From a virus (Duplodnaviria; Caudoviricetes), in the IMG/VR virus record IMGVR_UViG_3300031689_000003, positions 1-60,325 of that record: a stretch of 60,325 nucleotides of DNA; one strand, given 5' to 3'. The notes under the pieces are model-generated. The model was given only the letters and a program-made list of their open reading frames with translations, ran no database searches and was not told the DNA's origin. This document shows, in pieces, positions 1 to 60,325 of this stretch (positions are counted from its first letter, which is position 1; the number at the start of each line of letters is the position of its first letter). The translations under genes and the position numbers were made by a program.

Positions 1-819
1 AATTCAGATATCGCACAGTTAACCAAGAAAGACAAAGCTAACTTACTATCTGTCATAGATGGTTATGCAAGCCAATTCACTATCGGAATGGAAGTAGAGA
101 AATCTCAGATGTATAGAGGAGCAGTTAAGCAATATGCATTATTCGCAGGATTTGAGAGAGATTCTTCCTGCGGATATGAAGCAGTAACACATATCTTACC
201 TTTAATACCTAAAGGTGTTTGGAGGAACAAAGTGTATTCTATGATGCACGATGCAAAGAAAGTTATCGAGGATGCATATTCACCAAGTGACTATAGATGT
301 GGCGGTCACATAACTGTTGCAGTTGATGGATTAGATGGTGATGACATTCGTAAAGCAGTACGTAAAAATATGGGTGTAGTTTATGCCCTATTCAGAAAGC
401 GTTTAGGTAATAGCTATTGTAATGGTAACTTACTAATGACTGATAGCGGTAGCGGAAGATACCAAAGTGTATTAGTTAAGAGAAATGTTTTAGAGTTTAG
501 ACTTGTATCAAGGTTTCAATCTGTAAAGCAAATGATGAGAAGATATGAGTTAATCTATGAGTTACTTAATTTCTCTATCAACAATCCAAACGGAAGCCAC
601 AATGCTTTTCTTAAGAAAGTTACACCAATCATTAAATCTATGTATGGAGGTGATATGGAGAAAGTAGCTACAATCATTGACTTAGCTAAAGGATTTAGAA
701 AGTATATGATTAGCGGTAAAGTAAATCGTAAAGTAATTGATTTCGTTGACCCAATGAGAAGACTGAATGCAGATGTCTCTTACGATAGAGACTTACTAAC
801 TAACGGATATAGGGAGTAA
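1..819 (+). CDS. Putative amidoligase (COOH-NH2 ligase, glutamine-synthetase-like fold); 5'-truncated by window edge
   Basis: Frame 1 is open from base 1. Motifs FTIGMEVEK, RDSSCGYEAVT, CGGHITV and VLEFRL match the GxExE...DxS...E...CGxH...EFR pattern of phage amidoligases. Confidence 0.7.
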   Translation, partial: NSDIAQLTKKDKANLLSVIDGYASQFTIGMEVEKSQMYRGAVKQYALFAGFERDSSCGYEAVTHILPLIPKGVWRNKVYSMMHDAKKVIEDAYSPSDYRCGGHITVAVDGLDGDDIRKAVRKNMGVVYALFRKRLGNSYCNGNLLMTDSGSGRYQSVLVKRNVLEFRLVSRFQSVKQMMRRYELIYELLNFSINNPNGSHNAFLKKVTPIIKSMYGGDMEKVATIIDLAKGFRKYMISGKVNRKVIDFVDPMRRLNADVSYDRDLLTNGYRE

Positions 820-827
820 TAATGAGT

Positions 828-853
828 AGAGCACGCATACGGTAGCGTGCTCT
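828..853 (+). other. Stem-loop immediately 5' of hammerhead 1
   Basis: AGAGCACGC-ATACGGTA-GCGTGCTCT, perfect 9-bp stem just after the stop codon at 819. Confidence 0.75.
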
Positions 854-906
854 TTCTGTCTACAGGTGATTGCCTGTACTGATGATTCATAAAGATGAAA
901 CAGAAA
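853..906 (+). ncRNA. Type III hammerhead ribozyme 1 (predicted cleavage after GUC, C860)
   Basis: Stem III TTTCTGT(853-859)/ACAGAAA(900-906); stem I TACAGG-TGATTG-CCTGTA; core CTGATGA 879-885; short stem II TC-ATAAA-GA; GAAA 897-900. Confidence 0.88.
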
Positions 907-922
907 CTTAAAACCTTTAATT

Positions 923-1135
923 ATGAAATTAGTATCAAATTGTGCGAAGTTAGCAATAGTGCTTTACGGAACTATGCTATCATTTATGGTAACAAGATTA
1001 CTGTACGAACTAAGTAATGAAGTAGAGTCTTTAACAGACTTATTCTTCTTTACTACCATAACCTTATTCCTTGGTTTATTAATAGGATGTGCAAGTACGT
1101 TAATCTATAAAGAAGTATCTAAAATCAAAAATTAA
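923..1135 (+). CDS. Small membrane protein (2 hydrophobic segments)
   Basis: ORF track; two hydrophobic stretches; AATT-ATG start. Confidence 0.65.
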   Translation: MKLVSNCAKLAIVLYGTMLSFMVTRLLYELSNEVESLTDLFFFTTITLFLGLLIGCASTLIYKEVSKIKN

Positions 1136-1137
1136 TT

Positions 1138-1269
1138 ATGAAGAAATCATTCAAAGTATTTAGCAGATTGATGGCAATATCATTCGCCATAGTAATACTA
1201 ATAAACCTAATGTCTTGCGGAAGTAGCAAACAATGCAAGAAGCTACCTACCTATGGTTGGTACAAATAG
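1138..1269 (+). CDS. Tiny lipoprotein 1 (43 aa, not in ORF track)
   Basis: MKKSFKVFSRLMAISFAIVILINLMSCGSSKQCKKLPTYGWYK: basic N-terminus, hydrophobic core, LMS-C lipobox. Confidence 0.75.
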   Translation: MKKSFKVFSRLMAISFAIVILINLMSCGSSKQCKKLPTYGWYK

Positions 1270-1378
1270 GCTCAAATCCGACATACTCAGCTATCAAGAG
1301 GTAGCTGAAAGTGTCTTAGGAGTCGTTTGTGAAAGCCGATTTTCGGCAAAATCACTAATAATCACTAATAACAAGCAA

Positions 1379-1543
1379 ATGGAGCAACAAAGCTATTATA
1401 AGGTAAGATACGCAGGAAAACTAATTAAGGTTGTAACTGCCCATTCAAAATGGCAAGCTATCGATATTATTTACGAGAAGAACAAATCGCAATTCCCTTG
1501 GATAATAAGACAAAAATTAACCGCAGTAAAATATAAAAACTAA
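1379..1543 (+). CDS. Hypothetical protein (probable start MEQQSYY)
   Basis: 3' part of ORF 1253..1543; the upstream part overlaps lipoprotein 1 and a structured spacer. Confidence 0.55.
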   Translation: MEQQSYYKVRYAGKLIKVVTAHSKWQAIDIIYEKNKSQFPWIIRQKLTAVKYKN

Positions 1544-1546
1544 ATT

Positions 1547-1687
1547 ATGAAGAAATCATTAAACCAAGAACAAGCAATGTTAAGAGCAGCAGCAATAGTA
1601 TTTGCTATGATAATGTTAATCAGTCTATCTTCTTGTGGCAGTACATCGTGTACAACTCGAGCAGGTAACTATAATACAGTTAGATAA
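1547..1687 (+). CDS. Tiny lipoprotein 2 (46 aa, not in ORF track), paralog of 1138..1269
   Basis: MKKSLNQEQAMLRAAAIVFAMIMLISLSSCGSTSCTTRAGNYNTVR: LSS-C lipobox; TAATG overlap with next gene. Confidence 0.75.
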   Translation: MKKSLNQEQAMLRAAAIVFAMIMLISLSSCGSTSCTTRAGNYNTVR

Positions 1688-1881
1688 TGGCAGATGCATA
1701 TACAGAGCAAGCGATTTATAATTATTTTAAAACGCAAACGGAAATGGAATGTGACAAAGTTTATGATACGGGAGCACACGAGATAGTAATATTTATAAAC
1801 GAGCAGGAGGTTATAGAATGCCTAAACAATGCCTGCGATTACAATATTTATATGCCAATAGAAACTACTAATATTAATTAA
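1687..1881 (+). CDS. Small acidic hypothetical protein
   Basis: ORF track; translationally coupled to upstream gene. Confidence 0.6.
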   Translation: MADAYTEQAIYNYFKTQTEMECDKVYDTGAHEIVIFINEQEVIECLNNACDYNIYMPIETTNIN

Positions 1882-1891
1882 AATCAAATCA

Positions 1892-2128
1892 ATGGATTCA
1901 AAATTTAAGTGGACAGAAATTAAAGTACAACGTTATGCACAATTCTATTGCAACAATAGTAAGTGGTTCAGTTACAATGCAACTGAGAAATCAACACAAA
2001 CTATGGAAGCATTCAAGGAAGCATACAAGTTCAGAGAAGTTTACAATGTCAATACAGATGTAAGCGAAGCATTAAAAACCCTAAAGAGAGAAGGGTATAA
2101 AGTATCTCTCTCACTTTCAGAAAGGTAG
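1892..2128 (+). CDS. Hypothetical protein
   Basis: ORF track; AAATCAAATCA-ATG leader like neighbouring genes. Confidence 0.6.
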   Translation: MDSKFKWTEIKVQRYAQFYCNNSKWFSYNATEKSTQTMEAFKEAYKFREVYNVNTDVSEALKTLKREGYKVSLSLSER

Positions 2129-2135
2129 ATGGCAG

Positions 2136-2167
2136 TTAGGCTATGTCTAAATTTTGTCGTATCTTTG
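2136..2167 (+). promoter_or_regulatory. Early promoter, Bacteroidota -7 box TATCTTTG with upstream TTAGG-N3-TGTCTAAATT
   Basis: TAnnTTTG at 2160-2167; same upstream motif and spacing recur at 4042-4073. Confidence 0.7.
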
Positions 2168-2188
2168 TATAAATCAAATCAGAGGTCT

Positions 2189-2204
2189 GTGTCTTCAAAG
2201 ACAC
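2189..2204. repeat. 16-bp dyad motif copy 1
   Basis: GTGTCTTCAAAGACAC between the promoter and the ATG at 2226. Confidence 0.9.
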
Positions 2205-2225
2205 TCCTCACAAATCAAATCAATT

Positions 2226-3317
2226 ATGTGTATTATTATTATCAAACAAAAAGGTAATGTGATGTCAAGAGAAATCGCAAAGACATCATCAAAAATTAAT
2301 CCTCACGGATTAGGAATCGTTTGGCTCGATACGTTCGAGGTAACTTATCACGAATCCAAAGAGTATCAGCAGTTACTTACTACACGTCCGTTTATCGCAC
2401 ACTTTAGATATGCTACAGTAGGTAAGGTAGGATTATCAAACACGCATCCATTTGTATGCGGTAAGAACAAGGATGAACTATTAATGCAGAATGGAACTAT
2501 CAGAGGGATAGGAACAGATGAGATGTGCGACAGTAAAGTATTAGCTATCTCACTTGGAAACATTAAGAGGCAGGATTGGAAGAGAGAACTTGAGCAATAT
2601 GACTCAAGGTTTTGTAGTGTAAACTTACGCACACGTTCATTCCAAATTTATAATCGTAACCTATATACTTATAGAGATGGCGTTTGGTATTCTAAAACAA
2701 ATGTATTGCAGGACAATTTGGTTGCGGTGTACGGAACTCTTAAGAAAGGTTTTGGTAACTATAATGCATACCTTACAAACTCAAAGCATTTAGGTAGCGG
2801 AGTAACAAACGAAAAGTATCCATTGGTTGTTGATGGATTACCTTACCTGCTACCACAAGCAGGTGTAGGTCACAATGTAAAGGTTGATGTATTCAAAGTA
2901 AGTGATGTAACGTTCAAGAAGTTAGACCAACTTGAAGGACATCCAAGATGGTACAAGCGAAAGCAAATAGAAATTAATATGGATGGCAAGCCAAACCTAA
3001 CTTGTTGGGTTTACTTTAATCCTAAAGTGGTTGACCCAAGAACAGAATTTGTTCAGTCATTTGAGTATAGTCCATACCAAATGCAACAAACTGTAGGAGA
3101 TGTGCAAGATGACTGCACAACTGAAACTGATGAAGCACCATTAATAAATCATTATCAATATGACTTTGGTTGGGATGACAATGACTTTCCAACTAATGAT
3201 ACACCAACGTGTATTGATTGTTACAATGATGTAGAGCACGATGGATTTAGTAATTATTATTGTTCCTCTTGTGGTGGGTGGTTCAAGGAAGACGAGGTCT
3301 TGAAGTATCAAGAGTAG
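2226..3317 (+). CDS. Class II glutamine amidotransferase fused to gamma-glutamylcyclotransferase (AIG2-like) and a C-terminal Cys4 Zn ribbon
   Basis: True start is MCIII (Cys2 Ntn nucleophile). GATase-II motifs: HFRYAT, NTHPF, QNG, CDS. GGCT motifs: VAVYGTLKKG.N, LDQLEGHP.WY.R. C-terminus has CIDC...CSSC. Confidence 0.85.
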   Translation: MCIIIIKQKGNVMSREIAKTSSKINPHGLGIVWLDTFEVTYHESKEYQQLLTTRPFIAHFRYATVGKVGLSNTHPFVCGKNKDELLMQNGTIRGIGTDEMCDSKVLAISLGNIKRQDWKRELEQYDSRFCSVNLRTRSFQIYNRNLYTYRDGVWYSKTNVLQDNLVAVYGTLKKGFGNYNAYLTNSKHLGSGVTNEKYPLVVDGLPYLLPQAGVGHNVKVDVFKVSDVTFKKLDQLEGHPRWYKRKQIEINMDGKPNLTCWVYFNPKVVDPRTEFVQSFEYSPYQMQQTVGDVQDDCTTETDEAPLINHYQYDFGWDDNDFPTNDTPTCIDCYNDVEHDGFSNYYCSSCGGWFKEDEVLKYQE

Positions 3318-3329
3318 TCTAAAAGGGTA

Positions 3330-3345
3330 GTGTCTTCAAGGACAC
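3330..3345. repeat. 16-bp dyad motif copy 2, within extended hairpin 3324-3351 preceding hammerhead 2
   Basis: GTGTCTTCAAGGACAC; AGGGTAGTGTC-TTCAAG-GACACTATCCT. Confidence 0.9.
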
Positions 3346-3350
3346 TATCC

Positions 3351-3401
3351 TCCGTATCAAGATGTTTGTCTTGGCTGATGATTCCATAAGGATGAAACGG
3401 A
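3351..3401 (+). ncRNA. Type III hammerhead ribozyme 2 (predicted cleavage after GUA, A3356)
   Basis: Stem III TCCGT(3351-3355)/ACGGA(3397-3401); stem I TCAAGA-TGTTTG-TCTTGG; CTGATGA 3375-3381; stem II TCC-ATAA-GGA; GAAA 3394-3397. Confidence 0.88.
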
Positions 3402-3418
3402 AACTTAAATTAAATTAT

Positions 3419-3637
3419 ATGTCACCAAAAATTAAAGAAGCTATAGCAGTTTTAAACAAGGCAGGATATGTAACATCATTATGGCACATTAGCGATGTAC
3501 AGAACAACTACGTATGCACCATATCTGAGGCAGAACTTATCTTGGAAGAGGTACTATCGTGCGAACACACAACACAAATTATTAACGAAGCTATCGATTA
3601 CGAAGCTGAACAAAAAGAATTAGAATGTCAAGAGTAA
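3419..3637 (+). CDS. Hypothetical protein (probable start MSPKIK)
   Basis: 3' part of ORF 3362..3637; the upstream part is the ribozyme. Confidence 0.6.
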   Translation: MSPKIKEAIAVLNKAGYVTSLWHISDVQNNYVCTISEAELILEEVLSCEHTTQIINEAIDYEAEQKELECQE

Positions 3638-3771
3638 CTAAGAGTACAGAGATTATTCAAATGTTGGAAAAAACTATCAACAGAGGAGGGGATGAAAAAA
3701 CAATCATCACACTCAAAAGAAAATTAAAAGAACTTAAAAAAAATCATACAGATGGCAATAGTACAGAATGA
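3625..3771 (+). CDS. Small hypothetical protein (48 aa, MSRVTKSTEII...)
   Basis: Manual translation; fills the gap and overlaps both neighbours. Confidence 0.45.
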   Translation: MSRVTKSTEIIQMLEKTINRGGDEKTIITLKRKLKELKKNHTDGNSTE

Positions 3772-4045
3772 ATTAATAACGTTAAAAGATGGGTTTAATT
3801 GGTACAAACTGAATGAAGTTCAAGCCTACAAATGTTGGAATGAATCAGTATTTGAAATATACGCAGTTTTTGACGATGAGACTGAGAGTTTATTAGAATC
3901 GTTAGAGGAAATTAAAGAAGCATTTGAGCAAAATACTGCCGTTTGTATGGCAGTAGGTCAGGCTAAACCTAAACCTTGGTTTCATCAGGCTAAAAAAACC
4001 CTGATATCAGGACATTGGTACGTAAAGGTATCAGACATAAATTAG
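3752..4045 (+). CDS. Hypothetical protein
   Basis: ORF track. Confidence 0.6.
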   Translation: MAIVQNELITLKDGFNWYKLNEVQAYKCWNESVFEIYAVFDDETESLLESLEEIKEAFEQNTAVCMAVGQAKPKPWFHQAKKTLISGHWYVKVSDIN

Positions 4046-4073
4046 GTTTTGTCTAAATTAAGTGTTACTTTTG
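4042..4073 (+). promoter_or_regulatory. Early promoter, -7 box TACTTTTG with TTAGG-N3-TGTCTAAATT
   Basis: Same architecture as 2136-2167. Confidence 0.7.
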
Positions 4074-4100
4074 TTTAATCAATCAGTAAAATCAAATCAA

Positions 4101-4301
4101 ATGAGCGAATACACACCACCAAAAGACGTAAAAGAAATTCAGAACGCAAGTTTAGAGCGTATCAACGAAATTGTTATGGACTCTAATTGGTCGAATCCAC
4201 TAACAATGCGTGCTTGTTTTGACAGAGCACTTGAGTTAGGATACGATGGAGGATTTCCAATATCTTTATATTACAACCTTAAACGAAACATTAAACTTTA
4301 A
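4101..4301 (+). CDS. Hypothetical protein (probable start MSEYT)
   Basis: ATG after AAATCAAATCAA leader, downstream of the promoter. Confidence 0.6.
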   Translation: MSEYTPPKDVKEIQNASLERINEIVMDSNWSNPLTMRACFDRALELGYDGGFPISLYYNLKRNIKL

Positions 4302-4311
4302 ATTAAATCAA

Positions 4312-4554
4312 ATGGCAAAGCTATTACAAGCAGACGGTATAACAAGAGTAGGAGCAGACGTGAGCACTCTTGAGAGTATGCAAAAATTAGTAGGAGGATA
4401 CATAGAAATGGTTCACCTAAATGACGGACAAGTACTTGTCTGTAACGAGGAAGGTTTATTATATGGTCTTCCATTTAATATTAATGCGTCAGAATTAGCA
4501 GGCCTACAAATTGTAGGTGATGCTATTTTATGTGACCGAAACGAAATAAGATAA
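4312..4554 (+). CDS. DUF3846-like protein
   Basis: TLESMQKLVGGYIEMV...LVCNEEG...LPFN...IVGDAI pattern. Confidence 0.7.
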   Translation: MAKLLQADGITRVGADVSTLESMQKLVGGYIEMVHLNDGQVLVCNEEGLLYGLPFNINASELAGLQIVGDAILCDRNEIR

Positions 4555-4557
4555 ACT

Positions 4558-4905
4558 ATGAAACATTTTTTAAGAGACGAAATTATTGCTCAGAAATTTG
4601 GCAATCCAAACAACACCAAATATATCCAACGCCTACAACAGATGTTGGATATGCCTGCATATAGTCAGAAAAATTTTGCAGACACGGGTATGATAACAAC
4701 AAAGAAAGATTTTTTATCTTCTTATGCAACACCACCTACACTACATAAAACGTGTACAGATGTTATAAAGTACATAGGAGGTCACTACATTCAGATGCTT
4801 AGCAGCGGTAAATATTTGCTGAAGTATAATGAAGAGAGAGGTAAGAACTCAAAGGACTTAGATAAACTTGAAGCAATCATTTTTAAAACAATAAACAATG
4901 AGTAA
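4558..4905 (+). CDS. Hypothetical protein
   Basis: ORF track. Confidence 0.6.
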   Translation: MKHFLRDEIIAQKFGNPNNTKYIQRLQQMLDMPAYSQKNFADTGMITTKKDFLSSYATPPTLHKTCTDVIKYIGGHYIQMLSSGKYLLKYNEERGKNSKDLDKLEAIIFKTINNE

Positions 4906-5263
4906 AGAAAAAATCATTTCAGTTACAGACGAGGTTCGTGATATGCTAATACAAAAAAATGAGGCTTATGGGAACTCAGCACTTAAACCGATAAACGTTT
5001 TTAGTAAAGGTAATTCCGCTGAATCATTATGTGCAAGAATAGATGATAAGTTAGCAAGAATACAAAACGTAGGTATAACAGACGAGACAGAAGATACTTT
5101 GTTTGACTTAGCAGGTTACTTAATACTACTTATCATAGCATTAAAAACAGAAGAACAAAATCACAATGAAGAAGTGGTAGGACTAACTGACCATTATTTT
5201 AAATTTCACAGTAACGATACAATAAGAAAAAGAAATGCGGAAAACGAATTCGGACAATCATAG
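4898..5263 (+). CDS. DUF1599 / nucleotide-modification-associated (all-alpha NTP pyrophosphohydrolase-like) protein
   Basis: KNEAYGNS...RIDDKLARI...EDTLFDLAGYLIL pattern. Confidence 0.7.
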   Translation: MSKEKIISVTDEVRDMLIQKNEAYGNSALKPINVFSKGNSAESLCARIDDKLARIQNVGITDETEDTLFDLAGYLILLIIALKTEEQNHNEEVVGLTDHYFKFHSNDTIRKRNAENEFGQS

Positions 5264-5387
5264 GACAGACTCTTCAACAAGAGCAAGGGTGTCTTCAAAG
5301 ACACTAAATTGCAACAAGCTATTAACAGAACTATTTGAATCATTTGGCGAGCAATATCAGACCAAATTAAATAAAGAATTAAAATGA
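5235..5387 (+). CDS. Small hypothetical protein (50 aa, MRKTNSDN...)
   Basis: Manual translation; ATGA overlap with next gene. Confidence 0.45.
   Translation: MRKTNSDNHRTDSSTRARVSSKTLNCNKLLTELFESFGEQYQTKLNKELK
5289..5304. repeat. 16-bp dyad motif copy 3
   Basis: GTGTCTTCAAAGACAC. Confidence 0.9.
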
Positions 5388-5686
5388 AATTAGATATTTT
5401 TAATAAGTACGTAGACGAGGTGTGTAACCTTTTCAACATAGACGAAGAGACATTATTTATAAAATCAAAACGAAGAGATATAGTGGATGCAAGACATCTA
5501 CTATATTATTTGTGTTATACAAGACCAATGAGAATAGTTTATATACAAGAGTATATGGCAGACAGAGGTTACACAATCAATCACTCCTCTGTAATCCACG
5601 GTATCTCTATTGTCGGAAAGAAACTCGACAATGATACGGACTACGTGAAGAGCGTAAAAGACATACAGAAATGGCACTTAGTTTAG
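5384..5686 (+). CDS. DnaA C-terminal (domain IV)-like HTH protein 1
   Basis: VCNLFNI.EE.L..KSKRRDIVDARHLLYYL...NHSSVIHGI resembles the DnaA_C signature. Confidence 0.7.
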   Translation: MKLDIFNKYVDEVCNLFNIDEETLFIKSKRRDIVDARHLLYYLCYTRPMRIVYIQEYMADRGYTINHSSVIHGISIVGKKLDNDTDYVKSVKDIQKWHLV

Positions 5687-6102
5687 AAGACATATTCCAA
5701 CAAGCAAAGCAAGATGATTACTGCGTAGAATTAAACGGTAAGGGTTATCAAGCAAGGCTTGTATACGGAATCAAGATAGTAAAAGATAATGAGACAGAAG
5801 AGGTTGTAATCTATAACACCGCAGTAAACGGAAGTTATTATCATATCATCCCAACAGAGACCATTAAAACATTTACAGAAAACTCTTGGAGATACGGAGT
5901 ATATAATTTATCTTTGTCTAACTATCGCACAAAACTCGACATGATTGAGAAGAGAATCAAGACAGAAATCAACGGCAGGAAGTCGGAGAAACAAATCGCA
6001 GGACTCAAATCACATAGAGAAAGAATCCTCGGCAAGTACACCGAAGTAAATCAAAAATTAAATCAATTAAATTCTAATCACAATGAAACAAGTAAAAACT
6101 AA
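5671..6102 (+). CDS. Hypothetical protein with C-terminal coiled coil
   Basis: ORF track. Confidence 0.6.
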   Translation: MALSLEDIFQQAKQDDYCVELNGKGYQARLVYGIKIVKDNETEEVVIYNTAVNGSYYHIIPTETIKTFTENSWRYGVYNLSLSNYRTKLDMIEKRIKTEINGRKSEKQIAGLKSHRERILGKYTEVNQKLNQLNSNHNETSKN

Positions 6103-6733
6103 GGAACTGACTACCTTTGAAAAATTGTCAGCAATCAATGTCAACTCAAAAGTTGAGAAGAAAAACAATCTAACTTATTTATCTTGGGCGTGGGCTTGGA
6201 GCGAAGTAAAGAAAGCGTGTCCCGATGCAACTTATCAAATGGGTGAGACAGAATATGATGAAGCACTTGGCTTTATGTGTCACACGTCTGTATGTATTGA
6301 AGGTGAAACTTTAGAGATGTGGTTACCCGTAATGGATGGAGCGAACAAATCTATGAAGAAGGTAGGTTATAAGTACACGACTCGTTATGGAGATAAAGAA
6401 GTAGCAGCGGCTACAACTTTTGATATCAACAAAACAATGATGAGGTGTTTAGTTAAAAACTTAGCTATGTTCGGTTTAGGTATTTATATTTATGCAGGAG
6501 AAGATATGCCTGCATCTGATGAAGTTGTAATGGTAACTGTTCCTCCCGTTGCAGTAGCAGTAGGTAAGAAATTATCTCTTAAGAAAGGTGATGGAGCATA
6601 TGCTAAAGTAATGGCCTATGCTAAAGAAAATAAAGCACAAGGAGCAAAGAGGTTAGTTGATATGGTTGCACTTAAGTATGCGATGACTAACGTTATTAAG
6701 ACTGAAATAACTAATATTGTAAATTCTAAATAA
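6083..6733 (+). CDS. sak: Sak (Rad52-like, DUF1071) single-strand annealing protein
   Basis: VEKKNNLTYLSWAWAW...LPVMD...INKTMMRCLVKNLAMFGLGIYIYAGED. Confidence 0.88.
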   Translation: MKQVKTKELTTFEKLSAINVNSKVEKKNNLTYLSWAWAWSEVKKACPDATYQMGETEYDEALGFMCHTSVCIEGETLEMWLPVMDGANKSMKKVGYKYTTRYGDKEVAAATTFDINKTMMRCLVKNLAMFGLGIYIYAGEDMPASDEVVMVTVPPVAVAVGKKLSLKKGDGAYAKVMAYAKENKAQGAKRLVDMVALKYAMTNVIKTEITNIVNSK

Positions 6734-6734
6734 T

Positions 6735-7472
6735 ATGTTAGAAGATAAAATATTAGAGAAGTTAAGAGACGATAAGCAGTACTACGGTAAGTTTGGTAAA
6801 ACCTATATGAGTAATTCAGACATAGGAACTTTACTTAACAATCCTACAGAGTATGGAGTTAGTCTTCCTGACAATGCAAACTTTGCAAAAGGAAGATACT
6901 TTCATCAACTGATACTTGAACCATCTAAGGCGAAGGATGTAGTTTTTGTAAAATCCTCATCGAGGAATACTAAACTATACAAGGACTATATTGCAGAAGA
7001 AAATTTGGAATTTGCTTTATTAGAAAAAGAGGGAGAGGAAATCAGAGGTCTTGTAGATAAGATGATGAGTAACCTTGATATGTATGATATGATACGTGAC
7101 CCTAACAATGAGTATGAAGTACCTGCAATCGCAGAGATTAAGGGTAAGATGTGGAAAGGTAAGGCTGACATCGTAGGTAAGGATATGCTTTATGATATCA
7201 AAACAACATCCAAGATTTCAGATTTTAAATGGTCAGCATCTCGTTATAATTATGACTCGCAATGTTACATATATCAGAAGCTATTCAATAAGCCTCTTAT
7301 CTTTTTAGTAATTGATAAGCCTACGGGAATGATGGGTGTGTATAGACCAACTGAAGAGTTTATAAAGAGAGGTGAATTAAAAGTAGAGAAAGCTATAGAG
7401 GTACACGATACTTTTTTTAGTGAGAAATCAACTGAGGATATATCAGCATTTTATTATGATGAGTTTCTTTAG
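6735..7472 (+). CDS. PD-(D/E)XK exonuclease (RecE/DUF3799-like)
   Basis: SNSDI, GRYFHQLILEP, KGKADI...DIKTT, YNYDSQCYIY; adjacent to sak. Confidence 0.82.
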   Translation: MLEDKILEKLRDDKQYYGKFGKTYMSNSDIGTLLNNPTEYGVSLPDNANFAKGRYFHQLILEPSKAKDVVFVKSSSRNTKLYKDYIAEENLEFALLEKEGEEIRGLVDKMMSNLDMYDMIRDPNNEYEVPAIAEIKGKMWKGKADIVGKDMLYDIKTTSKISDFKWSASRYNYDSQCYIYQKLFNKPLIFLVIDKPTGMMGVYRPTEEFIKRGELKVEKAIEVHDTFFSEKSTEDISAFYYDEFL

Positions 7473-7617
7473 AAAATTAGTGTCTTTAAGGACACAAAGG
7501 CGTGTGTTATGGTTTAACGTTCCAATGAACTGCAACACTCGTAGGGAGAGAGAGATTCTAATCCTAAATACCATAGAACTATTGGAGCAAAATATAAACA
7601 TTACTAAAATCAATTAA
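7456..7617 (+). CDS. Small hypothetical protein
   Basis: 3' part of ORF 7420..7617 from the first ATG. Confidence 0.45.
   Translation: MMSFFRKLVSLRTQRRVLWFNVPMNCNTRREREILILNTIELLEQNINITKIN
7480..7495. repeat. 16-bp dyad motif copy 4
   Basis: GTGTCTTTAAGGACAC. Confidence 0.88.
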
Positions 7618-7619
7618 TT

Positions 7620-7919
7620 ATGTCACAAAACGTAGAAAAAGTATTTGCAGATGGATTCTCATTCAAGAGAAGAGAAGGTGCTCCCGAGTTTGTTATCGGT
7701 AGACAATCAATCAAGGTAGATGAAGCAGTAGCCTTCCTGAAAGCCAACGTAAAAAATGGTTGGGTAAACATAGATATCAAACAATCAAAGAAAGGAACTT
7801 TCTATTGTGAGTTAGATACTTGGGAAGCTAAGCCACAAACATCAGCACCTACAACTGCAGAACTTGCAGCGACTGCACCTGCACCTGCACCTACAACTGC
7901 AGATGATGTACCATTTTAA
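7620..7919 (+). CDS. Single-stranded DNA-binding protein (putative)
   Basis: Compact beta domain, A/P/T linker, acidic tail DDVPF; follows sak and exonuclease. Confidence 0.72.
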   Translation: MSQNVEKVFADGFSFKRREGAPEFVIGRQSIKVDEAVAFLKANVKNGWVNIDIKQSKKGTFYCELDTWEAKPQTSAPTTAELAATAPAPAPTTADDVPF

Positions 7920-7945
7920 CAAACAAGTTTAAGCTTGTTTTAATT

Positions 7946-7975
7946 GGGGAGGTTGTAAAAACCCTCCCCTTTTTT
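7946..7975 (+). terminator. Intrinsic terminator
   Basis: GGGGAGG...CCTCCCC followed by T6. Confidence 0.85.
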
Positions 7976-8010
7976 ATCTCTAATAGTGTGTCGTATTAAC
8001 CAAAACATTA

Positions 8011-8150
8011 ATCCCTACTACCACAAGGAAGATATACTATAATATTTTTTCTTTACATATTACATAGTAATAATAGACATTAACGGCATCTATACTGATT
8101 ATCAATTACTTACAACTATTTAATTAACATAAATCGACAACAAAATGACA
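8011..8150. repeat. Origin-like element copy A (homologous to 58857-59010)
   Basis: Shared blocks ATCCCTA, ATACTATAATATT, ATAGACATTA, WATCAATTASTTACAA, AAATCGACA. Confidence 0.65.
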
Positions 8151-10574
8151 TATAACGTCACAATCTTTAAGAATATCAAGGAAACTGAAGCACCTTTCCA
8201 CAGAGAACTATCTGTTGTGCTCAATAGAATAAAGGATGGAGCAACAAAAGACTTAGTAAAAAAGATTCGTATTGAGACTAACAAGTCTGAACGAAACGAA
8301 TTAAAAAAGAAATTACCTGCTATTTGTTTTAGTGGTGTATTCAATAAAAGAAATGATTCTTCACTAATGGAACATAGTGGAATTATTTGTTTGGACTTCG
8401 ATGGTTATCCAAAGAAGAAAATATTATTAGAACATAAAAACACCTTGACAAATAATAAGTTTGTATACTGCGTGTTTATATCTCCATCGGGAAATGGACT
8501 TAAAGTTTTAGTCAAAGTACCAACTGATGTAGATAATCATAAAAACTATTTCAATTCATTAGACAGACACTTTGCATCTGAATACTTCGACAAGATGTGT
8601 AGCAATGTATCTCGAGTTTGTTATGAATCATATGACCCTTTACTTCATATAAACGAAGATTCTCTTTTATGGGATAAGATAGAAGAGCCTGAGTATGTTG
8701 CAGTAGACCAATCAAGAGATGCACCAAGTATTCCAATTACAGACGAGAATAAAGTAGTAGAGATTTTAGTAAAATGGTGGTGTAAGAAATATCCAATGGT
8801 TGAAGGTCAACGAAACCAAAACGTTTTTATTCTTGCAATGGCATTCAATGACTATGGTATTAACAAGTCTCTTGCAGGATATGTTCTTGGTCAATACATA
8901 ACTGCGGACTTCACGCAGTCAGAGATTAATAGAACGATTGATTCAGCGTATGCAAATACATCAAACTTTGCAACTAAATACTATGAAGATGAAGAGAGAA
9001 TTAATTCTATAAAGACCAAGTTAAAAAGAGGAGTATCAAAAAAAGAAATTCGCTATCAGTTACAAGAGTCAAACATTGATAGCGAGACAATAGAGTCAGT
9101 ACTTAATCGTGTAGAGAAAGAAAATTCTGTTGCTAACTTTTGGACTAAGACAGACAAGGGAGTTATAAAGATAGTTCACGTATTATTCAAGCAATTCCTT
9201 GAAGATAATGGATACTATAAGTTTTGTCCCGAGGGAGGGAAAAGTTATGTGTTTGTATGTGTTACAAACAATTTAATATCTCATACATCAGAGAAAGAAA
9301 TAAAGGATTTTATACTTGGACACTTAATTGATTTGGATGACTTAAGTATTTACAATTACTTCGCTGATAATGTAAGGTACTTTAGAGAGGAATTCCTGAC
9401 ACTTCTTGGAACAATAGACATCTACTTCATCGCAGATACTAAAGAGTCTTCTTATCTATACTATAAGAATTGTGCGGTTAAGATAACTAAAGGTGGAATA
9501 GAGTCGATTGACTACTTAGACCTTGGAGGTTACGTTTGGAAAGACCACGTTATAGATAGAGTATTTACTGAATGTGTTATCGCAAGTGATTACAAGACAT
9601 TCATATCAAGAGTATGTGGAGATGATGAAGCAAGAGTAAAGACAATGGAATCAACGATTGGGTTTATGATGCACGGTTATAAAAATCTAAGCTATTGTCC
9701 TGCCGTTATATTAAATGATGAAATTATATCAGACAATCCCGAGGGTGGTACGGGTAAAGGAGTTTTTATGAATGCATTGTCTCAGATGAAAAAGGTAGTT
9801 ATTATAGATGGTAAGCAGTTTGCTTTTGAGAAAGCATTCCCTTATCAAACCGTATCTGCCGATTCTCAGATATTAGTATTTGATGATGTAAAGAAACACT
9901 TTGACTTTGAAAGATTGTTTTCAGTAGTAACTGAAGGGTTGACACTCGAAAAGAAAAATAAAGATGCAATCTCTATTCCGTTTTCTAAGTCACCTAAAAT
10001 TGCAATAACAACTAACTATGCTATAAAGGGTTCGGGTAATTCATTTGCACGTAGAAAGTGGGAGATAGAGTTATTCCAACACTATAACAAAAACCATACT
10101 CCTCTTGATGAGTTTAAGAAACATTTCTTTGCTGATTGGGATGATGAAGATTGGTGTGGGTTTGACAACTATATGATTTATTGTTTAAAGAATTACCTGT
10201 CTACAGGATTAGTCAAAGGAAAGTTTGTCAACTTAAAGGTAAGACAATTATCTGCTGAATCATCACACGATTTTATTGAATGGTGTGGGTTAGTTCAAGG
10301 CCATCAGCCACATACTTCATTGCAAATTAATGCAAAGATTATGAAGCAAGACTTATACTTCGACTTCATCGGAGAGTATCCTGACTACGGGCCGAAAGCT
10401 AAGATGACAATATCAAGAACTCGTTTTTATAAATGGTTGGTAAGTTATGCTTTGTTTACTACCGGGCAGCAACCGGAAGAAGGAAGAGACCCATCCGGTA
10501 GATGGATGATAATAAAGCCAAGAGTATTGCCAACTTCAACACAATCAGAAATGTTTGATGCAAATGGAAACTAA
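8145..10574 (+). CDS. Primase-helicase (BT4734/VirE-N-like primase domain, PriCT-1, P-loop helicase)
   Basis: KKKLPAICFSG, HSGIICLDFD, FISPSGNGLKVLV, NVSRVCYESYDP; EGQRNQNVFILA (PriCT); Walker A PEGGTGKG, Walker B ILVFDD. Confidence 0.88.
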   Translation: MTYNVTIFKNIKETEAPFHRELSVVLNRIKDGATKDLVKKIRIETNKSERNELKKKLPAICFSGVFNKRNDSSLMEHSGIICLDFDGYPKKKILLEHKNTLTNNKFVYCVFISPSGNGLKVLVKVPTDVDNHKNYFNSLDRHFASEYFDKMCSNVSRVCYESYDPLLHINEDSLLWDKIEEPEYVAVDQSRDAPSIPITDENKVVEILVKWWCKKYPMVEGQRNQNVFILAMAFNDYGINKSLAGYVLGQYITADFTQSEINRTIDSAYANTSNFATKYYEDEERINSIKTKLKRGVSKKEIRYQLQESNIDSETIESVLNRVEKENSVANFWTKTDKGVIKIVHVLFKQFLEDNGYYKFCPEGGKSYVFVCVTNNLISHTSEKEIKDFILGHLIDLDDLSIYNYFADNVRYFREEFLTLLGTIDIYFIADTKESSYLYYKNCAVKITKGGIESIDYLDLGGYVWKDHVIDRVFTECVIASDYKTFISRVCGDDEARVKTMESTIGFMMHGYKNLSYCPAVILNDEIISDNPEGGTGKGVFMNALSQMKKVVIIDGKQFAFEKAFPYQTVSADSQILVFDDVKKHFDFERLFSVVTEGLTLEKKNKDAISIPFSKSPKIAITTNYAIKGSGNSFARRKWEIELFQHYNKNHTPLDEFKKHFFADWDDEDWCGFDNYMIYCLKNYLSTGLVKGKFVNLKVRQLSAESSHDFIEWCGLVQGHQPHTSLQINAKIMKQDLYFDFIGEYPDYGPKAKMTISRTRFYKWLVSYALFTTGQQPEEGRDPSGRWMIIKPRVLPTSTQSEMFDANGN

Positions 10575-12027
10575 TGTAATAGAAAGACGAGTCGGCTTTT
10601 CAAATGAGATGATGTTTAATCAATGCTCTTTGTTAGCCGAAATCGTTAATAAAACAAAAGAGGTAAAGGTAGGTCGAGGCAAAAGTGTACAAGTAATTAC
10701 TCAAAAAATGTATACAACAAGTAGCGAGGCTATAGATAAAATAAACAGAAGCGTTCAACATTACAAAGAACTAATGGAATCTAAAGAAACAAAAATAAAA
10801 TTAAGAGATTATCAGAAACAAATTAGCAGAGATGGGTGCATAAAGTTATTCAGCAATGGATTTGTATATCTTGCTATGGAGGTAAGAACGGGAAAGACAC
10901 TAACAAGTTTAAGTATGGGTGTACTAATGGGATGTAAGAACGTATTGTTTGTTACAAAAAAGAAAGCTATCAGTAGTATTGAATCTGATTATAATCTTCT
11001 TGCTCCTGACTATAACATCACGGTAATAAACTATGAGAGCATACACAAATTACCCGAGTCGGGTAATTACGATTTAATAATTCTTGATGAAGCACATGGA
11101 ATGGGAGCGTTTCCTAAACCAAGCAAGAGGGCTAAACAAGTAAAAGATATTATTAAAAATTATAGCCCCTATGTTATTCTATTGTCGGGTACACCAACTC
11201 CCGAATCATATAGTCAGATGTATCATCAAGTGTATGGAATACCAAAGAATCCTTTTACATCCTTCAAGAATTTTTATAGGTTCTGTGATGAGTATGTTAA
11301 TGTAACCGACAGAAAGATAAATGGCCTAATGATTAGGGATTACTCTAAAGGTCTTGACAAAATTGTAGAAGCAATGAAGCCACATACAATTAGCTATTCT
11401 CAAAAAGAAGCAGGCTTTAAAGTAAATACTCGTGAGCATTTTATGTATGTACCAATGAGCGAATTAACTTATAAGTTAACGGCCAAGTTAAAAAGAGATT
11501 TAGTTATAGAGGGTAAGGAGGAAACTATATTAGCTGATACACCCGTAAAACTTATGATGAAGCTACATCAAATGTTCTCGGGAACGGTTAAGTTTGAGTC
11601 AGGCAACTCTACTATATTAGATTTATCTAAAGCAACACACATCTACGATAATTTTGGTGATGTTAAGATTGGAATCTTCTATAAGTTTAAGGAAGAACTT
11701 AAAGCTTTAATGCAAGTCTATGGAAAAGAAAACCTAACTACAGAACTTAGTGTCTTTGAAGACACAGAAAAATCTATTGCATTACAAATTGTTTCGGGAC
11801 GTGAGGGAATATCTTTACGAAAGGCAAAGGCTTTGGTGTACTACAATATAGACTTTAGTGCTACAAGCTATTGGCAATCAAGAGATAGAATGACAACTAA
11901 AGATAGATTAGAAAGTGATGTGTATTGGATATTTTCAGAGAACGGAATTGAAAAAGAAATCTACGCAGCGGTAAGCAAGAAGAAGGATTATACTGTTCGA
12001 CACTTTAAAAGGGATTTATTATCTTAG
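10555..12027 (+). CDS. SF2 (SNF2-like) helicase
   Basis: LRDYQ, MEVRTGKT, IILDEAH, LSGTP, SGREGISL, QSRDR. Confidence 0.88.
   Translation: MMQMETNVIERRVGFSNEMMFNQCSLLAEIVNKTKEVKVGRGKSVQVITQKMYTTSSEAIDKINRSVQHYKELMESKETKIKLRDYQKQISRDGCIKLFSNGFVYLAMEVRTGKTLTSLSMGVLMGCKNVLFVTKKKAISSIESDYNLLAPDYNITVINYESIHKLPESGNYDLIILDEAHGMGAFPKPSKRAKQVKDIIKNYSPYVILLSGTPTPESYSQMYHQVYGIPKNPFTSFKNFYRFCDEYVNVTDRKINGLMIRDYSKGLDKIVEAMKPHTISYSQKEAGFKVNTREHFMYVPMSELTYKLTAKLKRDLVIEGKEETILADTPVKLMMKLHQMFSGTVKFESGNSTILDLSKATHIYDNFGDVKIGIFYKFKEELKALMQVYGKENLTTELSVFEDTEKSIALQIVSGREGISLRKAKALVYYNIDFSATSYWQSRDRMTTKDRLESDVYWIFSENGIEKEIYAAVSKKKDYTVRHFKRDLLS
11750..11765. repeat. 16-bp dyad motif copy 5 (inside helicase CDS)
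   Basis: GTGTCTTTGAAGACAC, encodes SVFEDT. Confidence 0.9.
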
Positions 12028-12031
12028 CTAA

Positions 12032-12277
12032 ATGGCAACCGAGCAACAGATACAGAGTAAGAGAATTAAACAACTTGAAGAAGAGGGTTATTTTGTTCTC
12101 AAATTAATCAAAACAAATAAGAATGGAATCCCTGATATCCTTGCTATTCCTCCTGACTCCAATGTAATTTTTAGTGAAGTTAAAACACCTCAAGGTAGAC
12201 TATCCAAACTACAAGAGTACAGATTAAAAGAGTTAAAAAAATATGGATTTAGGACAGAAGTATATCGAGGAGAATAG
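12032..12277 (+). CDS. VRR-NUC domain nuclease / resolvase
   Basis: EQQIQ...GIPDILA...FSEVKTPQGRLSKLQ. Confidence 0.85.
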   Translation: MATEQQIQSKRIKQLEEEGYFVLKLIKTNKNGIPDILAIPPDSNVIFSEVKTPQGRLSKLQEYRLKELKKYGFRTEVYRGE

Positions 12278-12596
12278 GTTTCACATAGAAGAATGGTTTG
12301 CCGATAAAATGGTCGGGTTACCTTTTGATACCCAAACAGAAATTATATACTCTATTGCAACTAACGTTCACTCGTTTCCATTAGTGGAGGGTTGGACTCA
12401 AGAAATCTTTGGAGTTGTAAAAGAAGACCATTTATTTTATGCACTTGAATATCTAAATGAAAAGAACGGAATTCCTATTATTTGTGATATAAATTTTATC
12501 GAATCAGACGAATACTTAGACGCTATATTAAATAAAAATACAATTGAATCATATGAAATTAAAATTAAAAAGACATCAGTTCCCAAGAGAAGTTAA
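12243..12596 (+). CDS. Hypothetical protein
   Basis: ORF track. Confidence 0.55.
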   Translation: MDLGQKYIEENRFHIEEWFADKMVGLPFDTQTEIIYSIATNVHSFPLVEGWTQEIFGVVKEDHLFYALEYLNEKNGIPIICDINFIESDEYLDAILNKNTIESYEIKIKKTSVPKRS

Positions 12597-13116
12597 TCTT
12601 ATTGTAAAATTAACGAATGAAAGATTTGGAACGGACTTACAAACGAAAGGCAGAAAACGTAATAGTGTAAACGCACGAATGACTTGTTCTTACATACTTA
12701 GAAGAAGGGGTTTTACATTGACACAGATAGGAAGTTTTTTAGGTAGAGACCACGCTACTATATTGCATTACTTAAAGAATATAGAATGGTATATCAAAAC
12801 AGACTTACAGTTTAACAGAATGTTTACAGAGATAGAAGAAGACTTTAACAGTTCAGCTAATCCCGTGCACGTTATGGGTGTTGAGGAGTTAAAAAAGGAA
12901 GTTTTCTCTTTGAGAAACGAATTAAAAGAATTAGATTTGAGGTTAGAAGGACTAAAAATTGCTCAATCTACGGCTAAAGCAAAGAGTCTTCGAGTAGAAA
13001 GTATCTTTGAAATAGTTAGACAACGAACAAGATTAGGTACAGAAAAAGAAATAGAGAATAAATTACATCGATGGTTCAATGGTGTATACGATAAGCCAAC
13101 AGACCACATTCAATGA
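12544..13116 (+). CDS. DnaA C-terminal-like HTH protein 2 with coiled coil
   Basis: KGRKRNSVNARMTCSYILR...TLTQIGSFLGRDHATILH. Confidence 0.75.
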   Translation: MNHMKLKLKRHQFPREVNLIVKLTNERFGTDLQTKGRKRNSVNARMTCSYILRRRGFTLTQIGSFLGRDHATILHYLKNIEWYIKTDLQFNRMFTEIEEDFNSSANPVHVMGVEELKKEVFSLRNELKELDLRLEGLKIAQSTAKAKSLRVESIFEIVRQRTRLGTEKEIENKLHRWFNGVYDKPTDHIQ

Positions 13117-13117
13117 A

Positions 13118-13312
13118 ATGAAAAATAAAGCATCAGCGTACGATAAGGAAAGATTAAACCACATCAACAACCTGATGGATAATATCCACGACTGCACCGC
13201 AGAGATTTACGAATCATTAGTAGACAGAGAGTTCGAAGATTTAAAAGGTCAAATCCCTAATCTAATATCTCAGTTAAAGGAAATCCAAACATCCATAGAA
13301 GATGATATTTAG
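13118..13312 (+). CDS. Small acidic helical protein (probable start MKNKAS)
   Basis: 3' part of ORF 13079..13312. Confidence 0.55.
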   Translation: MKNKASAYDKERLNHINNLMDNIHDCTAEIYESLVDREFEDLKGQIPNLISQLKEIQTSIEDDI

Positions 13313-13320
13313 CAAACAAA

Positions 13321-13734
13321 ATGAGATTTGAATCGCAAGCAGACTTATCAAGAGAACGCAAAGCTATTACAACATTCGTTAATATATTTAAAGGTTCGTT
13401 TAAAAAACTTGACCCTAATGATATAGACTTTCGTGTGTTTGATAGTGAAGGAGATATGATTGCCTATGTTGAAGTTAAAGGTCGTTTAAAAAAATACAAA
13501 GATGCATTCCCTTTACCCGTAGCAGCACGTAAACTTGTGAAGTTAGCAGACAAAAGATTAAATCCCGTAATGATATGGGCTTGTGAAGATGGAATAGTAT
13601 ACTCTAAGGTCTGTCAATTAAATGGTAGCATAAGATGGGGAGGAAGGCCTCCACGTAAAGATGCTTACAATGACCAAGAGTTAATGATTTATTTTGACAA
13701 CACAAAAAACTTTAAGTACATACCTTATGCATAA
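13321..13734 (+). CDS. PD-(D/E)XK-fold nuclease-like protein
   Basis: IDFRV...AYVEVKGR motif. Confidence 0.6.
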   Translation: MRFESQADLSRERKAITTFVNIFKGSFKKLDPNDIDFRVFDSEGDMIAYVEVKGRLKKYKDAFPLPVAARKLVKLADKRLNPVMIWACEDGIVYSKVCQLNGSIRWGGRPPRKDAYNDQELMIYFDNTKNFKYIPYA

Positions 13735-13779
13735 AAATAAAAGAAAAATTATTATAGAATATATATTACTTATTGTTTT

Positions 13780-13807
13780 GAATGCCCTGCTTTTACACAC
13801 GGCATTC
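13780..13807. terminator. Possible terminator at the convergence of the two arms
   Basis: GAATGCC...GGCATTC inverted repeat between convergent genes; long loop. Confidence 0.4.
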
Positions 13808-13818
13808 ATTATTCTCTT

Positions 13819-16800
13819 TTAGTCTTGTCCGTAAAAGTCTTTGTACATTTGCTTTTGATATTTCTCATACTCTTTTATCTCATCACTTTTCGGAGGATAA
13901 TATTCCTTGTATAATTCAGGATAGAGTCTTCGCATCTGAGTCTTAGTCATTCCACCATTCTTCTTTGCTTTAACACCATAACCTGCACGATAAGATTTAG
14001 TAATACCTAACAAGTCATAAATATTATCATCAGAAAAATCACCTCCAAAAGTTTTACCTAATGCTATAGGAGCAGTTAATTGAGCACCAAGACCTAATTC
14101 TAATACGGGAGTTACTACTTTAGCTATGCTTCCCTCTCCCTTTGATGCTTCCGTAATTGCTTTTTCTGTTCTTTTAAACACAGTAAGAAATGGATTCACA
14201 CCTTCACTAACAGGTTTTCTGTTTCCCGTTGCTCTATTTACTGCTTCTTCTACTGCTGCACCAAATAAAGGTATCTGATAAACCAATGAAAGGCCTGATG
14301 CTGCAAGCATTACTTGTTTCATTGCCTCTCTTCTTTCTTCATCATCTCCTCTAAGTAATGCTCCTGAATATGAAGCTAAAGCAAACAATGCATTCGAGCC
14401 TGAATAAGCTAAAGCTAATGCTCTAAAATCTGATGCAGGTGCAACCTTACCTTCAGAAGCTAACTTCTGAATATTGTTGGAAGATATCATTACTTTATTC
14501 ATAAGTAAAAATAATGTACTTGCAAACATTGTAAAGAATCTACTACCCGTAGTAGTAGCCATTTGTAGTTGATTTTTTTCTGTATTCCTTCTTGTTTGTT
14601 GAGATGCATTATAATCATTAAACAATTCTGTTGCTTCTGCTAATGGCATTCCGTTTTTAATATCTCTATTGAAAGCTGCTTTGTACCCAAGTACACCCAA
14701 AATATCTCCCAATATTGTGAATACACCTGCTGCCGTGTCATATCCTCTAACTACTTTTCCTAAAATATCTTTCCTGTTTCTAAACTTAGGAGCACTTCTT
14801 TTACCACCTGATTCTAAACCAAATATATCACCCTCTAAACCTCTCTTAAGACGATTCCTAAATCCACCTGAAATTTTCTTTGCTTCCTTAATTTCATTAG
14901 GAAGATTTGCTAAAACAGAAGCATAATCTACCATCAACATAGTAAGGTCTAATCCCGGTATTTTCTTTTTACCTCTACCTCTATAGTTATATTTCTCAAA
15001 TCCAAGAATTGCAGACGATGCCTGCTTAACAGTCTGAATAGGTTTAAATGCTAATGCAAAACCTGTAAACCTACCTTGTATCCAACCTACTGCATCTTGG
15101 TCTAACTTAGGGCCTGACGTAGGATTGATTGCATAATTCAAAGTTGTAGCCAATAACTTTTTTAAACCCGTTTCTTCAAGTACAGTTTGAATCTCAGGTG
15201 ATTTTAATATTGTATTTAATTGTTTTACAGGAAGAGCGTAAGCTTTAAATCTCTCCATCTGCATGATGTGGTCTTCAAAAACTTCACTAAAATCAAAACC
15301 CAATTCAATGTCTGATGTTGTGTCAACTCTTTCTTTAAGAGCAGGTGAAAATTCTGCACTAAAAACCTTACTAAAGTCTCCACTTAGCATATCCGAACTA
15401 TTAATATCTCCACCTTGAGTTCTTGTAGGGAAATAATTATCTACTTTTGTAAGACTAATGTCATTTGATTGTATGTAAATATCATTAGTTTGTGTAAAGT
15501 AATCATTACTTAAGTAATCCATTACCATATCAGCCATCTTAATATTATCTTCTCCAACAAAATCACGTATCACCTTCAACTTTGCATCGGTGAACCCTTG
15601 CTTTCTAAGTTTATTTAACTGAACTTCGTTCTTAGATAATGCATAAATTCGTAAAGCCTTATCTTTCGTTATACCATATTCTTTATATTTTTGTTTTGTC
15701 TTTGCATTTAAAACATTATCTATTGATATAGACTCTTCACCTAAAGAATACTTCCATTTATTAAAAGTGTCAAATCCTATGGTCTGAGCCATAGCATCCA
15801 TATTATCTTCCTGAATAAATACACCCGTGTGATATGCTTCATCTGCAAGATTTAATCTTCTATAGAATGTATCGTTAAACATATTACCCGTTGTTCCTCT
15901 ATCTAAAACATTTGTAAGTGTTCCTAAGTGAACGATATTATTACGTATATATTTTTTAATACCTGTTGGAGAATACTTTAGGTCAGTTGTAAAATCAAAA
16001 AGGAATGCTCTAAGTGCTCCAAAGAAACCATTGTCTTCTAATGATTTTCTTATTGAGGCTCTTCTGTTTATAATTTCATTCCCTCCTAATAATGCTCCTT
16101 TATCCCCAAACAATTCGCTATATTGTCTTTTTATTTGAGTAACAAAATCTTCTTTTATCTTATCAGTTTGTTGCTTTCTTAACGCTCTTCTATTATTTAA
16201 TCTTGCAATAGCTTCTTTTGAAATTAGTTTAGCATCCTGTAATAATGATTCTACTTGATAGTAATCCATATTTATTATATCAGCATAGCTATCAAAAGCT
16301 AATTGCTTATCTAATAAAAATCTTTCTTCATTAGTAATCTCAATACCTTTTGCTATTTTATCTTGAAGTAATTCTATTGTATCTGTATTTATAGAATTTT
16401 TGTATGCCGTTAAGCCTGCAAAATCATTTGCAAGAACCATCTTAAAAACTTGAGCAGCATATGAAAAGTATTTTTGCCCTATAGCATCCACACCTTTACC
16501 TCTTGTCTTACCACTTTCTGTTTTCTTAAATTGAGATTTCTTTTTGACGAAAGTTTGTATGTCGTCAATCATTTTCATTCTAATCTTTTCCCTTACAACA
16601 ACTATTTGTTCCATTACCAAGAACGCTTTACCTTCAAAGTTTTTTGGATTTGTTGAGTTAATTAATCGTAAGAATTTTTCTACCTCTACTTTAGAATACT
16701 TTGTGTTCTTAGGTAAGAATTTTCTAATCAATACTCTCAATCGTTGTTGTGCAGCTACAATATTATCAGCACCTATTTTTTGTTGTCTAATATTATTTTT

Positions 16801-19800
16801 AATAGCAGCTATTTCTGCAGACACACTTTTGTTTGCTCTTGTTCCTAAGACTCTGTCAAAGGCTGAGCGTAATTCCATTTGTGTATTTTCTGATTGAATC
16901 TTAAATACAGGATTTGCCTGTAGCAATTCTTGAGACTTTTCTCTTATCTCTGCATAAGTTCTCGTTCTTTTATTGTCAATTAGTCTCCCGGTATTAGCAT
17001 CAAGTGTTATATCAGCATCTACCTGAGTACTTGCATACTGATTTACCTGCCCTTTTACGGTATTAAATAACGCTCTACCTACATCAACTCCACCTATAAC
17101 ATTGGTGAACTCTAATGGCATCTCAAGGAACGCATCAATGTGTACCTTCATAGCGGTGTTTACTGCTTCCATAGGAAAGCCTCTCTTCTTTAGAACAACT
17201 CTAATGGAGGCATCAGTAAATCCATTTTCCCTACCCTTATCTATTATGCCCTGCATAGATTGTCCACTACTGAATGCGGCTTCAGGATTTTTCATCTGAA
17301 TTAATTGTGCATCCGTTAGTTTTATTTTCTTTCCTGCAAATATATCTGCAAGTGCAGTACCAAGAAATTCGTCTAATGAAAGTGCTTGAACCTCAGCATC
17401 TGTTAAATCTGAAGATAATTTAAACTGTTCTTTAATTGATTTCCACATCCCAAGTAACCATTCTTGAAACTTAGATTTTAAAGATGCATCTGCTATTGTT
17501 TGTCCTTTATTACCTATAAGAATTGCCATTGCTTCATTAGTAGCTTTAGCTATATCTCCATTAAATTTTCTTAACTGAGTAGCAAACTCATCAGTTTGCA
17601 TAACAAGTTCTTGACCTTTACTATAAATGGCTTTACCTTTCTCTGTAGTCTGTAAATAGTCCGTCCAAACGTGCCCCATTTCGTGGATAGCAGTATTGAA
17701 TAACTCTGAATCAGAATTATGTGTTTGAGGGTTTATGTATATGTCACCGTTAACTGTAACTCCATATAGTACTTCGTCTCCTTTTAAGTATACCTTTACT
17801 CCTTCTGATTGTACTACATTATTAAACGTAGTTCCATCTGTAGAGAAAGCAACACTTGGGAACGAGGTATTCATAAAGTTAATTAACTTAGTTCCGTTAT
17901 CAACGTTACCTTCAGTTATCGCTCCTATAAATTCTAATCCCGGTAATCCGTTCTGAACACCAATCGTTTCAGTTAGTATAGTTCCTACACTTGATGGTTT
18001 TAATTGACCTTCTTCTAATACACCTTCAGGATTTTTCTTTACTGCTTTTTCTGTTCTGCTTGCCGCTATTTGCTTCTTGGTAAATGTTTTTCCTTTAGCT
18101 TCATCTTTAGTAAGACCAACTATAGCAGCATTAAATGCGGTAGGGAATGCATCTTGAATCGGAATCGACTCTTCTAAAACTCCAATATTTCTTCCCTTAA
18201 CTCCCCAATCATAATTAGGATGGGTAGTTTTAATTATCTCGGGATTTATCACATCAATACCCTGAATTGCAACCACACTTCTTTGTGGTACATTTTTCAT
18301 TTGTGGGTCAGTAATTAAATCAGTAATTTCAGCAAGAGATAGTAATGTTCTACTTTCAGCAGGCGTATTTTCTAATAATACTTTCGGAACTCCTTTAGTT
18401 GGTTTTCCTGCCTTAGTTGTTTCTCCTGCTCTGTTAGGAGAACCATATGCTATCGTCTCTAACAATACTCTACGTGAGGGTAGTGTTAATGTTTTTAAAA
18501 CTTTAGTATCTAAAAGTTGTTCAATGCTTTCAACGCTTTCAGCTTTAGCAAGCAACTCTTGTTTTTGTTTAATTGTTTTACCATATGCAGCTTTTGTTAA
18601 AGGAGAAATTTTCTTTCCTTTTAAACCTATACCTGTTTCTATTGAATTTTCTAACGCAGCTATGTCGTTTTTAGATTGTTCTATAAACACCTCTAAAGCT
18701 TTTACTTTATTTTCTTTAGGTATCAGAGTAAGATTATCCGCTAAAACTCTAAACGTTGCTTCGTTAGACAACAAAGAGCCTTCACCCATTTTTACAACAG
18801 TTAAAGGAACTAATCCATTATGTTCAGGATTTTGTTTCCACCATTGGTCGAAAATGTTTTGATTTTCTCTATAAATATTTTCTGCTTTTACAAGCATATC
18901 TTTAGCTTCCTTCTCAGTTGTATTAGCCCAAGCCGCTCCTTCGTTTCCTTCCGTCTCCGTAAAACCTAAGCCACCTTTTAAATTATCTATTGTGTTTCCT
19001 GTATTTGGATTTGTAGTATTTCCTGTAGTCAGTTGGTCAGATATTGTAAACACAGTTGGTACTCCGTCTATGATTTCTAACCTCGCAGTTCTAACAGGTC
19101 TGTTAGTTCTGCTTCCTAATTCTTCTCCATCTATAGCCACTCTCTTTCCTGAGTTTATAGTAGTAGATTCATTACCTGTCACCATAGCGTTCATTCTTTC
19201 AATTTCTACTTCTTCAGCTTCAATTTGAATGTCGTTATCAATGTTACCGTCTAAACCTTCTTTCATTCTGAAGTCTACCTTTGGATTTCCCTCAGATATA
19301 ACAGACTCTAAGTCAGAAACTTCTTCATTTAATACTCCCTTATCTTTCTTGAGTTTCTTATTTATTGCTTTAATTTGTTTCTTTGATTCAGAAATAGTTT
19401 CCTTTTCATTATCAATTTCATTCTTTGCATCTTCTTTTAAGTCTTGAATAGCAGTTGCTTTTTCTTCCTTAGATATTTTTTTCTTTCTAACCTCAGCAAC
19501 GTCAGCCTTAAGTTGTTCTCTTATGCTAACAATTTCATTTTGTTTTTCTTCAATCCCACCTTCAATGTCTGCAATCTCTTCTTCTAAGGGATTAATTTCT
19601 AAACCTTCTTCATTTATTTTTGCCTGCGTACCATCTTCGATGAGAGTTTGTTCTTGGTTTTCGGTTTGATTCGTTTCGGTAGTTTCTCCCTTGATGACTG
19701 TTCCCTCTCCCAACGTGCTGCTATCATTGGTTTGTTCTTGTGCATCCACGCTCGTTGTGCTTGACTCTTGAATGGCATTGTCTGTAGTTTTATCTTTGTT

Positions 19801-22800
19801 CATTATATTATTTAACTCCACTATAGATTCAGCGTCATTAAATATTGTTATATTTCTTTTCTTACGTTGTGCAGGTGTTAGTTCTTTAACTTTTTTAAAG
19901 AAGTCATCTTTAGTAAATCTTTTTCTGTTGATAGTATACAAAGGATTCTGTTCCCTTATATCTACATCTGAAGTTTGATTTCCTGAAAACGTTTTAAATT
20001 CAAGGTTAGTTTGATTCTCTTGTGACAATAGTGTCTTTGAAGACACAATACCTGCTAACTCTTTTTTAATCTCACTTATTGTTTCACTAAATATTTCTCT
20101 TTTGTTTGTCGTAGCAGACAGTTCTTGTTTCGCTGCCAAAAGTTCCATTACTCTATTTTCTAAAGCAGGATTAGTTGAAACATCTTGTTTACTGTTCTGA
20201 CCTGTATCAAGCAATAGTCTTGCTTCTTTTCTAAGTCCTATGTTTTCATTTATTCTTTGACCTGCCTCGGGAGTAATCTGTCCAAGTTCAACCATATTAT
20301 TAGTCCAAGTAGCTATTCGTTTAGAAGAATATTTTGACTCTGCTAAAAACTTTAAGTTTTCAAATTGTGCTGCTATATTTATGTTGTTTCTTGAACGACC
20401 ATCCATAAACATATTTATTGCAGCAAAAGGAGCACTCATACCAAATCCACCAACTACTTCATCCATAACATCAGCCATACTTTCTTCTTGACCTGCTGCT
20501 TTCTGTGCTAAATATTCTCCTAATCCTTCAGACAATGGGTCAAGTGTGACAACACTCGCTACACCTGCAGCGGCCCTTGTTCCTCTTGAAGCTAATACAC
20601 CTACCGGGAATAGTCTACCTGCTAAACCCATACTTAATCTGTCTACCGCACCAATAGTAAGTCCACGAGCAAGCCCTATACGTCTTCCTTCTTCCCAAAC
20701 TCTTTCGTCTTTTAATGCTTTAACCATTTCATCAGGGTCAGCAGCGTTGTAACCTATATTGCTGATTGCCTCATATACAGAGTTGGTGTATTCTAAAGCT
20801 ACCATTGTAGCAGCAACACCATTTTTTAATCCATCTATTGAACCTCCCACAACACCTGCAGTCGTTGTTGCAAAACCTATAGGCCCTGCAGTAAAACCTG
20901 TTGCTCCCATAGTACCACCTACTATTGCCTCTGTTGCTACTGTACCTGCAACTATCTTCATACCATAAGGTAACATCTGACTAATTGATTGAGCGGCCAT
21001 ACTTGTTGCAATCTCAAAAGGGTCATCAGAAAACGCATCAAATCTTTCTTCATATGTAAGTGCCCCGTGATATCTACTTAATGCTCTACCTTTAGGTTTA
21101 TTTTGTGAAGCGTTTTTATAATTAACAATATATTCTGCAGCTTCTCTTATTGATAAGTCATCATCCATATCAGTAATGCCTAAAGCAAGTGCTAATATTT
21201 TTTGATTTGCTTTACCATTTTTCCATCCACCACTCCATTCGTTTGATAATGAAGACCAATTTTCAACAAACTCACCACGAGCCTGCTTGTCTACCTTAGC
21301 ACTTAAAAAAGTTTTTGCTAACTCATATTGATTAGCAGCATTAGATTTTTCAAAGTCAACCTCTGATTGTTTTAATAATAATTGGTTTACTCTATATGCC
21401 TCATCTTCAGTTTTTGGTTTGTATTTAATTAGGTTTTCTGCCTTTATTCCAAACTCATTTAGAGTAGCGTAGTTAAGAGCATCTGCCTCTTGACTGTATG
21501 CGTAGTTTACTTTTGCAGCTACTGATAATTGTTTCTGTAATTTTTTATCTACAAGTACATCAAAGTCTTCTCTTACTGTTCTAAACTCATCAGCGTTAAC
21601 CGTCTCTCTTAGTTTTTCTGCTTTCTCTTTAAGATTAATAAGATATTCTGCAATGTCGCTTCGTTGTTTACCATCTACATATAAGTATGCAAATTTTTCT
21701 TTTAGGTTTTCAGGAACATCTTTTTCTCTGAATTGCATCTCATCACTTCCAAAACTACCATCAGTATTTTGTTTACCTGCGGCTTTAGCAAGGTCATAAC
21801 GTTGTCCTTCTATAAAGGTTATCTCATCCATTATACCTTCGTAGTCATCTAACTCTTTTCTATATGTTGTGTAATTAAGACCTCTGTCTGCATAGAATAA
21901 TTTCGCTTCAGAGTCTATTGTACTTACGTCTTTCCAAGAACCCTCAGCAACTTCTTCTGCAGCTTCAGCAGTATCGAAAGTAAATACTTCACCTCTTTTC
22001 AAAGCCTCTTTATATGCTTCCATTCCTTTTTTCTCCATCCACCACATTGGGTCAGAACCATATCGTTGTCCTGTAGTTTTTGGGAAAAGTGTAGGATATA
22101 CTACTTCGTTACCGTCAATATTTGCTGACTCCAATAACACCGTAGATTCTGTTCCATCATCATTAATACGAGCAGTACTTCTAATGTTTCTTATTTTTGT
22201 AGCTACATCAATTACATCTTGCTCAGGAGCAGATAATTGTTCATTAGGATTACGAGCATAAGTTGAAACAAAATTTCTTAGCTTAGCTGATTCCTCTTCG
22301 GATGACATTAAAGTTTTAAGACCTATTAGTTCTACTTCTGTTGAACCGGGTGCAATTACTTCTAAATAATCTCCACCATTTTTTTTAGTTTTTCTAAATA
22401 TAAAACCATACCTCCCATAAAGATTTGTAAAATAAGTAACGGCATCTTCTCCGTCCTTGTCTATAGAATCAGAATCCGTTGCAGATAATGCTAATTCAAA
22501 ATCGGTAGTCTTAAGTATTTTTTTTCTATCCTCTATACCTTTTGTTATCTCTGCATCAATAACTAATTTCTCTGCTGCTTGTCTCTCTATGTTAGCAGGT
22601 TCACTTGCTTTAGTTTCTTGTAAGGTTAATGCAAAGTCAGCAGCCCCTTGACTATTAGCTTCGTCTATTGCTTCCTGTGTAGGATACAGGCCTCCTAATC
22701 TTCTGTCAACAGGAGACTGATAATCCGATTCGCCTATATTAGTAGGGACGTATTCAGGTTCTTCACTATTCTTTTCTTCTTGGCGTAATTTAAAAGCTTC

Positions 22801-23085
22801 AGGGTCAAATATCTCCATCTCGGGTAAGCCCGAAGAACCATCTTCCAAGTCGAATTCCGTATCGTCTTTTTTTTTTACTTGTACAATTTCTTCAACCGTA
22901 GTAATACCCATAAGATTTTTAAAATCATCAAAGTTATCATTGTACCCATTATCTTGAAAATGAGTAAATGAATCCTGAAGTGCATCGGGATTACTTGTAA
23001 TTAATTCTTTAAAAGAATCAAATGTTTCTCTATAACCATTGTTAAGAAATAATTGATAAGCATCTCTTATAGCATCTTCATTCAT
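13819..23085 (-). CDS. Giant (3088 aa) internal virion/ejection protein, polyvalent type, with zincin-like HExxH domain
   Basis: Last gene of the structural arm; GDIYINP...TAIHEMGHVW...EAMA (HEMGH at 17671-17685); Gly/Ala-rich hydrophobic segment; acidic coiled coil. Confidence 0.7.
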   Translation of the reverse strand: MNEDAIRDAYQLFLNNGYRETFDSFKELITSNPDALQDSFTHFQDNGYNDNFDDFKNLMGITTVEEIVQVKKKDDTEFDLEDGSSGLPEMEIFDPEAFKLRQEEKNSEEPEYVPTNIGESDYQSPVDRRLGGLYPTQEAIDEANSQGAADFALTLQETKASEPANIERQAAEKLVIDAEITKGIEDRKKILKTTDFELALSATDSDSIDKDGEDAVTYFTNLYGRYGFIFRKTKKNGGDYLEVIAPGSTEVELIGLKTLMSSEEESAKLRNFVSTYARNPNEQLSAPEQDVIDVATKIRNIRSTARINDDGTESTVLLESANIDGNEVVYPTLFPKTTGQRYGSDPMWWMEKKGMEAYKEALKRGEVFTFDTAEAAEEVAEGSWKDVSTIDSEAKLFYADRGLNYTTYRKELDDYEGIMDEITFIEGQRYDLAKAAGKQNTDGSFGSDEMQFREKDVPENLKEKFAYLYVDGKQRSDIAEYLINLKEKAEKLRETVNADEFRTVREDFDVLVDKKLQKQLSVAAKVNYAYSQEADALNYATLNEFGIKAENLIKYKPKTEDEAYRVNQLLLKQSEVDFEKSNAANQYELAKTFLSAKVDKQARGEFVENWSSLSNEWSGGWKNGKANQKILALALGITDMDDDLSIREAAEYIVNYKNASQNKPKGRALSRYHGALTYEERFDAFSDDPFEIATSMAAQSISQMLPYGMKIVAGTVATEAIVGGTMGATGFTAGPIGFATTTAGVVGGSIDGLKNGVAATMVALEYTNSVYEAISNIGYNAADPDEMVKALKDERVWEEGRRIGLARGLTIGAVDRLSMGLAGRLFPVGVLASRGTRAAAGVASVVTLDPLSEGLGEYLAQKAAGQEESMADVMDEVVGGFGMSAPFAAINMFMDGRSRNNINIAAQFENLKFLAESKYSSKRIATWTNNMVELGQITPEAGQRINENIGLRKEARLLLDTGQNSKQDVSTNPALENRVMELLAAKQELSATTNKREIFSETISEIKKELAGIVSSKTLLSQENQTNLEFKTFSGNQTSDVDIREQNPLYTINRKRFTKDDFFKKVKELTPAQRKKRNITIFNDAESIVELNNIMNKDKTTDNAIQESSTTSVDAQEQTNDSSTLGEGTVIKGETTETNQTENQEQTLIEDGTQAKINEEGLEINPLEEEIADIEGGIEEKQNEIVSIREQLKADVAEVRKKKISKEEKATAIQDLKEDAKNEIDNEKETISESKKQIKAINKKLKKDKGVLNEEVSDLESVISEGNPKVDFRMKEGLDGNIDNDIQIEAEEVEIERMNAMVTGNESTTINSGKRVAIDGEELGSRTNRPVRTARLEIIDGVPTVFTISDQLTTGNTTNPNTGNTIDNLKGGLGFTETEGNEGAAWANTTEKEAKDMLVKAENIYRENQNIFDQWWKQNPEHNGLVPLTVVKMGEGSLLSNEATFRVLADNLTLIPKENKVKALEVFIEQSKNDIAALENSIETGIGLKGKKISPLTKAAYGKTIKQKQELLAKAESVESIEQLLDTKVLKTLTLPSRRVLLETIAYGSPNRAGETTKAGKPTKGVPKVLLENTPAESRTLLSLAEITDLITDPQMKNVPQRSVVAIQGIDVINPEIIKTTHPNYDWGVKGRNIGVLEESIPIQDAFPTAFNAAIVGLTKDEAKGKTFTKKQIAASRTEKAVKKNPEGVLEEGQLKPSSVGTILTETIGVQNGLPGLEFIGAITEGNVDNGTKLINFMNTSFPSVAFSTDGTTFNNVVQSEGVKVYLKGDEVLYGVTVNGDIYINPQTHNSDSELFNTAIHEMGHVWTDYLQTTEKGKAIYSKGQELVMQTDEFATQLRKFNGDIAKATNEAMAILIGNKGQTIADASLKSKFQEWLLGMWKSIKEQFKLSSDLTDAEVQALSLDEFLGTALADIFAGKKIKLTDAQLIQMKNPEAAFSSGQSMQGIIDKGRENGFTDASIRVVLKKRGFPMEAVNTAMKVHIDAFLEMPLEFTNVIGGVDVGRALFNTVKGQVNQYASTQVDADITLDANTGRLIDNKRTRTYAEIREKSQELLQANPVFKIQSENTQMELRSAFDRVLGTRANKSVSAEIAAIKNNIRQQKIGADNIVAAQQRLRVLIRKFLPKNTKYSKVEVEKFLRLINSTNPKNFEGKAFLVMEQIVVVREKIRMKMIDDIQTFVKKKSQFKKTESGKTRGKGVDAIGQKYFSYAAQVFKMVLANDFAGLTAYKNSINTDTIELLQDKIAKGIEITNEERFLLDKQLAFDSYADIINMDYYQVESLLQDAKLISKEAIARLNNRRALRKQQTDKIKEDFVTQIKRQYSELFGDKGALLGGNEIINRRASIRKSLEDNGFFGALRAFLFDFTTDLKYSPTGIKKYIRNNIVHLGTLTNVLDRGTTGNMFNDTFYRRLNLADEAYHTGVFIQEDNMDAMAQTIGFDTFNKWKYSLGEESISIDNVLNAKTKQKYKEYGITKDKALRIYALSKNEVQLNKLRKQGFTDAKLKVIRDFVGEDNIKMADMVMDYLSNDYFTQTNDIYIQSNDISLTKVDNYFPTRTQGGDINSSDMLSGDFSKVFSAEFSPALKERVDTTSDIELGFDFSEVFEDHIMQMERFKAYALPVKQLNTILKSPEIQTVLEETGLKKLLATTLNYAINPTSGPKLDQDAVGWIQGRFTGFALAFKPIQTVKQASSAILGFEKYNYRGRGKKKIPGLDLTMLMVDYASVLANLPNEIKEAKKISGGFRNRLKRGLEGDIFGLESGGKRSAPKFRNRKDILGKVVRGYDTAAGVFTILGDILGVLGYKAAFNRDIKNGMPLAEATELFNDYNASQQTRRNTEKNQLQMATTTGSRFFTMFASTLFLLMNKVMISSNNIQKLASEGKVAPASDFRALALAYSGSNALFALASYSGALLRGDDEERREAMKQVMLAASGLSLVYQIPLFGAAVEEAVNRATGNRKPVSEGVNPFLTVFKRTEKAITEASKGEGSIAKVVTPVLELGLGAQLTAPIALGKTFGGDFSDDNIYDLLGITKSYRAGYGVKAKKNGGMTKTQMRRLYPELYKEYYPPKSDEIKEYEKYQKQMYKDFYGQD
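20031..20046. repeat. 16-bp dyad motif copy 6 (inside giant CDS)
   Basis: GTGTCTTTGAAGACAC; encodes VSSKT on - strand. Confidence 0.9.
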
Positions 23086-23086
23086 A

Positions 23087-25132
23087 TTACTTTTCTTCTT
23101 TTGGTTTGTTATAATTTCCTACGTTTACGGAAGAATTTACTTGTTGTACTACTGTTCCCTTTGGCAAATTACGTCTTGTACTTGTTCGTTTTCTTTCACC
23201 TGTTTGTGATTTCCCTTGTAAATAAAGAGGAAGCCCCGAAGTAGTTGGCGGTTCTGTTGATGCAGTAGCCCACGCTGCATCTTTTATTTCTTGTATACCT
23301 TTTTCAATTGCAGCAGCAGTAGCCTCAACAGTTCCCTCTAAGGCTATTGTTACAATTCGTTTACCTGCAGCATCATTAATTGCAATTTCATCGTCTCCAA
23401 TATTTGTGGTAGTTACTTTAAAGTTCTTAGCCCCCGGTATATTTGCAAGAGCCGCTATTAAACTTTGCTTTGTTTTATCTTCACTATACTCACCGGCTAT
23501 CACATTCCCCTCTGCATCCTCTGTCTCTAAATCTGTTATGAAATTATCAACTGAAAGTGCACTATCCATTTCTCTTTTAAAAGTAGCTTCTTTACTTTCT
23601 GTAGTTATCTCATTAGATGCACCAAACCCTACTGAGGTATTATTAAATGCACTTGATAAGTCTACTGTATTTGATTTCAATAAAGTATTTATATTTTCGA
23701 TTGGTTTATTGCTAAAGAAATTTGCCGCTCCCGTAACCCAAGATGTTTGGTCTAAAGGCTGACCTGTTACAGGGTCTAAGAAACTAATTTCTTCAGGCGG
23801 TCTACCGTCTGTATATGTAATAATTACAGAAGTATTATCTCTGTCAATGGTATCTATTAATTTATTAGAACTCCTTATGAAATCAATTGATTCTTTAACC
23901 TCCGCATCATTTCCGTAAAATAATTTAGCGGTATTAGTAAGTGATTTAGTATTTGCGTTTTTTGCGTTCCTGTTATTTGTTTCAGCAGCAGTCTCTCTTT
24001 GATAATCATTAACTGATACTGCTTTCTTCTCTCTGTTTACTTTGTTTCTAATTGCAGTTCGCATATAAGCATACACTTGGTCTTCTTGCTTTTTAGCATT
24101 AGGATTTATTGATGCATCAAATACAGGTGCAACCGTACCGTTTTGTCTGCTTAATAGAATTAAATCTCCATCTGCTTTTGCTTCATCTTCTGAAAAAGTA
24201 AAACTATATTCTTTACCATCTTTACCAAACTTTACAAAGTCTGTAAGTACTGAAGAGGTGTTGTAATTACCTGAAGTAAGTTGACCTTTAATCCAATCAT
24301 TCTCTGCAGAAAGATATAAGTTTGTAATCTCTGTTTCTTCTGTAGTTAATCCTAATCTATTTATATCATCTTTAGAAAGTACTTTAGCAAAAGGGTCTAT
24401 TGATGTAATCAATTGCCCTGCTGCTGACCTACTACCTTTTATTTTTGATATTTCTGTCCACGCTCCTGTAGACTCTACCCAAGCTGAAGTAGCTTTCTCT
24501 ACATCGTACTTATTAAATTCACCTGTAATTTGACCACGTAATGAACTTACTGCAACTAAATCATTAGGGTCTGATGATATTGTAGTTAACCCTGTTTTTG
24601 CATTTTTTTCTCTGAAACCTGCACTAACTTTTCCTGTTTGTGGATTAATAACTAATTCACTTTGATTAAAGTTTGCAAACCCTTCAGCATTCTCCATAAG
24701 CCATACTTCCATTTTCTGAGAAGCAGTAGCAGGGTCTTGGCTTTTAAACCTTTCCATCTTATTAGCAAACTGAGCTTGATAATCTTCTATTAAACTAAAA
24801 GCATTTTCAGTACCGTCAAGTAAATTCTGACGCATCTGAGTATAATCATATTGGCTTAAGCCTCCATTCTTTAATAACTTATCTTGTACAAGCATTACTT
24901 CTCTTGCATTATCTGAATAAGCTATTCCCCAATTTCTAATAGTATCACTTTCTCCTTGAGGAGATTTGTCTAAAAGTTTTTGGAAATCTCTTGTTCCTTG
25001 GTCAACTGCAGCCTTAGCTTCTACACGAGTATTTACTTCGTCTTTAACAACGTCACTTAAATTTTGACTTACTTCAGCCCAATTAATATCTGCTTGAGGG
25101 TCACGAGGTTGGTACTTATAATATGTTGCCAT
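23087..25132 (-). CDS. Putative internal virion/ejection protein
   Basis: Middle gene of a small/medium/giant triplet typical of podovirus ejection proteins. Confidence 0.5.
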   Translation of the reverse strand: MATYYKYQPRDPQADINWAEVSQNLSDVVKDEVNTRVEAKAAVDQGTRDFQKLLDKSPQGESDTIRNWGIAYSDNAREVMLVQDKLLKNGGLSQYDYTQMRQNLLDGTENAFSLIEDYQAQFANKMERFKSQDPATASQKMEVWLMENAEGFANFNQSELVINPQTGKVSAGFREKNAKTGLTTISSDPNDLVAVSSLRGQITGEFNKYDVEKATSAWVESTGAWTEISKIKGSRSAAGQLITSIDPFAKVLSKDDINRLGLTTEETEITNLYLSAENDWIKGQLTSGNYNTSSVLTDFVKFGKDGKEYSFTFSEDEAKADGDLILLSRQNGTVAPVFDASINPNAKKQEDQVYAYMRTAIRNKVNREKKAVSVNDYQRETAAETNNRNAKNANTKSLTNTAKLFYGNDAEVKESIDFIRSSNKLIDTIDRDNTSVIITYTDGRPPEEISFLDPVTGQPLDQTSWVTGAANFFSNKPIENINTLLKSNTVDLSSAFNNTSVGFGASNEITTESKEATFKREMDSALSVDNFITDLETEDAEGNVIAGEYSEDKTKQSLIAALANIPGAKNFKVTTTNIGDDEIAINDAAGKRIVTIALEGTVEATAAAIEKGIQEIKDAAWATASTEPPTTSGLPLYLQGKSQTGERKRTSTRRNLPKGTVVQQVNSSVNVGNYNKPKEEK

Positions 25133-25138
25133 TTGTTT

Positions 25139-26047
25139 TTATTTTCGTGTTACATCAAAAGGATTAAACGCAGCATCCATATAAGGCATTCCACCTGAAA
25201 TGCCTCGTTGGTATCTGTCAGAATAATTACCCGTAGGAGAATCTAATTTATCTATTGCGGTTTGAAAATTCTTTGATGCTTTTGCTTGAATTAGTTTTCC
25301 TTCGGCTACTGCACCTGCAATTGCAGACATCGGTGTTCCGTTTACCGTTACACCTCCTGCTCCGGGTGCTGATACAGGGGGGGTTGCAGATACTGATGCT
25401 TTTTCTGCAGCTAATATTGCTGCTTGTTTATCTAAACCTGCTTGTGTAGATTTTGCTTCTGCAAGTGCGGTTTTATTTTCTCCATATAAATTAAACATTG
25501 AAATACCATCAGCTACTGCACCAATCGTTTGATTTATACCTTGTGTGTTTTGTGCCGCTGCTCTTGCTTCTGCTGATGCTGCTGCTTGTTGAGCACCTGC
25601 TACTTCTTGCAAGTCCATACCAACACTTATATCTCTAAGCCTTGAATCTTCTTCTGCTTTTTGTGCTTCAAGGTCAAATAAATCTCTATTCATTTCATCA
25701 CGAATAGCACCTTGACCTTGTTGTTGTTGTGCTAAAACTCTTCCTGCCGTTGCTGCTCCACCTCTTTCACTTTCAACACCTGCTTCTAATGCTTGTGCTC
25801 CTGCTGATAGCATTGCTTCACGTTCTCTTTCGTAAGGTTCTTTGTTTATTGATAATGCGTCTGCAAAGTTAACTTCAAGTTTTCTTCTTGCTTCTGCCAT
25901 TTTTTTCTCAGCATCTCTTTCTGCAACTTCTTGTGCATTTCTTGCACGATTTGCTGCACCAAAAGACATAAGTGCTCCTACTCCTTTAGTAGCAACTCCT
26001 GTTCCTGCTGAAATTAATAATGCCGTACCTGCCGTTATTGCACTCAT
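25139..26047 (-). CDS. Putative small ejection (pilot) protein
   Basis: Gly/Ala-rich hydrophobic N-terminus followed by Ala/Gln-rich helices. Confidence 0.6.
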   Translation of the reverse strand: MSAITAGTALLISAGTGVATKGVGALMSFGAANRARNAQEVAERDAEKKMAEARRKLEVNFADALSINKEPYEREREAMLSAGAQALEAGVESERGGAATAGRVLAQQQQGQGAIRDEMNRDLFDLEAQKAEEDSRLRDISVGMDLQEVAGAQQAAASAEARAAAQNTQGINQTIGAVADGISMFNLYGENKTALAEAKSTQAGLDKQAAILAAEKASVSATPPVSAPGAGGVTVNGTPMSAIAGAVAEGKLIQAKASKNFQTAIDKLDSPTGNYSDRYQRGISGGMPYMDAAFNPFDVTRK

Positions 26048-26050
26048 ATT

Positions 26051-26461
26051 TTATAATAGTTTAATCATTTCTTTATTGTAGCTATCTCCTTGTGCGTACC
26101 CTTGTCTTTCATAAGTTTCAATTAAGCTATTACTTTTAATTAAAGCGTATGCATATTTTGCTCCTGTTGTCTTAGCTACTTCTGTTAATTTTTGAATTAA
26201 TAAATCCATAGCTTCTCTTCGATGAGGTTTTTTTCTATATGTATGGCTTGATACAATCCAATCAATCCAAGATAATTTTGAATTAGTATTATAAACATAT
26301 CCTGCACATATTGGAATATCATCATCAAAAATAATAAGACCTCCTGTTCCGTTTTCAGGAAGAAAATCTTTTATAGGTGCATCCCATCCCCAATCTGACC
26401 ACCAACCTAATAAAATATTCTCGTAATCATCTTCGGTAATCTGTTGTATTTTAAAGGCCAT
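26051..26461 (-). CDS. GNAT-fold-like virion assembly protein
   Basis: WIDWIVSSHTYRK...LIETYERQGY; positioned between tail and ejection genes, like T7 gp13. Confidence 0.6.
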   Translation of the reverse strand: MAFKIQQITEDDYENILLGWWSDWGWDAPIKDFLPENGTGGLIIFDDDIPICAGYVYNTNSKLSWIDWIVSSHTYRKKPHRREAMDLLIQKLTEVAKTTGAKYAYALIKSNSLIETYERQGYAQGDSYNKEMIKLL

Positions 26462-26465
26462 ATAG

Positions 26466-26473
26466 CAAAGATA
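26466..26473 (-). promoter_or_regulatory. -7 box TATCTTTG, 4 nt from ATG (leaderless?)
   Basis: - strand reads TATCTTTG-CTAT-ATG. Confidence 0.6.
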
Positions 26474-26479
26474 CTAATT

Positions 26480-27268
26480 TTATGGGTAGCTTTTCATTAC
26501 TTCTGACTCAACCGCAAATAGATTGATAGGTGTTGTATCCGTATTCTCTATATTAAAAACACTATAGTGTCCTAAAATTCCGTGTGATTCTGCAACTGCA
26601 TTTTTTATATATAAATAAAAAGCATCTTGAATTGGTATTGGAACTGCAGGAGGCGAAGGTGCAATGTTAATTGATATAGTATTAATACCATTTGGTAAAT
26701 CAATGGTTATAGCGGTTATTGCTCCTGCTAATTGAGGAGAGGTGTATGGAGGTAATGCAAAATAAAGAACATCTCCAATTGACATAATGGTAGCTAAGTC
26801 CGTATCTAATGAAAACGAAACTACTGTTCCTGCTGCATTAACTGCAGAACTTGTACCAATACCATTCAATGAACGTAATACATATTCACTTGCCGCAGCA
26901 GGTGTTGCTCCTGAATTTCTTACAAAAGCATAGAAACTTCCTTCTTTCTTTTCAAAATAAGATGCGTTAATAAATCCGCTCGTTTGAATATCCGATGCCA
27001 TTGTAACAGACCATCTTGCATCTCCCTCTAAATTAATTGTTTTAAATAATTTATTCTCAAGAGGCATATCATTAAACACAGATTGCAAAGTACTTGTATA
27101 TTGTACTTCATAAAAATTGTTTCTTGTTTCATTTACGTTATGACGATAAAGATTCCCTTTGTTAAACGTATAGAAAAAATTATTCATACCTACCATAAAA
27201 TCAGGGTCATAAGAGTAAAAGGACGGCCATCCATTTACTCCTTCATCATATACTAAAGTGTTTGCCAT
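26480..27268 (-). CDS. Tail-associated structural protein
   Basis: TLVYDE...GWPSFYSY.P and KLFKTINLE resemble the C-terminal part of tail nozzle proteins; synteny. Confidence 0.55.
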   Translation of the reverse strand: MANTLVYDEGVNGWPSFYSYDPDFMVGMNNFFYTFNKGNLYRHNVNETRNNFYEVQYTSTLQSVFNDMPLENKLFKTINLEGDARWSVTMASDIQTSGFINASYFEKKEGSFYAFVRNSGATPAAASEYVLRSLNGIGTSSAVNAAGTVVSFSLDTDLATIMSIGDVLYFALPPYTSPQLAGAITAITIDLPNGINTISINIAPSPPAVPIPIQDAFYLYIKNAVAESHGILGHYSVFNIENTDTTPINLFAVESEVMKSYP

Positions 27269-27282
27269 TTTTTATATTTTTA

Positions 27283-28407
27283 TTATTGTAAACAATGTAT
27301 TGAATCTGAACATTCATATACAATACCATTAACTAATGTTGAATCAGCAGTTACACCTGTAAACGAGGTTATTGTAGCACAGTATACTGCTCCTGAACCC
27401 GGAAGTCCTATTCGATATTGAACTACATCACCAACACTATTACTAAAATCATCGTATGCTGATTGGTTGTTACCTGTTAGACAATCACTCATTATCATAA
27501 TCTGTAATCCACTTGGACAATTATCTATTTCAGTTATTATTCCTTCAATAACTCTCATATATCTACCTCCTGAAATTTTATAATAACCATTAAGTAAAGC
27601 AATACTTCCATTTACGTCTGAAAAAACAAAATCGTGTAATGCAGGATTACCTGCAGAACCTGTAACAATAACGTTATAAAACGTTTCTCCTAAAGTTAAA
27701 GGACAAACTGTTCCTACAGTTGCACCTAAAACTGAAGCACTAAATCCTGTAAGTTGTATAGGACAATCTATAGATACACCCCATGCCGTACTTGTACAAA
27801 CTCCTGCAATGTTTAAACTAACTATACTTGGAGATGCAGTTGTTTTTGGTATAACCATTACACTTGCCCCGGGAGGTGCTCCTAATTGAACTTGACCTGC
27901 TACTACTGTTTCCGTTTGAGTTACTCCTGTATTTACAAATGTATTTGATGCGGCTATATAATTAAATATCGGTACGTTTAACGTTGTTTTTGGTAATCCA
28001 CAATTAGCACTTGAAGAACCAATATAAGTAGCTGCATTATTTACTGTTGATTCTAATCTTCCAACATTAGGAGAACTAAATTTATTATAAACCACACTAT
28101 TAAATGTAGCTTTAAAACCATCGGGTATACTTGCAGGATTAAACGTTATTCTCATAGCACCAATAGCAGTTCCTGCATCAAAATCAAGTGTGTAAATTCC
28201 TGTAGTTCCATTTACATTAATGGTCTCACCACAAGATACTGCACAAGAAGGACATACCTGTTGCGGTAATAATTTACCTGATACTTGTTCTCTACTTATA
28301 GTATTATCTGAATAAAATTGGTCAGGTGCAAGTGTTGTCAATTCGGCATTTGTAAAAACTGCCGTTGAATTGCCTAATGTTATTCCATCTAAAAAAAAAG
28401 CTGCCAT
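27283..28407 (-). CDS. Cys/Thr/Gly-rich structural (tail appendage) protein
   Basis: Probable start MAAFF; beta-rich composition, multiple Cys. Confidence 0.5.
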   Translation of the reverse strand: MAAFFLDGITLGNSTAVFTNAELTTLAPDQFYSDNTISREQVSGKLLPQQVCPSCAVSCGETINVNGTTGIYTLDFDAGTAIGAMRITFNPASIPDGFKATFNSVVYNKFSSPNVGRLESTVNNAATYIGSSSANCGLPKTTLNVPIFNYIAASNTFVNTGVTQTETVVAGQVQLGAPPGASVMVIPKTTASPSIVSLNIAGVCTSTAWGVSIDCPIQLTGFSASVLGATVGTVCPLTLGETFYNVIVTGSAGNPALHDFVFSDVNGSIALLNGYYKISGGRYMRVIEGIITEIDNCPSGLQIMIMSDCLTGNNQSAYDDFSNSVGDVVQYRIGLPGSGAVYCATITSFTGVTADSTLVNGIVYECSDSIHCLQ

Positions 28408-28420
28408 AATTAAATTTTTA

Positions 28421-31400
28421 TTAAGGTGTTGGGGAACATCCACAACACGCTAATGTTGGACTTGCTCCTGCACATAAAGTTACTGATGTACTATTTCTAT
28501 AATCCCAAATTAAATACAAATACGTTCCTACACTTGGCATAGTAAATTCTGCAGAAAAAGCAGTATTACCATTGCTCGGTTCTGCGATAGGAGTTGCAAT
28601 TGCAGATGCAGTAATTAATGCAGTTATATCTGCGGAATTATTATTATATAAAGTGTTCGACCTAAGAAATCTAAATTTATCTTGAGTCAAAACAAAATTG
28701 TAATCATCAGTTTGTATTTTATTAGATAACATAGTTACAACAGAACCATCAGCAGGTATAACTCCTCCACCTTGTAATCCTTGTATACTTTTATACAAAG
28801 AAACAATTGGTGAATTTCCTGTAGCAAACTTTACATTTTCTTTATGTAATGGTGAAACAAAAGTTCCGTCTTTCCATCTATATTCATTAGTAATAAACTC
28901 ACCTCCATTGTTAGCAGAGTTTACCTGTACTAATTGTATTGTAATACTATCTGCAGCAGGACAAGCATAAGTTAATTCTACTGTACCTGCACCATTAGCA
29001 GTAAAAACAATATCAGCAGATTCTTCATTTACTTTATCTTTGTCAAATGTTAAAACTCCATTTGCAGTTACCGCTCCTGTATTTACCGTAACGCCATTAT
29101 ATGTTGCAGCTAAATTAATACTATTACCTTCAGCAGAAAGAAACTTATAAGTTAAATTCACATCACCTACAAGACTTCCAAAATTAACACAGAATGAATA
29201 TGTCTTCGCTGATGATGATGTAAACGTTTGTGTAATTCCACAATTTAAACAAGGAACAGGAGAAGGTATTTTAATCTGATTGTTACTCAAAACATACTCG
29301 TTCATATAAGGGTCGAAACCACCTAACTTTTGAGTCTGAAAAGAAGTTTGAAATAAATCTCTAAAGTAACCTCTCAATCCAAATGTAGATACAACTTGTA
29401 GTTGCTCATCTCTTGCACTTTGTCCTTTCAACATTATTACCGCTCCTCTTTTGGCATCAGTAAAATATTTAGAAGCACCATATATTGCAAAACTTTCAGG
29501 GTTGCTACTTATACCAAACTCTTCAATCCTTGCAATCTGAGTTCCTAATACTTCCGGTACTGTAGTTAATAAATTTCCTGCACCTGCATCAGAAAGTAAA
29601 TTCTTACCTGCCAACACATATGATATTTTATCTTCCTGCAAAACAAGAACATCTGTCTCTCTTGCAAAAAGTTTTTGAATAGGCCCAAACGATGCTTCTA
29701 ATGATTTAAAATTTAGCAAGCCTCCGTTAAACTCATTTAGTTTATTAACGTTTGATTCTTCATTATAGATACCACTATAAGTAATATCAGATAATCTTTC
29801 TGCTTGTTCGAATTCTGTACCTTGAGTTGTAAGTGCTCTGTTACCTAAGACCAAAGGTCTTCCTGTAATAGAATCTTGTATCTTAAAACTTTCTACTCCA
29901 TTTCCAAAAGCAAAACAATTAAAAAAATCAGTTTTAATTATAGCAGGTGTGTTAGTAGAAAATACTTGATTTTGTGTATTACCACTATGCTGACCTATTG
30001 CATCAATTGCAAACGAGTCTGAAGACTCATACCATAAATCCGGTTCTGCATCTTGTGAATCTGATTCAAAAACAATTGTATCTTCTGCTCTAATAACTAC
30101 AATATCAACTTCTATACGAACTGCTTTACGGTTATTACCTCTATAACCTTTTGAACTTCTTACTTCAAAAAATGTACGTTGCTGAAGAGTACCTGCACCT
30201 GTAGTATTAAATCTACAAGAAAGCAGAGAGTAACCACAGTTTTCTAAAGTCGTAGCATTATAATTTGGCCCTTCCATACCACCAACTATATTAGTTGCTT
30301 GTGCCTCTAATGCTGCTGCTATACTATCTCCTTCAAACCAATTTTTAAAATTAGTATATAAATCACTTGATACAAATTTAGCTTCTACTTCCCAACGTTT
30401 TTCTCCAACGTTATTTTTACCTCGTCTTAAATTTTTAATAACCATATTTATACGAGAACCTTGTGGTACTGTATAATCAATAAATTGTCCGGGTGCTGCA
30501 ATATTTTCTACATCAACAGGGTATTGTATCAACTGACATCCACCTGAATTTGGCCCTCTTACCTTTTCACCATAAGCAATAACAGGATAATCTCCAAGTA
30601 TTGTGTTAAAATTATTTGCTCTTATTTTCATATAAACTCCTGAAGGAACTGCAATATCTGCATCTGCTGAATTTATCGGAGGAGGGTCTAAAAAATCTCT
30701 TGGTTGTGCTTTCTTTTCTAATACAGTTGTTCTTGTACATCTTTGCACGACACCATTGGTATCTGTCTTAACAAGTAACTCATCTCCTTCTTCAATTTTT
30801 TGAGAGTTTTGTCCGTCAAGTAAGAAATAATTAGCACCTGATGTTGGGTCTCTAAAAAAGAAATTTGAATAAATAATATCATATTCTCCCTTATCAGGCT
30901 TGATACAAAATTTATATCTTTTAGCCCACGATGGTGCTATCTGTTGAATAGGAATTGTTACGTTTATTTTATTTACTGAATCTGATAAAGAACATCCAAC
31001 GTGTTGAGTATTATTAGGACTAACAAGAGCAGATGATGCTCTGTTATAATCATCCATATAAACAATACCTATTTCATAATCTCTATTACTTTTTAAACTT
31101 TTAGGGTCTCCAATTTCTTGAAAAGCTGCTTGAGCAAGTGTTATATCGTAATAAGAATAAACTGTTTGTGTAACATTTGCAGGTACTAATGAGTCAACAT
31201 ATTGTACTGCAGGTATTTGAAAAAATATTAGTTCTGATGAAGGAAAAGAAATAATCTTTATTGGTTGTGCTATTGCACTTATACCACTATTTACTTTAAA
31301 TAAAGTATCTAAATCATTATCAACTTCACAGTTAAAAAGGTCTGTAAATGTTGATGCAGAACAAGAATTTTGTACTGTTTGTATTGTAGCAGCATTACCT

Positions 31401-32827
31401 ATTCTTTCAATAAAATCTGCATCAATTGAAAGTGCGTATGCAGAACTATAATTTTGCTGAAGAGTATACTGAAAGCTAATATCTACAGGTGCTTGTTCTT
31501 CTACAGGAAAAGGAGTTTGTCCATTGTAACTATTAAATGTCCATCTAAGAAATATATCTATAATAGAACCTGCTACTAAAAATTTATCAGTTAAATTGAT
31601 ACTAAATGTTCCAATAGAACTTACATTACCATTTATAGTATAGTTAGCTGAAATTGTAGTTGTAGATAAATCACTTCTACCTACTTGCTCAGATGTTAAA
31701 CTTGTAAAATATTGTAACTGAGTTGGAACAAGAGAAACAGGACTACCTGTATTTTCTCTTGATAAATCGTATCCTTCTAAGTAGTTACCATACATAAGTC
31801 TATTACCCATAAGAGTCTGAGACTGAGCAATTTTAGGAACGTTATCGTATAATCTTAATATTTCTCCTACCGGAAGTATAGTAAAAATTTTACTATTACT
31901 AAACGTAAAAGTATATTCTGTATTATCAGCATATCCTAATTCCTCTTTATCTAATTTTTCTATAACTTTAATTATAGAATTATTCATATCTTTAAACAAA
32001 AGGTCTATCTCTTTTACAAGAGGCCCTCCTGAATTATAAGTGACATCACACATATTTGTGGTGTTCAACATTCCTGCATTTAAAGCAGTTGCAGTATCGT
32101 AGTCAAATATATTAGGAACAAAAGAAGGTTCACTAAATTGTGAAGTTGCAGAATATTCTCCGTCTTCATATCTATATCTATAAGCAAAACAAATAAATCT
32201 ATTTTCTAAAAAATTATCTTCAGAGTTAGTTATTAAAGGTCTAATGCTTGGAGAAGTAATGGGCGGTCTTTTTAAAACCTGAATTGCTTCACCTGTAAAC
32301 GAATCTATATTTGATACGGGATTACCGTAGTTTTTAAGGATATTAAATTGTCTTGGAGGATTAAGATTGTCTGTAAAAAAAACTAAGTTTTCAATTTTAT
32401 TAACTCCTGTAATAAGAAATTTACTATCAAAATTTAAAGTAGTATTAACTCCACCTCCGTCATCTACACTTATAATATGATAAGTTAATAAGTTTGATGT
32501 AGTATTGAATGACACAACCATATCTACCTTTCCTGTTGGAGAAGTTGATACAGGCTCTGAGTTGGACGAAATAAACCAATACACAGATTCATTAGCACCA
32601 TCTTCAAACGCACCAATACAACGTGCGTTAATAAGGGCTATCCCGTTATAGGTAAGTGTTGTTAGTCGAGTATTTCCTTTTGTGTTCTCAACAACGCCTA
32701 TTTCAGAACCTTCCGTAGAACCCATACGAATATTTAATCCGTCAATGTACTCCCCGTTTGGCACGAGTCGTTCATCAACCATCTTGTTCATTTTCCCTTG
32801 TATAAAATTTCTTGAAATATTCGGCAT
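28421..32827 (-). CDS. Tail nozzle/stabilization (muzzle-like) protein
   Basis: N-terminal F..GKMNK..DERL.PNGEY.D.LNIR, FAYRYRYEDGEYSA, LMYGNY.EGYD, GISSNPESFA. Confidence 0.72.
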   Translation of the reverse strand: MPNISRNFIQGKMNKMVDERLVPNGEYIDGLNIRMGSTEGSEIGVVENTKGNTRLTTLTYNGIALINARCIGAFEDGANESVYWFISSNSEPVSTSPTGKVDMVVSFNTTSNLLTYHIISVDDGGGVNTTLNFDSKFLITGVNKIENLVFFTDNLNPPRQFNILKNYGNPVSNIDSFTGEAIQVLKRPPITSPSIRPLITNSEDNFLENRFICFAYRYRYEDGEYSATSQFSEPSFVPNIFDYDTATALNAGMLNTTNMCDVTYNSGGPLVKEIDLLFKDMNNSIIKVIEKLDKEELGYADNTEYTFTFSNSKIFTILPVGEILRLYDNVPKIAQSQTLMGNRLMYGNYLEGYDLSRENTGSPVSLVPTQLQYFTSLTSEQVGRSDLSTTTISANYTINGNVSSIGTFSINLTDKFLVAGSIIDIFLRWTFNSYNGQTPFPVEEQAPVDISFQYTLQQNYSSAYALSIDADFIERIGNAATIQTVQNSCSASTFTDLFNCEVDNDLDTLFKVNSGISAIAQPIKIISFPSSELIFFQIPAVQYVDSLVPANVTQTVYSYYDITLAQAAFQEIGDPKSLKSNRDYEIGIVYMDDYNRASSALVSPNNTQHVGCSLSDSVNKINVTIPIQQIAPSWAKRYKFCIKPDKGEYDIIYSNFFFRDPTSGANYFLLDGQNSQKIEEGDELLVKTDTNGVVQRCTRTTVLEKKAQPRDFLDPPPINSADADIAVPSGVYMKIRANNFNTILGDYPVIAYGEKVRGPNSGGCQLIQYPVDVENIAAPGQFIDYTVPQGSRINMVIKNLRRGKNNVGEKRWEVEAKFVSSDLYTNFKNWFEGDSIAAALEAQATNIVGGMEGPNYNATTLENCGYSLLSCRFNTTGAGTLQQRTFFEVRSSKGYRGNNRKAVRIEVDIVVIRAEDTIVFESDSQDAEPDLWYESSDSFAIDAIGQHSGNTQNQVFSTNTPAIIKTDFFNCFAFGNGVESFKIQDSITGRPLVLGNRALTTQGTEFEQAERLSDITYSGIYNEESNVNKLNEFNGGLLNFKSLEASFGPIQKLFARETDVLVLQEDKISYVLAGKNLLSDAGAGNLLTTVPEVLGTQIARIEEFGISSNPESFAIYGASKYFTDAKRGAVIMLKGQSARDEQLQVVSTFGLRGYFRDLFQTSFQTQKLGGFDPYMNEYVLSNNQIKIPSPVPCLNCGITQTFTSSSAKTYSFCVNFGSLVGDVNLTYKFLSAEGNSINLAATYNGVTVNTGAVTANGVLTFDKDKVNEESADIVFTANGAGTVELTYACPAADSITIQLVQVNSANNGGEFITNEYRWKDGTFVSPLHKENVKFATGNSPIVSLYKSIQGLQGGGVIPADGSVVTMLSNKIQTDDYNFVLTQDKFRFLRSNTLYNNNSADITALITASAIATPIAEPSNGNTAFSAEFTMPSVGTYLYLIWDYRNSTSVTLCAGASPTLACCGCSPTP

Positions 32828-32828
32828 A

Positions 32829-33755
32829 TTATTTTATCCATTTATTCTGACCTCTCAGATTCATCAATAATCTTCCCGGATGTATGTTGCTAATTCTAAT
32901 TTTTGCATTTCTCAGTAATGCAGTTTTACGTTTTCTCATACGTGCAACTATGTATTCCTGTGTATTTAATTTAGAACCAAGTATTGCATATTCAATTGAT
33001 GCGTACACATACTCTTCGAATAACTTGTTTACAGTAATCTTACTGTCATCACCACCTTCCATACCGTCAGATATGTACTCAAGTACAACTAAGTTATTAG
33101 ATATGCTTGAACTAAAGTTTATTACTCCTGCTTTTCTGTCTATAGTAAAAGTTGGATTAGAATTTGCAGTTTCTGTATTTAAACCAAACCTTGCACCAAT
33201 ACCATATTCAAAATACCAACACCCATCTACATTATATCCTGTCTGACCATTAAATTGTCCATTGTTTTGGTCTAAGTAAATGCTTGGCTTGCTTCCTTTT
33301 ATTCTATCAAAGTCTAATGACGAGTCTTCAGGTCTTAAAATATTTCCTGATTGGTCAAATAAAACTCTTCCTGTTTGGTCTTGAAGATATGCTTGAGCAC
33401 TTTGTACCTGAATGTTTTCACTTAATGGAAACAAAATACCATCTCTATACATAGAAATTCTAACCCAATTTACATAATCGGGAGGTAAAACAAATCTCAG
33501 ACTATCATCAACCGCTAACTCTAAAACTTTTATTTCTTTAAAAGCATCATAGTTTAATTCTTGAATCGCTCTTTTTGCGTGAAACAATATCTTAAATCTC
33601 TCTTCATTGTTTACAAGACTATGATTACCCTGATACATCAACATAAAATTGTTTACTATATCATACAATGGTACGTATTGATATGAGCCCCAATTTACAT
33701 CTTCAGGGGGATTAACTCCATTGTCGTAGTACTGAAATTCTGATATATATGCCAT
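32829..33755 (-). CDS. Tail ring/adaptor protein
   Basis: FVLPPDYVNWVRI motif; position between capsid and nozzle genes. Confidence 0.6.
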   Translation of the reverse strand: MAYISEFQYYDNGVNPPEDVNWGSYQYVPLYDIVNNFMLMYQGNHSLVNNEERFKILFHAKRAIQELNYDAFKEIKVLELAVDDSLRFVLPPDYVNWVRISMYRDGILFPLSENIQVQSAQAYLQDQTGRVLFDQSGNILRPEDSSLDFDRIKGSKPSIYLDQNNGQFNGQTGYNVDGCWYFEYGIGARFGLNTETANSNPTFTIDRKAGVINFSSSISNNLVVLEYISDGMEGGDDSKITVNKLFEEYVYASIEYAILGSKLNTQEYIVARMRKRKTALLRNAKIRISNIHPGRLLMNLRGQNKWIK

Positions 33756-34714
33756 TATGCTTCTTCTTGGTTATCTTGGTTTTCTTCTGCTTGTGCAAAT
33801 GAATAAACATCCGCTTCTCTAATCATAACTCCTGCGTACTGAAGTATTTTTAAAATCAACCCTACTTCATCATCAAGAGGTATTTCAAAGTCTTGATAGT
33901 CAGCAGGACTCTGACTAAATACAGGTGTTCCGTTTGCTAATGTTACGTATGTCCATTTTGGTTCTGCAGGATATCTTAAGTACTGTGCTTGAACTTGTCC
34001 TATACTATCTATGGTATTAGGAAATGCAGTTAATGCATTAGCCTCCTGTGTGTATGCAGGGAATGTTAAGTTAGGAGCAGTTAGTAAAGAATTATTCAAC
34101 ATAGTTATTTTACTATGTGTAACTTTTTCTGCTTCTTCAAATTTTGTAGTACTTTTATATATGGCATAAGGCCTACCAATAGCATTCAAATCTGTACGAT
34201 TAGTTGTTAAAGTTGTTGAGTTATCTTTAACTGTAACTTTAGCGTATTGTACCCCACCGTTTTCATATGCGATAATATCCCCAATATTAATATCCGCAGT
34301 AAAATTAGCGGCAGAATCAATTAACTTATTATTGCCTGTTCCTGCTGAAATTGCCGTGGTAGTACCCTCGTCCAAAAGTGTTTGATATACTAATGCTTTA
34401 TTAAGCAAGTAGTAATCATCTCCTGTTGTTGTTTGAGATGGTAATGAATAAATATTATCAGCAGTTCTAACTAAACCTTTTGTTTCTGAAAAAATTTCAA
34501 TAGCTTCCTCTATACCTTTTCGTATATCTGCATAGCCCGTACCTGATTGACGTGCATTTTCTTTATTAATCTGATAGTTGTACTCATAAAAATAATTCTC
34601 AAAGATATCTAACTGTGCTTGTTTTGCAAATAAGTTAAAATCTGACGGAGATAGATATCCGTAATTGTTTTTATTTAGCACAGACAGAACTGTATTTCTT
34701 ACTGTGTTTATCAT
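33755..34714 (-). CDS. Tail ring/adaptor protein (probable start MINTV)
   Basis: LNKNNYGY.SP.DFN.FA..AQ, YLRYP..P.W.Y; synteny. Confidence 0.6.
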   Translation of the reverse strand: MINTVRNTVLSVLNKNNYGYLSPSDFNLFAKQAQLDIFENYFYEYNYQINKENARQSGTGYADIRKGIEEAIEIFSETKGLVRTADNIYSLPSQTTTGDDYYLLNKALVYQTLLDEGTTTAISAGTGNNKLIDSAANFTADINIGDIIAYENGGVQYAKVTVKDNSTTLTTNRTDLNAIGRPYAIYKSTTKFEEAEKVTHSKITMLNNSLLTAPNLTFPAYTQEANALTAFPNTIDSIGQVQAQYLRYPAEPKWTYVTLANGTPVFSQSPADYQDFEIPLDDEVGLILKILQYAGVMIREADVYSFAQAEENQDNQEEA

Positions 34715-34739
34715 CGTAAACTTTTTGGTAAAGATAAGC

Positions 34740-34770
34740 AAAAAAAAAGAGGGACTTAAAATAGCCCCTC
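34740..34770 (-). terminator. Intrinsic terminator; its U-tract abuts a TATCTTTA -7-like box (34729-34736)
   Basis: - strand GAGGGGC...GTCCCTC followed by T-run. Confidence 0.75.
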
Positions 34771-34794
34771 GTTTCAATCTTACTCTTTATTGTT

Positions 34795-35544
34795 TTATTT
34801 TTCAAGCATCTTCTCAAGCATTTTAAGGACATCAATCCCTTCATCACTTTGAAGATATGATGCTACAATAAACATAGGTTCTTCACCATATGGTACTGTA
34901 AGCATTCTTGTTTTATTAGTAGATGTGTTAAACCAAACTTCTTTTCTATTCTTTCTAAAAGCAAGTAAACCTTTTTCAAAGAACAATGCAACATTTGCTT
35001 GTAACTTTAACATTGGGTCACCAAGAATATTTATAAAGTTTTGTGGTTCTCTTTTGGCATATACCAAAATATCACGTCTTAATTCTGCAGTTGAGGTTCT
35101 TGAAGTATCTGTTCCAAAAAGAACTCTACTTACATTCTCAACCATATCTACACTTAAGTTTCTTGCTTCAATTAAAGCATCTACCTCAAGATTAAGGATA
35201 TTTACTATTGCCGCAGCATCTTTTGCTTCATCCACCTCAACGAATCTTTTTCCGTTTAAAGGATGTAATGATAAGAATTTCTGCAGTACTTGATTTTCTT
35301 TTCCAACATTTAAAAACCCATCTTCAAAGATAACCGGTTCTAAAATTGCATTGCCATCTTGTTCATCCTCAAAAGGACTTTTTTGATTTTTGGCATAACG
35401 AAGTGCTCGGTTTTCACCTGTGTCTTCATCAAAATACATTAAAGGAAATCTACGTGAGTTACGTGTTGGCAGCATAAAAGAAAGAGGAGCTGCTTCTCTT
35501 GTTAATTTGTATTGTCTTGCGACAAATTCCATTGGTTTTTTCAT
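34795..35544 (-). CDS. Conserved-looking hypothetical protein downstream of the major capsid gene
   Basis: ORF track; has its own terminator. Confidence 0.6.
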   Translation of the reverse strand: MKKPMEFVARQYKLTREAAPLSFMLPTRNSRRFPLMYFDEDTGENRALRYAKNQKSPFEDEQDGNAILEPVIFEDGFLNVGKENQVLQKFLSLHPLNGKRFVEVDEAKDAAAIVNILNLEVDALIEARNLSVDMVENVSRVLFGTDTSRTSTAELRRDILVYAKREPQNFINILGDPMLKLQANVALFFEKGLLAFRKNRKEVWFNTSTNKTRMLTVPYGEEPMFIVASYLQSDEGIDVLKMLEKMLEK

Positions 35545-35573
35545 TTGATAAGATTTAAAATTAAATTTATATT

Positions 35574-35614
35574 AAAAAAAAGGGAGGCTCATCAGAATAT
35601 TTATTGCCTCCCTT
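35574..35614 (-). terminator. Intrinsic terminator after the major capsid gene
   Basis: - strand AAGGGAGGC...GCCTCCCT followed by T7. Confidence 0.8.
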
Positions 35615-35630
35615 TAATATATTAATCTTC

Positions 35631-37082
35631 TTATTCAGAGAATATGAAGAAGTTGTTTGCACCTAATGTACATACTGCTCTTTCAGAAAGGAAGTTAACT
35701 TCCATTGCATCAAGGTCAGAAGTTTGAGCACCACCTGCAGAACCTGTAATCCAAGTTTTGTAGCGTCTGTCCTCAGTTTCTGAAGCACGGTATCTTACGT
35801 GTAAGAAAGGTCTCTTAGCATTTTTTCCTAAGATTTGGTCATAAACAGAAGTAGAACCTGCAGGAACTAACAATCCATTTACTCTACCTGAACCTGCAAC
35901 AGTAGAAAGTCCACCTCTCATTGTTGGGTCATTCAAGTATTTCCAATCAGACTTGTAAAAGTCATAACCTCTTCTGAATCCTGTAAATCCTAAATTCAAT
36001 GCCATTGTATCGTCATTGTCAAAAAGACCAAAAGATGCAGAGTTAGAAGCACCACCTACAACAAATCCGTTTAATGAAGCTAACATATCATCAATATCAA
36101 AAGAAAAATCTCTATCAACAAATATTACATTTTCTTCAATAGAACCTTGCTTGTCTAAACGACTAACAATAGTATCGAATTCTGTTAATGTAGTTGGATT
36201 TCCACCACCCCATACGTTACCTCTTGTAGAGACTACGTGGAAGATACCTTCAGAACCTTTGTTACCTACATCACCACCTGCTGCATTTAATTGTGCACCT
36301 GAACCTGCTTCTGCAGGAACTGCTTCAATCATTGCAGTCTCAAGATAATCGTCAAAACGTAATCTTGTTTCGTGCTCTGACTTCATATACCATAGGTATC
36401 CTGAAGCACCGTTTTCAGTTGTTACTTCAATCCATCCAATCTGTGCCATATCAGAACCTGATACTGCATATTTATCTTTTATGATAATTGGAGAATTTTC
36501 GAAGATGATATCATCAGCTTCTAAAGAACCTTGCATTCCGTTAGTTCCTTTTTTAAATTCAGAACCATAGATGAAGATTGTACATACTTGTGCTGCTGCA
36601 AAGCTTTGACCTGCTAATTCATAATAAGCTACATCAACTGTACCTAATGCTAAATCAACTGCAGTTACGATAGCTTTGTTAGACCCTGTTCCTGCATTAT
36701 CAGAAATAAATAAAGTCTGTCCTACTCTAATCGCAATTGGTTTTGCCGGAGCAGTTGGTGTTGGAATTAAAACATCCGAAATTGTAAAAGTTGCTACTCC
36801 AACTCCTGCTGCTGCTGCAGTTGCACAGTTAATATACTTTGTGTGTAAACGTCCTTGCTCAGCCCATTTAATTAAATCTGAGTTAGACGGCATCTCTGCT
36901 CCTACCATACGTAAGAAAGATGAGATGGTTCTATTACCATAACGTTCAAATTCCTTTTCATAAGTATCAGGAAGATACTGATTCAAGAAATCAAAGTTTG
37001 TAATATAATTGCTTGCTAACGGTGTCTGTTGTGCACTTGGTTGCAATGCAAATGTAGGTGCTGCATTTACTTGTCCTGCCAT
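35631..37082 (-). CDS. Major capsid protein
   Basis: 483 aa after portal and scaffold; WAEQGRLH, IIKDKYAVSGSD, LSERAVCTLGANNF; followed by a terminator. Confidence 0.82.
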   Translation of the reverse strand: MAGQVNAAPTFALQPSAQQTPLASNYITNFDFLNQYLPDTYEKEFERYGNRTISSFLRMVGAEMPSNSDLIKWAEQGRLHTKYINCATAAAAGVGVATFTISDVLIPTPTAPAKPIAIRVGQTLFISDNAGTGSNKAIVTAVDLALGTVDVAYYELAGQSFAAAQVCTIFIYGSEFKKGTNGMQGSLEADDIIFENSPIIIKDKYAVSGSDMAQIGWIEVTTENGASGYLWYMKSEHETRLRFDDYLETAMIEAVPAEAGSGAQLNAAGGDVGNKGSEGIFHVVSTRGNVWGGGNPTTLTEFDTIVSRLDKQGSIEENVIFVDRDFSFDIDDMLASLNGFVVGGASNSASFGLFDNDDTMALNLGFTGFRRGYDFYKSDWKYLNDPTMRGGLSTVAGSGRVNGLLVPAGSTSVYDQILGKNAKRPFLHVRYRASETEDRRYKTWITGSAGGAQTSDLDAMEVNFLSERAVCTLGANNFFIFSE

Positions 37083-37106
37083 TTTGTTTTTTTTTAAATT
37101 AATAAA

Positions 37107-38216
37107 TTATTTTCTACTCTTAATTTTTAAGCCTCGTCCGTTATCCGGATTTATAGCTTTGTATTGAGTTCCTCCTTTTGATGATACTTCAGGTGTATTA
37201 CGAGCAGACATATTCACGTTCTTAGTCTTTCTTAATAAATCATCAGTACCTTCTGACCTGCCTTGCTCATAAAAGTGCTTGGCAAATTTTTCAGGATTCA
37301 TCGCTACTGCAAGTGCTTTGTGATACCCAACTGCATCTTGAAGTAAACCTTCTTCATTCAAGAACTTTTTTATAAAGTTTCCCGGATTAGATTGTAAACT
37401 TTTCAATTCCATTGAGTCACCCGGAGTATACGTGACACTTTTATTTTCATCAATAGAGAACTCAAAACCTTTGAACTCGCTTCCGAAAACTTCTTCTGTC
37501 TTTTGTGTAAACCATTGAGATTTACGCTTCGCTTCCTCGTCATAAGAACTCGCTTCACTTACATATTGCTTATAGTCCTCCATTTGCTTTTGGTCTTCAT
37601 CAGAAAGAGAACGCCCACTTGACTCAAGAGGAATTCTATATTTTTCTTTTTCAGACTCAAAGTAATCTTTGGCCTTAGCAATTGCTTTCTTTTTTGAGAG
37701 TTTAGCTTTTCTAACAGTTGTCTCATCGTCAAGGTCTTCATCATAAGAATAATCCATCATCATTCCATCAATGTCCTCTTCGTCAAGACCTCTTTCAGTC
37801 GCAACTAAATAGTCTCTTAAAATTTTATCAGGATTTCCACCATCAAAGTCTTTGCTTAAAGCAACAAAGTCTTCAAGACCACGTCCTGTTTCTTTTTTGT
37901 ATTTATAATAAGCCGCAACATCTTCAGGTAATTCCTGACTTTCTTTACGTACTTCATTTAATTCATCTAAAGAAGTAATATCTCTATTATATCTTTCTTT
38001 CATAAACGACAGAATATTTTCTTCGTTTAGTTCAAGAGGTTTACTTAATTCTTCTTTATCCGCAATATCAGTATTAACTGTATCTGTAGGTACTGTTACG
38101 TGACCGTTATCAACTTCGTTATACTGTGCTTCGTGCTTCTCAAGTAATTCACCTTCTACTTGTTGTACTGATTTTGCTTCTGCATCATCAACTACTTTTA
38201 CATTTGTGTATTCCAT
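37107..38216 (-). CDS. Capsid scaffolding protein (probable start MEYTNV)
   Basis: Highly acidic and helical; between portal and capsid genes. Confidence 0.65.
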   Translation of the reverse strand: MEYTNVKVVDDAEAKSVQQVEGELLEKHEAQYNEVDNGHVTVPTDTVNTDIADKEELSKPLELNEENILSFMKERYNRDITSLDELNEVRKESQELPEDVAAYYKYKKETGRGLEDFVALSKDFDGGNPDKILRDYLVATERGLDEEDIDGMMMDYSYDEDLDDETTVRKAKLSKKKAIAKAKDYFESEKEKYRIPLESSGRSLSDEDQKQMEDYKQYVSEASSYDEEAKRKSQWFTQKTEEVFGSEFKGFEFSIDENKSVTYTPGDSMELKSLQSNPGNFIKKFLNEEGLLQDAVGYHKALAVAMNPEKFAKHFYEQGRSEGTDDLLRKTKNVNMSARNTPEVSSKGGTQYKAINPDNGRGLKIKSRK

Positions 38217-38244
38217 ATGATTTTGATTTAATTTAATTTTAATT

Positions 38245-40680
38245 TTATCTTGGACTAAACTCTGACAAATCAAATCCATCTAAACTATCCTCGTTTGATT
38301 CAAAACTCATTGGAGGTAAGTTATTTTTTCTTTGATTAATCAATTTACTTTGTTCAGTATTCTGTTGGCTAATTCGTGAAGCCTTTCCTACTTCTCTTTC
38401 ATCTTCTCTTTTTGACAAAGCATCTACTTCCATTCCACGCAACTGCATATTCATTTCAAACTCTTTATCCATTAACATAGATTTTAATTCAGCTTCCTGT
38501 TGCATTTTCTGCATCATTCCTTGAATCTCAGCTTGTTTGATTTGCATCTTAGCTTGAGTTTCCATCTGTAATTGTTGCATTGCCATTTCACCGGCTTGTG
38601 CTTGCATTGCTTGTGCTGATTGTGCTTGTGCTGCTTGTGCTTCTTTTGCTTGTTTTTGTTCTCGTTCTTGTTTAGCTTGTCGCTTAACTTTAAGAAGTTG
38701 ATTAGCAAGTTTAAGATTTTTTAATTCTCTTATATCAATAGCATCTTCAAGATTAATATCTCCTTTAGATAAAGCCATTTGAATATTCTGCTCAAGTTGT
38801 GACCTTTGTTCTTCATCAGGTGCTACTTCGATAAAAATTCCAAAGTCATAAATATATAAATCTGAAATCTCATTAAGTATACTTACGTTGTACTTTCCAA
38901 TTTTATTAACAAAGTCATCTTTAAAATCTGCATACTGTAATATATCCGAAACTCTATATGTTAATGCTTCAGCAATAGTTCTATACATATATAAACTTCC
39001 GTCTAATATATGTCGAGTTGCAGTATTAGAATTTAATGCTGCTAACTTCTGTACACCAACTAAAGAATTAGGGTCAGGTTTACTACCATCCCTCGCTTCA
39101 TTTAAGCCTGTTACAGACCTTATCATATCCATATAATGATTATAGTTACCTATAAGCATTTGTGTCTTTCCTGCTCCTGAGTTAGAGTTTAACTGTGTGA
39201 TAGGAACTCTTGCTTGATTGTATTCACCATCACCTGTATAGCTTCTACCAATAACACTACCTGTTTGGAAGTATAATCGTAAAGCATCTTCAGGATTATA
39301 AGCATTACCCGTACCAAGGTCAACCTCGTTTAAACCATCTGCATCAATAAAGACACCGTCAGGTACTACTTTAGATATTACTTGTTGTAATTTAAGATGT
39401 GTAATTTGAATAAGGTCAGCGAATGGTATCATTCTTCTAACCAAAGATTCTATTACTCCTTTGTACATACGAGGTGCACAAGCTACATAATTAGGTATTG
39501 CGTGCTGAGATGAAGACTTTGGTCTTACCATATTCTCTGCTAACTCCCACTTTAATAAGTAGTTAGTTCCCATTACCATTACTCCTTCATACCATACATC
39601 AATAGTCTTAGAAATTTTTTCATAACTACCTTCATCCATCATCTCTTCAGATGGATTGAATTCGTCAGTTTTCTCAACCATTCTTATGTTACCACTATCT
39701 TTTATTTTTTTCTTGTAAGTAAAAGTTTTAGTAGTTTTATAATTGAAATACATTAATGTTACAGTATCTCTATAAAAAATATCGTTGTTGTAATATTGTG
39801 CTACATTATAATAGTCATACCAACTTTGTCCACTTTTTGCAATCTCTTCTAAATCTAAATTAGTAAGTGTTGGTTTTATTTTTTTAAGTTCTATGATATT
39901 CATAGTCTTAATTTCTCCCCAATAAAAACAATCTTTAAAGTGTGGGTCTTCAGTATAACTGTATACCACATTTGCAGGGTCTACATATTTAACTTCGACA
40001 CCTGAACCCGGAAGAAACTCGTGCTTAGCAACTGAAATACCTATTACAGTAAGGTCATAATCTAAACGTTTTCGTAAATCAAAATAATGATTTTCCTCAA
40101 GTATAGTATTAATAGCTTCTTCTTCTGCTATTTCTATAGCAGGTTTGTACTTAAGTTGCATATATAATGACAACTCTTCATCTGTTGTTGGCAAATCTTC
40201 AGGATTAACTGAAAAAGGATTAGCACCTGTTTTCTTAGCAACTATGTCTAATACAGGTTTAGCAATCATCTGTCCCTCAATGAGGTCTTGAAACTTGCTT
40301 CGTCTTGCTTGAGACATTGCATCTTGTGCAAAAGCCTTTACTTTAAATAATCTATCAGACATCCCATTTACTACAATGTCTACGAACTTGGGCATAACAG
40401 GAACAGGTGTCCAATCTAAATTTAGATAAGACAGGTCGCCATCAACCGCTAACTCGTTTTTATATTTACCAACAGACTGCTCGCCACGGGCGTAAAGTCT
40501 AAGCCTATGGAAACTTCTCCATTGGTCATAGAATCTACATTGTGCTCCGTCCTTTTTGAACCATTCATATTGAATAGCTTGTCCGATTTGAATACCGAAC
40601 TCATCTGATGCTTTTTCTGCATCAGAAACAAACTGACTTGGGAAGCCTGCCGATGTTATGTTTACTTTAACATCTATCAT
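38245..40680 (-). CDS. Portal protein
   Basis: 811 aa after terminase; PKFVDIVVNG, VTGLNEARDG, Gln-rich C-terminal barrel helix. Confidence 0.85.
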   Translation of the reverse strand: MIDVKVNITSAGFPSQFVSDAEKASDEFGIQIGQAIQYEWFKKDGAQCRFYDQWRSFHRLRLYARGEQSVGKYKNELAVDGDLSYLNLDWTPVPVMPKFVDIVVNGMSDRLFKVKAFAQDAMSQARRSKFQDLIEGQMIAKPVLDIVAKKTGANPFSVNPEDLPTTDEELSLYMQLKYKPAIEIAEEEAINTILEENHYFDLRKRLDYDLTVIGISVAKHEFLPGSGVEVKYVDPANVVYSYTEDPHFKDCFYWGEIKTMNIIELKKIKPTLTNLDLEEIAKSGQSWYDYYNVAQYYNNDIFYRDTVTLMYFNYKTTKTFTYKKKIKDSGNIRMVEKTDEFNPSEEMMDEGSYEKISKTIDVWYEGVMVMGTNYLLKWELAENMVRPKSSSQHAIPNYVACAPRMYKGVIESLVRRMIPFADLIQITHLKLQQVISKVVPDGVFIDADGLNEVDLGTGNAYNPEDALRLYFQTGSVIGRSYTGDGEYNQARVPITQLNSNSGAGKTQMLIGNYNHYMDMIRSVTGLNEARDGSKPDPNSLVGVQKLAALNSNTATRHILDGSLYMYRTIAEALTYRVSDILQYADFKDDFVNKIGKYNVSILNEISDLYIYDFGIFIEVAPDEEQRSQLEQNIQMALSKGDINLEDAIDIRELKNLKLANQLLKVKRQAKQEREQKQAKEAQAAQAQSAQAMQAQAGEMAMQQLQMETQAKMQIKQAEIQGMMQKMQQEAELKSMLMDKEFEMNMQLRGMEVDALSKREDEREVGKASRISQQNTEQSKLINQRKNNLPPMSFESNEDSLDGFDLSEFSPR

Positions 40681-42905
40681 CTAATAATTTCGCTTATGTT
40701 CCCTTTGTTATTATACCTCGCAAAGTTAATGTTTATTTTTGATTGTTTTTTCTCAGGTTGATAAAGATGTTTTTGAGTTGCCATTATAGCTAAACCGGAC
40801 GATATACTTGCATCAAACTTAGTTCTATTGCTAATATCAAACTTTGCCCAATCCTCTAATGTTCTTACAAACGGCATCGTACCAATATCATCATTATCTA
40901 AAAAACCTACATATTGTTCTATATAAGATTCTATAGCAGAAGCGTGTGCCTGCTTAACTGCTTCACTTGAATTGGGTATACCACCTAACTCTCGTTCAGT
41001 TTTAGATAATTTCGTAAATTGTTTATCAGGTCTATTCACACTAAATCCTCTATATCCTCTGTTTTTAAAATGATATAATAATCTTGGTTTATTATTTTCT
41101 ACTAATATAGGCATTCCATAAAAAACACAAGCCATTAATACCTCTTCAAAAAATATTTCTGCAGTTTGTGGACGTGCAACATATTCTAAAAAGAATTCAT
41201 TACTTGGAGCATCATCCATATTAAACTTAGTTAATCCGTGCAAAGAACCATTAGAACCTCCTCCTCCAACTGTTCCTGAAATATCATAACTATCACATCC
41301 AAACGCTCCTATGTGTTCATTACCGGGATACTTAATTCCATTTTTTACTATAACTCTATTTTGTAAGTCTCTCTTAGGAGTCCAACTAACTATAAACCTA
41401 CCATTTTTATTAGGACTCATTATAACTTTACTATCTCTAATACCATCTTGCCAATTAAAACTACATCTCGTAGTGTGATGTTCAGTTACAAGTGTGTCAT
41501 TAAAATCTACTTGCTGATATATTCTTGTAAGATTAAAAAGAGATTGTTTGCTTTCATCTCTAAATGCGTGAGATTCAGTTCTTGGGAATTGTCTGTAATA
41601 TTCATTTAATGCATCTGCATCATTTTGTAATGAGTCTACTTCATCTTGCCAATAATCAATTGCTCCTTTATGAATTAACTCATCATCAATTCCAAGTATT
41701 GGAGACTTAGGAGTTTTAAAAACAGGCATTCCAAACTTATCTATAAAACCTTCCATATTCCATTCCATAGGAATAAAAAGATTATACAATCCGCTTTTGG
41801 TTTGCCCATTGGCATTCCTTTTATCTGCGTTTGAATCGTCATAAAGTTTTTTAAAGTTATCTCCACCTTTGCTCAAAGCATTAGAGGTAGAACCCATCAT
41901 ACATTTACCAATAATTTTACTACCTAATCTTAAACACGTTTTAGTAACACGCCAATTGTTTAAAATATTATTTGGTTTAATCCATTTACCACTCTCATCG
42001 TGAACTAATAATAATAATTTCTCTCCATCATAAGAGTTATCATCTGTATTTTTCCAATCTATTGTAGTGTCAAGACCTTGAATGTCATTGTTAGCTACAG
42101 TAGTCATATTTTTTTTAGTAATTTTTGCAGCAGGAACTCTAAAAGCTAATTCTGTTTTAGGTTTATCCATACCATCTTGCACAGGTTTAAAGAAAAAAGG
42201 AAGTCTATTTGCAATAGGAACAACTTTATCAGTAAACATTTTTTTTGCATCCCCTCCTGTTTTAGAAAGTATACCAACTCGTGCATCTTTTACAAGTGTA
42301 CCTGTATTGACACACTCTTCACTACCCATATAAGAAAATCCTGAACGCCTAATTTTTAAATAACATATCCCAAAACTTCTTTTATCTGCTCTACAAGCTT
42401 CCCAATAAATATAAAATATTCTATTTGCTTCCCTATAGTCAGGATATCCAATATCAATATTTGTCCATTGTATGTACATATAATGCCCACCTGTAATATA
42501 AGTAGACTTACCATTGCTCATAAAGAAAATCCCTTCTTCTCTTCGGTCAAATTCTTCTTCAATGTAATCTACCCATCGTTCTTTAAAATCAGAAGGCTTA
42601 TCATTCCATTGAAATATAGATTGTATTTTTTGTAGTTCGTTTGGAAGATTAGTTCTTTCCCAATATTGTTCTTCTTTTTTCTTGTGTCTTTGAAGACACT
42701 TTTTAGGTTCAAGAGGTAAGCCTATTTTTAAACCTTGTATATCTAAAATTTCTCCTATCTGACCTGTCTTTGAAATTACTACAAAATTATATTTTTGGTC
42801 ATATCCATACACCCAAGACTTAGCTTTGTTTTTAATGCTAAGTACTTTTTTAGGTATGTAGTTTTCTACTACTTTATATAAATTATTTTGACCTTCGTTC
42901 TGCAA
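40677..42905 (-). CDS. terL: Terminase large subunit
   Basis: LKIRRSGFSY (Walker A variant), LLVHDESGK (Walker B), MGST, FGCDSYD, KFDASISSG nuclease motifs. Confidence 0.9.
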   Translation of the reverse strand: MQNEGQNNLYKVVENYIPKKVLSIKNKAKSWVYGYDQKYNFVVISKTGQIGEILDIQGLKIGLPLEPKKCLQRHKKKEEQYWERTNLPNELQKIQSIFQWNDKPSDFKERWVDYIEEEFDRREEGIFFMSNGKSTYITGGHYMYIQWTNIDIGYPDYREANRIFYIYWEACRADKRSFGICYLKIRRSGFSYMGSEECVNTGTLVKDARVGILSKTGGDAKKMFTDKVVPIANRLPFFFKPVQDGMDKPKTELAFRVPAAKITKKNMTTVANNDIQGLDTTIDWKNTDDNSYDGEKLLLLVHDESGKWIKPNNILNNWRVTKTCLRLGSKIIGKCMMGSTSNALSKGGDNFKKLYDDSNADKRNANGQTKSGLYNLFIPMEWNMEGFIDKFGMPVFKTPKSPILGIDDELIHKGAIDYWQDEVDSLQNDADALNEYYRQFPRTESHAFRDESKQSLFNLTRIYQQVDFNDTLVTEHHTTRCSFNWQDGIRDSKVIMSPNKNGRFIVSWTPKRDLQNRVIVKNGIKYPGNEHIGAFGCDSYDISGTVGGGGSNGSLHGLTKFNMDDAPSNEFFLEYVARPQTAEIFFEEVLMACVFYGMPILVENNKPRLLYHFKNRGYRGFSVNRPDKQFTKLSKTERELGGIPNSSEAVKQAHASAIESYIEQYVGFLDNDDIGTMPFVRTLEDWAKFDISNRTKFDASISSGLAIMATQKHLYQPEKKQSKININFARYNNKGNISEIIR
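42684..42699. repeat. 16-bp dyad motif copy 7 (inside terL)
   Basis: GTGTCTTTGAAGACAC; encodes CLQRH on - strand. Confidence 0.9.
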
Positions 42906-43161
42906 ATCCTTGTTTCGTATCAGTTCTACTTGCTCCTTGTTCAGAAATTTTGATAGCCTCTCCTTCAGCTTCTATTCTACTTAAGATTTCAAATGCATCA
43001 AATATTGCTAACTTTTTTGTAGCCGCTGCATTCTTTAATCTATCTGCAGATAATTCATCTTCAGGGTCGTGTTTAATAATTTCTTCTTTTGCAACTTTTA
43101 TTAATTGCTCTACCGCCCTATGACCTGCTTCAATTATTTTTAACTTTATTTTTTTATTCAT
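42883..43161 (-). CDS. Putative terminase small subunit
   Basis: Small helical protein overlapping the terL start. Confidence 0.5.
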   Translation of the reverse strand: MNKKIKLKIIEAGHRAVEQLIKVAKEEIIKHDPEDELSADRLKNAAATKKLAIFDAFEILSRIEAEGEAIKISEQGASRTDTKQGFAERRSK

Positions 43162-43628
43162 TTATTTTCTTTTAAAAAACAAACTTGAATTAATCTTGCG
43201 TTTTCTGCAGAACCATAATTGTCAAATATATTTCTTGAATGATATAAGTCAGATGGAAATACAACTAATCTATTATACTTTGCTTTTAATATACAACTTT
43301 TTTTTCCTTTGTAATATAAAGTTGTTCCATCTTCTTCAGGATGCTTTTCGTTTAAATACAATATAGCCGTTAAATCACCCATCATCTCATCAGTATGAAT
43401 ATAATTTGGTTCATCTTGATAGATTGGAGACCTTCTTGCAAAGTTTAAGTCAGGTGAATAATTAGGATATTTAATTAATAAAAAATCTACTAACTCATCA
43501 CGACCTCTTGCTTGTACATTCTTAAAAGTATCTTCACCTAAGAGAATATCTTCAAAGCCTTTTTTTAAAATGTCTTTTTTGTAGGAGTCAACATTTTTAA
43601 TAACATTATTATAAATTCCTACATTCAT
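43158..43628 (-). CDS. 2OG-Fe(II) oxygenase superfamily protein
   Basis: IHTD...AILYLN...GTTLY...YNRLVVF...HSR...RLIQV. Confidence 0.82.
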   Translation of the reverse strand: MNVGIYNNVIKNVDSYKKDILKKGFEDILLGEDTFKNVQARGRDELVDFLLIKYPNYSPDLNFARRSPIYQDEPNYIHTDEMMGDLTAILYLNEKHPEEDGTTLYYKGKKSCILKAKYNRLVVFPSDLYHSRNIFDNYGSAENARLIQVCFLKENK

Positions 43629-44188
43629 AATTTAAGTGTAATTTGATGGTCATATATTCTATATAACTTCTCTCCATTTACTTCAAACTCATATTCACTT
43701 TCAGGCTGAAAAGAAACTTTGTCTCCTTTCTTAATTCCTTTACTCATTAAATATTTATTTGGATATTTCATTACACCAACTAAAGGTTCTTCACTTACAT
43801 TTTTATAAATATAAGAGTCAGTTGTAGGAATAGGTTTAACAAAACAATACCTATCATAGGTATGCCATTCTGTTCCATCGTGATATAAAAAATATTGGTC
43901 AGGTTCTATAAAGAATAAATTATCTTTAAAGAAACTTCTACCGCTTCTTCTATTACCTTTAATGTCATTGTAGAATTTGAATACATTATGATGCACAAGA
44001 AGTGTGTCACCCTTTTTTACAGGGCCTTCATAACTTAGTGGAAGTTCTATTACTGTTGCTTCTCTATTTGAAAACTTATGGTCTTCCTCAGAAGTACTTG
44101 TAATAAAATCAATCCCACCTATATCTTTTGTATTATTATATCGTTTCCCCTTTACAGGTTCGACTATAAAAAAGAATGGTGATTGCAT
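43625..44188 (-). CDS. Tandem GroES-like co-chaperonin
   Basis: Two units: FIVEP...GGI...ATVI...VKKGDTLL and CFVKP...GVM...IKKGDKVSF..ESEYEFEVNGEKLYRI. Confidence 0.65.
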   Translation of the reverse strand: MQSPFFFIVEPVKGKRYNNTKDIGGIDFITSTSEEDHKFSNREATVIELPLSYEGPVKKGDTLLVHHNVFKFYNDIKGNRRSGRSFFKDNLFFIEPDQYFLYHDGTEWHTYDRYCFVKPIPTTDSYIYKNVSEEPLVGVMKYPNKYLMSKGIKKGDKVSFQPESEYEFEVNGEKLYRIYDHQITLKL

Positions 44189-44202
44189 TTGATTTCATTT
44201 AA

Positions 44203-44442
44203 TTAAAAATTTATGTTATACTCAATAGACACAGGCATATTAGAACTAAATTCTTTCCACAATAAAATTTCATCAATCTCTTCAGTAACGCTTTTTTCAA
44301 TCCATATTTTTACAGATTTAGTTTGAGCATCAAAACGTATAAGATGTATCTTATGAGAGTTTCCTAAAATTTCTTGTCCTACTATGTAGTGCATAGCACC
44401 TGATTTATAATCAGGCCCTATAGAGATTTTTCTAATGTCCAT
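44203..44442 (-). CDS. Hypothetical protein
   Basis: ORF track; in operon. Confidence 0.6.
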   Translation of the reverse strand: MDIRKISIGPDYKSGAMHYIVGQEILGNSHKIHLIRFDAQTKSVKIWIEKSVTEEIDEILLWKEFSSNMPVSIEYNINF

Positions 44443-44451
44443 TAGGTTTTT

Positions 44452-44676
44452 TTAAGGAACTAATGTAGAAGAAATAACACCTGCGTTAGATATTGATAAC
44501 TTGTACACACTTCCATTGGGAGATTTAAGCTTAACATCGTGTTGATTAACTCCAAGTGTTAAGATGTCACTAAGAATATAATTCTTAGTAACACCCTCAT
44601 TTGTCATCTCAGAACCTATAACCTTATCAGTAAGAGAAGGTGCAGTATCTGTTGCGTATGTGCTTATTCTTGCCAT
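44452..44676 (-). CDS. Small structural protein; N-terminus paralogous to 51773..52531
   Basis: MARISTYATD...DKVIGSE versus MARISTYPID...DKWIGSD. Confidence 0.6.
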   Translation of the reverse strand: MARISTYATDTAPSLTDKVIGSEMTNEGVTKNYILSDILTLGVNQHDVKLKSPNGSVYKLSISNAGVISSTLVP

Positions 44677-44677
44677 A

Positions 44678-44935
44678 TTATTTAACCGGAGTCATTTCGG
44701 GAGCAGTCTTTTCTTCTGTTGTTACTTCTCCTGTTTGAATATTAATTACAGAATCTTTCCCGTATTTTTTAATTAATTTTTCTTCTTGCTTAGCATAAGA
44801 AACTTTTAACTCTGCCACTTTAGTCATTAAAGCGTTTTGAGATATTACTGTGTCTCCTAATTGAATTTTAGCTTGATTAAATTCTGCTACTAAATCTTGA
44901 ACTGTTTTAAGTTCTTTTTCTGATAAATTTTTCAT
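44678..44935 (-). CDS. Small coiled-coil protein (possible fibre chaperone)
   Basis: Heptad pattern, KYG...INIQTGE; -7 box TACATTTG at 44962-44969. Confidence 0.55.
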   Translation of the reverse strand: MKNLSEKELKTVQDLVAEFNQAKIQLGDTVISQNALMTKVAELKVSYAKQEEKLIKKYGKDSVINIQTGEVTTEEKTAPEMTPVK

Positions 44936-44979
44936 TTAATTAAATTATGATTATTATTATACAAATGTAATGTTTTTTA

Positions 44980-45468
44980 TCAACATATACTGATACCTGT
45001 TACAACTCCGTTATTTGGAAAAGCAAATTGCACAGTATAAGTTCCAAGACCTGTTCCACTTGAACTAAATACTCTACGAGTACCTCCACTTGCTAAATTC
45101 GTACAATCAAAATCTGAATATACTTTATCACCTGTAACAGGATAAAGACCTGAACCATCGTGATAGTAAGAAGTATTTGAACTACTAATAAGACAAGCGT
45201 TTCTTGGATTCGTGTTAGTTAAGAATGCTGTACAACCTGAAGTTGCATCTTGGTCATATTCATACCAAGCGTTCAATAATAATGGATTACTTGTACTTGG
45301 TAAAGTAGGACTATTACTATTTAAAGCAGGAAAAGCATTTAATCCCCCACCGTTTACCAAGTCATTTGATAGAATTGGATTACCTACACTTCCTCCACCG
45401 TATGTACCATATAATCTTTCTTGAGCAATGCCCAACATAGTAATAGTTCCCGAACTTGGTACTGCCAT
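44980..45468 (-). CDS. Fibre-associated protein
   Basis: MAVPSSGTITM start, directly after the chaperone-bearing fibre gene. Confidence 0.55.
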   Translation of the reverse strand: MAVPSSGTITMLGIAQERLYGTYGGGSVGNPILSNDLVNGGGLNAFPALNSNSPTLPSTSNPLLLNAWYEYDQDATSGCTAFLTNTNPRNACLISSSNTSYYHDGSGLYPVTGDKVYSDFDCTNLASGGTRRVFSSSGTGLGTYTVQFAFPNNGVVTGISIC

Positions 45469-45469
45469 A

Positions 45470-48400
45470 TTATTTAATTTTCTTTTTTAATTCTGCTATC
45501 TCAGCTTTTAATTCTTTAATAGCTTCAATTAACAATCCATTCATATTCCCATATGCTACAGAATACATTCCTTCATCATCTAATTTAACGAGTTCAGGGG
45601 CTACTTCTAAAACTTCTTGAGCAATTACACCTAACTGAGTAGATTTATCCTCTATGTCGTTCCTTGTGTACGACACACCTCTTAGTTGAGTTACTTTGTC
45701 TAAAGCATTTTCAATAGTTTCAACATTATCTTTTACTCTTGAATCAGAGAAAGCAATAATATTTCCTGTTGCTCTTATATCACCATTAACATCTAATTTA
45801 TAAGATGGAGTCGTGTCATTTATACCAACATTACCTAATCTTTGTATGCGTATTCTATTACTACCATTTGTAAATAAATCAAGGTTTGTTGCACCTGCTA
45901 TGTAAACTTGGTCACTTACTCCATCTACATCACCTATCTCAAACGTACCATTTTCAGCATCTATATTTAATCCTACATCTCCCGAAGCATTAACATTAAG
46001 ATTTGTACTAATTTTTGTTAATGAATTTGCTACTTCTAATCTTTCACCACCTCCTGTTACAATTCTAAATTGGTCAGCAGCATGAAATTGTAAATACGTA
46101 TTAGTATCTCCTGTTTTTATTATTTGGTCGTTTATAAATACATCTCCAAATGATGGAGTAGATGAAACCGATAAGGTAACACTACCTGATGTTCCACCGC
46201 CTGTCATATTAGAACCTGCATTTACTGCAGTAATATCACCTGAATTTGAGGTATAACCTGCTCCGTTAGTAATATTATTATTGTTAAGAGATATATTTGT
46301 TGTACCATTAAAACTTACACCTGCTATAAGTCTTGCATTTTGTAATGCAGTTGCAGTACCTGCGTTACCACTTATTGTAGATTGTACAATATTTGGTGCG
46401 GTGTTATTTAAAGTTACAACACCTGACGTTCCACCACCTGACATATTAGAACCTGCTATAACCTGAGTTATATCACCTTGAGGTATACTCGGAAAAGAAG
46501 CTACTGTTCCATTACCTCTAACATATTGACCTGTAGTTCCCGGTAAAGTTATTGAAGGAGTAGTAATTCCTTGTGATACTAAATTTCTACTTCCAACATT
46601 GAAAGCACCTGTATTATTATTTGCTACACTTATCTGAACAGTATTGTTTACTAACCAATCTATTCCTTGTACATCATCGTGTTCTATAACTTTATATCCA
46701 CTTTGAGTAAAGATTGTAGAAGCATCACTATTTAGTGTACTTAATACAATACCTTTCATAAAAGTTTTTGTATCGTTAATAGTTTGATTACCTGATGTTC
46801 TTACAACTGTTGTATCAACCGCTATGTCATTTGCATTTGCAGTAATTCCTGAACCACCAATAACATTTAATGTAACTGCTCCACTTGTACCACCACCGGT
46901 CATTCCTGTTCCTGCACCTACACTTGTTATATCACCTTGAGGTGCTAACGCTAAAAGACTTGAGACGGCAATTTCTTTAACAACACTATCAGTAGCATCT
47001 TCGTATAAAATTTTATCTGAAGAAATTATAGTTGTACCATCTGAAGCAGTATCAATAATATTTCCTGCTCCTGAATAATCTACACTTACTGTAACTGAGC
47101 CGCTTTGACCACCACCTTGTAAACCACCTGTAGCTGAAACTTGTGTAATATCACCTACGTTAGAAGTATAACCTGCACCGTTAATGATAGAAGCATTATT
47201 AATAGTAAAAGTTACTGTACCAAGTCCTTGTCTGTTTAAAGTTACTGTTCCTCCTGATATACTTCCACTTGTTACATAATTATTTGTATTAGTGTCTGTA
47301 GAAGTTATAGTTAAAACATCTCCAACAACAGAAGTAGAAACATTAGTTCCACCTAAAATTGATAAAGTATCGTTATTGTTATCAGCAACCGCAGTACCTG
47401 AATTAGATAATACGTTTTTGAATATAGATTGTGAAGAACCTCTGTCTGAGTTTGTTATTGTTATTGCTCCTGAAGTTCCACCGCCACTAATACCTGTTCC
47501 TGCTCCTACTGAAGTAATATCACCCTGTGGTATAGTAAATGATGTACTTAATGTACCACCATCTCTTTGTGTAAGAGTTATAGTTGTTGTAGAAGAACCT
47601 GAATCAGAAATTCCTGTAATTGTATTATCATAAGAATCATTAGACCTTTCTGTATTACCACCTGTCCAAGTTATTGCACCTACTGATAATGTATTAGTTC
47701 CTAAATTATATGTTAATTCTGAATCACTTGTAACATTTGAAGTTGCATTCCAAAGTGCTACTCTTCCATTTGCACCTGAACCTGTTACATTACCTACTTG
47801 TGAATTGTCAATTTTTGTCCAAGTAGTATTAGCAAATACTGCCCAATCTCCAATTGCCCAATCAGTAATCCCATCTAAGTTTGTAGAACCTGCAGTACTT
47901 ACTATGTAGTAATCTCCTGATGTTCCTGAACCTGAACTTAAAGTAGGTGAGTTTGTTGATGCATTCCAAGTTCCTTCAAATTGTAATACTCCTGTAAGAG
48001 CATTATTAATTGCAGTTTGTATTTGTGAACCTGTTGCTAAGTTTGATGAACTTGCACTTACTACTCCTGTATTAGGTGTTAATGTTACTGAAGTTGAACC
48101 TGACTTAGTTAATGTATTTGAATTACCTGTTGCTACTGAAGTAACACCTGAACTTGTAACATAACCTGAGTTATTAGTCCATTGAGATATGTTTCCACCT
48201 TTATTAGTGAAAGTTTGTGAGTTAGAAGCGGTAGTAGTACCTGTATTGGTTGTATACCCTGCTCCGTTAGTTAACTGATTGTTATTAGTAATACTGTTGT
48301 TAAATGTAATTGTTTCAGTATTTGACTGATTCATTGATATTGCACCACCACCTGTTAATCCTGTTCCTGCATTAAATGTTACTGTAGGATTATTTACTGT

Positions 48401-49711
48401 AGGCAAAGAACCTGAAGTTATATAACCTGCTCCGTTAGTAAGCTGATTATTATTTGAGATAGAGTTGTTGATAGTAACTCTAAGTCCTCCTGCTTGTGTT
48501 CCTGTTGAGGTTGTTATATTAGTTCCTCCTATAAAATCTACATTAGTATTTGATGTTACATTAAGTACACTACCTGAGTCTGCTTGTACTCTCCATCTAT
48601 CATAATCATCTGACTGAGCAGCAGTAACATATCCTGCACCGTTAGTTAATTGATTGTTGTTAGTAATATTGTTAGCATTAGTTGCTCCTGTATAACCTAA
48701 GTTAGCAAGAGTCATCGCTCTATTTGTATAAGCAGTTATAACACCATCCGTTAAAGCAATAGTACTAAGAACATTCGCTCCTCCGAAATTCAAATCTGTA
48801 TCTGTTCCAATAATTGTATTACCTGATGAGGTAACAAAACCTCTACCATTAGTTAATTGATTATTGTTAGTGATACTGTTGTTAAATGTAACAGTCTCAT
48901 TAGCTGATTGGTTTAAAGTTATTGTACCACCTCCTGAAAGATTAGTTCCTGCTACTAAAGTAATTGTAGCATTGCTTACTGTTGGTAAAGCACCTGAAGT
49001 TATATAACCTGAATTATTAGTCCATTGACTAATATTACCACTCTTGTTAGTAAAAGTCTGTGTATTAGATGGAGTAGTTGTACCCGTATTACCTGTATAA
49101 CCTGCCCCGTTAATTAATTGATTGTTATTTGTGATAACAGTCGTAGTATTAGGAACGTTTAATGCAGCCCTCATCTCAGCAGCAGTTAATGCTTTTATTG
49201 ATGTAGAAGATGCAAATTGAGGAAATTCAAAATTATTAACTGAACCTGTAGTAGTTACTGTACCTGTAGTTGAACTTGTACCTGCTCCAATTAAAGAGCG
49301 TACTTCAGCAGCAGATATTCCTGTATTTAATGATGGAGTACTTCCATTACTTAATATTGCAGGTATTCCTGAAGTTGAATTAAAAGTTATTGTTTCAGCA
49401 GAACTTTGATTCAAATTAAATATGCCACCTCCACTTAAATTAGTGCCGGCAACTAAAGTAATTTGGCTATTATTTACTGTTGGCAAAGAACCTGAAGTAA
49501 TATAGCCACTATCATTAGTCCATTGACTTATGTTACCTGACTTATTTGTTAAGGTATTTGTAGATGTGGCGGTAATATAACCTGCACCGTTAGGTAACTG
49601 ATTATTATTAGTTGGTATAGAAGTGGAGGTAAAGGCATTTAGCCCTAACCCCACTCCGTTTACCTTAATAGTACCGTCAACATCAATCCCTTGTTTGAAC
49701 CTAATTGACAT
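45470..49711 (-). CDS. Long repetitive tail fibre with C-terminal intramolecular chaperone (peptidase S74)
   Basis: NNNQLTNGAGY and GDIT.V.AG...GGGTSG repeats; AFSDSRVKDNV...ALDKVTQLRGV...GVIAQEV...LIEAIKEL. Confidence 0.88.
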   Translation of the reverse strand: MSIRFKQGIDVDGTIKVNGVGLGLNAFTSTSIPTNNNQLPNGAGYITATSTNTLTNKSGNISQWTNDSGYITSGSLPTVNNSQITLVAGTNLSGGGIFNLNQSSAETITFNSTSGIPAILSNGSTPSLNTGISAAEVRSLIGAGTSSTTGTVTTTGSVNNFEFPQFASSTSIKALTAAEMRAALNVPNTTTVITNNNQLINGAGYTGNTGTTTPSNTQTFTNKSGNISQWTNNSGYITSGALPTVSNATITLVAGTNLSGGGTITLNQSANETVTFNNSITNNNQLTNGRGFVTSSGNTIIGTDTDLNFGGANVLSTIALTDGVITAYTNRAMTLANLGYTGATNANNITNNNQLTNGAGYVTAAQSDDYDRWRVQADSGSVLNVTSNTNVDFIGGTNITTSTGTQAGGLRVTINNSISNNNQLTNGAGYITSGSLPTVNNPTVTFNAGTGLTGGGAISMNQSNTETITFNNSITNNNQLTNGAGYTTNTGTTTASNSQTFTNKGGNISQWTNNSGYVTSSGVTSVATGNSNTLTKSGSTSVTLTPNTGVVSASSSNLATGSQIQTAINNALTGVLQFEGTWNASTNSPTLSSGSGTSGDYYIVSTAGSTNLDGITDWAIGDWAVFANTTWTKIDNSQVGNVTGSGANGRVALWNATSNVTSDSELTYNLGTNTLSVGAITWTGGNTERSNDSYDNTITGISDSGSSTTTITLTQRDGGTLSTSFTIPQGDITSVGAGTGISGGGTSGAITITNSDRGSSQSIFKNVLSNSGTAVADNNNDTLSILGGTNVSTSVVGDVLTITSTDTNTNNYVTSGSISGGTVTLNRQGLGTVTFTINNASIINGAGYTSNVGDITQVSATGGLQGGGQSGSVTVSVDYSGAGNIIDTASDGTTIISSDKILYEDATDSVVKEIAVSSLLALAPQGDITSVGAGTGMTGGGTSGAVTLNVIGGSGITANANDIAVDTTVVRTSGNQTINDTKTFMKGIVLSTLNSDASTIFTQSGYKVIEHDDVQGIDWLVNNTVQISVANNNTGAFNVGSRNLVSQGITTPSITLPGTTGQYVRGNGTVASFPSIPQGDITQVIAGSNMSGGGTSGVVTLNNTAPNIVQSTISGNAGTATALQNARLIAGVSFNGTTNISLNNNNITNGAGYTSNSGDITAVNAGSNMTGGGTSGSVTLSVSSTPSFGDVFINDQIIKTGDTNTYLQFHAADQFRIVTGGGERLEVANSLTKISTNLNVNASGDVGLNIDAENGTFEIGDVDGVSDQVYIAGATNLDLFTNGSNRIRIQRLGNVGINDTTPSYKLDVNGDIRATGNIIAFSDSRVKDNVETIENALDKVTQLRGVSYTRNDIEDKSTQLGVIAQEVLEVAPELVKLDDEGMYSVAYGNMNGLLIEAIKELKAEIAELKKKIK

Positions 49712-49733
49712 ATTTTGATTTTAAATTTTATTC

Positions 49734-51743
49734 TTATCCTATTGCTTTAATCAATACTACTGCTGCTGCATTTCCAAGTGCTTGTGTAGTTCTAACTGTA
49801 ATTGTGTTTGTAGAAGTTCTTTCTACTGTTGCATATAAAGTATCAAATGGTGCAGCGTTAGAAAATATATCTACCATTACATTTCTTTGACCTAAATTAT
49901 GAGTAACCACAATTGCAATTGAAGAACCATCTCCAATAGTAGCTGAAAATTCTCTATCTTTAATTTCAACTAAAGTTTGTGCTGCAAAATTCGTTACCTG
50001 ACTTGCAGTAATTGCAATGTTTTGTGCAGTTCTTGCAGTAACTCTACCCTTAACATCTGTTGAAAGACTTAAAGATTGAGATGCTGAACCTACACTTCCT
50101 GCTGCAACTACGGTTGGCATACTTACCGCTCCTGAAGCTACTGTTAATCCACCTGCAGTTGGGAAATTAGCAATACCTTGTACTGTTGCACTTGCAACGT
50201 CAATGTTCTTGTTAACCTCTGTCCATTGTGATGCATTAGTTGGAGCATCTTGATTAGCGATAATTAAATCACCAACCTCTAATGTTGGAGACCAATAATT
50301 TGCAGGAACTCCTGTACCTGCTACTGTTACTACATAAGTAAATCCTTTAAGAACTGCTGCTCCTGATGGTGCTGCAGTATTTGCTGCATATCCTCCTTGA
50401 AAGATTAATGCTCCTGAACCTGCGAATGTTGTATCTACATAATTTTTAGTTGCTCCATCTTGTGCTGCCGTTGGGTCAACTACATTAGTAAGTTTTTGTG
50501 TACCAATACTTAAATTTGCAGTAGGTACTCCCCATAGATTTAAAGGTACACCACTAAATAAAACTTTACCTTGTGTAGTTCCTCCTTGTAAGAATACCAA
50601 TTGATTTGAACCTGATTGTCCAAGTGCAGGTAATTCTGATAAATCAAGAGTAGTTTTTAATATGTTTGATGCAATTGCAGATGTAGTAATTCCTACACCT
50701 CCTTGAAAATCTACAACTTCTGTGTTAGTAATAGTTTGATTTGTTCCTGAATCTCCTTTTAAATCCCAACTTGTCATTGCTCCTGATGAGCCTGATGCTG
50801 CTGCAGTAACAATTCCTCTATCATTAACTGTAATACTTGCTAAAGTATAAACTCCTGCAGTAACTCCTGATGCAGTTAATCCAAGTGATACAGTACTTTT
50901 TGTTCCTACTGTAGAAATTGAACCTGTAATATTACTAATACCTACTATATCTACGGCATCACTATTTACAATAGCATTATCTGCTCCTGTATTTGAACCT
51001 AATGTCCAAGAAGTATAACCACCCGGAACTGTTGCCCAAACATTATCTCCTCTTAAAAAAGTAGAAGAACTTGGTGTTCCTGTAGCACTTAAGTCATAAC
51101 GTAAATCACCTGCAGTTGTAATGTCTGCACTTGAACTACTAACAAAAGTTCCGTCTAAAGCACCTACACGAGTTACTGTTCCACCTGCATCAGTTGGGAA
51201 AGTAATTAAATTACCTAATCCATTTATATATTGTGCTGCAGTACCTGCCATTGCAATATTTACTGAAGGATTTACAGTTGATGAGCCTCCAATAGATGCA
51301 GTAAATGCATTACCTGCGTGAGTCGTAGCTACACTTGTAACTGTACCCTCTTTATTACTGAAAGGTAAATCACTAACATTTGCAAAACTAACATCATTGC
51401 TTCCGTCAGAAAACATAATTTTATTAGTCAATCCAATTGCTGAAGATGATAAGTCTTGTGCTTCAAGAATAATGTTATCTGCTCCTACATAATCTACAGA
51501 AACTGTAACATTACCTGTTGTTCCTCCACCGGTAAGACCATTACCTGCAGTAACTCCTGAGATATCTCCACTACCATCTAATACTACCCAACCACTTCCG
51601 TTGTAATAATTTAATGAGGCAGTTGCCGTATTAAATATTATTTGCCCGGAGTACCCTGCAGGATTTGACCCGATGTTTTCGAGGGCCACATTTGTGATTT
51701 GATTTCCTCCAAGGGAAATATTATCTAAATACTTAATTGCCAT
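49734..51743 (-). CDS. Fibre/structural protein
   Basis: G/S/T-rich; DPTAAQDGATKNYVD, TFLRGD, VTHNLG motifs common in fibres. Confidence 0.7.
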   Translation of the reverse strand: MAIKYLDNISLGGNQITNVALENIGSNPAGYSGQIIFNTATASLNYYNGSGWVVLDGSGDISGVTAGNGLTGGGTTGNVTVSVDYVGADNIILEAQDLSSSAIGLTNKIMFSDGSNDVSFANVSDLPFSNKEGTVTSVATTHAGNAFTASIGGSSTVNPSVNIAMAGTAAQYINGLGNLITFPTDAGGTVTRVGALDGTFVSSSSADITTAGDLRYDLSATGTPSSSTFLRGDNVWATVPGGYTSWTLGSNTGADNAIVNSDAVDIVGISNITGSISTVGTKSTVSLGLTASGVTAGVYTLASITVNDRGIVTAAASGSSGAMTSWDLKGDSGTNQTITNTEVVDFQGGVGITTSAIASNILKTTLDLSELPALGQSGSNQLVFLQGGTTQGKVLFSGVPLNLWGVPTANLSIGTQKLTNVVDPTAAQDGATKNYVDTTFAGSGALIFQGGYAANTAAPSGAAVLKGFTYVVTVAGTGVPANYWSPTLEVGDLIIANQDAPTNASQWTEVNKNIDVASATVQGIANFPTAGGLTVASGAVSMPTVVAAGSVGSASQSLSLSTDVKGRVTARTAQNIAITASQVTNFAAQTLVEIKDREFSATIGDGSSIAIVVTHNLGQRNVMVDIFSNAAPFDTLYATVERTSTNTITVRTTQALGNAAAVVLIKAIG

Positions 51744-51772
51744 TTTTTTCTATTTTTATTATTAATTTATTT

Positions 51773-52531
51773 TTAATTACAATATCCAAAACCCGATTGT
51801 GGGAGCGGTTGAGAGTTTGTTGTTTTAAATGTTACAGTTATTTGATTTAAACTGTCATAAACTACACTACCGTAAATTATATTTTTATTTTCGTCAGTAA
51901 TATCAATTGAACAAAACTTATTTAAGTTATGTGTGATAATCCACGTTGCCGAAGGACTTGCTACCGGCTGAGTAAAAACAAAATTCTTATCACCGCCACC
52001 TCCTCCTCCCGGAGCAATTTGTAACAAAGAGATAAAATAATCATTTGTATCTATTAAAGAACCACTACTTGATATCAATGTTAAACCAATATCATAAAAT
52101 GTTGGTTCTACTGCATCTTTTGTGGTACTGTCCCATTGGTATATTGCCCAATCAATTACAGAACTTGTCTTACTTATTAATATATAATTCCCTTCTAAAG
52201 GAGAACTATAAAAAGCAGAGATGTCGAGCGATGCTCTATCTAATTGAGATTGACTTATCTTAAATGCAGTTACTCCTGCAAATGGTGTTGTCCCGGTTGC
52301 TTGTGGTACTTCAAATGAAATACTTCCACTCTTTCTGACATCTCCAATTTGCCAATCTTGATATACATATCTAAGTGATTGAGTCTCTATTTTATTAGCA
52401 GAGTTCAAAAATACCGCTACTCCGTCTGCAGTAAAATTCTTTGTTGCATTAAGAGAATTAACATCTGAACCTATCCATTTATCTCCCCCGGTTATACTAC
52501 TATCAATAGGGTATGTACTAATTCTTGCCAT
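51773..52531 (-). CDS. Structural protein (fibre base/decoration)
   Basis: WIITHNLNK C-terminal module shared with 49734..51743; -7 box TACCTTTG at 52557-52564. Confidence 0.55.
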   Translation of the reverse strand: MARISTYPIDSSITGGDKWIGSDVNSLNATKNFTADGVAVFLNSANKIETQSLRYVYQDWQIGDVRKSGSISFEVPQATGTTPFAGVTAFKISQSQLDRASLDISAFYSSPLEGNYILISKTSSVIDWAIYQWDSTTKDAVEPTFYDIGLTLISSSGSLIDTNDYFISLLQIAPGGGGGGDKNFVFTQPVASPSATWIITHNLNKFCSIDITDENKNIIYGSVVYDSLNQITVTFKTTNSQPLPQSGFGYCN

Positions 52532-52578
52532 ATTTTTATACTGTACTTTGCTTTTACAAAGGTACGTTTTTTATATTA

Positions 52579-52971
52579 TTATTTTCTTTTAGAAAACGAG
52601 TCCATCATCTTCTCTCCTGTACGTCCTATTACATATCCACCTATACCTAATTGTAATAAATTCCAAAACTCATTTTCAAGTTCAGGAATAGGAAGTGAAA
52701 ATAATGGAGCAACAAATTTTACGTATATAACTATAAATCCAAACGATAACATTAGGATTGGTCTCCAACTTCTTTGTAACCAATTTCCTTTAGCCTCAGC
52801 TATAATAATTTCTGTTTGCATTTTCTGCAACTCCAATTGTTTTTGTACAAGGATTTTTGTGATAACATTTTCTGCTTTAATCTTTTCTTCTTTAGATGTA
52901 AACAGATTATCTAATCCCGATAGTATATCTTTTACTACACTTCCTCCAAACCAATTAAGTATTTTATCCAT
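52579..52971 (-). CDS. Holin-like protein (GTA 3TM holin family-like)
   Basis: EAKGNWLQRSWRP followed by TM helices, GYVIGRTGEK; adjacent to endolysin. Confidence 0.75.
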   Translation of the reverse strand: MDKILNWFGGSVVKDILSGLDNLFTSKEEKIKAENVITKILVQKQLELQKMQTEIIIAEAKGNWLQRSWRPILMLSFGFIVIYVKFVAPLFSLPIPELENEFWNLLQLGIGGYVIGRTGEKMMDSFSKRK

Positions 52972-53389
52972 AATATTCGCTTATCCATTTGTATTCTTCA
53001 GTAGCATCATAACTTGGGCAAGCCTTAGCAGAAAAATCTCTATGTCCATACACAATTGAATCGCAATGTTCTGATTTCAATTTTAGTAATAAACTACTTA
53101 GGCTTTCTTTTTGAGCATCTGTTCTTGTATCTTTAGGTGTTTTGCCGTCTGACTCAACACCACCAATATAACATATCCCAATACTTTCTTTGTTATAACC
53201 ACGGGTGTGTGCACCTGAAATTTTTAAATCACGTCCTTTTTTGACCGTACCGTTTAAATAAATTACGTAATGATATCCTATATCTCTCCATCCTCTTTGA
53301 AGATGCCATTTACGAATTGTCTCTACGCTAATTTCTTGCCCTTCTCTTGTAGCTGAGCAATGAACTATTAATTTATTTATTGTCCTCAC
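52964..53389 (-). CDS. Endolysin, N-acetylmuramoyl-L-alanine amidase (T7 lysozyme-like); GTG start
   Basis: IVHCSAT, WHLQRGWRDIGYH, GAHTRGYN, GHRDF.KACP. Confidence 0.93.
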   Translation of the reverse strand: MRTINKLIVHCSATREGQEISVETIRKWHLQRGWRDIGYHYVIYLNGTVKKGRDLKISGAHTRGYNKESIGICYIGGVESDGKTPKDTRTDAQKESLSSLLLKLKSEHCDSIVYGHRDFSAKACPSYDATEEYKWISEYYG

Positions 53390-53546
53390 GTCTTTTTTTA
53401 TCCATTAAATACCAACGTTGAGCCGTATATCCTATGGTTAAAACTAAAAGTAATATTTTTAGAACCATATCAATGTGTGTAAATGATATCGTGAACGCTG
53501 ATGCGTTTAGTAAATAAAGCTTTATATCTGTCATATCGAATTTCAT
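53373..53546 (-). CDS. Small membrane protein, holin/antiholin candidate (57 aa, not in ORF track)
   Basis: MKFDMTDIKLYLLNASAFTISFTHIDMVLKILLLVLTIGYTAQRWYLMDKKRREDNK; overlaps the endolysin start. Confidence 0.65.
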   Translation of the reverse strand: MKFDMTDIKLYLLNASAFTISFTHIDMVLKILLLVLTIGYTAQRWYLMDKKRREDNK

Positions 53547-53547
53547 A

Positions 53548-54327
53548 TTACCAAATTGCTATACAATTATTTCTTGATTCCACAGTTGTTCCTGTAGAAT
53601 ATAACTGTAAAACTTGTACCGGTAAAACAGAACCCACTTTAACATTGGTAAATGTTACATCATTTCCTGCAGATGTTTTAACTCTTACATCTACAACTGT
53701 ACCTGTTGAATTACTACCTACGTATAAAAGACAAGCTTCTGTACTTGACTGTGATGTAACTCCTAATTGACCATTAGGATTTGCAAATATTCTATATGAA
53801 TCATTTGCAAGAGCAGGCGTTCCAAAAATGTCTGCACTTAATGTCATTAATTTGTTATCTCTAATTGAAGTTATACTTGCCGAAGTTAATGCAGTAGTAT
53901 TGTATACTATGTCTCCTACACTTACTCCTCCTGCTTTTTTAAATCCATCAACAAATACTCCATCATCATCACAAAGTGTTAAGGAACGAATAATTGTGTA
54001 ATTTGGAAGTCCTACTGTAAATATATCAGCATTTAATCCTAATCCGGCAGGCCCTGTTCCGGTTATAGTTGCAACTGTATCAGGGTCAGCAGTAGTGTTA
54101 AATGCTTTGTCATCAACTAAAACAGGTAATGGTGATATGGTTGATTGAAAATTCACTCCTGAATTATCTAAAAGTTGGTCAGTTCCTAAACTTGTTACTG
54201 TTCCTGATATTAAAGGACTTGCAGTACCTAATAAGGTATAAGCTGCAGGTGAAGGAATTGGTAATGAATCACTTGCAATAACTTGCAATGCTAATCCGGT
54301 ATTAATGGAATTTTTTGGGTAAGGCAT
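53548..54327 (-). CDS. Putative structural/decoration protein
   Basis: Beta-rich; C-terminal LYVG..G.V.V...GNDVTF...GSVLPVQV. Confidence 0.55.
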   Translation of the reverse strand: MPYPKNSINTGLALQVIASDSLPIPSPAAYTLLGTASPLISGTVTSLGTDQLLDNSGVNFQSTISPLPVLVDDKAFNTTADPDTVATITGTGPAGLGLNADIFTVGLPNYTIIRSLTLCDDDGVFVDGFKKAGGVSVGDIVYNTTALTSASITSIRDNKLMTLSADIFGTPALANDSYRIFANPNGQLGVTSQSSTEACLLYVGSNSTGTVVDVRVKTSAGNDVTFTNVKVGSVLPVQVLQLYSTGTTVESRNNCIAIW

Positions 54328-54345
54328 TTTGTTTTTTTTTTGAGG

Positions 54346-54528
54346 TTAAAACTCTTTAGTTAATTTCGTTCCCATATTTTCATAAGGTACTGCCTTGTTA
54401 AGGGCTTCCCTTCTTTTACTACAACCACACGGAACATTTGTGATTGTGGATATTGTTTCTACTACCGCTTTTATCCCGGTAGCTTTTGTGATTTTTTCTA
54501 TTGTGTCTCCTAATCCTTTAGATTTCAT
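54346..54528 (-). CDS. Small conserved-looking phage protein (GLGDTIEKIT...CGC)
   Basis: ORF track. Confidence 0.65.
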   Translation of the reverse strand: MKSKGLGDTIEKITKATGIKAVVETISTITNVPCGCSKRREALNKAVPYENMGTKLTKEF

Positions 54529-54540
54529 TAGAGTTAATTT

Positions 54541-54681
54541 TTATTTTTTACAAACACACTTGTCAACAGGACATTCTGAAACGTCCAACACCAACTTTAA
54601 TATCACTTGGTTATATTTACATTTTAGATGCCAATTAAATTTAATAATTGCTTTTCCTAATTTTATAAATAAATTCCCCAT
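54541..54681 (-). CDS. Small Cys-rich basic protein (46 aa)
   Basis: MGNLFIKLGKAIIKFNWHLKCKYNQVILKLVLDVSECPVDKCVCKK; TAATG-coupled. Confidence 0.55.
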   Translation of the reverse strand: MGNLFIKLGKAIIKFNWHLKCKYNQVILKLVLDVSECPVDKCVCKK

Positions 54682-54860
54682 TACATTTTTTTATGTGCCT
54701 TGATGTTGTTACTGTGATAAGCCATTGACTTATTACCACCAAATTTTCTTTTGCTCATTGACTCAGATTCATCTCTACGAGATTTCATTGATTGAGATTT
54801 TTTTCCATTACGTGAGCCTAAGCTATCGTCTAATCTTGAATTGTAACCTTGATGTGCCAT
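54681..54860 (-). CDS. Small basic disordered protein (59 aa)
   Basis: MAHQGYNSRLDDSLGSRNGKKSQSMKSRRDES... Confidence 0.65.
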   Translation of the reverse strand: MAHQGYNSRLDDSLGSRNGKKSQSMKSRRDESESMSKRKFGGNKSMAYHSNNIKAHKKM

Positions 54861-54879
54861 AGTTTCTATTTTTAATTAT

Positions 54880-55134
54880 TTATTTTTTACTTTTTTTACC
54901 TACACATTTCCATCTCTTACGAGAAAGATTGTTTGGTGTGTTTGGGTCATTCTGTTTTTTCTTTGATAACCTTTTCTTAATTCCAAAACTTCTTGCACAA
55001 TAGCTATCACCTTTGGATGTACCGGGCTTAACTCTTGGCCCTCCTCCTCTTGCACTACCTGCTTGACCGTAACTAACTCTTTTACCTGATGCAGTAACTT
55101 TAACTTTTGCTTTACCCTTTCGTGGTGTAGCCAT
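54880..55134 (-). CDS. Small basic protein (SYCARS...RKRWKC)
   Basis: ORF track; TAATG-coupled. Confidence 0.7.
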   Translation of the reverse strand: MATPRKGKAKVKVTASGKRVSYGQAGSARGGGPRVKPGTSKGDSYCARSFGIKKRLSKKKQNDPNTPNNLSRKRWKCVGKKSKK

Positions 55135-55262
55135 TACTTTTTCTTTTTAGGCATAGTGTGTGTCCATCCCTTAGCTTTTAAACCTAAGTGTGCAGCCATA
55201 GTTTTAGCTACTTTCTTTACTCCTGTCTTACTGTACATATTGTGTACTTTAAATTTTGCCAT
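55134..55262 (-). CDS. Small basic protein (42 aa)
   Basis: MAKFKVHNMYSKTGVKKVAKTMAAHLGLKAKGWTHTMPKKKK; TAATG on both sides. Confidence 0.65.
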   Translation of the reverse strand: MAKFKVHNMYSKTGVKKVAKTMAAHLGLKAKGWTHTMPKKKK

Positions 55263-55324
55263 TAGTATCTTGGTTTAGGTTTAGGTTTAGATTTCGGTTT
55301 TGTTTTTGATTTAGGTTTTGCCAT
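55262..55324 (-). CDS. 20-aa Lys/Pro peptide
   Basis: MAKPKSKTKPKSKPKPKPRY; exact TAATG overlaps on both sides. Confidence 0.6.
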   Translation of the reverse strand: MAKPKSKTKPKSKPKPKPRY

Positions 55325-55659
55325 TATGATTTATAATTTCTTTGAAATTTTTTAAGTTCTCTTTGTGATTTTCTGTTACCAAAAGAATTTCTCGTTCCAT
55401 CCGGTGCTACTACAACTCTTTCACCATTTTTTTTAGTTTCTGTAATTAATCTATTTGTTTTACCCTTTGGGTTTCTATTAGTATTTGTAGAAACTGTTTG
55501 AATTCTTTTACCTGTTACATTATTCGTAACATCAGAATTAGATTTTCTTTTAACCTTTTTATTTTTTACGGTCTTAACCATTTTTTGTTTTACCGTATGA
55601 GGTTGTGTCCTTGATTTACAATACGCTAATGCTTTTCCTTTTAACCCTTCGCAAGCCAT
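55324..55659 (-). CDS. Basic protein; N-terminus paralogous to 56078..56347
   Basis: MACEGLKGKALAYCK versus MSCTGKTGDALKKCK. Confidence 0.65.
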   Translation of the reverse strand: MACEGLKGKALAYCKSRTQPHTVKQKMVKTVKNKKVKRKSNSDVTNNVTGKRIQTVSTNTNRNPKGKTNRLITETKKNGERVVVAPDGTRNSFGNRKSQRELKKFQRNYKS

Positions 55660-55660
55660 A

Positions 55661-55786
55661 TTATTTTTTCTTTATGGTTTTAACTTTACCGTTAGTAGTT
55701 CGTGCATATGTATGAGTCTTAGTTTCTCTTATAAGAGTACCCGAATATGTTTTACCTCCGTACTTCCAACTAACTTTTTTTGCCAT
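55661..55786 (-). CDS. Small basic protein (41 aa)
   Basis: MAKKVSWKYGGKTYSGTLIRETKTHTYARTTNGKVKTIKKK. Confidence 0.65.
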   Translation of the reverse strand: MAKKVSWKYGGKTYSGTLIRETKTHTYARTTNGKVKTIKKK

Positions 55787-55929
55787 TACTTTACTTTCTT
55801 TAAGTTTGGATTTTTCTTTTTAGCTTTAGCACTTGCGTTTCGAGAAGATGCAGCTAATATACGGTCAGCTACTGTCTTAGAGTAACCACCTTTCTTTGCA
55901 ATACTACGAGAAACAGATTTAAAACCCAT
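55786..55929 (-). CDS. Small basic protein (47 aa)
   Basis: MGFKSVSRSIAKKGGYSKTVADRILAASSRNASAKAKRKNPNLKKVK. Confidence 0.65.
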   Translation of the reverse strand: MGFKSVSRSIAKKGGYSKTVADRILAASSRNASAKAKKKNPNLKKVK

Positions 55930-56078
55930 TAGTACATACCTTTTTTAGTACCACCACAAGTTTTATAAACGCTATTAGCAATTTGTTTGTTAGATGGTAA
56001 TCCAAATTTCTCAGGTTTTCCACCCATACTTTTGCTTGCTTGTGTAAAATACGGTTTTTGTGTTGCTTGTTTCATCAT
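55929..56078 (-). CDS. Small basic protein (49 aa)
   Basis: MMKQATQKPYFTQASKSMGGKPEKFGLPSNKQIANSVIKTCGGTKKGMY. Confidence 0.6.
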   Translation of the reverse strand: MMKQATQKPYFTQASKSMGGKPEKFGLPSNKQIANSVYKTCGGTKKGMY

Positions 56079-56347
56079 TATTTCCTTTTTTTGGTTCTTC
56101 TTGAACGTTTGATTGTTGTTTTATTATTTAAAGTTCTTAATCCTAACGGGATTGTAGTAGCAGGTCTCTCTTTATTAGGAGGAGGGGTTGTAACAGTTTT
56201 TCTATTCTTGTCTCTCTCCTCTTTCGCTTTTTTAATCTTCGCAAGCGTAAGCCTTGTATTAGCTGCTTTAAACGCTGCAGCGGTTTTTACTTTCTCTGCA
56301 GCTTTACATTTTTTGAGAGCATCTCCCGTTTTTCCCGTACAACTCAT
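56078..56347 (-). CDS. Basic protein, first gene of the small-protein array
   Basis: ORF track; K/R-rich. Confidence 0.65.
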   Translation of the reverse strand: MSCTGKTGDALKKCKAAEKVKTAAAFKAANTRLTLAKIKKAKEERDKNRKTVTTPPPNKERPATTIPLGLRTLNNKTTIKRSRRTKKRK

Positions 56348-56354
56348 ATTTAAC

Positions 56355-56373
56355 TATCTTTGTTGCAAAGTTA
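56355..56373. promoter_or_regulatory. Face-to-face pair of -7 boxes
   Basis: + TATCTTTG 56355-56362; - TAACTTTG 56373-56366; 3 bp apart. Confidence 0.7.
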
Positions 56374-56387
56374 CTAAATTAAATCAT

Positions 56388-56840
56388 ATGTTTATTTCAA
56401 GGAAAAAACCACCTTTCGATTATCTAAAATATTGGAGAGTTATAAGATACTTTATAAAAGCTAAATATAAACTTACAACAGGAGAACTCGATGTTATGTT
56501 ATTCCTATATACAGAATCTTATTTTAGTAAAGATAAATTTAATGAGTTTGATGAATTAATATCTTGGGACGTTAAGAGATTCGATAAACTTTTAACGGAA
56601 GGTTGGATATGCGTCTTCCGTAAACGTTCAGGAAAGACCAAAGCATTGTACGAAGTGTCGTACAAAGGAAGACGTATGTTGAGTACTATGTATAAAAAAT
56701 TAAACGGAGAAGAAATACCTGAATCCCCCTCCGTTAATCCTATCTTTTTAAAAAATGTTTCTTACACCGACAAGGTGTATCGCAATATGATTATCGAAAT
56801 GAATCTCTTTATAAGACAACAACGACATCTTGCTCCTTGA
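56388..56840 (+). CDS. Winged-helix (MarR-like) DNA-binding protein (probable start MFISRK)
   Basis: LTTGELDVMLFLY...FDKLLTEGWI..FRKR....ALYEVSYKGRRML; only + strand gene in the late arm. Confidence 0.65.
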   Translation: MFISRKKPPFDYLKYWRVIRYFIKAKYKLTTGELDVMLFLYTESYFSKDKFNEFDELISWDVKRFDKLLTEGWICVFRKRSGKTKALYEVSYKGRRMLSTMYKKLNGEEIPESPSVNPIFLKNVSYTDKVYRNMIIEMNLFIRQQRHLAP

Positions 56841-57066
56841 TAATTGTAAAGGTATCATCACCCATTAACATTTTATGACCTGCTCTTGAGTCATAATAAA
56901 TAATGTCATCTGAATTAAGAACAGAGACATCTGTTCCGGGAACAATTACAAGTCCTTTCTTATATCTCAATTGATTAACCTCGTCTGCTCCTAAAAGCAA
57001 TCCCGAGCCTGTTTCAATTTCTTCTACTATCTCTTTGATTAAAATATATTTTCCTATTGGCTTCAT
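56809..57066 (-). CDS. groES: Co-chaperonin GroES
   Basis: MKPIGKYILIK...ETGSGLLL...KGLV...G...D.IYY...IIKEQDVV. Confidence 0.88.
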   Translation of the reverse strand: MKPIGKYILIKEIVEEIETGSGLLLGADEVNQLRYKKGLVIVPGTDVSVLNSDDIIYYDSRAGHKMLMGDDTFTIIKEQDVVVVL

Positions 57067-57152
57067 TGGTTATCTTCTTTATATATTTGAAAAAGTACAA
57101 CAAGGCATACAAACAAACATATGAACCCTGTATATACCAAATCTCCTATCAT
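57063..57152 (-). CDS. 29-aa single-TM peptide between groEL and groES
   Basis: MIGDLVYTGFICLFVCLVVLFQIYKEDNQ; TAATG overlap with groEL, ATGA overlap with groES. Confidence 0.55.
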   Translation of the reverse strand: MIGDLVYTGFICLFVCLVVLFQIYKEDNQ

Positions 57153-58741
57153 TAGTCTTTATCTTCGTAAGTTCTTGCCATTGTTATAATAGCGTTTGTA
57201 GAAAGTATGGTTACTGCTACTGACACCGCATTCTGTAATGCTTCCTTAGTTACCTTCAACGGGTCTATTACTCCCATTAGATACATATCTCCCCATACTC
57301 CTGTCTTAACATTAAGACCATAACTCTTATTATCCACATCCATTTCCTTTTCAGAAGGTGCAATCTTTAGTCCTGCGTTCTTCCAAATTTGATGAAGAGG
57401 TGCACGAAGAGCGTTAGCTAACATCATACCTGCAACACTATCGTCTTGCTTTAAGGATTCTGTATATAAAGCAACTCCTCCTCCGGGTAAGATACCCTGC
57501 TCAAGTGCTGACCTTACTGCACATACTGCATCGTCTACTCTGTCGTATTTTTCTTTTTGTTCTAAGTCTGTTTTACCACCTACGTAGATTACACCAATAC
57601 CACCTGTCAAAGAAGCAATACGTGATAAGATAAATTCTTTCTCGTGTTTAACAACTGATAACTTGTGAGCATCCCATAACTGAGAAACTCTTTCTGTTAC
57701 CTTATCTGAAATAGTCTTGTCCTCTTTAAGTATAACTGTATTGTCTCTACCTACAATTATTTTGCTTGCAAATCCTAAATCTTCAAATGACATATGACTT
57801 AAGTCATCTCCTGTCTTCTCAGAAAAATATGTAGCACCTACCGAGATTGCTATGTCATTCATCAACTCGTGTTGCTTGTATCCAAATTGTGGAGGTGTAA
57901 TGTTACAGACCTTAATGTCACGCTTCATTACGTTAGCAGCTAATGTATTAATAACACTCCCTGAACAAGGAGCAATGATAAGCAATTTCTTTCCCTCTGA
58001 AATAATTGGCTTTAGTATGTTTTCTATTTGGAGTACGTTGCTTATCTCTGCATCTGATACTAAGATGTGTGTGTCTTCAAAGACACATTCGTCTTTCTTG
58101 TGGTCATTAATAAAAAGATTAGATGTATAACCTCTATCAACTTTCAGCCCTGTGGTTGTCTCAAAGTATGTATCTGATGTTTGGGAACGGTCAACAGTCA
58201 CGATACCATTTTTGCCAATGTCATTATACACCTTTGAGATTATGCTTCCAATCTCTGTGTCATTATTCGCTGCGATAGTAGCAACGTGTTTCAATTTTGT
58301 TTTTGTAACTGCCTTAGCACTATTCTTTAATGAACTAACAATTGCTTTAGTCTTCTCTACGATATCACGCAGAACCTCTGTCTTGTTTACGTCATCATTA
58401 AAACGACTCATACCTTCTTTTACTAAAGCCTCTGTAAGAACAATAGCCGTTGTAGTTCCGTCACCTGCTGCGGTAGCCGTTCTGTCGGCTGCTTCCTTCA
58501 TCATCTGAACTGCAAGATTCTCTACAGGGTCTAACAATGAAACTGCTTTTGCAACAGTCACTCCATCTTTAGTTACCGTGATTCCGTGTGTATGGTTTGG
58601 TGATTCTATTAGCACCGTCTGCCCGGATGGGCCTAAAGTTGACTTAACTGCAGATGCAATCGTGCTAATCCCTGCTACTAATTTGTCCCTACCTTCTTGG
58701 TCAAACTTTAAATTCTTTGGTGTGTACCCTATTTCATTCAT
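57152..58741 (-). CDS. groEL: Chaperonin GroEL
   Basis: AVKSTLGPSG, VTKDGVTVAK, AGDGTTTA, GILPGGG, GVIDPLKVT; no GGM tail. Confidence 0.96.
   Translation of the reverse strand: MNEIGYTPKNLKFDQEGRDKLVAGISTIASAVKSTLGPSGQTVLIESPNHTHGITVTKDGVTVAKAVSLLDPVENLAVQMMKEAADRTATAAGDGTTTAIVLTEALVKEGMSRFNDDVNKTEVLRDIVEKTKAIVSSLKNSAKAVTKTKLKHVATIAANNDTEIGSIISKVYNDIGKNGIVTVDRSQTSDTYFETTTGLKVDRGYTSNLFINDHKKDECVFEDTHILVSDAEISNVLQIENILKPIISEGKKLLIIAPCSGSVINTLAANVMKRDIKVCNITPPQFGYKQHELMNDIAISVGATYFSEKTGDDLSHMSFEDLGFASKIIVGRDNTVILKEDKTISDKVTERVSQLWDAHKLSVVKHEKEFILSRIASLTGGIGVIYVGGKTDLEQKEKYDRVDDAVCAVRSALEQGILPGGGVALYTESLKQDDSVAGMMLANALRAPLHQIWKNAGLKIAPSEKEMDVDNKSYGLNVKTGVWGDMYLMGVIDPLKVTKEALQNAVSVAVTILSTNAIITMARTYEDKD
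58071..58086. repeat. 16-bp dyad motif copy 8 (inside groEL)
   Basis: GTGTCTTCAAAGACAC; encodes CVFEDT on - strand. Confidence 0.9.
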
Positions 58742-58760
58742 ATTAATTAGATTTATTCGT

Positions 58761-58768
58761 CAAAGATA
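58761..58768 (-). promoter_or_regulatory. -7 box TATCTTTG for groEL
   Basis: CAAAGATA on + strand, 20 nt upstream of the groEL ATG. Confidence 0.65.
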
Positions 58769-58856
58769 CAATTAATTATACTCTATACGCAAAATAACAA
58801 AGAGTAAAAGAGGAATGTTTAATAATAGTCTAAATGCTAAACTCAGCTTTTAAGGT

Positions 58857-59010
58857 ATCCCTATAGGGGGGGTAGTAATAATACTATAATATTAGTTTAC
58901 TTATAGAACATTTAAGAGTTAATATAGACATTATCGACAACTACTTAGAAATCAATTAGTTACAAACAAAAATTCAGCACAAATCGACATTAGATCGGCA
59001 CACTATGACA
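58857..59010. repeat. Origin-like element copy B (homologous to 8011-8150)
   Basis: Same blocks in the same order and orientation as copy A. Confidence 0.65.
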
Positions 59011-59011
59011 C

Positions 59012-59040
59012 AAAAAAAGAGAGGGTAATCACTCCCTCTC
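59012..59040 (-). terminator. Intrinsic terminator
   Basis: - strand GAGAGGG...CCCTCTC followed by T7. Confidence 0.75.
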
Positions 59041-59064
59041 CTAAATCAATTACTAATCAATCAA

Positions 59065-59256
59065 CTATCTATAAAATCCTTTACGACCTTCTGCTAACTC
59101 TATACCGTCAGCAATCATATTAACTTCTTTGACTCTCTTCATAGTCTGCTTTATATTTGCAGCCTGTTGAATTCCCGTTATACCCGGTTCTCTGTCATTA
59201 ATAAGACGACCATTCTTAATAGTCAATCCTCCTGTGTTCTTATATTTCATATCCAT
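59065..59256 (-). CDS. Small hypothetical protein
   Basis: ORF track; followed by a terminator. Confidence 0.6.
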   Translation of the reverse strand: MDMKYKNTGGLTIKNGRLINDREPGITGIQQAANIKQTMKRVKEVNMIADGIELAEGRKGFYR

Positions 59257-59392
59257 ATTTTATGTTTATACTTATTAATCCTAAGAATAAAATTATATCC
59301 CCATAATCATATTCCTCATTTATTCTGTACCAAGCAAACCCTAATGCGAATCCAATGCGTAGCCTGTTCTCTATGATGACTTGGTAATTCAT
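59240..59392 (-). CDS. Small hydrophobic protein (probable start MNYQV, leaderless)
   Basis: - strand reads TATATTTG(59404-59397)-CTTT-ATG. Confidence 0.55.
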   Translation of the reverse strand: MNYQVIIENRLRIGFALGFAWYRINEEYDYGDIILFLGLISINIKYGYEI

Positions 59393-59557
59393 AAAGCAAA
59401 TATACGAAAAAAATATTATCAGATATATGTAGTGTTTTGGTTCTATGGGGTCGCACGCCAACACCCGGACTCAGGAAAGCCAAAATCTGACAGACAAAAA
59501 AAAACTTTTTCAGAATTTTTTCTCGGATTTTTTGGCGTTTTCGTTTAGCCCTACCTA

Positions 59558-59661
59558 CCTGCGTAGACTATACCTATGCAATCCCTTACTATGCTTACAT
59601 ACCTGCCCTATTTACCTGCACGTTTGCCCTGCTCGAGTCCTGCTCCTGCTCCTGCTCCTGC
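59558..59661 (+). repeat. CCTGC cluster including a (CCTGCT)3-CCTGC tandem
   Basis: CCTGC at 59558, 59602, 59615, 59628, 59639, 59645, 59651, 59657. Confidence 0.7.
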
Positions 59662-59676
59662 AGGCAAGACTGAGTA

Positions 59677-59692
59677 GTGTCCTTGAAGACAC
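59677..59692. repeat. 16-bp dyad motif copy 9
   Basis: GTGTCCTTGAAGACAC (reverse complement of copy 2). Confidence 0.9.
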
Positions 59693-59817
59693 AGAGAGAC
59701 ATCTCTTAGCCCTATGGCCATACGTTTACAGACTAAACAAAACTTGGTGAATAGAATAGGCCAAATAATACATAAACATTTAGACAAGAATTATACTATT
59801 ATTAAACTTAAAAGAAC

Positions 59818-59825
59818 TATATTTG
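59818..59825 (+). promoter_or_regulatory. -7 box TATATTTG for the first early gene
   Basis: TAnnTTTG about 70 nt upstream of ATG 59898; leader contains hairpin GGCTGA-CAA-TCAGCC (59866-59880). Confidence 0.55.
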
Positions 59826-59897
59826 AACAAGGGAGAATAGAGCAGTACTCATATCTCACGCAATAGGCTGACAATCAGCCACATAACTTAAATTACA

Positions 59898-60325
59898 ATG
59901 ATGAACAACGAATTATTAAGTATCGAATCGGCATTCTTAAATTTGCCTGCAGTAAAGACTGCGTTAAACCTTGCCGACATCAAACGAGCAAACAGAGACA
60001 TCACCAATGCTCAGAAGAAAAAATTTGACCATACAATCAAGATGGCAAAGTTAGTTACTACTGCAGTAGATTTTTACGAAAGCGAAGAAGGTAAAGAGTT
60101 ATTTGCTGAAGAAGGTATCGAATGGAGCAAAGCGGATTTAGGATTAAAAGTATTCGGATGGCAGAAGAGTTTCTTCTACAAAGTAGTTAAGGCAGGATTG
60201 TTAGATGAAAGGATTATAGAAAGCTACAGAGTTAAGACAGATGCTAATACTGATGCATCAAGGAGTCTTGCAGGATTGTTAACATTTGCATCAACAATTG
60301 ATTTATCAACGATAGAGCACGACAT
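59898..60325 (+). CDS. Hypothetical early protein, 3'-truncated by window edge
   Basis: Open frame MMNNELLSIESAFLNLPAVKTALNL... with no stop before the window end. Confidence 0.75.
   Translation, partial: MMNNELLSIESAFLNLPAVKTALNLADIKRANRDITNAQKKKFDHTIKMAKLVTTAVDFYESEEGKELFAEEGIEWSKADLGLKVFGWQKSFFYKVVKAGLLDERIIESYRVKTDANTDASRSLAGLLTFASTIDLSTIEHD

Follow-up and report, generated by a model that had tools for sequence, protein, structure and literature searches.

Two predicted type III hammerhead ribozymes are placed between marine phage genes in a conserved stop–hairpin–ribozyme–start cassette

The window analysed here, which is a complete IMG/VR phage record (60,325 bp, 34% G+C), contains two elements, HH1 and HH2, that on the evidence of sequence and predicted pairing are genuine type III hammerhead ribozymes, each located between a hairpin behind the stop codon of one gene and the start codon of the next. 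Both copies are well-formed but ordinary examples of a class of ribozymes that phages were already known to carry; the subfamily to which they belong has been sampled experimentally before, is common in marine phage contigs and is present also in Pseudomonas phage PaP3. HH1 and HH2 probably cut a long + strand transcript, with the cassette acting as intercistronic punctuation or as an insulator. The features of the two cassettes are as follows:

1–819, + strand: upstream ORF, its 5' end truncated by the start of the record; stop TAA 817–819
828–853, + strand: hairpin, AGAGCACGC (828–836) paired with GCGTGCTCT (845–853), 9 perfect pairs
853–906, + strand: HH1, type III hammerhead, placed by the RF00008 alignment and by models R1 and R2
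907–922, + strand: leader, 16 nt, A/U-rich, CUUAAAACCUUUAAUU, without a Shine-Dalgarno sequence
923–1135, + strand: downstream ORF, ATG at 923, 70 aa, hydrophobic, no family found
2154–3317, + strand: GATase-like/GGACT gene upstream of HH2, stop TAG 3315–3317
3325–3350, + strand: hairpin of HH2, 11 pairs including G–U, loop UCAA, adjoining stem III
3351–3401, + strand: HH2, type III hammerhead, placed by the RF00008 alignment, model R2 and the MFE fold
3419–3637, + strand: downstream ORF, ATG at 3419, 17 nt past stem III, 72 aa, no family found

A type III hammerhead had been described within 828–925 in the preliminary description, and all of its parts are found, in 853–906, at the coordinates given there. 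Stem III has 7 pairs (UUUCUGU 853–859/ACAGAAA 900–906), the GUC triplet (858–860) predicts cleavage 3' of C860, directly before U861, stem I has 6 pairs (UACAGG 861–866/CCUGUA 873–878, with the loop UGAUUG), and the core consists of CUGAUGA (879–885) and GAA (897–899; GAAA 897–900). A900 and U859 form the A15.1–U16.1 pair, and C860 is at position H17, which is not a G. The hairpin has an 8-nt loop (837–844), is present in the MFE fold and directly adjoins stem III. The perfect 9-bp hairpin and the 7-bp stem III described previously are both correct as pairings, but they are not independent, as T853 was counted twice: this nucleotide is common to the two helices, such that the pairing is either 9 + 6 or 8 + 7. 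On the 5' side, a second TAA (820–822) lies directly behind the stop codon. On the 3' side, AAACTTAAA corresponds to 904–912, and the leader opens with an ACUUAA motif, common to the leader of HH2. This leader is mostly unpaired in the MFE fold, in which 907–909 alone pair, with bases just 5' of the hairpin. The upstream ORF (1–819) had been labelled an amidoligase; this label is not supported, the ORF being without a Pfam match at E ≤ 1 and without PHROG support, and the only lead comes from a language model and points to clusters in which 12–30% of the members have PF12224 (Amidoligase_2).

HH2 was located by a CTGATGA...GAAA pattern search (7 matches versus 1.41 expected); a fixed-spacing pattern allowing 3 mismatches gave 0 matches, because the lengths of HH1 and HH2 differ. 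Five of the seven matches are not hammerheads by either of the models R1 and R2. Stem III of HH2 has 5 bp (3351–3355/3397–3401), the GUA triplet (3354–3356) predicts a cut after A3356, stem I has 6 bp (3357–3362/3369–3374, loop UGUUUG), and the core is formed by CUGAUGA (3375–3381) and GAA (3394–3396), with A3397–U3355 as the A15.1–U16.1 pair and A3356 as H17 (not G). Stem II begins with the mismatch U3382–U3393 (10.1–11.1), continues as UCC/GGA and is closed by the loop AUAA. In the MFE fold, the hairpin and stems I, II and III of the ribozyme are all formed and the leader is unpaired; the inner stem of the hairpin, GUGUC/GACAC, is common to many relatives. The protein encoded in front of HH2 combines an N-terminus resembling class-II glutamine amidotransferases with a GGACT/gamma-glutamyl cyclotransferase domain in one fusion (PF06094 1.7e-21, PF13230 8.3e-5; phrog_2520).

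The assignment of both copies is in agreement with covariance model scores, although the standard search is blind to them. No hammerhead is reported in an Rfam 15 scan of the whole window at the gathering score, and a search at E ≤ 10 of a 351-nt stretch also gives no hammerhead, just chance snoRNA-type rows; the match is absent from these longer scans because the speed filters lose it, and it is seen on 65-nt stretches only. On such stretches, RF00008 (Hammerhead_3) aligns to HH1 at 853–906 (model positions 1–54 of 54, 32.1 bits, E 6e-6) and to HH2 at 3349–3403 (full length, 30.6 bits). The Rfam comparison suggested for HH1 in the preliminary description is therefore positive with respect to the alignment, which is full length, but not with respect to the score: both copies are below the RF00008 gathering score of 48.5 bits, a curated cut-off and not a structural feature. 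Since standard Rfam annotation misses both copies, phage genome annotations under-report such hammerheads. A family model (R2) was built from an alignment of 66 phage copies (A4) without the window and without its near-identical relative L033. When the entire 60,325-base window is searched on both strands with the filters off, R2 finds HH1 (853–906, 60.8 bits, E 2.5e-15) and HH2 (3349–3403, 68.7 bits, E 1.2e-17), and the next best score in the window is 11.6 bits, giving exactly two copies in this genome. With the family model R1, HH1 scores 62.4 bits.

The only non-standard pair flagged beside the core in the RF00008 alignments is 10.1–11.1. In the study of Perreault et al. 2011 (PMC3088659), a standard base pair at 10.1–11.1 is used as a filter, and U–U is found instead in HH1 (U886–U896) and in HH2 (U3382–U3393). 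This mismatch is treated here as tolerated variation, because a natural U10.1–U11.1 variant is described in that same study, where natural hammerheads having this mismatch or a stem II of 2 bp are stated to be active, where U10.1–U11.1 supports more activity than any other mismatch and where the PaP3 hammerhead is listed among the active core variants (Figure S6).

In HH1, stem II (886–896) consists of this mismatch followed by U887–A895 and C888–G894, with the loop AUAAA, and this stem (2 bp + U–U, 5-nt loop) is the weakest among the 79 copies examined. It is possible, though improbable, that HH1 is in decay, cuts slowly or has lost its activity, such that HH2 alone works and 828–906 keeps a function as hairpin and spacer. 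The short stem II would fit with this, as would the ViennaRNA MFE fold of HH1, which favours an alternative UUCAU/AUGAA pairing and would thereby mask G12–A14, the combination of GUC with U–U, which is unique to HH1 among the 79 copies, the resemblance of its 3' half to HH2 with one base lost and one base changed, and the 3-bp stem II of the orthologous copy in L033. However, the core of HH1 is intact, its stems I and III are perfect, the R2 score is 60.8 bits nonetheless, and natural active hammerheads with a 2-bp, and even a 1-bp, stem II have been described (PMC3088659). HH2 is very likely to self-cleave in vitro, and HH1 is likely to do so as well, with somewhat less confidence. Indirect support for self-cleavage comes from the PaP3 hammerhead, which belongs to the same subfamily and is listed as active.

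The relatives of the two copies support the predicted helices. A scan of IMG/VR with a core/stem II pattern identified at least 118 loci with at least 120 matches. Among the matches listed, 75 can be read as type III hammerheads in which stem I and stem III each have 4 or more pairs (the two of the window included; 59 unique); the other listed matches either have a type I/II topology or arise by chance in coding repeats rich in acidic residues. In the alignment of the 59 unique copies among the matches listed (A2), 89.1% of the cells pair, slid controls pair at 33–50%, and there are 220 double-sided changes versus 61.8 ± 7.9 after shuffling (0/500 shuffles reach this number). In A4, the corresponding values are 85.6%, 36–52% and 271 versus 75.1 ± 8.8 (0/500). 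Because rows entered A2 and A4 either through a filter on pairing or through a fit to a model, the paired percentages are inflated, and more weight is given to the slid and shuffled controls and to the variety of pair types. In both alignments, covariation is strong in stems I and III and is seen in stem II too; in A4, 100% of the stem I cells are paired with 6/6 pairs covarying, and C–G, G–C, U–A and A–U all occur at the third pair of stem II. The CUGAUGA core is invariant in 66/66 of the A4 relatives except at N7, and the 15.1–16.1 pair is U–A in all 66. In the homologous intergenic copies, to which the preliminary description had pointed as a check, the core is retained and pairing in the stems is maintained by compensatory substitutions, and loss of either is not found.

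A search of 100 loci with the model gives 108 matches, including extra copies within the same contigs, and L027 has up to 5 hammerhead copies in about 4.5 kb. These extra copies mostly have the canonical G10.1–C11.1 pair; in A4, 12/66 copies, which are sister copies from the same contigs, have G–C at this position. The cut triplet tracks the 10.1–11.1 pair (GUA/U–U 53, GUU/U–U 5, GUC/G–C 12, GUA/G–C 2), and two flavours, GUA/U–U and GUC/G–C, are present in single genomes. R2 finds no copy in the uncultured spring phage MW202828, in Cellulophaga phage phi38:1 or in Tenacibaculum phage Gundel_1, and in Cellulophaga phage phi19:3 the score is just 20.4 bits. MW202828 is the closest GenBank TerL relative of the window, so the element is dispensable in this clade.

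The stop–hairpin–ribozyme–next-gene arrangement proposed for HH1 is also seen across the family. It was examined in 79 unique copies (77 unique ones from the best 87 of the 108 model matches and the two of the window). An upstream ORF of at least 60 codons is present in 62/79 copies, with its stop a median of 33 nt (IQR 30–39) before stem III, and an ATG-ORF of at least 35 codons is present in 73/79, with its start a median of 22 nt (IQR 19–24) past stem III. For the 36 nt 5' of stem III, the median folding energy is −12.0 kcal/mol versus −3.4 kcal/mol in controls (n = 78 versus 1504, the controls being 1,504 random windows from the same loci), and the earlier view that the hairpin is part of the module agrees with the fold of −8 kcal/mol or better reached by 62% of the 78 copies versus 8% of the controls. 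The hairpin adjoins stem III with zero gap in most copies. Only 19/73 leaders have a Shine-Dalgarno-like word, and CTTAA occurs just behind stem III in 24/79 copies versus 3.9% of AT-rich control windows. The conserved fold and the conserved stop and start spacing over 79 copies make the cassette a real conserved unit. A coding function of the ribozyme was rejected, as the frame of the downstream ORF is open through the whole hammerhead in only 11/73 copies.

A stable hairpin behind a stop codon could also be an intrinsic terminator or attenuator, with the hammerhead as part of the 5' UTR of a downstream transcript that has its own start. A loose scan does flag 828–853 with UUCUGUCU as terminator-like, and in PaP3, PaP4 and the Elemovirus phage a related hammerhead is found in the leader of the gene that opens an operon. 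Nevertheless, this explanation is very improbable: the HH2 hairpin has no U run behind it and is unflagged by the same loose scan, the bases directly behind the hairpin across the family are those of the stem III strand, for example CUCCGUA, contigs from RNA libraries span hairpin and ribozyme, and, because hairpin and ribozyme abut, there is no promoter-like site between them.

The genes on the two sides of the cassette differ in their conservation. Relatives of the GATase-GGACT gene precede the hammerhead in 15/62 copies with an upstream ORF and relatives of ORF 1–819 in 14/62, and the ORFs behind these copies fall into 10 and 12 clusters, respectively; overall, the 73 downstream ORFs are highly variable and form 60 clusters. 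When the window is compared with L033, homology is lost a short distance past each ribozyme; for HH2 this is about 45 nt past it, and the homology resumes about 570 nt further on. From the variable downstream ORFs and these breaks it follows that the ribozymes are located where a conserved gene gives way to small genes that are hypervariable. Alternatively, the cassette may primarily be a boundary at the DNA level, in which the conserved ribozyme (55 nt) and the hairpin form a homology patch for the exchange of the small accessory genes that follow, RNA cleavage being secondary or incidental. The two conserved upstream families with their diverse downstream clusters, the overall variability of the downstream ORFs and the break behind HH2 are all in agreement with this possibility, and the genes flanked by hammerheads vary in Perreault et al. 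2011 too (PMC3088659). It is nonetheless considered unlikely, as homology alone leaves unexplained the compensatory changes in stems I and III, the invariant core and the fixed distances to stop and start codons. It is, moreover, compatible with the punctuation reading and not exclusive of it.

Hammerhead cleavage leaves a 2',3'-cyclic phosphate on the upstream product and a 5'-OH on the downstream product. It can be envisaged that the + strand gene block is transcribed as one long RNA and that each ribozyme folds during transcription and cuts itself after C860 or A3356 by internal transesterification. The upstream message would then end in the stable hairpin and the 5' strand of stem III (6–8 nt through the cut-site base) with the 2',3'-cyclic phosphate, and the short stem III (5–7 bp) would allow separation of the two products. 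The downstream message would begin with a 5'-OH and be led, as if capped, by the compact body of the ribozyme, the start codon being about 16–22 nt past the ribozyme in an unstructured A/U-rich stretch. In this way, the cassette would uncouple the stability and translation of the conserved upstream gene from those of the variable small genes behind it. The hairpin-ended upstream message and the ribozyme-led downstream message are the basis for regarding the cassette as intercistronic punctuation or insulator; that its physiological role is this uncoupling of neighbouring cistrons by punctuation of the transcript is the favoured view, held with some reserve.

The same end chemistry (5'-OH and 2',3'-cyclic phosphate), together with the presence of two ribozymes on one strand and nothing else, would allow the 2.5-kb RNA between the cuts (861–3356) to be circularised by a host RtcB-type ligase. 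This is the most improbable of the alternatives: Perreault et al. 2011 (PMC3088659) searched for products of splicing or circularisation at clustered hammerheads of phages and detected none, and no back-joined contig occurs in four RNA libraries, a type of data in which a joint would rarely be visible.

Parts of the window are present in 19 public runs of seawater metatranscriptomes, and the contigs were compared in four of these (X1, X3, X4 and X5). The HH1 site is bridged by the RNA-library contigs X1 442–1141 and X4 648–929, and the HH2 site by X3 3249–3789 and X4 2947–4099. These bridging contigs mean that the libraries contain either RNA that is uncut or DNA that was carried over, and full cleavage in situ is therefore unsupported. 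Pile-ups of ends are not seen in the contigs, a data type that cannot display ends. In X5, 825–2206 and 3227–3397 have no contig; such a lack of coverage proves nothing. Self-cleavage of HH1 and HH2, their co-transcription and any physiological effect are what we infer.

A bolder reading, which is speculative, regards hairpin, hammerhead and leader as a portable expression socket of marine Flavobacteriia phages, in which cleavage would be required to switch on translation of the downstream gene. The cut would free the 3' strand of stem III and generate a 5'-OH, ribozyme-capped end at a fixed distance (about 22 nt) from a start codon without a Shine-Dalgarno sequence, and the conserved unit would in addition mark the positions at which small accessory genes are exchanged between phages, downstream of two conserved genes. 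Ribozyme-dependent translation initiation has recently been described for fungal and plant RNA viruses (PMC13725137), and the socket, if real, would be the bacterial-virus counterpart.

The phage is marine, and both ribozymes are located in a co-directional + strand block with primase/helicase and helicase genes, the structural genes being on the − strand. The best GenBank match of its TerL is that of MW202828 (74.7% identity), and TerL is 45% identical to that of Flavobacterium podophages (Elemovirus) and 32–37% identical to those of Cellulophaga and Tenacibaculum phages. Judged from these similarities, the host is likely to belong to the Flavobacteriia, and the leaders without a Shine-Dalgarno sequence are consistent with such a host. 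A blastn search of window positions 1–4000 against GenBank phages matched nothing. A Bacteroidota-type promoter pattern has no match on the + strand of 1–12,900; it gives 10 matches versus 4.8 expected, none of them close to the ribozymes, and a sigma-70 scan of 1–4200 is uninformative, with 15 sites versus 17.5 expected. The labels 'early' and 'polycistronic' for this block are taken from the gene order.

When compared with the viroid and satellite prototypes of RF00008, HH1 and HH2 share the core, the three-helix junction and the open stem III, but they have U–U for G–C at 10.1–11.1 and a shorter stem II, and their context is DNA-phage mRNA, whereas the prototypes belong to rolling-circle RNA replicons. 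In synthetic insulators of the RiboJ type, a hammerhead before the ribosome-binding region makes the downstream 5' end independent of the upstream context. RiboJ is engineered and has its hairpin downstream of the ribozyme. The cassette described here is natural and has the hairpin upstream, and its likeness to RiboJ is functional only.

In bacteria and phages, a close precedent is that of Perreault et al. 2011 (PMC3088659), in which prophage hammerheads that flank genes were proposed to process long phage transcripts. The transcript-processing idea contained in the preliminary description is this 2011 proposal and is therefore not new. As in the window, the clustered hammerheads of that study occur several per strand and flank variable single genes or short blocks, but the tested clusters are from other hosts (Agrobacterium, Azorhizobium and Clostridium scindens), and the fixed geometry of stop, hairpin, ribozyme, leader and start, measured here, is not found in its accessible text. 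According to a 2019 review (PMC6765202), the roles of bacterial ribozymes are largely elusive and mRNA processing in bacteria and phages is a suggestion; for glmS, the one bacterial ribozyme that is well understood, cleavage leads to degradation of the RNA. Cleavage can thus, by analogy, destabilise a message instead of protecting it. The purpose of phage hammerheads has been open since 2011, and the cassette family is a clean test bed, with its rigid geometry (stop, about 33 nt with the hairpin, a 55-nt ribozyme, a leader of about 22 nt and the start codon) and with cultured carriers of relatives, namely PaP3 and LUZ24-like phages (Pseudomonas) and an Elemovirus (Flavobacterium sp. BAL314).

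Over 47 nt, HH2 is 85–87% identical to sequences in 71 records of Pseudomonas phages of the Bruynoghevirus type, and the PaP3 copy (AY078382.2 45416–45470, minus strand) scores 70.4 bits with R1. The PaP3 hammerhead resembles HH2 in being of type III with a GUA site, CUGAUGA and a 6-bp stem I (loop UGUGUG in PaP3), and in its stem II, where U10.1–U11.1 precedes UCC/GGA and the loop is A-rich and 4 nt long. The setting is different: in PaP3 and PaP4 the hammerhead occurs once, in the leader of the gene that comes first among the early genes, whereas the window has two copies inside the gene block. In PaP3, the start codon of orf71 is directly behind stem III, and in PaP4 the start codon is inside the 3' strand of stem III; also, no strong upstream hairpin is seen in the PaP3-type arrangement (IMG/VR counterpart L086), whereas each copy of the window has a hairpin and a 16–17-nt leader. 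A literature search on U10.1, or on hammerheads together with PaP3, LUZ24 or Bruynoghevirus, found Perreault et al. 2011 alone, and the accessible text of an ONT-cappable-seq paper on LUZ24 (PMC10914365) does not mention a ribozyme or a cleavage site. In the cultured Flavobacterium phage (Elemovirus, NC_055854.1 18097–18153, minus strand), the related copy has the canonical G–C pair and is located 18 nt before a start codon.

The two hammerhead ribozymes of the window, HH1 and HH2, are, as judged from sequence comparison, markers of junctions between conserved and variable genes. The genes 5' of the ribozymes are conserved among related phages, whereas the small ORFs 3' of each ribozyme (window 923-2128 and from 3419 onward, compared with the relatives) are hypervariable, with 73 ORFs falling into 60 clusters. 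The features concerned are as follows.

853-906, +: HH1, type III hammerhead
867-872 (HH1) and 3363-3368 (HH2): loop I, family consensus UGNGUR
889-893 (HH1) and 3386-3389 (HH2): loop II, family consensus NAAA
906-911 and 3402-3407: ACUUAA (CTTAA) just 3' of stem III, in both copies
2154-3317, +: fusion of a GATase class II-like N-terminus and a GGACT domain; its C-terminal tail is acidic and Cys-rich
3351-3401, +: HH2, second hammerhead copy
L033:631-666: ~22-nt motif substituting for the pre-ribozyme hairpin, roughly CCTRAGYAWGAT..AAAACTGC

The family (79 unique copies, being 77 from the best 87 of 108 model-search matches and the two of the window) and the alignment of 66 relatives, which is without the window and its near-identical relative L033, show two flavours of the ribozyme, which occur together in single phage contigs. 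One has a GUA or GUU cleavage site with U10.1-U11.1 (the stem II pair next to the core), the other a GUC site with G10.1-C11.1; A-A is seen at this pair in two copies. Among the 79 copies the combination of GUC and U-U is found in HH1 alone. The 3' half of HH1 is similar to HH2, which suggests an exchange between the two. When loop II contains a U (AUAA, AAUA, AUAAA, UAUA), loop I is without a G at position 4, and this coincidence hints at a covarying tertiary contact between loops I and II, although independent cases are few and exceptions exist.

In some relatives the hairpin preceding the ribozyme is absent, and a conserved, barely structured motif of ~22 nt takes its place, as in the HH1 ortholog of L033 and likewise at the equivalent position of L093, L068, L120, L063, L045, L010, L023 and L099. 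This motif may serve as a promoter or as a site for a protein. On the 3' side, CTTAA directly follows stem III in 24 of the 79 copies (30%), compared with 3.9% of AT-rich control windows, an enrichment that its p-value makes look stronger than it is, owing to the kinship among the copies; neither a pairing partner nor a function was found for ACUUAA at this position. The first early gene of Pseudomonas Bruynoghevirus phages has its start codon within the 3' strand of stem III (PaP4, L121:234-288) or immediately past it (PaP3, L126, minus strand), so that cleavage and release of the strand could unmask this codon.

The HH1 hammerhead is not reported by cmscan at E<=10 on a 351-nt stretch (window 700-1050) and scores 32 bits on a 65-nt stretch (window 848-912). 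The visibility of sub-threshold phage hammerheads is set by filter settings, not by score.

The ORF at 1-819, close to the GATase/GGACT fusion gene, is possibly amidoligase-like, and we take this trio to be reminiscent of published phage amidoligase/GATase/GGCT gene neighbourhoods. Elsewhere, an ORF of 3,088 residues (13819-23085, -) lies on the strand of the structural genes, close to ORFs of 1,468 and 1,413 residues, and the phage encodes a GroEL-like chaperonin (57152-58741, -; phrog_5725, E 8e-130).

Follow-up and report, generated by a model that had tools for sequence, protein, structure and literature searches.

Natural hammerhead ribozymes in which stem II opens with a U10.1-U11.1 mismatch were described by Perreault et al. 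(2011, PLoS Comput Biol, PMC3088659), the only such description found among open-access full texts (supplements apart). A single sentence of its available main text is devoted to U-U, and that sentence carries no frequency. According to the same paper, stem II commonly consists of just two pairs, a one-pair version is fast, and U-U was the most active mispair in the work of Ruffner, Stormo and Uhlenbeck (1990, as cited there). Prophage hammerheads which flank genes or short gene blocks were reported in this source to cleave in transcripts of approximately 2 kb. A processing role for bacterial and phage hammerheads has been suggested, not proven (PMC6765202 and PMC6155905, in the portions available). 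In the canonical core the purine N7 at position 10.1 and the A9 phosphate bind a divalent metal (available text of PMC7151607).

Two type III hammerheads, HH1 and HH2, were identified in IMG/VR record IMGVR_UViG_3300031689_000003, a complete virus record of 60,325 bases which was analysed at its full length and is referred to below as the window. They share the core variation of the hammerheads of Perreault et al. (2011), namely the U10.1-U11.1 mismatch together with a very short stem II, and like the prophage hammerheads described there they sit a short distance apart in the spacers that separate small phage genes, with the same polarity as those genes. It is quite likely that HH1 and HH2 are functional-type type III hammerheads which belong to a published natural variant and act as processing sites of an early operon; what the analysis establishes is the sequence, the fold, covariation in relatives, the position relative to genes and the presence of the region in RNA libraries, and self-cleavage and its effects are predicted.

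Genome and host group

The gene content of the window is that of a tailed phage, with genes for terminase, portal and structural proteins, lysis, primase and helicase, and further genes for a Sak-like annealing protein and GroEL/GroES. The phage-encoded GroEL was located at 57152-58741 on the minus strand (E 7.8e-130) and a GroES-like co-chaperonin at 43625-44188, also on the minus strand. The minus-strand structural block has at its start an ORF of 3088 aa (13819-23085, minus strand), for which no PHROG match was found at E 1e-5. A block of plus-strand genes, small and mostly of unknown function, runs from approximately 59.4 kb through the start of the record to 13.7 kb. No tRNA genes were found in the window by ARAGORN, and megablast of positions 1-6000 against GenBank phages gave no match.

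Homologs of the large terminase subunit were found in 87 GenBank phage records, comprising 68 of Flavobacterium, 15 of Cellulophaga, two of Tenacibaculum, one of Maribacter and one uncultured Caudoviricetes. The best match, at 74.6% identity, was to the uncultured Caudoviricetes record, and the other 86 records were below 60%. Judged by these sequences, the hammerhead-bearing clade is assigned to tailed phages of Flavobacteriia (Bacteroidota).

Structure of the two hammerheads

The core and helices of both ribozymes were read from the sequence, from the Rfam model RF00008 (Hammerhead_3) and from a model of our own, R1. HH1 occupies positions 853-906 on the plus strand. Its stem III is formed by 853-859/900-906 (plus strand) and its stem I by 861-867/872-878, closed by the loop GAUU. 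The cleavage site is GUC, with U16.1 at 859 and C17 at 860, and the cut is predicted between 860 and 861. The core CUGAUGA lies at 879-885, GAA at 897-899 and A15.1 at 900. Stem II has two Watson-Crick pairs (887-888/894-895) and a 5-nt loop, AUAAA, and is flanked by U10.1 at 886 and U11.1 at 896.

HH2 occupies positions 3351-3401, likewise on the plus strand, with stem III at 3351-3355/3397-3401 (plus strand) and stem I at 3357-3363/3368-3374 (loop GUUU). The cleavage site is GUA, with A17 at 3356 and a predicted cut between 3356 and 3357. The core is found at 3375-3381 and GAA at 3394-3396, while stem II (3383-3385/3390-3392) has three pairs and the loop AUAA, with U10.1 at 3382 and U11.1 at 3393. 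In the window copies the unusual loop II (AUAA) is found alongside a loop I that is also atypical, its fourth base being U in place of G; such examples are few.

All invariant hammerhead core bases (C3-U4-G5-A6-N7-G8-A9 and G12-A13-A14) are present in both copies, as is the A15.1-U16.1 pair followed by a base other than G at position 17 (A900-U859 with C860 in HH1, A3397-U3355 with A3356 in HH2). Absent from both is a Watson-Crick pair at 10.1-11.1. An earlier note on this DNA had placed U-U at 886/896 and 3382/3393, at the base of a minimal stem II, and the sequence reads exactly so.

Homology and covariation

Based on the loose pattern CUGAUGA-N4-30-GAAA, seven matches were found in the window against 1.41 expected, a number reached in none of 100 shuffles; the full hammerhead architecture was present in two of the seven, HH1 and HH2. 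Permissive searches with RF00008, run on stretches of 161 bases, matched both sites across all 54 model positions with 32.1 bits (E 1.5e-5) for HH1 and 30.6 bits (E 4e-5) for HH2, both under the gathering score of 48.5 bits.

An 18-base motif common to HH1 and HH2 occurs in more than 118 viral contigs, and among the matches listed for it the full type III architecture was recognized in 60 distinct sequences. Thirteen other matches to this motif were examined, of which 10 proved to be hammerheads of type I, likewise with U-U, and the others were acidic coding repeats.

Covariation was assessed on an alignment of 96 sequences out of 127 references, the 31 with a length other than 57 being excluded. 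Standard pairs filled 90.7% of 1614 cells, compared to 65.3% in shuffled alignments (0 of 500 shuffles reached 90.7%), and the covariation score reached 0.700, whereas shuffles gave 0.185 and alignments with slid partners no more than 0.107. Helices I, II and III were paired in 100%, 83.6% and 84.6% of cases, respectively. Fourteen of the 17 pairs vary on both sides, and in stem I both-side changes were seen at six of the seven pairs. Two loop bases, the U that opens loop I and the A that closes loop II, are the same in all of the aligned relatives (96 of 96); they may form the tertiary contact between the two loops.

R1 was built from the 96-sequence alignment. In the window it recognized two sites, HH1 (69.6 bits) and HH2 (60.9 bits), both on the gene strand, the next match scoring 12.5 bits. 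Since HH1 and HH2 are themselves among the 96 seeds of R1, the independent evidence is the Rfam match.

Recognition by Rfam and cultured relatives

At the Rfam gathering score the whole window gave no match, and no other known ribozyme class was called. The expectation of the earlier note that a standard descriptor may miss these ribozymes held, but the miss is not specific to U-U, as relatives with G-C are missed too. Ten related loci searched with RF00008 gave eight matches, all below 48.5 bits (31.6-46.1). Seven of these are G-C copies (46.1, 45.1, 45.1, 43.5, 43.2, 34.1 and 31.6 bits) and the single U-U copy scored 36.5 bits; the failure of Rfam is therefore not due to U-U alone. The whole clade is under-scored by RF00008, and U-U depresses the score further. 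HH1 and HH2 share topology and core with RF00008 from end to end of its 54 positions, and the clade differs from it in a short conserved loop I (U-G-N-G-U-G), a stem II of three pairs and an NAAA loop. In the annotation of phage genomes, an entire clade of hammerheads from marine phages thus goes unmarked under the Rfam cut-off; searches with R1, or with a seed specific to this clade, would pick them up.

R1 was also run on five related GenBank phage records. Four of them, including the closest, MW202828.1, had no match at E <=0.01. The fifth, NC_055853.1, is the record of a cultured phage, Flavobacterium phage vB_FspP_elemoF_6-3D, and contains one hammerhead of the clade at 17864-17922 on the minus strand (45.4 bits). 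It keeps the loop I motif of the clade and lies in the spacer immediately before gp59, a small gene; unlike HH1 and HH2 with their U-U, it has G10.1-C11.1 and the core CUGAAGA. The annotation of the stretch 16900-18900 of NC_055853.1 lists no hammerhead feature.

Variation at position 10.1-11.1

The frequency of U-U was determined in three tests that involved no selection on 10.1 or 11.1: a scan in which loop I served as the anchor, two scans that left both positions free (N), and a survey of loci collected via the protein encoded upstream of HH2. The scan anchored on loop I and CUGAUGA returned at least 100 distinct fragments; in 80 of those listed GAAA lay in range, and stems I and III were confirmed in 75. 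Among these matches listed (n=75), 37 had G-C and 23 had U-U, an extra U preceded a G-C pair in seven, A-A was found in five, and A/C, G-U and G/A in one each. Two complete scans were made with N at both 10.1 and 11.1 and a fixed interior of stem II. With the interior UCC-AAAA-GGA there were 73 matches (37 U-U, 35 G-C, one A/C); with UUC-AAAA-GAA there were 60 (four U-U, 56 G-C, no A/C). In the 29 loci collected via the upstream protein, R1 gave 36 matches, comprising 16 G-C, 13 U-U, six A-A and one with a U insert. Fifteen of the sites in these loci are orthologs of HH2, situated directly past the gene, and of these seven have U-U, five A-A and three G-C.

A-U, U-A and C-G were seen at 10.1-11.1 in none of the three sets (for the loop I set, among the matches listed). 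The inner pairs of stem II include all four Watson-Crick types, with zero mismatches in the 96-sequence alignment. U-U occurs with A17 in 21 of 23 cases and G-C with C17 in 24 of 37 (loop I set, among the matches listed). In three phage contigs (L108, L115 and L127) G-C copies are found together with U-U or A-A copies.

Since natural U-U hammerheads are in print (Perreault et al. 2011, available text) and 23 of the 75 clade members among the matches listed carry U-U, a Watson-Crick pair at 10.1-11.1, mostly G-C, is a usual feature of hammerheads, not an absolute one. The earlier note had put the variant forward as possibly new and had itself named published precedent as what would remove that novelty; with natural U10.1-U11.1 hammerheads published in PMC3088659 (available text) and abundant in viral contigs, the novelty is lost. 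The U-U variant is real and, having been published in 2011 and being frequent among phage relatives, ordinary. By comparison of these sequences, U10.1-U11.1 appears to be one of three states accepted by the clade, the others being G-C and A-A.

A broader proposal can be put forward only tentatively. Position 10.1-11.1 may be limited to G-C, U-U and A-A, besides an extra U on one side, with A-U, U-A and C-G never accepted and the three states swapping at a single orthologous site, so that the base of stem II might be read by shape or by a metal or tertiary contact rather than through simple pairing. The A9/G10.1 metal site would then be dispensable, or rebuilt, in approximately 40% of members, and, given the fixed layout described below, the element might constitute a natural insulator of the 5' leader that comes in rate variants.

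Several oddities of the clade were recorded alongside these states. A10.1-A11.1 members include L127:2872-2928, L193:11766-11822, L237:2680-2736, L240:2665-2721, L235:2690-2746, L241:2201-2257, L236:2690-2746 and others; among the open-access matches listed (supplements apart), no hammerhead with A10.1 or A11.1 was found in the literature. An extra unpaired U between A9 and G10.1-C11.1 is present in L144, L145, L154, L175, L201, L219 and L245:538-595. In L133, L135, L146 and L159 U10.1-U11.1 is combined with a reversed U15.1-A16.1 pair, GAAU replacing the usual GAAA; a U15.1-A16.1 variant is weakly active according to the available text of PMC3088659. One ortholog of HH2 (L243:2652-2708) has U-U and the core CCGAUGA, with C at position 4, and judging from that core it may be inactive or a variant. 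Twister and hammerhead ribozymes are known to co-occur. In keeping with this, two such sequences lie no more than 1 kb from a hammerhead with U-U in the viral contig L143: a twister-P5 at 2363-2437, which exceeds the Rfam cut-off (46.1 bits, cut-off 37.6), and a match resembling twister-P1 at 1458-1551, which falls short of it.

Genomic layout and proposed role in processing

HH1 and HH2 lie on the gene strand, in spacers between small ORFs of the plus-strand early operon. They are 2.5 kb apart and enclose a 2.4-kb block with about seven small ORFs and one of 387 aa. Upstream of HH1 is an ORF of 243 aa with no family match (88..819, plus strand), whose transcript would end at HH1, followed by a stable hairpin of nine pairs (828..853, plus strand) which directly adjoins stem III. 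The first ORF past HH1 (923..1135, plus strand; 70 aa, no family match) has its ATG 16 nt past stem III. HH2 is preceded by an ORF with a gamma-glutamyl cyclotransferase-like domain (2154..3317, plus strand), the final gene of the inter-ribozyme block, and by a stable hairpin of 11 pairs with a GUGUC...GACAC core (3325..3350, plus strand), which adjoins its stem III. The ATG of the first ORF past HH2 (3419..3637, plus strand; 72 aa, no family match) lies 17 nt past stem III. In both cases the upstream hairpin stops exactly where stem III starts.

This layout was compared with a context set of 173 distinct type III hammerheads from related loci. A hairpin of -8 kcal/mol or lower ends 0-1 nt before stem III in 106 of the 173, and such a hairpin was found within 36 nt upstream for 64% of 175 hammerheads, compared to approximately 10% of random 36-nt segments from the same loci. 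An ATG opening an ORF of at least 40 codons follows within 120 nt in 169 of 173 (median 22 nt), against 275 of 519 random positions. Only two of the 173 are inside an open frame.

As the position in gene-strand spacers, the abutting hairpin and the nearby ATG recur throughout the clade, HH1 and HH2 are read as processing sites of an early polycistronic RNA. This proposed reading agrees with the role suggested for bacterial and phage hammerheads in the available portions of PMC6765202 and PMC6155905. Each ribozyme would fold during transcription of the operon and cut on the 3' side of C860 or A3356. On the upstream product this would leave the stable hairpin and a few bases ending in a 2',3'-cyclic phosphate, and the downstream product would begin with a 5'-OH, followed by the compact body of the ribozyme and a short A-rich leader, approximately 17 nt ahead of the start codon. 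In this way the ends of each block of cistrons could be defined separately, and with the ends also how stable the block is and in what context it is translated, a situation resembling that created by engineered ribozyme insulators.

In insulators of the RiboJ type a hammerhead in the 5' leader removes the upstream RNA and so fixes the 5' end of the coding region. These elements are synthetic and have an extra hairpin downstream of the ribozyme, whereas the hairpin of HH1 and HH2 is upstream and would be retained on the 5' product. A classical intrinsic terminator was considered as the general role of the hairpin and rejected, because a T-rich tail is found at the HH1 hairpin only and the HH2 hairpin and those of most relatives have tails of mixed C and U.

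The near-palindrome GTGTC-N6-GACAC occurs nine times in the window against 0.69 expected (0 of 100 shuffles reached nine). The 16-base sites start at 2189, 3330, 5289, 7480, 11750, 20031, 42684, 58071 and 59677. Those at 5289 and 7480 are intergenic hairpins with no ribozyme, and other copies lie within long ORFs (helicase, the 3088-aa ORF, terminase and groEL). In related contigs the same hairpin stands ahead of many hammerheads. The element may act as a hairpin in RNA or as a protein-binding site in DNA.

Activity and alternative explanations

The HH1/HH2 region was found at 99% identity or more in contigs from four RNA libraries of three studies. On account of this presence the region is probably transcribed, with carry-over of DNA possible. 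The HH1 cut site is bridged by two contigs (600-1141 and 648-929) from two RNA libraries of one study; these represent uncut RNA or carried-over DNA and are compatible with incomplete cleavage of HH1. No RNA-library contig spans the HH2 cut site and one begins at 3398, gaps between contigs proving nothing.

That HH1 and HH2 are chance look-alikes or non-catalytic clusters of hairpins, for example terminators only, is highly improbable. Their scores under the Rfam cut-off would fit such a reading, as would the terminator-like appearance of the hairpin at 828-853, whose tail is T-rich. Against this, no invariant core base is missing from either copy, all three stems strongly covary, hundreds of relatives stand at a fixed distance to start codons, and the tail of the HH2 hairpin is not T-rich. 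If the ribozymes are genuine, U-U (and A-A) could still be a tuning device that makes cleavage slower or less complete, or alters its metal dependence, thereby setting the ratio of cut to uncut early transcript; we hold this reading, which is that of the earlier note, to be possible, on the doubtful side. U10.1 has no purine N7 as metal ligand such as G10.1 offers (PMC7151607, available text), and a kinetic cost of U-U is therefore possible. The mixing of G-C with U-U or A-A copies within L108, L115 and L127, the company that U-U keeps with A17 and G-C mostly with C17 (among the matches listed), and the contigs across the HH1 cut site point the same way. The association of U-U with A17 may, however, be mere shared descent, and the bridging contigs may derive from DNA in the RNA libraries. 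The exchange of three states at one orthologous site is what near-neutral alternatives would show, and together with the rank of U-U as the most active mispair (Ruffner et al. 1990, as cited in the available text of PMC3088659) it argues against a strong defect of U-U itself.

A difference between the two copies may lie in stem II. The minimum-energy fold of HH2 has the canonical hammerhead shape; in that of HH1, stems I and III are formed and stem II is replaced by a 5-pair helix which sequesters G12-A14. Compared to the clade consensus, HH1 has two inner pairs of stem II rather than three and a 5-nt loop, and its alignment to R1 was flagged for a non-standard pair and a deletion in this stem. 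The HH1 ortholog in the nearest relative (L231:18-74) has a regular 3-pair stem II and an AAAA loop. Thus, on these models, HH1 is the only one of the two copies that looks weakened, by its two-pair stem II and the competing helix. It is conceivable, if rather unlikely, that HH2 is active and HH1 a decaying or very slow copy which remains mostly uncut, and the two RNA-library contigs that cross the HH1 site would accord with this. Yet a two-pair stem II is common and even a one-pair version is fast (available text of PMC3088659), stems I and III and all core bases of HH1 are intact, and folding during transcription can outrun the competing helix. The reading of both HH1 and HH2 as self-cleaving processing sites is preferred.

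Implications

The basic picture is unchanged, the U-U variant and its phage context having been in print since 2011. Three points are modestly new: U-U is common among these phage hammerheads, 10.1-11.1 appears to be confined to G-C, U-U and A-A, and hairpin, ribozyme, leader and ATG form a fixed module. The clade supplies natural triplets of G-C, U-U and A-A in similar scaffolds, a series with which position 10.1-11.1 and the metal site may be probed. The phage of NC_055853.1 offers a cultivable system for studying the role of the clade hammerheads. Their steady place approximately 20 nt before start codons, right past a hairpin, provides a testable model for the role of hammerheads in phages.

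Follow-up and report, generated by a model that had tools for sequence, protein, structure and literature searches.

A 16-bp palindrome, GTGTCTTYRAAGACAC, occurs nine times in the window, by which we mean the whole 60,325-nt stretch of viral DNA analysed here (IMGVR_UViG_3300031689_000003), against 0.00 copies expected (mean of 100 dinucleotide shuffles). With slightly less than even confidence, we take this dyad to be the recognition site of a symmetric phage homodimer, most likely the product of the gene at 59898..end, that regulates early transcription. The nine dyads start at 2189, 3330, 5289, 7480, 11750, 20031, 42684, 58071, and 59677, and the looser pattern GTGTCN6GACAC recovers the same nine sites with 0.02 expected. 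The set in the window is sharply bounded: nine sites carry at most one mismatch to GTGTCTTYRAAGACAC, none carries two, and a single chance-like site carries three. A preliminary description, made from the sequence alone, had listed at least nine copies at these positions; all nine were found, and the codon-shuffle count that it proposed as a check, run as 300 synonymous-codon shuffles of the ORFs, gives 0.09 copies on average and never more than 1. Its architecture of invariant 5-bp arms around a constrained spacer has to be replaced, as the palindrome extends over all 16 bp, its 7-bp arms enclosing a YR step at the centre.

The dyads, which are assigned to neither strand, fall into two groups. 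Copies 1 (2189..2204, GTGTCTTCAAAGACAC), 2 (3330..3345, an A11->G variant), and 3 (5289..5304) are intergenic. Copy 1 lies 29 nt 3' of the start of a TAnnTTTG box, the Bacteroidota-type -7 promoter box at 2160..2167 (+ strand, TATCTTTG), and 21 nt 5' of the ATG of a GATase_4 plus GGACT (gamma-glutamyl cyclotransferase-like) gene (2226..3317, + strand), on the other side of which copy 2 is placed, with 12 nt between it and the preceding stop codon and 16 nt between it and the next ATG. Copy 3 follows a stop codon by 25 nt and precedes a DnaA-HTH-like gene by 79 nt. Copy 4 (7480..7495, TA centre, A11->G) sits 7 nt past the stop of the exonuclease gene and overlaps only a doubtful ORF of 53 aa, while copy 9 (59677..59692, a T6->C variant) belongs to the ~400-bp non-coding region separating the two arms, 221 nt 5' of the ATG of the candidate binder gene and flanked by divergent TAnnTTTG boxes. 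At 7480 and 59677 there are only short ORFs with no homologue at all or with one weak homologue in the two closest relatives. The earlier placement of copies inside genes is right for the SNF2-type helicase (copy 5, 11750..11765, SVFEDT), the 3088-aa giant ORF (copy 6, 20031..20046, VSSKT), the N-terminal region of terL (copy 7, 42684..42699, KCLQRH), and the phage GroEL (copy 8, 58071..58086, VFEDT in the context CVFEDTH), with the peptides as described, but five of the nine copies are in effect non-coding. Both orientations relative to transcription occur, and by their coordinates seven of the nine copies lie inside 14.0 kb spanning the arm junction, again as described. Both record ends cut a gene: an unknown-family gene at 1..819 (+ strand) lacks its start and ~36 N-terminal residues, and the candidate binder gene, the first of the early arm (59898..60325, + strand), runs off the end. 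A tenth dyad is probably missing beyond the record end, because in relatives the candidate gene is followed by one.

The dyad is specific to this phage family, ~60-kb marine Bacteroidota podophages with 9-19 copies per genome. Homologues of window proteins are encoded by 118 of the 120 IMG/VR stretches that contain it, and five whole relatives carry 13-19 dyads each against 0 in the reversed control. In a 3.6-Mb Cytophagales MAG, all eight dyads lie on a single 56-kb phage-like contig. Host-class chromosomes are not enriched: the host-chromosome search suggested by the preliminary description returned no excess in 400 further Bacteroidia genomes, 36 of which have one or two one-mismatch matches, close to the reversed control. 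This bears on the idea that the phage exploits a host regulator, for example a CRP/FNR-type dimer, by imitating its operator with the dyad. CRP/FNR-type operators have 5-bp arms and a 6-bp spacer, a layout that the 5+6+5 reading of the dyad resembles, but a host factor of this kind is barely credible given that the Bacteroidia genomes are no richer than the control at up to one mismatch, that matches in the genome collection are scattered singles in all phyla, bar one phage-like contig, and that dyad types differ among closely related phages.

Inside genes, selection acts on the nucleotides, and the peptide changes along with them. The dyad forms the longest stretch of unchanged DNA in both the helicase (17 nt, runner-up 8) and terL (18 nt, runner-up 11). 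All dyad codons are frozen at their synonymous sites in these two genes, compared to a background of 31/222 and 74/455 codons, respectively, the outcome of the synonymous-site comparison in relatives that was proposed beforehand. The helicase reads SVFEDT or SVFKDT only when the dyad is present and LDEFNNTN or similar otherwise, and its choice between E and K tracks the flip of the dyad centre. The terL dyad keeps its orthologous position throughout the family, type-D genomes included. Among 90 loci examined, 43 of type A encode CLQRH and 40 of type D encode SLQRD (KSLQRD in type-D genomes), and these 83 include no hybrid form; the exchange of Cys..His for Ser..Asp thus accompanies the type switch. 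The giant gene has one dyad per relative, at non-homologous positions.

The dyad types themselves indicate how the site is read. In relatives, what distinguishes types B, C, and D is the symmetric swapping of positions 3/14 and 6/11; the switch is concerted, every copy of a genome changing together. The centre is always YR and is flipped between orthologous sites, and A is the preferred base at position -1 of the symmetrised flank (59%). On the sense strand, the 44 sites with a single asymmetry comprise 17 G.U, 19 A.C, and 8 other combinations, that is, no excess of G.U over A.C inside the 16-mer. The symmetric concerted swaps and the lack of this bias favour half-site recognition on DNA over an RNA stem. 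The preliminary verdict that the dyad is not a protein motif and not an RNA signal tied to one strand is supported, because the peptide tracks the DNA and the sense strand shows no wobble bias within the 16-mer. A symmetric dimeric binder is the best reading in view of the palindromic YR centre, the symmetric concerted switches, and the predicted homodimeric candidate. Such a homodimer would read two half-sites, 5'-GTGTCYTY, on double-stranded DNA.

At some copies RNA hairpins do matter, since the flanks of intergenic copies pair above chance with more G.U than A.C on the sense strand. At early sites, flank positions 1-4 comprise 104 Watson-Crick pairs, 34 G.U, 17 A.C, and 85 other; at the post-capsid site of relatives, positions 1-5 comprise 130 Watson-Crick pairs, 26 G.U, and 0 A.C. 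There the dyad is the apex of a canonical terminator with a covarying lower stem (35 loci). The preliminary description had missed that intergenic dyads commonly cap a longer transcript hairpin. Of the four intergenic window copies, three form the core of such a hairpin (z -3.8 to -5.1): copy 1 at 2182-2209 (-12.6 kcal/mol, z -4.2), copy 2 at 3324-3351 (12 bp, -17.5 kcal/mol, z -5.1), and copy 3 in an extended hairpin at 5283-5312, while copy 4 is a bare hairpin. Some intergenic dyads sit atop genuine hairpins or terminators of the transcript. A hairpin can have a palindromic apex at no cost, which would explain why intergenic copies are also built into transcript hairpins.

The same features could mean that the dyad is an RNA element whose 6-bp stem and UYRA loop are recognised by an RNA-binding protein or an endoribonuclease of the phage, perhaps the early candidate itself, for processing, stabilising, termination, or antitermination of the early polycistronic mRNA or for translational repression of the gene ~20 nt downstream. 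The location in intercistronic gaps close ahead of start regions, the longer-hairpin cores, the terminator apex above a covarying lower stem, pairing that survives the type switches (G3:C14 to C3:G14, U6:A11 to G6:C11), and a weak look-up lead to RegA-like translational repressors all point this way. However, within the 16-mer A.C mismatches are about as frequent as G.U pairs, the would-be loop positions 7-10 (T, Y, R, A) are palindromic nonetheless, orthologous sites show both centre orientations, and copies occur at convergent gene ends as well as, upstream of the candidate gene, between divergent promoter boxes where these are recognisable. Moreover, the intrinsic terminator of the window at 35574..35612 (- strand, 3' of a 483-aa structural gene) keeps the lower stem GGGAGGC/GCCUCCC and the U8 run with an unrelated 17-nt loop replacing the apex; it functions without a dyad, and the role of the dyad is therefore separable from termination. 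An intrinsic terminator is a G+C-rich hairpin with a U run after it on the sense strand; none of the nine window copies has a T run on its 3' side, a feature seen only at the orthologous post-capsid copy in relatives, and the whole window yields no Rfam family at gathering score. Overall, an RNA element is unlikely, although far from negligible. Lambda boxB, a hairpin of two copies that is recognised by N as strand-specific RNA with a specific loop, shares with the dyad a short fixed sequence of about 15-16 nt, and its reader is a small early phage protein acting on transcription; it differs from the 9-19 dyad copies with their palindromic loop and lack of sense-strand pairing bias.

Hairpins also serve as promoters for the virion RNA polymerase of N4-like phages. 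The virion RNA polymerase of crAss-like phages is, in the part of the source available, a giant virion protein with a DFDxD catalytic motif (10.1101/2020.03.07.982082). The giant protein was rejected as such an enzyme, as six giant proteins share no conserved DxDxD; they have no Pfam or PHROG match.

Most dyads occupy short gaps separating early genes, 2-25 nt past a stop codon and 15-23 nt ahead of the next ATG. In the GenBank relative MW202828.1, an 11.4-kb part of the early arm contains all 14 dyads and the late 43 kb are free of them; most lie 3 nt past a stop codon and 16-23 nt ahead of the next ATG, a pattern that speaks for regulated expression along the early operon. The box at 2160..2167 is the sole host-type promoter box adjoining a dyad, an arrangement kept in relatives, and a TAnnTTTG box occurs within 80 nt upstream of 6 of 61 early intergenic copies. 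Therefore, classical promoter occlusion fits few sites. A dyad upstream of the candidate gene is found in 19 of 23 genomes, in 15 of them at -214 to -290, and lies between divergent promoter boxes wherever boxes are recognisable. Other dyads are found at convergent gene ends. For transcriptional control by a homodimer, we envisage that the candidate protein would be made first from the early arm and would then fill the dyads: one in the divergent control region 5' of the candidate gene itself, one 3' of the GATase/GGACT promoter, and those in the early-gene gaps. Bound protein would act as a roadblock that times or stops read-through of the early operon, as mycobacteriophage stoperators do, while the late-arm dyads (terL, the giant gene, GroEL, and the post-capsid terminator of relatives) would be a hold on late operons. 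Roadblocks inside terL, the helicase, and the giant gene are odd for a phage whose proteins, as scanned in the window with Pfam among the searches, include no integrase, recombinase, or other sign of lysogeny.

The dispersal of dyads over both arms could alternatively reflect genome-organising sites at which a dimer condenses, partitions, protects, replicates, or draws in the DNA by ParB-parS, KorB-OB, or matS logic. One non-homologously placed copy per giant gene and a late-arm spacing of about 6.6-10 kb in two relatives (G003 and G005) suggest that what counts is the presence or spacing of copies rather than a particular regulatory position, and the candidate is the first early-arm gene by position. 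Yet dyad positions are tied to gene boundaries, and MW202828.1 does without late-arm copies altogether; genome-wide coverage is therefore dispensable. The proteins scanned contain no ParB/Srx, ParA, or SMC-like domain, and the candidate's fold search lists P1 ParB no higher than rank 25 (E 1.7, not significant). We consider this role distinctly improbable; from the preliminary proposal of a dimeric genome organiser, the symmetric dimer is retained and the parS/matS role is not, as the Pfam-scanned set holds no ParB/ParA-like protein. KorB, a ParB-family protein working with partition proteins, has 12 OB operators on plasmid RK2, and the P1 C1 repressor has dispersed, asymmetric operators. These systems resemble the dyad in that a dimeric or global regulator has about a dozen copies of a palindromic site on a ~60-kb replicon, some at promoters and others distant, but neither the candidate nor the window proteins scanned have a ParB/Srx Pfam domain or a ParA/KorA partner.

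The three binders proposed earlier (56388..56840, 5384..5686, and 12544..13116) have homologues in dyad-less relatives and are therefore poor candidates; the product of 59898..end fits better and is our best candidate, apparently a new early phage protein of an unnamed family. It has 142 aa in the record and 199-243 aa in relatives (about 215 aa). The gene was found in 12 of 12 loci that have a dyad type and sufficient DNA upstream, as well as in the genomes G001-G005 and MW202828, and in none of five dyad-less loci. Its putative recognition segment is FGWQKSFFYK. The residues following FG are [WYFV][QKD][KN]S in 29 type-A loci, SKA in type B, SRS in type C, and SKA, SKG, GKA, QVK, SRS, or NKS in type D, so that the putative recognition helix appears to track the dyad type, a link confounded by relatedness. 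The protein is predicted to form a homodimer: the model scores 0.72 (best of three controls 0.00), runs agree in at least 95% of contacts, and partner pLDDT is at least 81. Of proteins solved as one-chain pairs, 20 of 30 attain the mark for a homodimer, compared to 1 of 23 that were solved as single chains; these counts are only rough because our own alignment was used. No known DNA-binding fold or family was matched in Pfam, PHROGs, the PDB by sequence, or with 40 distant members, and Foldseek against the PDB gave no significant match (best E-values 0.56 and 0.62). A putative helix-turn-helix is our reading of the predicted helices 76-84 and 88-98 only. A protein-language-model look-up points to T4 RegA-type translational repressors at 0.91, within the chance range.

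The variable early region also allows for a recombination or nuclease signal, in which dyads would be cut or nicked by the PD-(D/E)XK protein (13321..13734) or the VRR-NUC protein (12032..12277), starting recombination-dependent replication, or would be linkers that shuffle early cassettes in the manner of PeSL elements. Genes for a Sak-like annealing protein, an exonuclease, VRR-NUC, and PDDEXK_14 are present in the phage; small variable early genes have dyads on their flanks; and 96 nt around copy 2 match the relative G002 elsewhere in its genome. As precedent, the available parts of the sources describe the promoter/stem-loop (PeSL) cassettes of T4-type phages, which are thought to drive recombination (PMC2839356, PMC4122927). 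Shuffling would be a second-order benefit, however, and leaves the frozen synonymous sites of helicase and terL and the concerted switches unexplained. PDDEXK_14 is missing in the dyad-bearing G002, L272, and L279 and present in the dyad-less L273 and L277, and VRR-NUC occurs in dyad-less loci. We thus give such a signal very little probability. On these partial accounts, PeSL elements and dyads are both short conserved intergenic elements with a stem-loop, repeated among small early genes in a variable region, but PeSL is a composite of promoter and terminator, whereas the dyad has a promoter box nearby in only 6 of 61 early copies, a strictly palindromic 16-bp core, further copies inside genes, and types that switch in concert.

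The nearest analogue is the stoperator system of cluster A mycobacteriophages, of which the dyad system is not a member. In the portions of the literature available, stoperators are described for L5 gp71 and the TipsytheTRex repressor (PMC9283540, PMC6550527) as 13-bp asymmetric sites whose orientation follows transcription and which are read by a monomer with two DNA-binding domains (PMC9283540). The binder is an immunity repressor with an N-terminal HTH and a Stoperator domain, whose sites silence the prophage of a temperate phage and which has been suggested to block transcription at its start and during elongation (PMC9283540). As far as these accounts reach, both systems have many copies of a short site genome-wide, in promoters and short intergenic gaps, and one phage protein (here the candidate), site and binder diversifying together. 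In contrast, the dyad is a 16-bp palindrome in either orientation whose centre flips at orthologous sites, its candidate reader is a predicted homodimer with no sequence or significant fold match in the PDB, copies also lie in coding sequence, and no lysogeny genes were seen in the subset of ORFs scanned.

Two further genes, 1..819 and 2226..3317, match the co-distribution of the candidate with the dyad equally, a pattern that rests on about two loss lineages (L269-271; L273 with L277), and dyads flank the homologues of 1..819 in relatives. Conceivably, though with low probability, the three genes form one system comprising the early dimer, the 317-aa enzyme-like 1..819 protein, and the GATase/GGACT protein. 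The dimer would then be an address reader bringing both enzymes to the sites that mark the phage genome or its transcripts, about 10-20 in number, where they would modify DNA, RNA, or a bound host protein. If true, the three genes would encode site-directed chemical marking rather than a repressor.

The 16-bp dyad GTGTCYTYRARGACAC occurs nine times in the 60,325-base window, starting at 2189, 3330, 5289, 7480, 11750, 20031, 42684, 58071, and 59677, exactly where the preliminary description had placed it, against 0.00 copies expected by chance (100 dinucleotide shuffles). The looser pattern GTGTCN6GACAC finds the identical nine sites (0.02 expected), and mismatches to GTGTCTTYRAAGACAC number at most one at nine sites, two at none, and three at a single chance-like site. 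When the ORFs of the window are shuffled among synonymous codons, a check proposed with the original observation, 300 shuffles contain on average 0.09 dyads and at most one, versus nine real copies. From these occurrences, the most fitting description of the dyad is a 16-bp palindrome whose 7-bp arms flank a central pyrimidine-purine step. In the symmetrised flanks of 188 non-redundant sites, A at −1 and T at +1 are preferred (59%).

Non-coding DNA accounts for ~5% of the window and carries five of the nine dyads (p ~4e-5). Copies 2189, 3330, and 5289 are intergenic, while those at 7480 and 59677 lie only within short ORFs with no homologues or a single weak one in the two closest relatives. 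The remaining copies at 11750, 20031, 42684, and 58071 are written into the helicase, the giant ORF, terL, and GroEL, where they encode SVFEDT, VSSKT, KCLQRH, and VFEDT, respectively. The pattern of conservation indicates that selection on the dyad acts at the nucleotide level. When the window is compared with four complete relatives, the longest stretch of unchanged nucleotides coincides with the dyad both in the helicase (17 nt, the runner-up having 8) and in terL (18 nt, the runner-up having 11). Every dyad codon is the same in these genomes, while in the background one codon is kept at 31 of 222 invariant degenerate residues of the helicase and at 74 of 455 of terL; the synonymous-site conservation for which the preliminary description suggested looking is thus present in both genes. 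Moreover, SVFEDT, SVFKDT, or GVFKDT are found at the helicase site only where the dyad is present, the E/K exchange tracks a flip of the dyad center, and sites lacking the dyad encode LDEFNNTN, LSEFEDDN, LEEFSNTD, and others. In the giant gene, each genome of this set carries one dyad, at non-homologous alignment columns. The dyad is a plain example of a non-coding signal that takes precedence over the protein code.

Among GenBank entries, MW202828.1 is the nearest relative (its primase is 71% identical); it lacks the type-A dyad of the window and carries 14 exact copies of GTGTCGTTAACGACAC, which differs from type A symmetrically at positions 6 and 11. Other relatives contain GTCTCGTCAACGAGAC or GTCTCTTYRAAGAGAC, differing from type A symmetrically at positions 3 and 14; GTCTCTTYRAAGAGAC is widespread, with at least 120 IMG/VR stretches, 97 of the 120 listed encoding homologues of window proteins. 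At the orthologous terL position, 43 of 90 loci (not de-duplicated) combine CLQRH with a type-A dyad and 40 combine SLQRD with a type-D dyad; seven are degenerate, and hybrids of the Cys..Asp or Ser..His kind do not occur among the 90. All dyads within a genome thus switch together, and such concerted switching calls for a sequence-specific trans-acting factor that co-evolves with its sites. By this comparison, the terminase alters two residues to follow the dyad type. Essential proteins, terminase and helicase, that change amino acids to preserve a DNA site constitute a natural experiment, and at least four natural specificity types of one exact 16-bp site offer a testable handle.

The early arm runs rightward from ~59.9 kb through 13.7 kb and comprises small genes, a GATase/GGACT gene, a Sak-like annealing protein, an exonuclease, a primase, a SNF2-type helicase, a VRR-NUC protein, and a PD-(D/E)XK nuclease. 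Its dyads lie 2-25 nt past a stop codon, typically 15-23 nt ahead of the next ATG; in MW202828.1, most are exactly 3 nt past the stop. The Bacteroidota -7 box TAnnTTTG is found within 80 nt upstream of only 6 of 61 non-redundant early intergenic dyads, so most are not at promoters. In five of these six cases, the dyad is the one ahead of the GATase/GGACT gene, and the box begins 29-37 nt upstream of that dyad. By their placement, most early dyads are in the path of read-through transcription.

Alternatively, the dyad might act as RNA, through a hairpin that a phage protein recognizes. In 35 loci of relatives, the dyad after a 483-aa structural gene forms the apex of a textbook terminator followed by a U run, and the lower stem covaries (flank positions 1-5: 130 Watson-Crick, 26 G.U, no A.C, and nine other pairs). 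Flanks of early intergenic dyads likewise pair above chance (positions 1-4, n = 240: 104 Watson-Crick, 34 G.U, 17 A.C, 85 other), and hairpins with window copies 1-3 (2189, 3330, 5289) as their core reach -12 to -17.5 kcal/mol (z -3.8 to -5.1). For the three sparsely flanked coding copies and copy 7480, only the bare core folds (-7 to -8 kcal/mol), and the GroEL dyad has a few extra flanking pairs (-10.5 kcal/mol). Within the 16-mer, however, 44 non-redundant sites with a single asymmetry yield 17 G.U, 19 A.C, and 8 other combinations on the sense strand, so transcript pairing is not what is conserved there; a G.U wobble bias, an early impression from few sites, is not upheld. Positions 7-10, the would-be loop residues, keep palindromic symmetry, and the center flips between orthologous sites. 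Further, dyads also occur at convergent gene ends, and the conserved dyad upstream of the first early gene lies between divergent promoter boxes where these are recognizable. The most telling point in favor of DNA comes from the window itself, whose intrinsic terminator after the 483-aa structural gene (35574-35612, minus strand; stem GGGAGGC/GCCUCCC plus U8) is kept with an unrelated 17-nt loop at the apex in place of the dyad of the 35 relatives' loci. Terminator and dyad are thus separable. Our conclusion from these patterns is that a DNA site with two-fold symmetry is what has been conserved; in intergenic regions it is often lodged atop a predicted transcript hairpin, and we consider an RNA hairpin as the functional element unlikely. 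The earlier argument that the signal is neither a protein motif nor a strand-specific RNA signal holds up, given that the helicase and terL peptides follow the DNA and that the 16-mer displays no sense-strand G.U bias.

By its distribution, the dyad is a signature of the phage family rather than of a host. In IMG/VR, at least 120 stretches carry it, many from ~60-kb contigs, and window-protein homologues are encoded on 118 of the 120 listed. The five relatives whose sequences were read completely contain 13, 15, 13, 16, and 19 dyads (the last on a 41-kb fragment), compared to 0 in the reversed control. Conversely, a scan of prokaryotes, with each species represented by one genome, gives isolated single matches across all phyla, except for a 3.6-Mb Cytophagales MAG in which all eight dyads are confined to one binned 56-kb contig. 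The preliminary description had proposed a search of host-class chromosomes, where the dyad does not stand out: one-mismatch matches, one or two each, occur in 36 of 400 further Bacteroidia genomes, a number close to that of the reversed control, and every chromosomal match among the matches listed has a mismatch (seven matches lie outside those listed). On the genomes of these two scans, we reject a host regulon, and a host factor as the reader of the site is hardly credible. The exact dyad strings are absent from the literature searched, and the first 50 kb of Elemovirus NC_055853.1 contain neither GTGTCN6GACAC nor other repeated palindromes.

A dimer encoded by the phage that reads the dyads on DNA is the explanation we consider probable. 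Its identity was approached through 23 loci fetched via a DnaA-HTH-like early protein; single-protein searches added only one to two further loci. Five of the 23 (L269-271, L273, and L277, from about two lineages) are without any dyad type or other repeated 10-mer. Only three window genes are present together with the dyad, in loci whose DNA reaches them, and absent from these five: the first early gene (59898 to the record end, plus strand), the gene at 1..819, and the GATase/GGACT gene at 2226-3317. The latter two are enzyme-like and dyad-flanked. The 1-819 protein, for which family and sequence searches gave nothing significant, is of an unnamed family that conserves the motifs FTIGxExEK, GFERDSSCGYEA, and RCGGHIT; it may be amidoligase-like. 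Gene 2226-3317 encodes a GATase_4+GGACT fusion. The binders nominated in the preliminary description (56388..56840, 5384..5686, and 12544..13116) do not follow the dyad across the loci, and its proposal of a genome-organizing site seems improbable to us. PDDEXK_14 and VRR-NUC, tried as binders, do not follow the dyad either; that the dyad is a recombination or nuclease signal we regard as very improbable.

The product of the first early gene is our preferred, albeit tentative, candidate for the binder, with a likelihood somewhat short of even. It comprises ~199-243 aa in relatives, is unnamed in its sources, and is without a relative in Pfam, PHROG, or the PDB; 40 distant family members also lack Pfam domains. 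In confident AlphaFold models (pLDDT 81.8 full length, 89.9 for the N-terminal domain), the N-terminal domain is all-helical, and the C-terminal domain is small, with a beta-beta-beta-alpha arrangement; Foldseek with these models against the PDB retrieved nothing significant (best E 0.56 and 0.62). A predicted helix-turn-helix-like pair (residues 76-84 and 88-98) contains the segment that is conserved most strongly, FGWQKSFFYK. After FG, 29 type-A loci read [WYFV][QKD][KN]S, while type D has SKA, SKG, GKA, QVK, SRS, or NKS, type C SRS, and type B SKA; this agrees with co-evolution of segment and dyad type, a correlation confounded by relatedness. Homodimer prediction passed with 0.72 versus 0.00 for the best of three controls, a mark reached by 20 of 30 solved same-chain pairs and 1 of 23 solved single chains (rough counts, with our own alignment). 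The runs agree in at least 95% of contacts with partner pLDDT of at least 81, and the predicted interface is formed by residues 7-72 and 169-214, leaving helix 88-98 free. Upstream of the candidate gene, a dyad is present in 19 of 23 genomes, 15 times at -214 to -290 and often as a T6-to-C variant, pointing to possible autoregulation.

We infer binding, DNA target, and effect on transcription in one model, to which we assign nearly an even chance: the first early protein would bind the dyads on DNA as a homodimer and control transcription along the early arm, mainly as a roadblock. One promoter-proximal and one autoregulatory dyad would add to the roadblock sites, and the same protein might have some hold on late operons. 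In cluster A mycobacteriophages, the immunity repressor is reported to stop initiation and elongation on more than 20 13-bp stoperators in promoters and short intergenic spaces (PMC9283540). This is the nearest analogue, and the dyad system is similar in layout. In contrast to stoperators, the dyad is palindromic and orientation-free, and its candidate binder is a predicted dimer without similarity to the stoperator repressor; with these three defining features, the dyad system falls outside the stoperator class. KorB-OB on RK2, P1 C1, and lambda boxB each have one aspect in common with the dyad system, as do the PeSL cassettes of T4-type phages. We rate the dyad system as a putative multi-site phage regulator that is unusual in imposing sites on essential coding sequences, in its four or more specificity types, and in a candidate binder of unknown fold family. 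To our knowledge, regulation in marine Bacteroidota phages is almost unknown, and the large unnamed family of the candidate (357 clusters at 50% identity) provides a testable handle on it. If binding holds true, matched site and protein variants would be ready-made orthogonal operator/binder pairs for Bacteroidota genetics.

IMG/VR labels the window record linear and 100% complete. A gene is nevertheless truncated at each end: the ORF at 59898 runs off without a stop codon, and ORF 1..819 lacks ~36 of the N-terminal residues present in relatives. Some hundreds of bases, and with them probably one further dyad, seem to be missing. The leftward late arm contains structural genes, portal, terL, tail fibre, lysis genes, GroES/GroEL, and the giant 3088-aa ORF (13819-23085, minus strand), which is very poorly conserved (2317-3520 aa in relatives) and has no Pfam or PHROG match. 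Neither an RNA nor a DNA polymerase was found among the window genes. A virion RNA polymerase with hairpin promoters was considered for the giant protein and rejected; the conserved DxDxD and any family match are absent, and by the former test it is not a crAss-like virion RNA polymerase. The protein encoded at 26480-27268 (minus strand) has the C-terminal domain of a Crassvirus muzzle protein (E 3e-15), a link between crAss-like phages and the virion of this 60-kb podophage family. The chaperonins are GroEL (57152-58741) and two GroES-like proteins (56809-57066 and 43625-44188), one recognized by Pfam Cpn10 and the other by a PHROG co-chaperonin family. Between the arms, a non-coding region of ~400 bp (59440-59760), visibly richer in G+C on inspection, contains dyad copy 9, (CCTGCT)x4, three GCCCTAYYTACCTGC-like repeats, and other imperfect ones; it could be an origin or control region. 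The intergenic host-type promoters at 2125-2167 and 4031-4073 have a common upstream stretch, TTAGGnTnTGTCTAAATT followed after 5-6 nt by TAnnTTTG, pointing to a second early-promoter element that is conserved.

In metagenomes, the dyad offers an inexpensive marker for recognizing the phage family. Three type-D dyads lie within ~500 nt on L362, a 182-kb IMG/VR viral contig without a window-protein homologue in the stretch read, and the dyad may be used outside the 60-kb family too. Parts of window 1-10000 are found in six RNA libraries; in four, these are only short low-depth contigs, some spanning dyads 2189, 3330, 5289, and 7480, which cannot reveal transcript ends. Near-identical DNA to window 1-10000 (0.99 of sampled words) is present in public marine metagenome runs, those listed stemming from 13 studies (2014-2025), and by these matches the phage itself, or a strain very close to it, recurs or is widespread.

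What the first reader, a model, noticed from the sequence alone, without database searches (positions are those of the whole stretch)
3324..3421. Hammerhead ribozyme 2: same cassette, fully covaried stems, with the 16-bp dyad forming the upstream hairpin
Seen: the architecture repeats after the GATase-GGCT stop (3317). Stems I and III differ in sequence from copy 1 (TCAAGA/TCTTGG vs TACAGG/CCTGTA; TCCG/CGGA vs TTTCTG/CAGAAA) but still pair. The core, loop I (UGUUUG vs UGAUUG), loop II (AUAA vs AUAAA) and downstream AAACTTAAA are retained. This covariation argues for selection on the RNA structure. The upstream hairpin here is built from the genome-wide GTGTC-N6-GACAC motif, which links the two systems.
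Basis: partly seen in the sequence, partly recalled or inferred. Interest (0 to 1): 0.88.

Follow-up and report, generated by a model that had tools for sequence, protein, structure and literature searches.

The report
Phage hammerhead ribozyme between two genes
This short stretch between two genes of a marine phage is a self-cutting hammerhead RNA of a variant already known and tested in a Pseudomonas phage, so it is a real but ordinary member of a known kind.

Summary
Window 3349-3403 (+) has every invariant hammerhead core base. It folds as a three-way junction with stem III open (type III). The predicted cut is after A3356. A 28-nt hairpin (3324-3351) sits directly upstream; its tip is one of nine GTGTC-N6-GACAC dyads in the genome.

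Two paralogues alone would be thin evidence, but relatives settle it. A pattern scan plus a covariance model gave 88 distinct relatives in viral contigs, with 90.9% of cells paired against 32-47% when partners are slid. A model built without the window's own sequences scores the two copies 70.1 and 59.2 bits and finds nothing else in 60 kb.

It is not new. Stem II opens with a U10.1-U11.1 mismatch, a natural variant described by Perreault et al. 2011. The same model hits phage PaP3 at 71.3 bits, and that paper's Figure S6 legend lists a PaP3 hammerhead among active variants.

Rfam misses the group: 30.6 and 32.1 bits for the two copies, against a cut-off of 48.5.

Likely role (inferred): cutting a multi-gene transcript, leaving a hairpin-capped upstream RNA and a 5'-OH downstream RNA about 20 nt before the next ATG.

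The hairpin-ribozyme pairing is conserved: 46 of 87 relatives against 56 of 1740 control positions.

Self-cleavage was not tested here.

The parts
2226..3317 (+). Upstream gene (363 aa), GATase_4-like N-terminal part plus GGACT (gamma-glutamyl cyclotransferase) domain; stop codon TAG at 3315-3317
   Evidence: Pfam GGACT E = 1.7e-21; GATase_4 E = 8.6e-5, at 22 bits just under its cut-off of 23. PHROG 2520 gamma-glutamyl cyclotransferase.
3324..3351 (+). Upstream hairpin: 11-12 bp stem with a G3327-U3348 wobble that pairs only on the + strand. Its tip is the GTGTC-N6-GACAC dyad (3330-3345). It abuts stem III with no gap; U3351 can belong to either helix.
   Evidence: Fold. Stem extension of 6 bp beyond the dyad on the + strand against 2 on the - strand. 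12-bp hairpin found.
3351..3355 (+). Stem III, 5' strand (positions 16.5-16.1, UCCGU)
   Evidence: Pairs with 3397-3401. Columns covary in relatives.
3356..3356 (+). Cleavage-site nucleotide A17; predicted scission between 3356 and 3357 (GUA triplet)
   Evidence: Position in the Rfam and R1 alignments. H17 is A in 60 of 88 distinct relatives. Cleavage itself not tested.
3357..3374 (+). Stem-loop I: 6 bp plus a U-G closing pair, with loop region UGUUUG
   Evidence: Six of 7 stem I pairs change on both sides in relatives; 99.8% of cells paired.
3375..3381 (+). Core C3-U4-G5-A6-U7-G8-A9 (CUGAUGA)
   Evidence: Exact match to the core. CTGATGA in 87 of 88 relatives; the other has C at the variable N7.
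3382..3393 (+). Stem-loop II: U10.1-U11.1 mismatch, then U-A, C-G, C-G, with loop AUAA
   Evidence: Rfam marks the 10.1-11.1 position as non-standard. The inner pair covaries as CG/GC/UA/AU.
3394..3401 (+). G12-A13-A14 and stem III 3' strand (A15.1-A15.5: ACGGA)
   Evidence: GAAA invariant in 88 of 88; A15.1-U16.1 in 88 of 88.
3402..3418 (+). A/U-rich leader (AACTTAAATTAAATTAT) between the ribozyme and the start codon
   Evidence: In relatives the ATG lies a median 25 nt after C15.2 (69 of 82 within 15-35 nt).
3419..3637 (+). Downstream gene, 72 aa, no family match
   Evidence: ORF list. No Pfam or PHROG hit.
828..906 (+). Copy 1 of the same cassette: hairpin 828-853 (terminator-like, 9 bp, 6 G-C), hammerhead 853-906, cut predicted after C860; next ATG at 923
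   Evidence: 59.2 bits with the leave-out model.
2189..2204 (.). One of the eight other GTGTC-N6-GACAC dyads (2189, 5289, 7480, 11750, 20031, 42684, 58071, 59677). None of them is next to a hammerhead.
   Evidence: By the ORF list, five of the nine window sites lie inside long ORFs.

Best explanation
Window 3349-3403 (+ strand) encodes a type III hammerhead self-cleaving ribozyme of the U10.1-U11.1 variant class, the class to which the phage PaP3 hammerhead belongs by sequence. It lies in a 101-nt spacer between two co-directional early genes of a marine podovirus that probably infects Flavobacteriia.

What is shown:
- All invariant core bases are present.
- The three stems are kept by compensatory change across 88 distinct relatives.
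- The 55-nt core is identical in a syntenic relative whose flanks are 85% identical.
- The cassette geometry is constant: upstream stop, hairpin, ribozyme, about 20 nt, ATG.

What is inferred:
- The element is transcribed as part of a multi-gene RNA and cuts itself after A3356.
- The upstream mRNA then ends in a stable hairpin plus a 5-6 nt tail carrying a 2',3'-cyclic phosphate. This resembles the 3' end of a terminated transcript, but RNA polymerase has not stopped.
- The downstream mRNA begins with a 5'-OH base-paired in stem I, 62 nt before its start codon (17 nt of open A/U-rich leader follow the ribozyme).
- The two cistrons thereby become separate molecules that can differ in stability and translation.
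- The abutting hairpin probably also stacks on the short (5 bp) open stem III.
For: Core and fold:
- Rfam Hammerhead_3 aligns end to end.
- The minimum-free-energy fold is hairpin plus three-way junction, with 0 of 200 shuffles as stable.

Family:
Of 122 matches, window included, 77 passed my type III filter, giving 61 distinct sequences.
- On those 61, 90.8% of cells pair against 33-47% when slid, and 12 of 17 pairs change on both sides.
- A model search added members that the pattern could not find. On the resulting 88 distinct sequences, 90.9% of cells pair against 32-47% slid, 15 of 17 pairs change on both sides, and 0 of 500 shuffles reach any measure.
- The leave-out model R2 holds no window sequence. 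It scores 70.1 bits (E = 3.8e-16) and 59.2 bits, with no other hit at E <= 1 in 60,325 nt searched with filters off.
- Siblings in the same contigs carry the canonical G10.1-C11.1 stem II within the same architecture.

Activity by proxy:
- PaP3 NC_004466.2:45416-45470 scores 71.3 bits with R1 and has the same U-U stem II.
- blastn finds 85-87% identity over 47 nt in listed Pseudomonas phages, which make up 71 of the 72 matching records.
- Perreault et al. [quoted passage not shown] They list a PaP3 intergenic hammerhead among active core variants.

Selection:
- In syntenic contig L033 the flanks are 72-85% identical and the copy 2 core is identical.
- The copy 1 orthologue there has two stem I pairs changed on both sides.

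Geometry:
- An ATG of an ORF of at least 40 codons was found for 82 of 88 relatives, a median 25 nt after C15.2.
- A same-strand upstream stop was found for 74 of 88, a median 39 nt before H17.
- A hairpin of at least 8 bp ends at the ribozyme's 5' edge in 46 of 87 relatives, against 56 of 1740 random positions.

Processing idea in print: Perreault 2011 section 6 and the review PMC6765202 section 13.
Against: - No cleavage was measured for this sequence.
- G10.1, whose N7 is usually said to help bind a catalytic metal (recalled, not from a call), is replaced by U. Loop II (AUAA) departs from the family's commonest AAAA. The rate could therefore be low.
- Rfam scores are below the gathering cut-off.
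- Contigs from RNA libraries run across both predicted cut sites: X5 record 28 covers 3249-3789 and X3 record 17 covers 442-1141. Uncut RNA or carried-over phage DNA exists in those samples. The tool warns that DNA can be present, so this neither supports nor refutes cleavage.
- My seed set was chosen by a filter that required pairing, and the model search rewards pairing, so percentages paired are inflated by construction. The number of pair types and the slid controls are less affected.
- I could not see the supplement showing which PaP3 variation was assayed. That it is the U-U mismatch is my inference from the PaP3 sequence.
- The biological role is inferred from geometry only.
Confidence: 0.82

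Rival explanations
1. A hammerhead-shaped but catalytically dead or very slow RNA. It is kept as a structured 5' leader or spacer, for example to control translation of the downstream gene, rather than for cleavage.
For: The U10.1-U11.1 mismatch replaces the most conserved stem II pair. RNA-library contigs bridge both predicted cut sites. The element ends a fixed ~20 nt before the ATG, a position where structure could affect initiation.
Against: All 11 invariant core bases are kept in 88 of 88 relatives, apart from one change at the variable N7; a mere scaffold would not need them. The same variant in PaP3 is listed among active ribozymes. Canonical G-C siblings occupy equivalent positions in the same genomes.
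Confidence: 0.08
2. The hairpin plus pyrimidine-rich tail is chiefly an intrinsic terminator or attenuator, and the ribozyme acts only on read-through transcripts as a back-up.
For: The copy 1 hairpin (828-853, 9 bp, 6 G-C, tail TTCTGTCT) is the top terminator-like site on the + strand of 1-14000. In related contigs some GTGTC dyad hairpins are followed by T runs: 6 of 61 dyads not next to a hammerhead.
Against: The copy 2 hairpin is followed by TCCGTATC and is not called terminator-like. Only 2 of 34 hammerhead-adjacent dyads have a T-rich tail. A ribozyme placed entirely downstream of an efficient terminator would rarely be transcribed, yet its core is under strong constraint.
Confidence: 0.06
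3. The two same-sense hammerheads (cuts after 860 and 3356) excise the 2,496-nt RNA between them, which is then ligated into a circle or spliced out.
For: There are two ribozymes of one polarity flanking a block of genes. Perreault 2011 raise this possibility for prophage arrays and report that they could not detect such products.
Against: No joint joining 3356 to 861 appears in four RNA runs (table 5: none), though contigs are a weak test. Other contigs carry 4-5 ribozymes at single-gene spacing, which fits punctuation better than one circle.
Confidence: 0.03
4. A chance resemblance with no function.
For: Short motif; AT-rich genome; Rfam score below the cut-off.
Against: Leave-out model E = 3.8e-16. 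The core is identical in a relative whose flanks are 85% identical. Covariation across 88 sequences.
Confidence: 0.01

Closest known systems
Hammerhead of Pseudomonas phage PaP3 and other Bruynoghevirus phages (Perreault et al. 2011, PLoS Comput Biol, PMC3088659)
   Same: Type III. Same core, same stem II (UUCC-NAAA-GGAU with U10.1-U11.1), same loop I pattern (UGUGUG against UGUUUG), a GUA cut site, and an intergenic position just before a start codon. Scores 71.3 bits with the model built here. Listed Pseudomonas phage records are 85-87% identical over 47 nt.
   Different: In PaP3 the ATG follows C15.2 by 4 nt, so stem III overlaps the initiation region; here 20 nt intervene. I saw no upstream GTGTC hairpin in PaP3 or PaP4. 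The host is a gammaproteobacterium, not a flavobacterium. There is one copy per genome in the two records searched, against two here.
Rfam RF00008 Hammerhead_3 (clan CL00010)
   Same: Full-length alignment to all 54 model positions with the same three helices and core.
   Different: 30.6 and 32.1 bits against a gathering score of 48.5. Even a canonical G10.1-C11.1 sibling reaches only 45.6 bits. None of 15 related loci gives a gathering-level hit. This phage group is therefore not annotated by Rfam's cut-off.
Arrays of hammerheads flanking genes in prophages; HHphage of haloviruses HF1/HF2 (Perreault et al. 2011)
   Same: Several ribozymes flank single genes or short blocks, with processing of long phage transcripts proposed. 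HHphage lies 13 nt before a start codon, and a transcript 5' end was mapped within 3 nt of its cut site. Related contigs here carry 4-5 copies within 1.4-4.5 kb.
   Different: HHphage has a two-base core insertion and is discussed together with the related variant HHmeta, which needed high Mg2+. The present element has an unaltered core apart from 10.1-11.1. In the passages I read of that paper, a conserved hairpin abutting stem III is not mentioned.
RiboJ-type synthetic ribozyme insulators (recalled from memory, not from any call)
   Same: A hammerhead placed between a variable upstream RNA and a coding region, so that the downstream mRNA gets a defined 5' end.
   Different: RiboJ is engineered and carries its extra hairpin downstream of the ribozyme. 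Here the hairpin is upstream and would cap the 3' end of the preceding mRNA.

Membership tests
Hammerhead ribozyme, type III | Invariant core: C3 U4 G5 A6 N7 G8 A9, G12 A13 A14, A15.1-U16.1, H17 not G | tested here: met
   CUGAUGA 3375-3381, GAA 3394-3396, A3397-U3355, A3356. The core definition is taken from Perreault 2011 methods.
Hammerhead ribozyme, type III | Three helices around the core, with stems I and II closed by loops and stem III open | tested here: met
   The minimum-free-energy fold gives this junction. Rfam and the R1 model align all three helices.
Hammerhead ribozyme, type III | Helices maintained by compensatory substitutions in relatives | tested here: met
   15 of 17 pairs have two-sided changes. 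90.9% of cells pair against 32-47% slid. 0 of 500 shuffles reach the observed values. Caveat: the sequences were selected by a pairing filter and a structure-aware model.
Hammerhead ribozyme, type III | Watson-Crick pair at 10.1-11.1 (normally G-C) next to the core | tested here: not met
   U3382 opposite U3393. This is a documented natural exception that supports activity (Perreault 2011 section 8). It lowers the expected rate but not the family assignment.
Hammerhead ribozyme, type III | Score at or above Rfam's gathering threshold for RF00008 | tested here: not met
   30.6 bits against 48.5. Canonical siblings also fail, at 45.6 bits, so the cut-off is strict for this whole phage group.
Hammerhead ribozyme, type III | Loop I-loop II tertiary contact that gives fast cleavage at low Mg2+ | not testable with these tools
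   The loops are conserved in sequence: loop I mostly UGNGUR, loop II NAAA in 75 of 88. That hints at a contact. Copy 2 has UGUUUG and AUAA.
Hammerhead ribozyme, type III | Site-specific self-cleavage giving 2',3'-cyclic phosphate and 5'-OH | not testable with these tools
   Only proxy evidence: the PaP3 relative is listed as active (Figure S6 legend; the supplement itself is closed). RNA contigs are uninformative.
PaP3-type U10.1-U11.1 hammerhead subgroup | Stem II UUCN-NAAA-NGAU, loop I UGNGUR, 6-7 bp stem I, short open stem III | tested here: met
   The model built from the subgroup without window sequences scores 70.1 bits. With model R1, PaP3 scores 71.3 bits and PaP4 74.5 bits.
Intrinsic (Rho-independent) terminator, for the upstream hairpin | G+C-rich hairpin followed directly by a U tract | tested here: not met
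   The copy 2 hairpin is followed by TCCGTATC and is not among the terminator-like sites. The copy 1 hairpin is listed.

The most novel reading that the evidence does not exclude
The hairpin-hammerhead unit is a 'terminator surrogate'. The ribozyme, not termination, creates a hairpin-capped 3' end 5-7 nt past the stem while polymerase reads on.

The conserved GTGTC...GACAC tip of that hairpin keeps its sequence across phages while the outer stem covaries. The same tip also occurs in 5' leaders, in true terminators and inside genes. It could therefore be a recognition element for a phage-encoded factor that couples RNA cutting or RNA stability to the infection programme.
Probability: 0.2. Interest if true: 0.6.

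Novelty: new member of a known kind. Interest (0 to 1): 0.3.

Why it matters
The biological role of bacterial and phage hammerheads is still called open in the 2019 review I read (PMC6765202 section 13).

This element adds little as a single case. Its family, however, gives a large and regular data set:
- fixed spacing to the flanking stop and start codons;
- a hairpin abutting stem III in about half of the members;
- canonical and U-U forms side by side in one genome.

Cultured relatives exist in which the processing hypothesis can be tested: Flavobacterium phage elemoF, and Pseudomonas phages PaP3 and PaP4.

The work also shows that Rfam's cut-off leaves this whole phage group unannotated.

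Tried and rejected
- **Rfam at gathering threshold.** Nothing in the window or in 15 related loci. The hammerhead appears only with the E-value threshold.
- **megablast of window 1-8000 against phages.** One irrelevant 196-nt match.
- **RNA evidence.** The look-up of sequencing runs listed marine metatranscriptomes. I laid four of them, X1, X2, X3 and X5, from three studies. All are kept as assembled contigs.
  - Contigs bridge both predicted cut sites (X3 record 17, 442-1141; X5 record 28, 3249-3789). One contig starts at 3398 (X1 record 3).
  - No joints and no pile-up of ends were reported.
  - Contigs cannot show ends, and DNA may be present, so I draw no conclusion for or against cleavage or circularisation.
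- **Virion-RNA-polymerase idea.** I considered that the dyad could be an N4-like hairpin promoter (recalled idea). The 3088-aa ORF gave no Pfam or PHROG match, so I dropped it as untestable here.
- **Cultured relatives.** Of five complete relatives searched with R1 (MW202828.1, elemoF, phi38:1, phi46:3, Gundel_1), only elemoF had a hit: 39.3 bits, a canonical form.
- **ONT-cappable-seq paper on LUZ24 (PMC10914365).** My term search of the main text found no mention of a ribozyme or cleavage.
- **Literature on this variant.** 'hammerhead' plus 'U10.1' returned only Perreault 2011. 'hammerhead' with LUZ24, PaP3 or Bruynoghevirus listed 15 of 70 papers, and only Perreault 2011 among those holds 'hammerhead'. 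Supplements (Figure S6 and Dataset S1 of Perreault 2011) are closed. They may already contain marine sequences of this family, and they would show which PaP3 variation was assayed.

Full report
**What is there.** The window is a complete 60,325-nt virus record. Its left 13.7 kb carries small genes on the + strand.

The finding lies in the 101-nt spacer between a 363-aa gene and a 72-aa gene. The 363-aa gene has a GATase_4-like part and a GGACT domain, and its stop is at 3315-3317. The 72-aa gene has no family match and starts at 3419.

Reading the sequence gives, in order:
- a hairpin at 3324-3351, whose tip is GTGTC-TTCAAG-GACAC (3330-3345);
- UCCGU (3351-3355), A3356;
- a 6-7 bp stem-loop (3357-3374);
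- CUGAUGA (3375-3381);
- a short stem-loop (3382-3393);
- GAAA (3394-3397), and ACGGA (3397-3401), which pairs back to 3351-3355.

RNAfold returns hairpin plus three-way junction as the minimum-free-energy structure of 3318-3421, with z = -3.43 and 0 of 200 shuffles as stable.

**Is it more than chance?**
- The bare pattern CTGATGA-N6-30-GAAAC occurs twice, at 879 and 3375, against 0.20 expected.
- Rfam finds nothing at gathering level. With the E-value threshold it aligns Hammerhead_3 end to end. Copy 2 scores 30.6 bits, E = 6.6e-4 over 2.7 kb. Copy 1 scores 32.1 bits, E = 1.5e-5 over 161 nt.
- The decisive test came from relatives.

**Relatives.**
- I scanned viral contigs for the stem II string with stems I and III left free.
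- Of 122 matches, window included, 77 had a perfect stem I next to the core and at least 3 bp of stem III. These gave 61 distinct sequences. The other 45 were circularly permuted type I hammerheads or matches in coding sequence.
- On the 61, 90.8% of cells pair, against 33-47% with partners slid.
- A covariance model from them (R1) then found further members in the same contigs that the pattern could not find. Pooled, there are 108 hits and 88 distinct sequences.
- On these 88, 90.9% of cells pair against 32-47% slid. 15 of 17 pairs change on both sides, and 0 of 500 shuffles reach any measure.
- Caveat: my filter and the model both reward pairing, so the percentage paired is partly built in. 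The variety of pair types (up to six per position in stem I) is not.
- A second model built without any window sequence (R2) scores copy 2 at 70.1 bits (E = 3.8e-16) and copy 1 at 59.2 bits. It reports nothing else at E <= 1 in the whole window with filters off.

**Orthology.** Contig L033 is syntenic with the window at 72-85% nucleotide identity.
- The 55-nt core of copy 2 is identical there, although the surrounding 1.3 kb is 85% identical.
- The copy 1 orthologue differs by two two-sided and one one-sided change in stem I, and all three pairs still form.

**The odd base pair.** Stem II starts with U3382 opposite U3393, where hammerheads normally have G10.1-C11.1.
- This explains part of the low Rfam score. 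The rest is the cut-off itself: a canonical sibling (L047:11464-11518) reaches only 45.6 bits against 48.5. No gathering-level hit appears in 15 related loci.
- The mismatch is not new. Perreault et al. [quoted passage not shown] They add that this mismatch supports more cleavage than any other mispair (section 8).
- Their filters rejected mispairs next to the core unless activity was measured.

**The nearest known relative.**
- blastn of 3324-3421 against phage records matched 72 records, 71 of them Pseudomonas phages. Listed hits are 85-87% identical over 47 nt.
- R1 scores PaP3 (NC_004466.2:45416-45470, - strand) at 71.3 bits and PaP4 at 74.5 bits.
- The PaP3 sequence has the same UUCC-UAAA-GGAU stem II and a GUA site. 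It runs into its start codon 4 nt after C15.2.
That the assayed variation is the U-U mismatch is inferred from the sequence.

**Cassette geometry.** Figures are across the 88 distinct relatives.
- An ATG opening an ORF of at least 40 codons was found for 82, a median 25 nt after C15.2; 69 of the 82 lie at 15-35 nt.
- A same-strand ORF stop was found for 74, a median 39 nt before H17.
- A perfect hairpin of at least 8 bp ends within -2 to +6 nt of the ribozyme's first modelled base in 46 of 87 relatives. The figure for random positions in the same loci is 56 of 1740.
- In copy 2 the hairpin abuts stem III with no gap.
- Some contigs carry arrays: five ribozymes in 4.5 kb of L027, four in 3 kb of L020, four in 1.4 kb of L039. 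This matches the arrangement that Perreault et al. describe for prophages.

**The dyad.**
- GTGTC-N6-GACAC occurs 9 times in the window against 0.02 expected. Only the site at 3330 is extended into a long stem: 6 extra pairs on the + strand, including a G-U that would be A-C on the other strand.
- By the ORF list, five of the nine lie inside long ORFs.
- In the ribozyme-bearing loci there are 95 distinct dyads:
  - 34 sit 6-12 nt (one at 21 nt) before an H17, and 30 of these have extended stems;
  - 32 others are intergenic, 15 of them extended and some followed by T runs;
  - 29 lie inside ORFs of at least 80 aa, only 2 of them extended.
- 31 of 87 ribozymes have this dyad (last base C or T) in their abutting hairpin. 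Others have unrelated G+C-rich hairpins.
The dyad clearly also has a life of its own.

**Mechanism.**
- Shown: the sequence and structure constraints, and the geometry.
- Inferred: self-cleavage after A3356 within a multi-gene transcript. This would give an upstream RNA ending in hairpin plus UCCGUA with a cyclic phosphate. It would also give a downstream RNA with a base-paired 5'-OH end.
- This is the processing role proposed in print for phage hammerheads. I add that the hairpin would make the ribozyme-made 3' end look like a terminated one.
- The copy 1 hairpin is itself terminator-like; that of copy 2 is not.

**Evidence that did not help.**
- Four marine RNA libraries hold the phage at 99% identity or more, but only as contigs. 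Contigs bridge both cut sites. This could be uncut RNA or DNA.
- No circular or spliced joint was seen. The test is weak.

**Who carries it.**
- The large terminase is 74.6% identical to an uncultured podovirus and 45.5% identical to Flavobacterium Elemovirus phages. Weaker matches go to Cellulophaga, Tenacibaculum and Maribacter phages.
- Of five complete relatives searched, only elemoF has a family hit, a canonical form 20 nt before an ATG.
- In prokaryote genome contigs, 14 of the 80 loci searched with R2 have a strong hit. Nine of the 14 are contigs binned to Patescibacteria-group lineages, Saccharibacteria among them.

**Verdict.** This is a genuine, well-supported hammerhead ribozyme of a known variant class in a known kind of context. 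It is a new member of a known kind. The modestly new points are the conserved abutting hairpin, the reuse of a phage-wide dyad for it, and the fact that standard annotation misses the group.

Noticed in passing
alignment A2 (88 distinct hammerheads from the window and loci L005-L120): The 10.1-11.1 state tracks the cleavage-site base. U-U goes with A17 in 57 of 66. G-C goes with C17 in 14 of 17. Fisher p = 1.4e-7, not corrected for relatedness. Both kinds co-occur in single contigs (for example L020, L022, L027, L047). Window copy 1 is the only U-U member with C17.
   Followed up: partly
L025:9883-9937, L117:3455-3507; L059:853-910, L013:3568-3625, L039:9449-9504: There are further stem II variants in the same family. 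Two members have an A10.1-A11.1 mismatch. Three distinct sequences have an extra U between A9 and a canonical G-C stem II.
   Followed up: no
L015, L034, L046, L026, L075, L076, L096 (viral contigs): Circularly permuted type I hammerheads (stem I open, stem III closed) carry the same U-U stem II string. They were among the 45 pattern matches that my type III filter set aside.
   Followed up: partly
window 2189-2204; L033:2196; L093:7809; L058:3440; L027:7184 and 7988: The GTGTC dyad recurs in a second fixed context: ...CAGAGGTCT-dyad-TCCTCACAAATCAAATCAA...ATG. The outer pairs covary there, and it lies just upstream of a start codon. In the window it follows what looks like a Bacteroidetes-type promoter (TTTG...TAnnTTTG; the consensus is recalled, not tested).
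   Followed up: partly
window 11750, 20031, 42684, 58071, 59677: Five of the nine dyads lie inside long ORFs with no stem extension. The spacer reads TTCAAA or its complement TTTGAA, so the 16-mer has an orientation. This fits a DNA-level or protein-recognition role besides RNA hairpins.
   Followed up: partly
L027:3473, L058:7253, L093:8948: Dyad hairpins with extended stems are followed by T runs (and preceded by an A run in L027). They look like ordinary intrinsic terminators built on the same tip.
   Followed up: no
window 13819-23085 (-): A 3088-aa ORF has no Pfam or PHROG match at E <= 0.001. It lies at the switch from + strand early genes to - strand structural genes.
   Followed up: partly
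window 57152-58741 (-): A phage-encoded GroEL-like chaperonin (PHROG 5725, E = 7.8e-130). One dyad (58071) lies inside it.
   Followed up: no
window 6083-7472 (+): A Sak-like single-strand annealing protein and an exonuclease VIII-like gene lie side by side, a recombination module (PHROGs 659 and 412).
   Followed up: no
L135, L141, L159, L169, L170, L174, L182, L198, L209 (genome contigs): Strong hits of the same hammerhead family (62.6-76.1 bits) occur on contigs binned to Saccharibacteria, Woesebacteria, Parcubacteria and other Patescibacteria-group MAGs. These may be phage or prophage contigs. Two of the loci (L169, L189) hold two copies.
   Followed up: no
L033:667-721: The orthologue of window copy 1 has CUGACGA (C at the variable N7) and lacks the G+C-rich hairpin of copy 1. 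It has a 5-bp AAGCA/TGCTT stem instead, which recurs in L068, L093 and L120.
   Followed up: no
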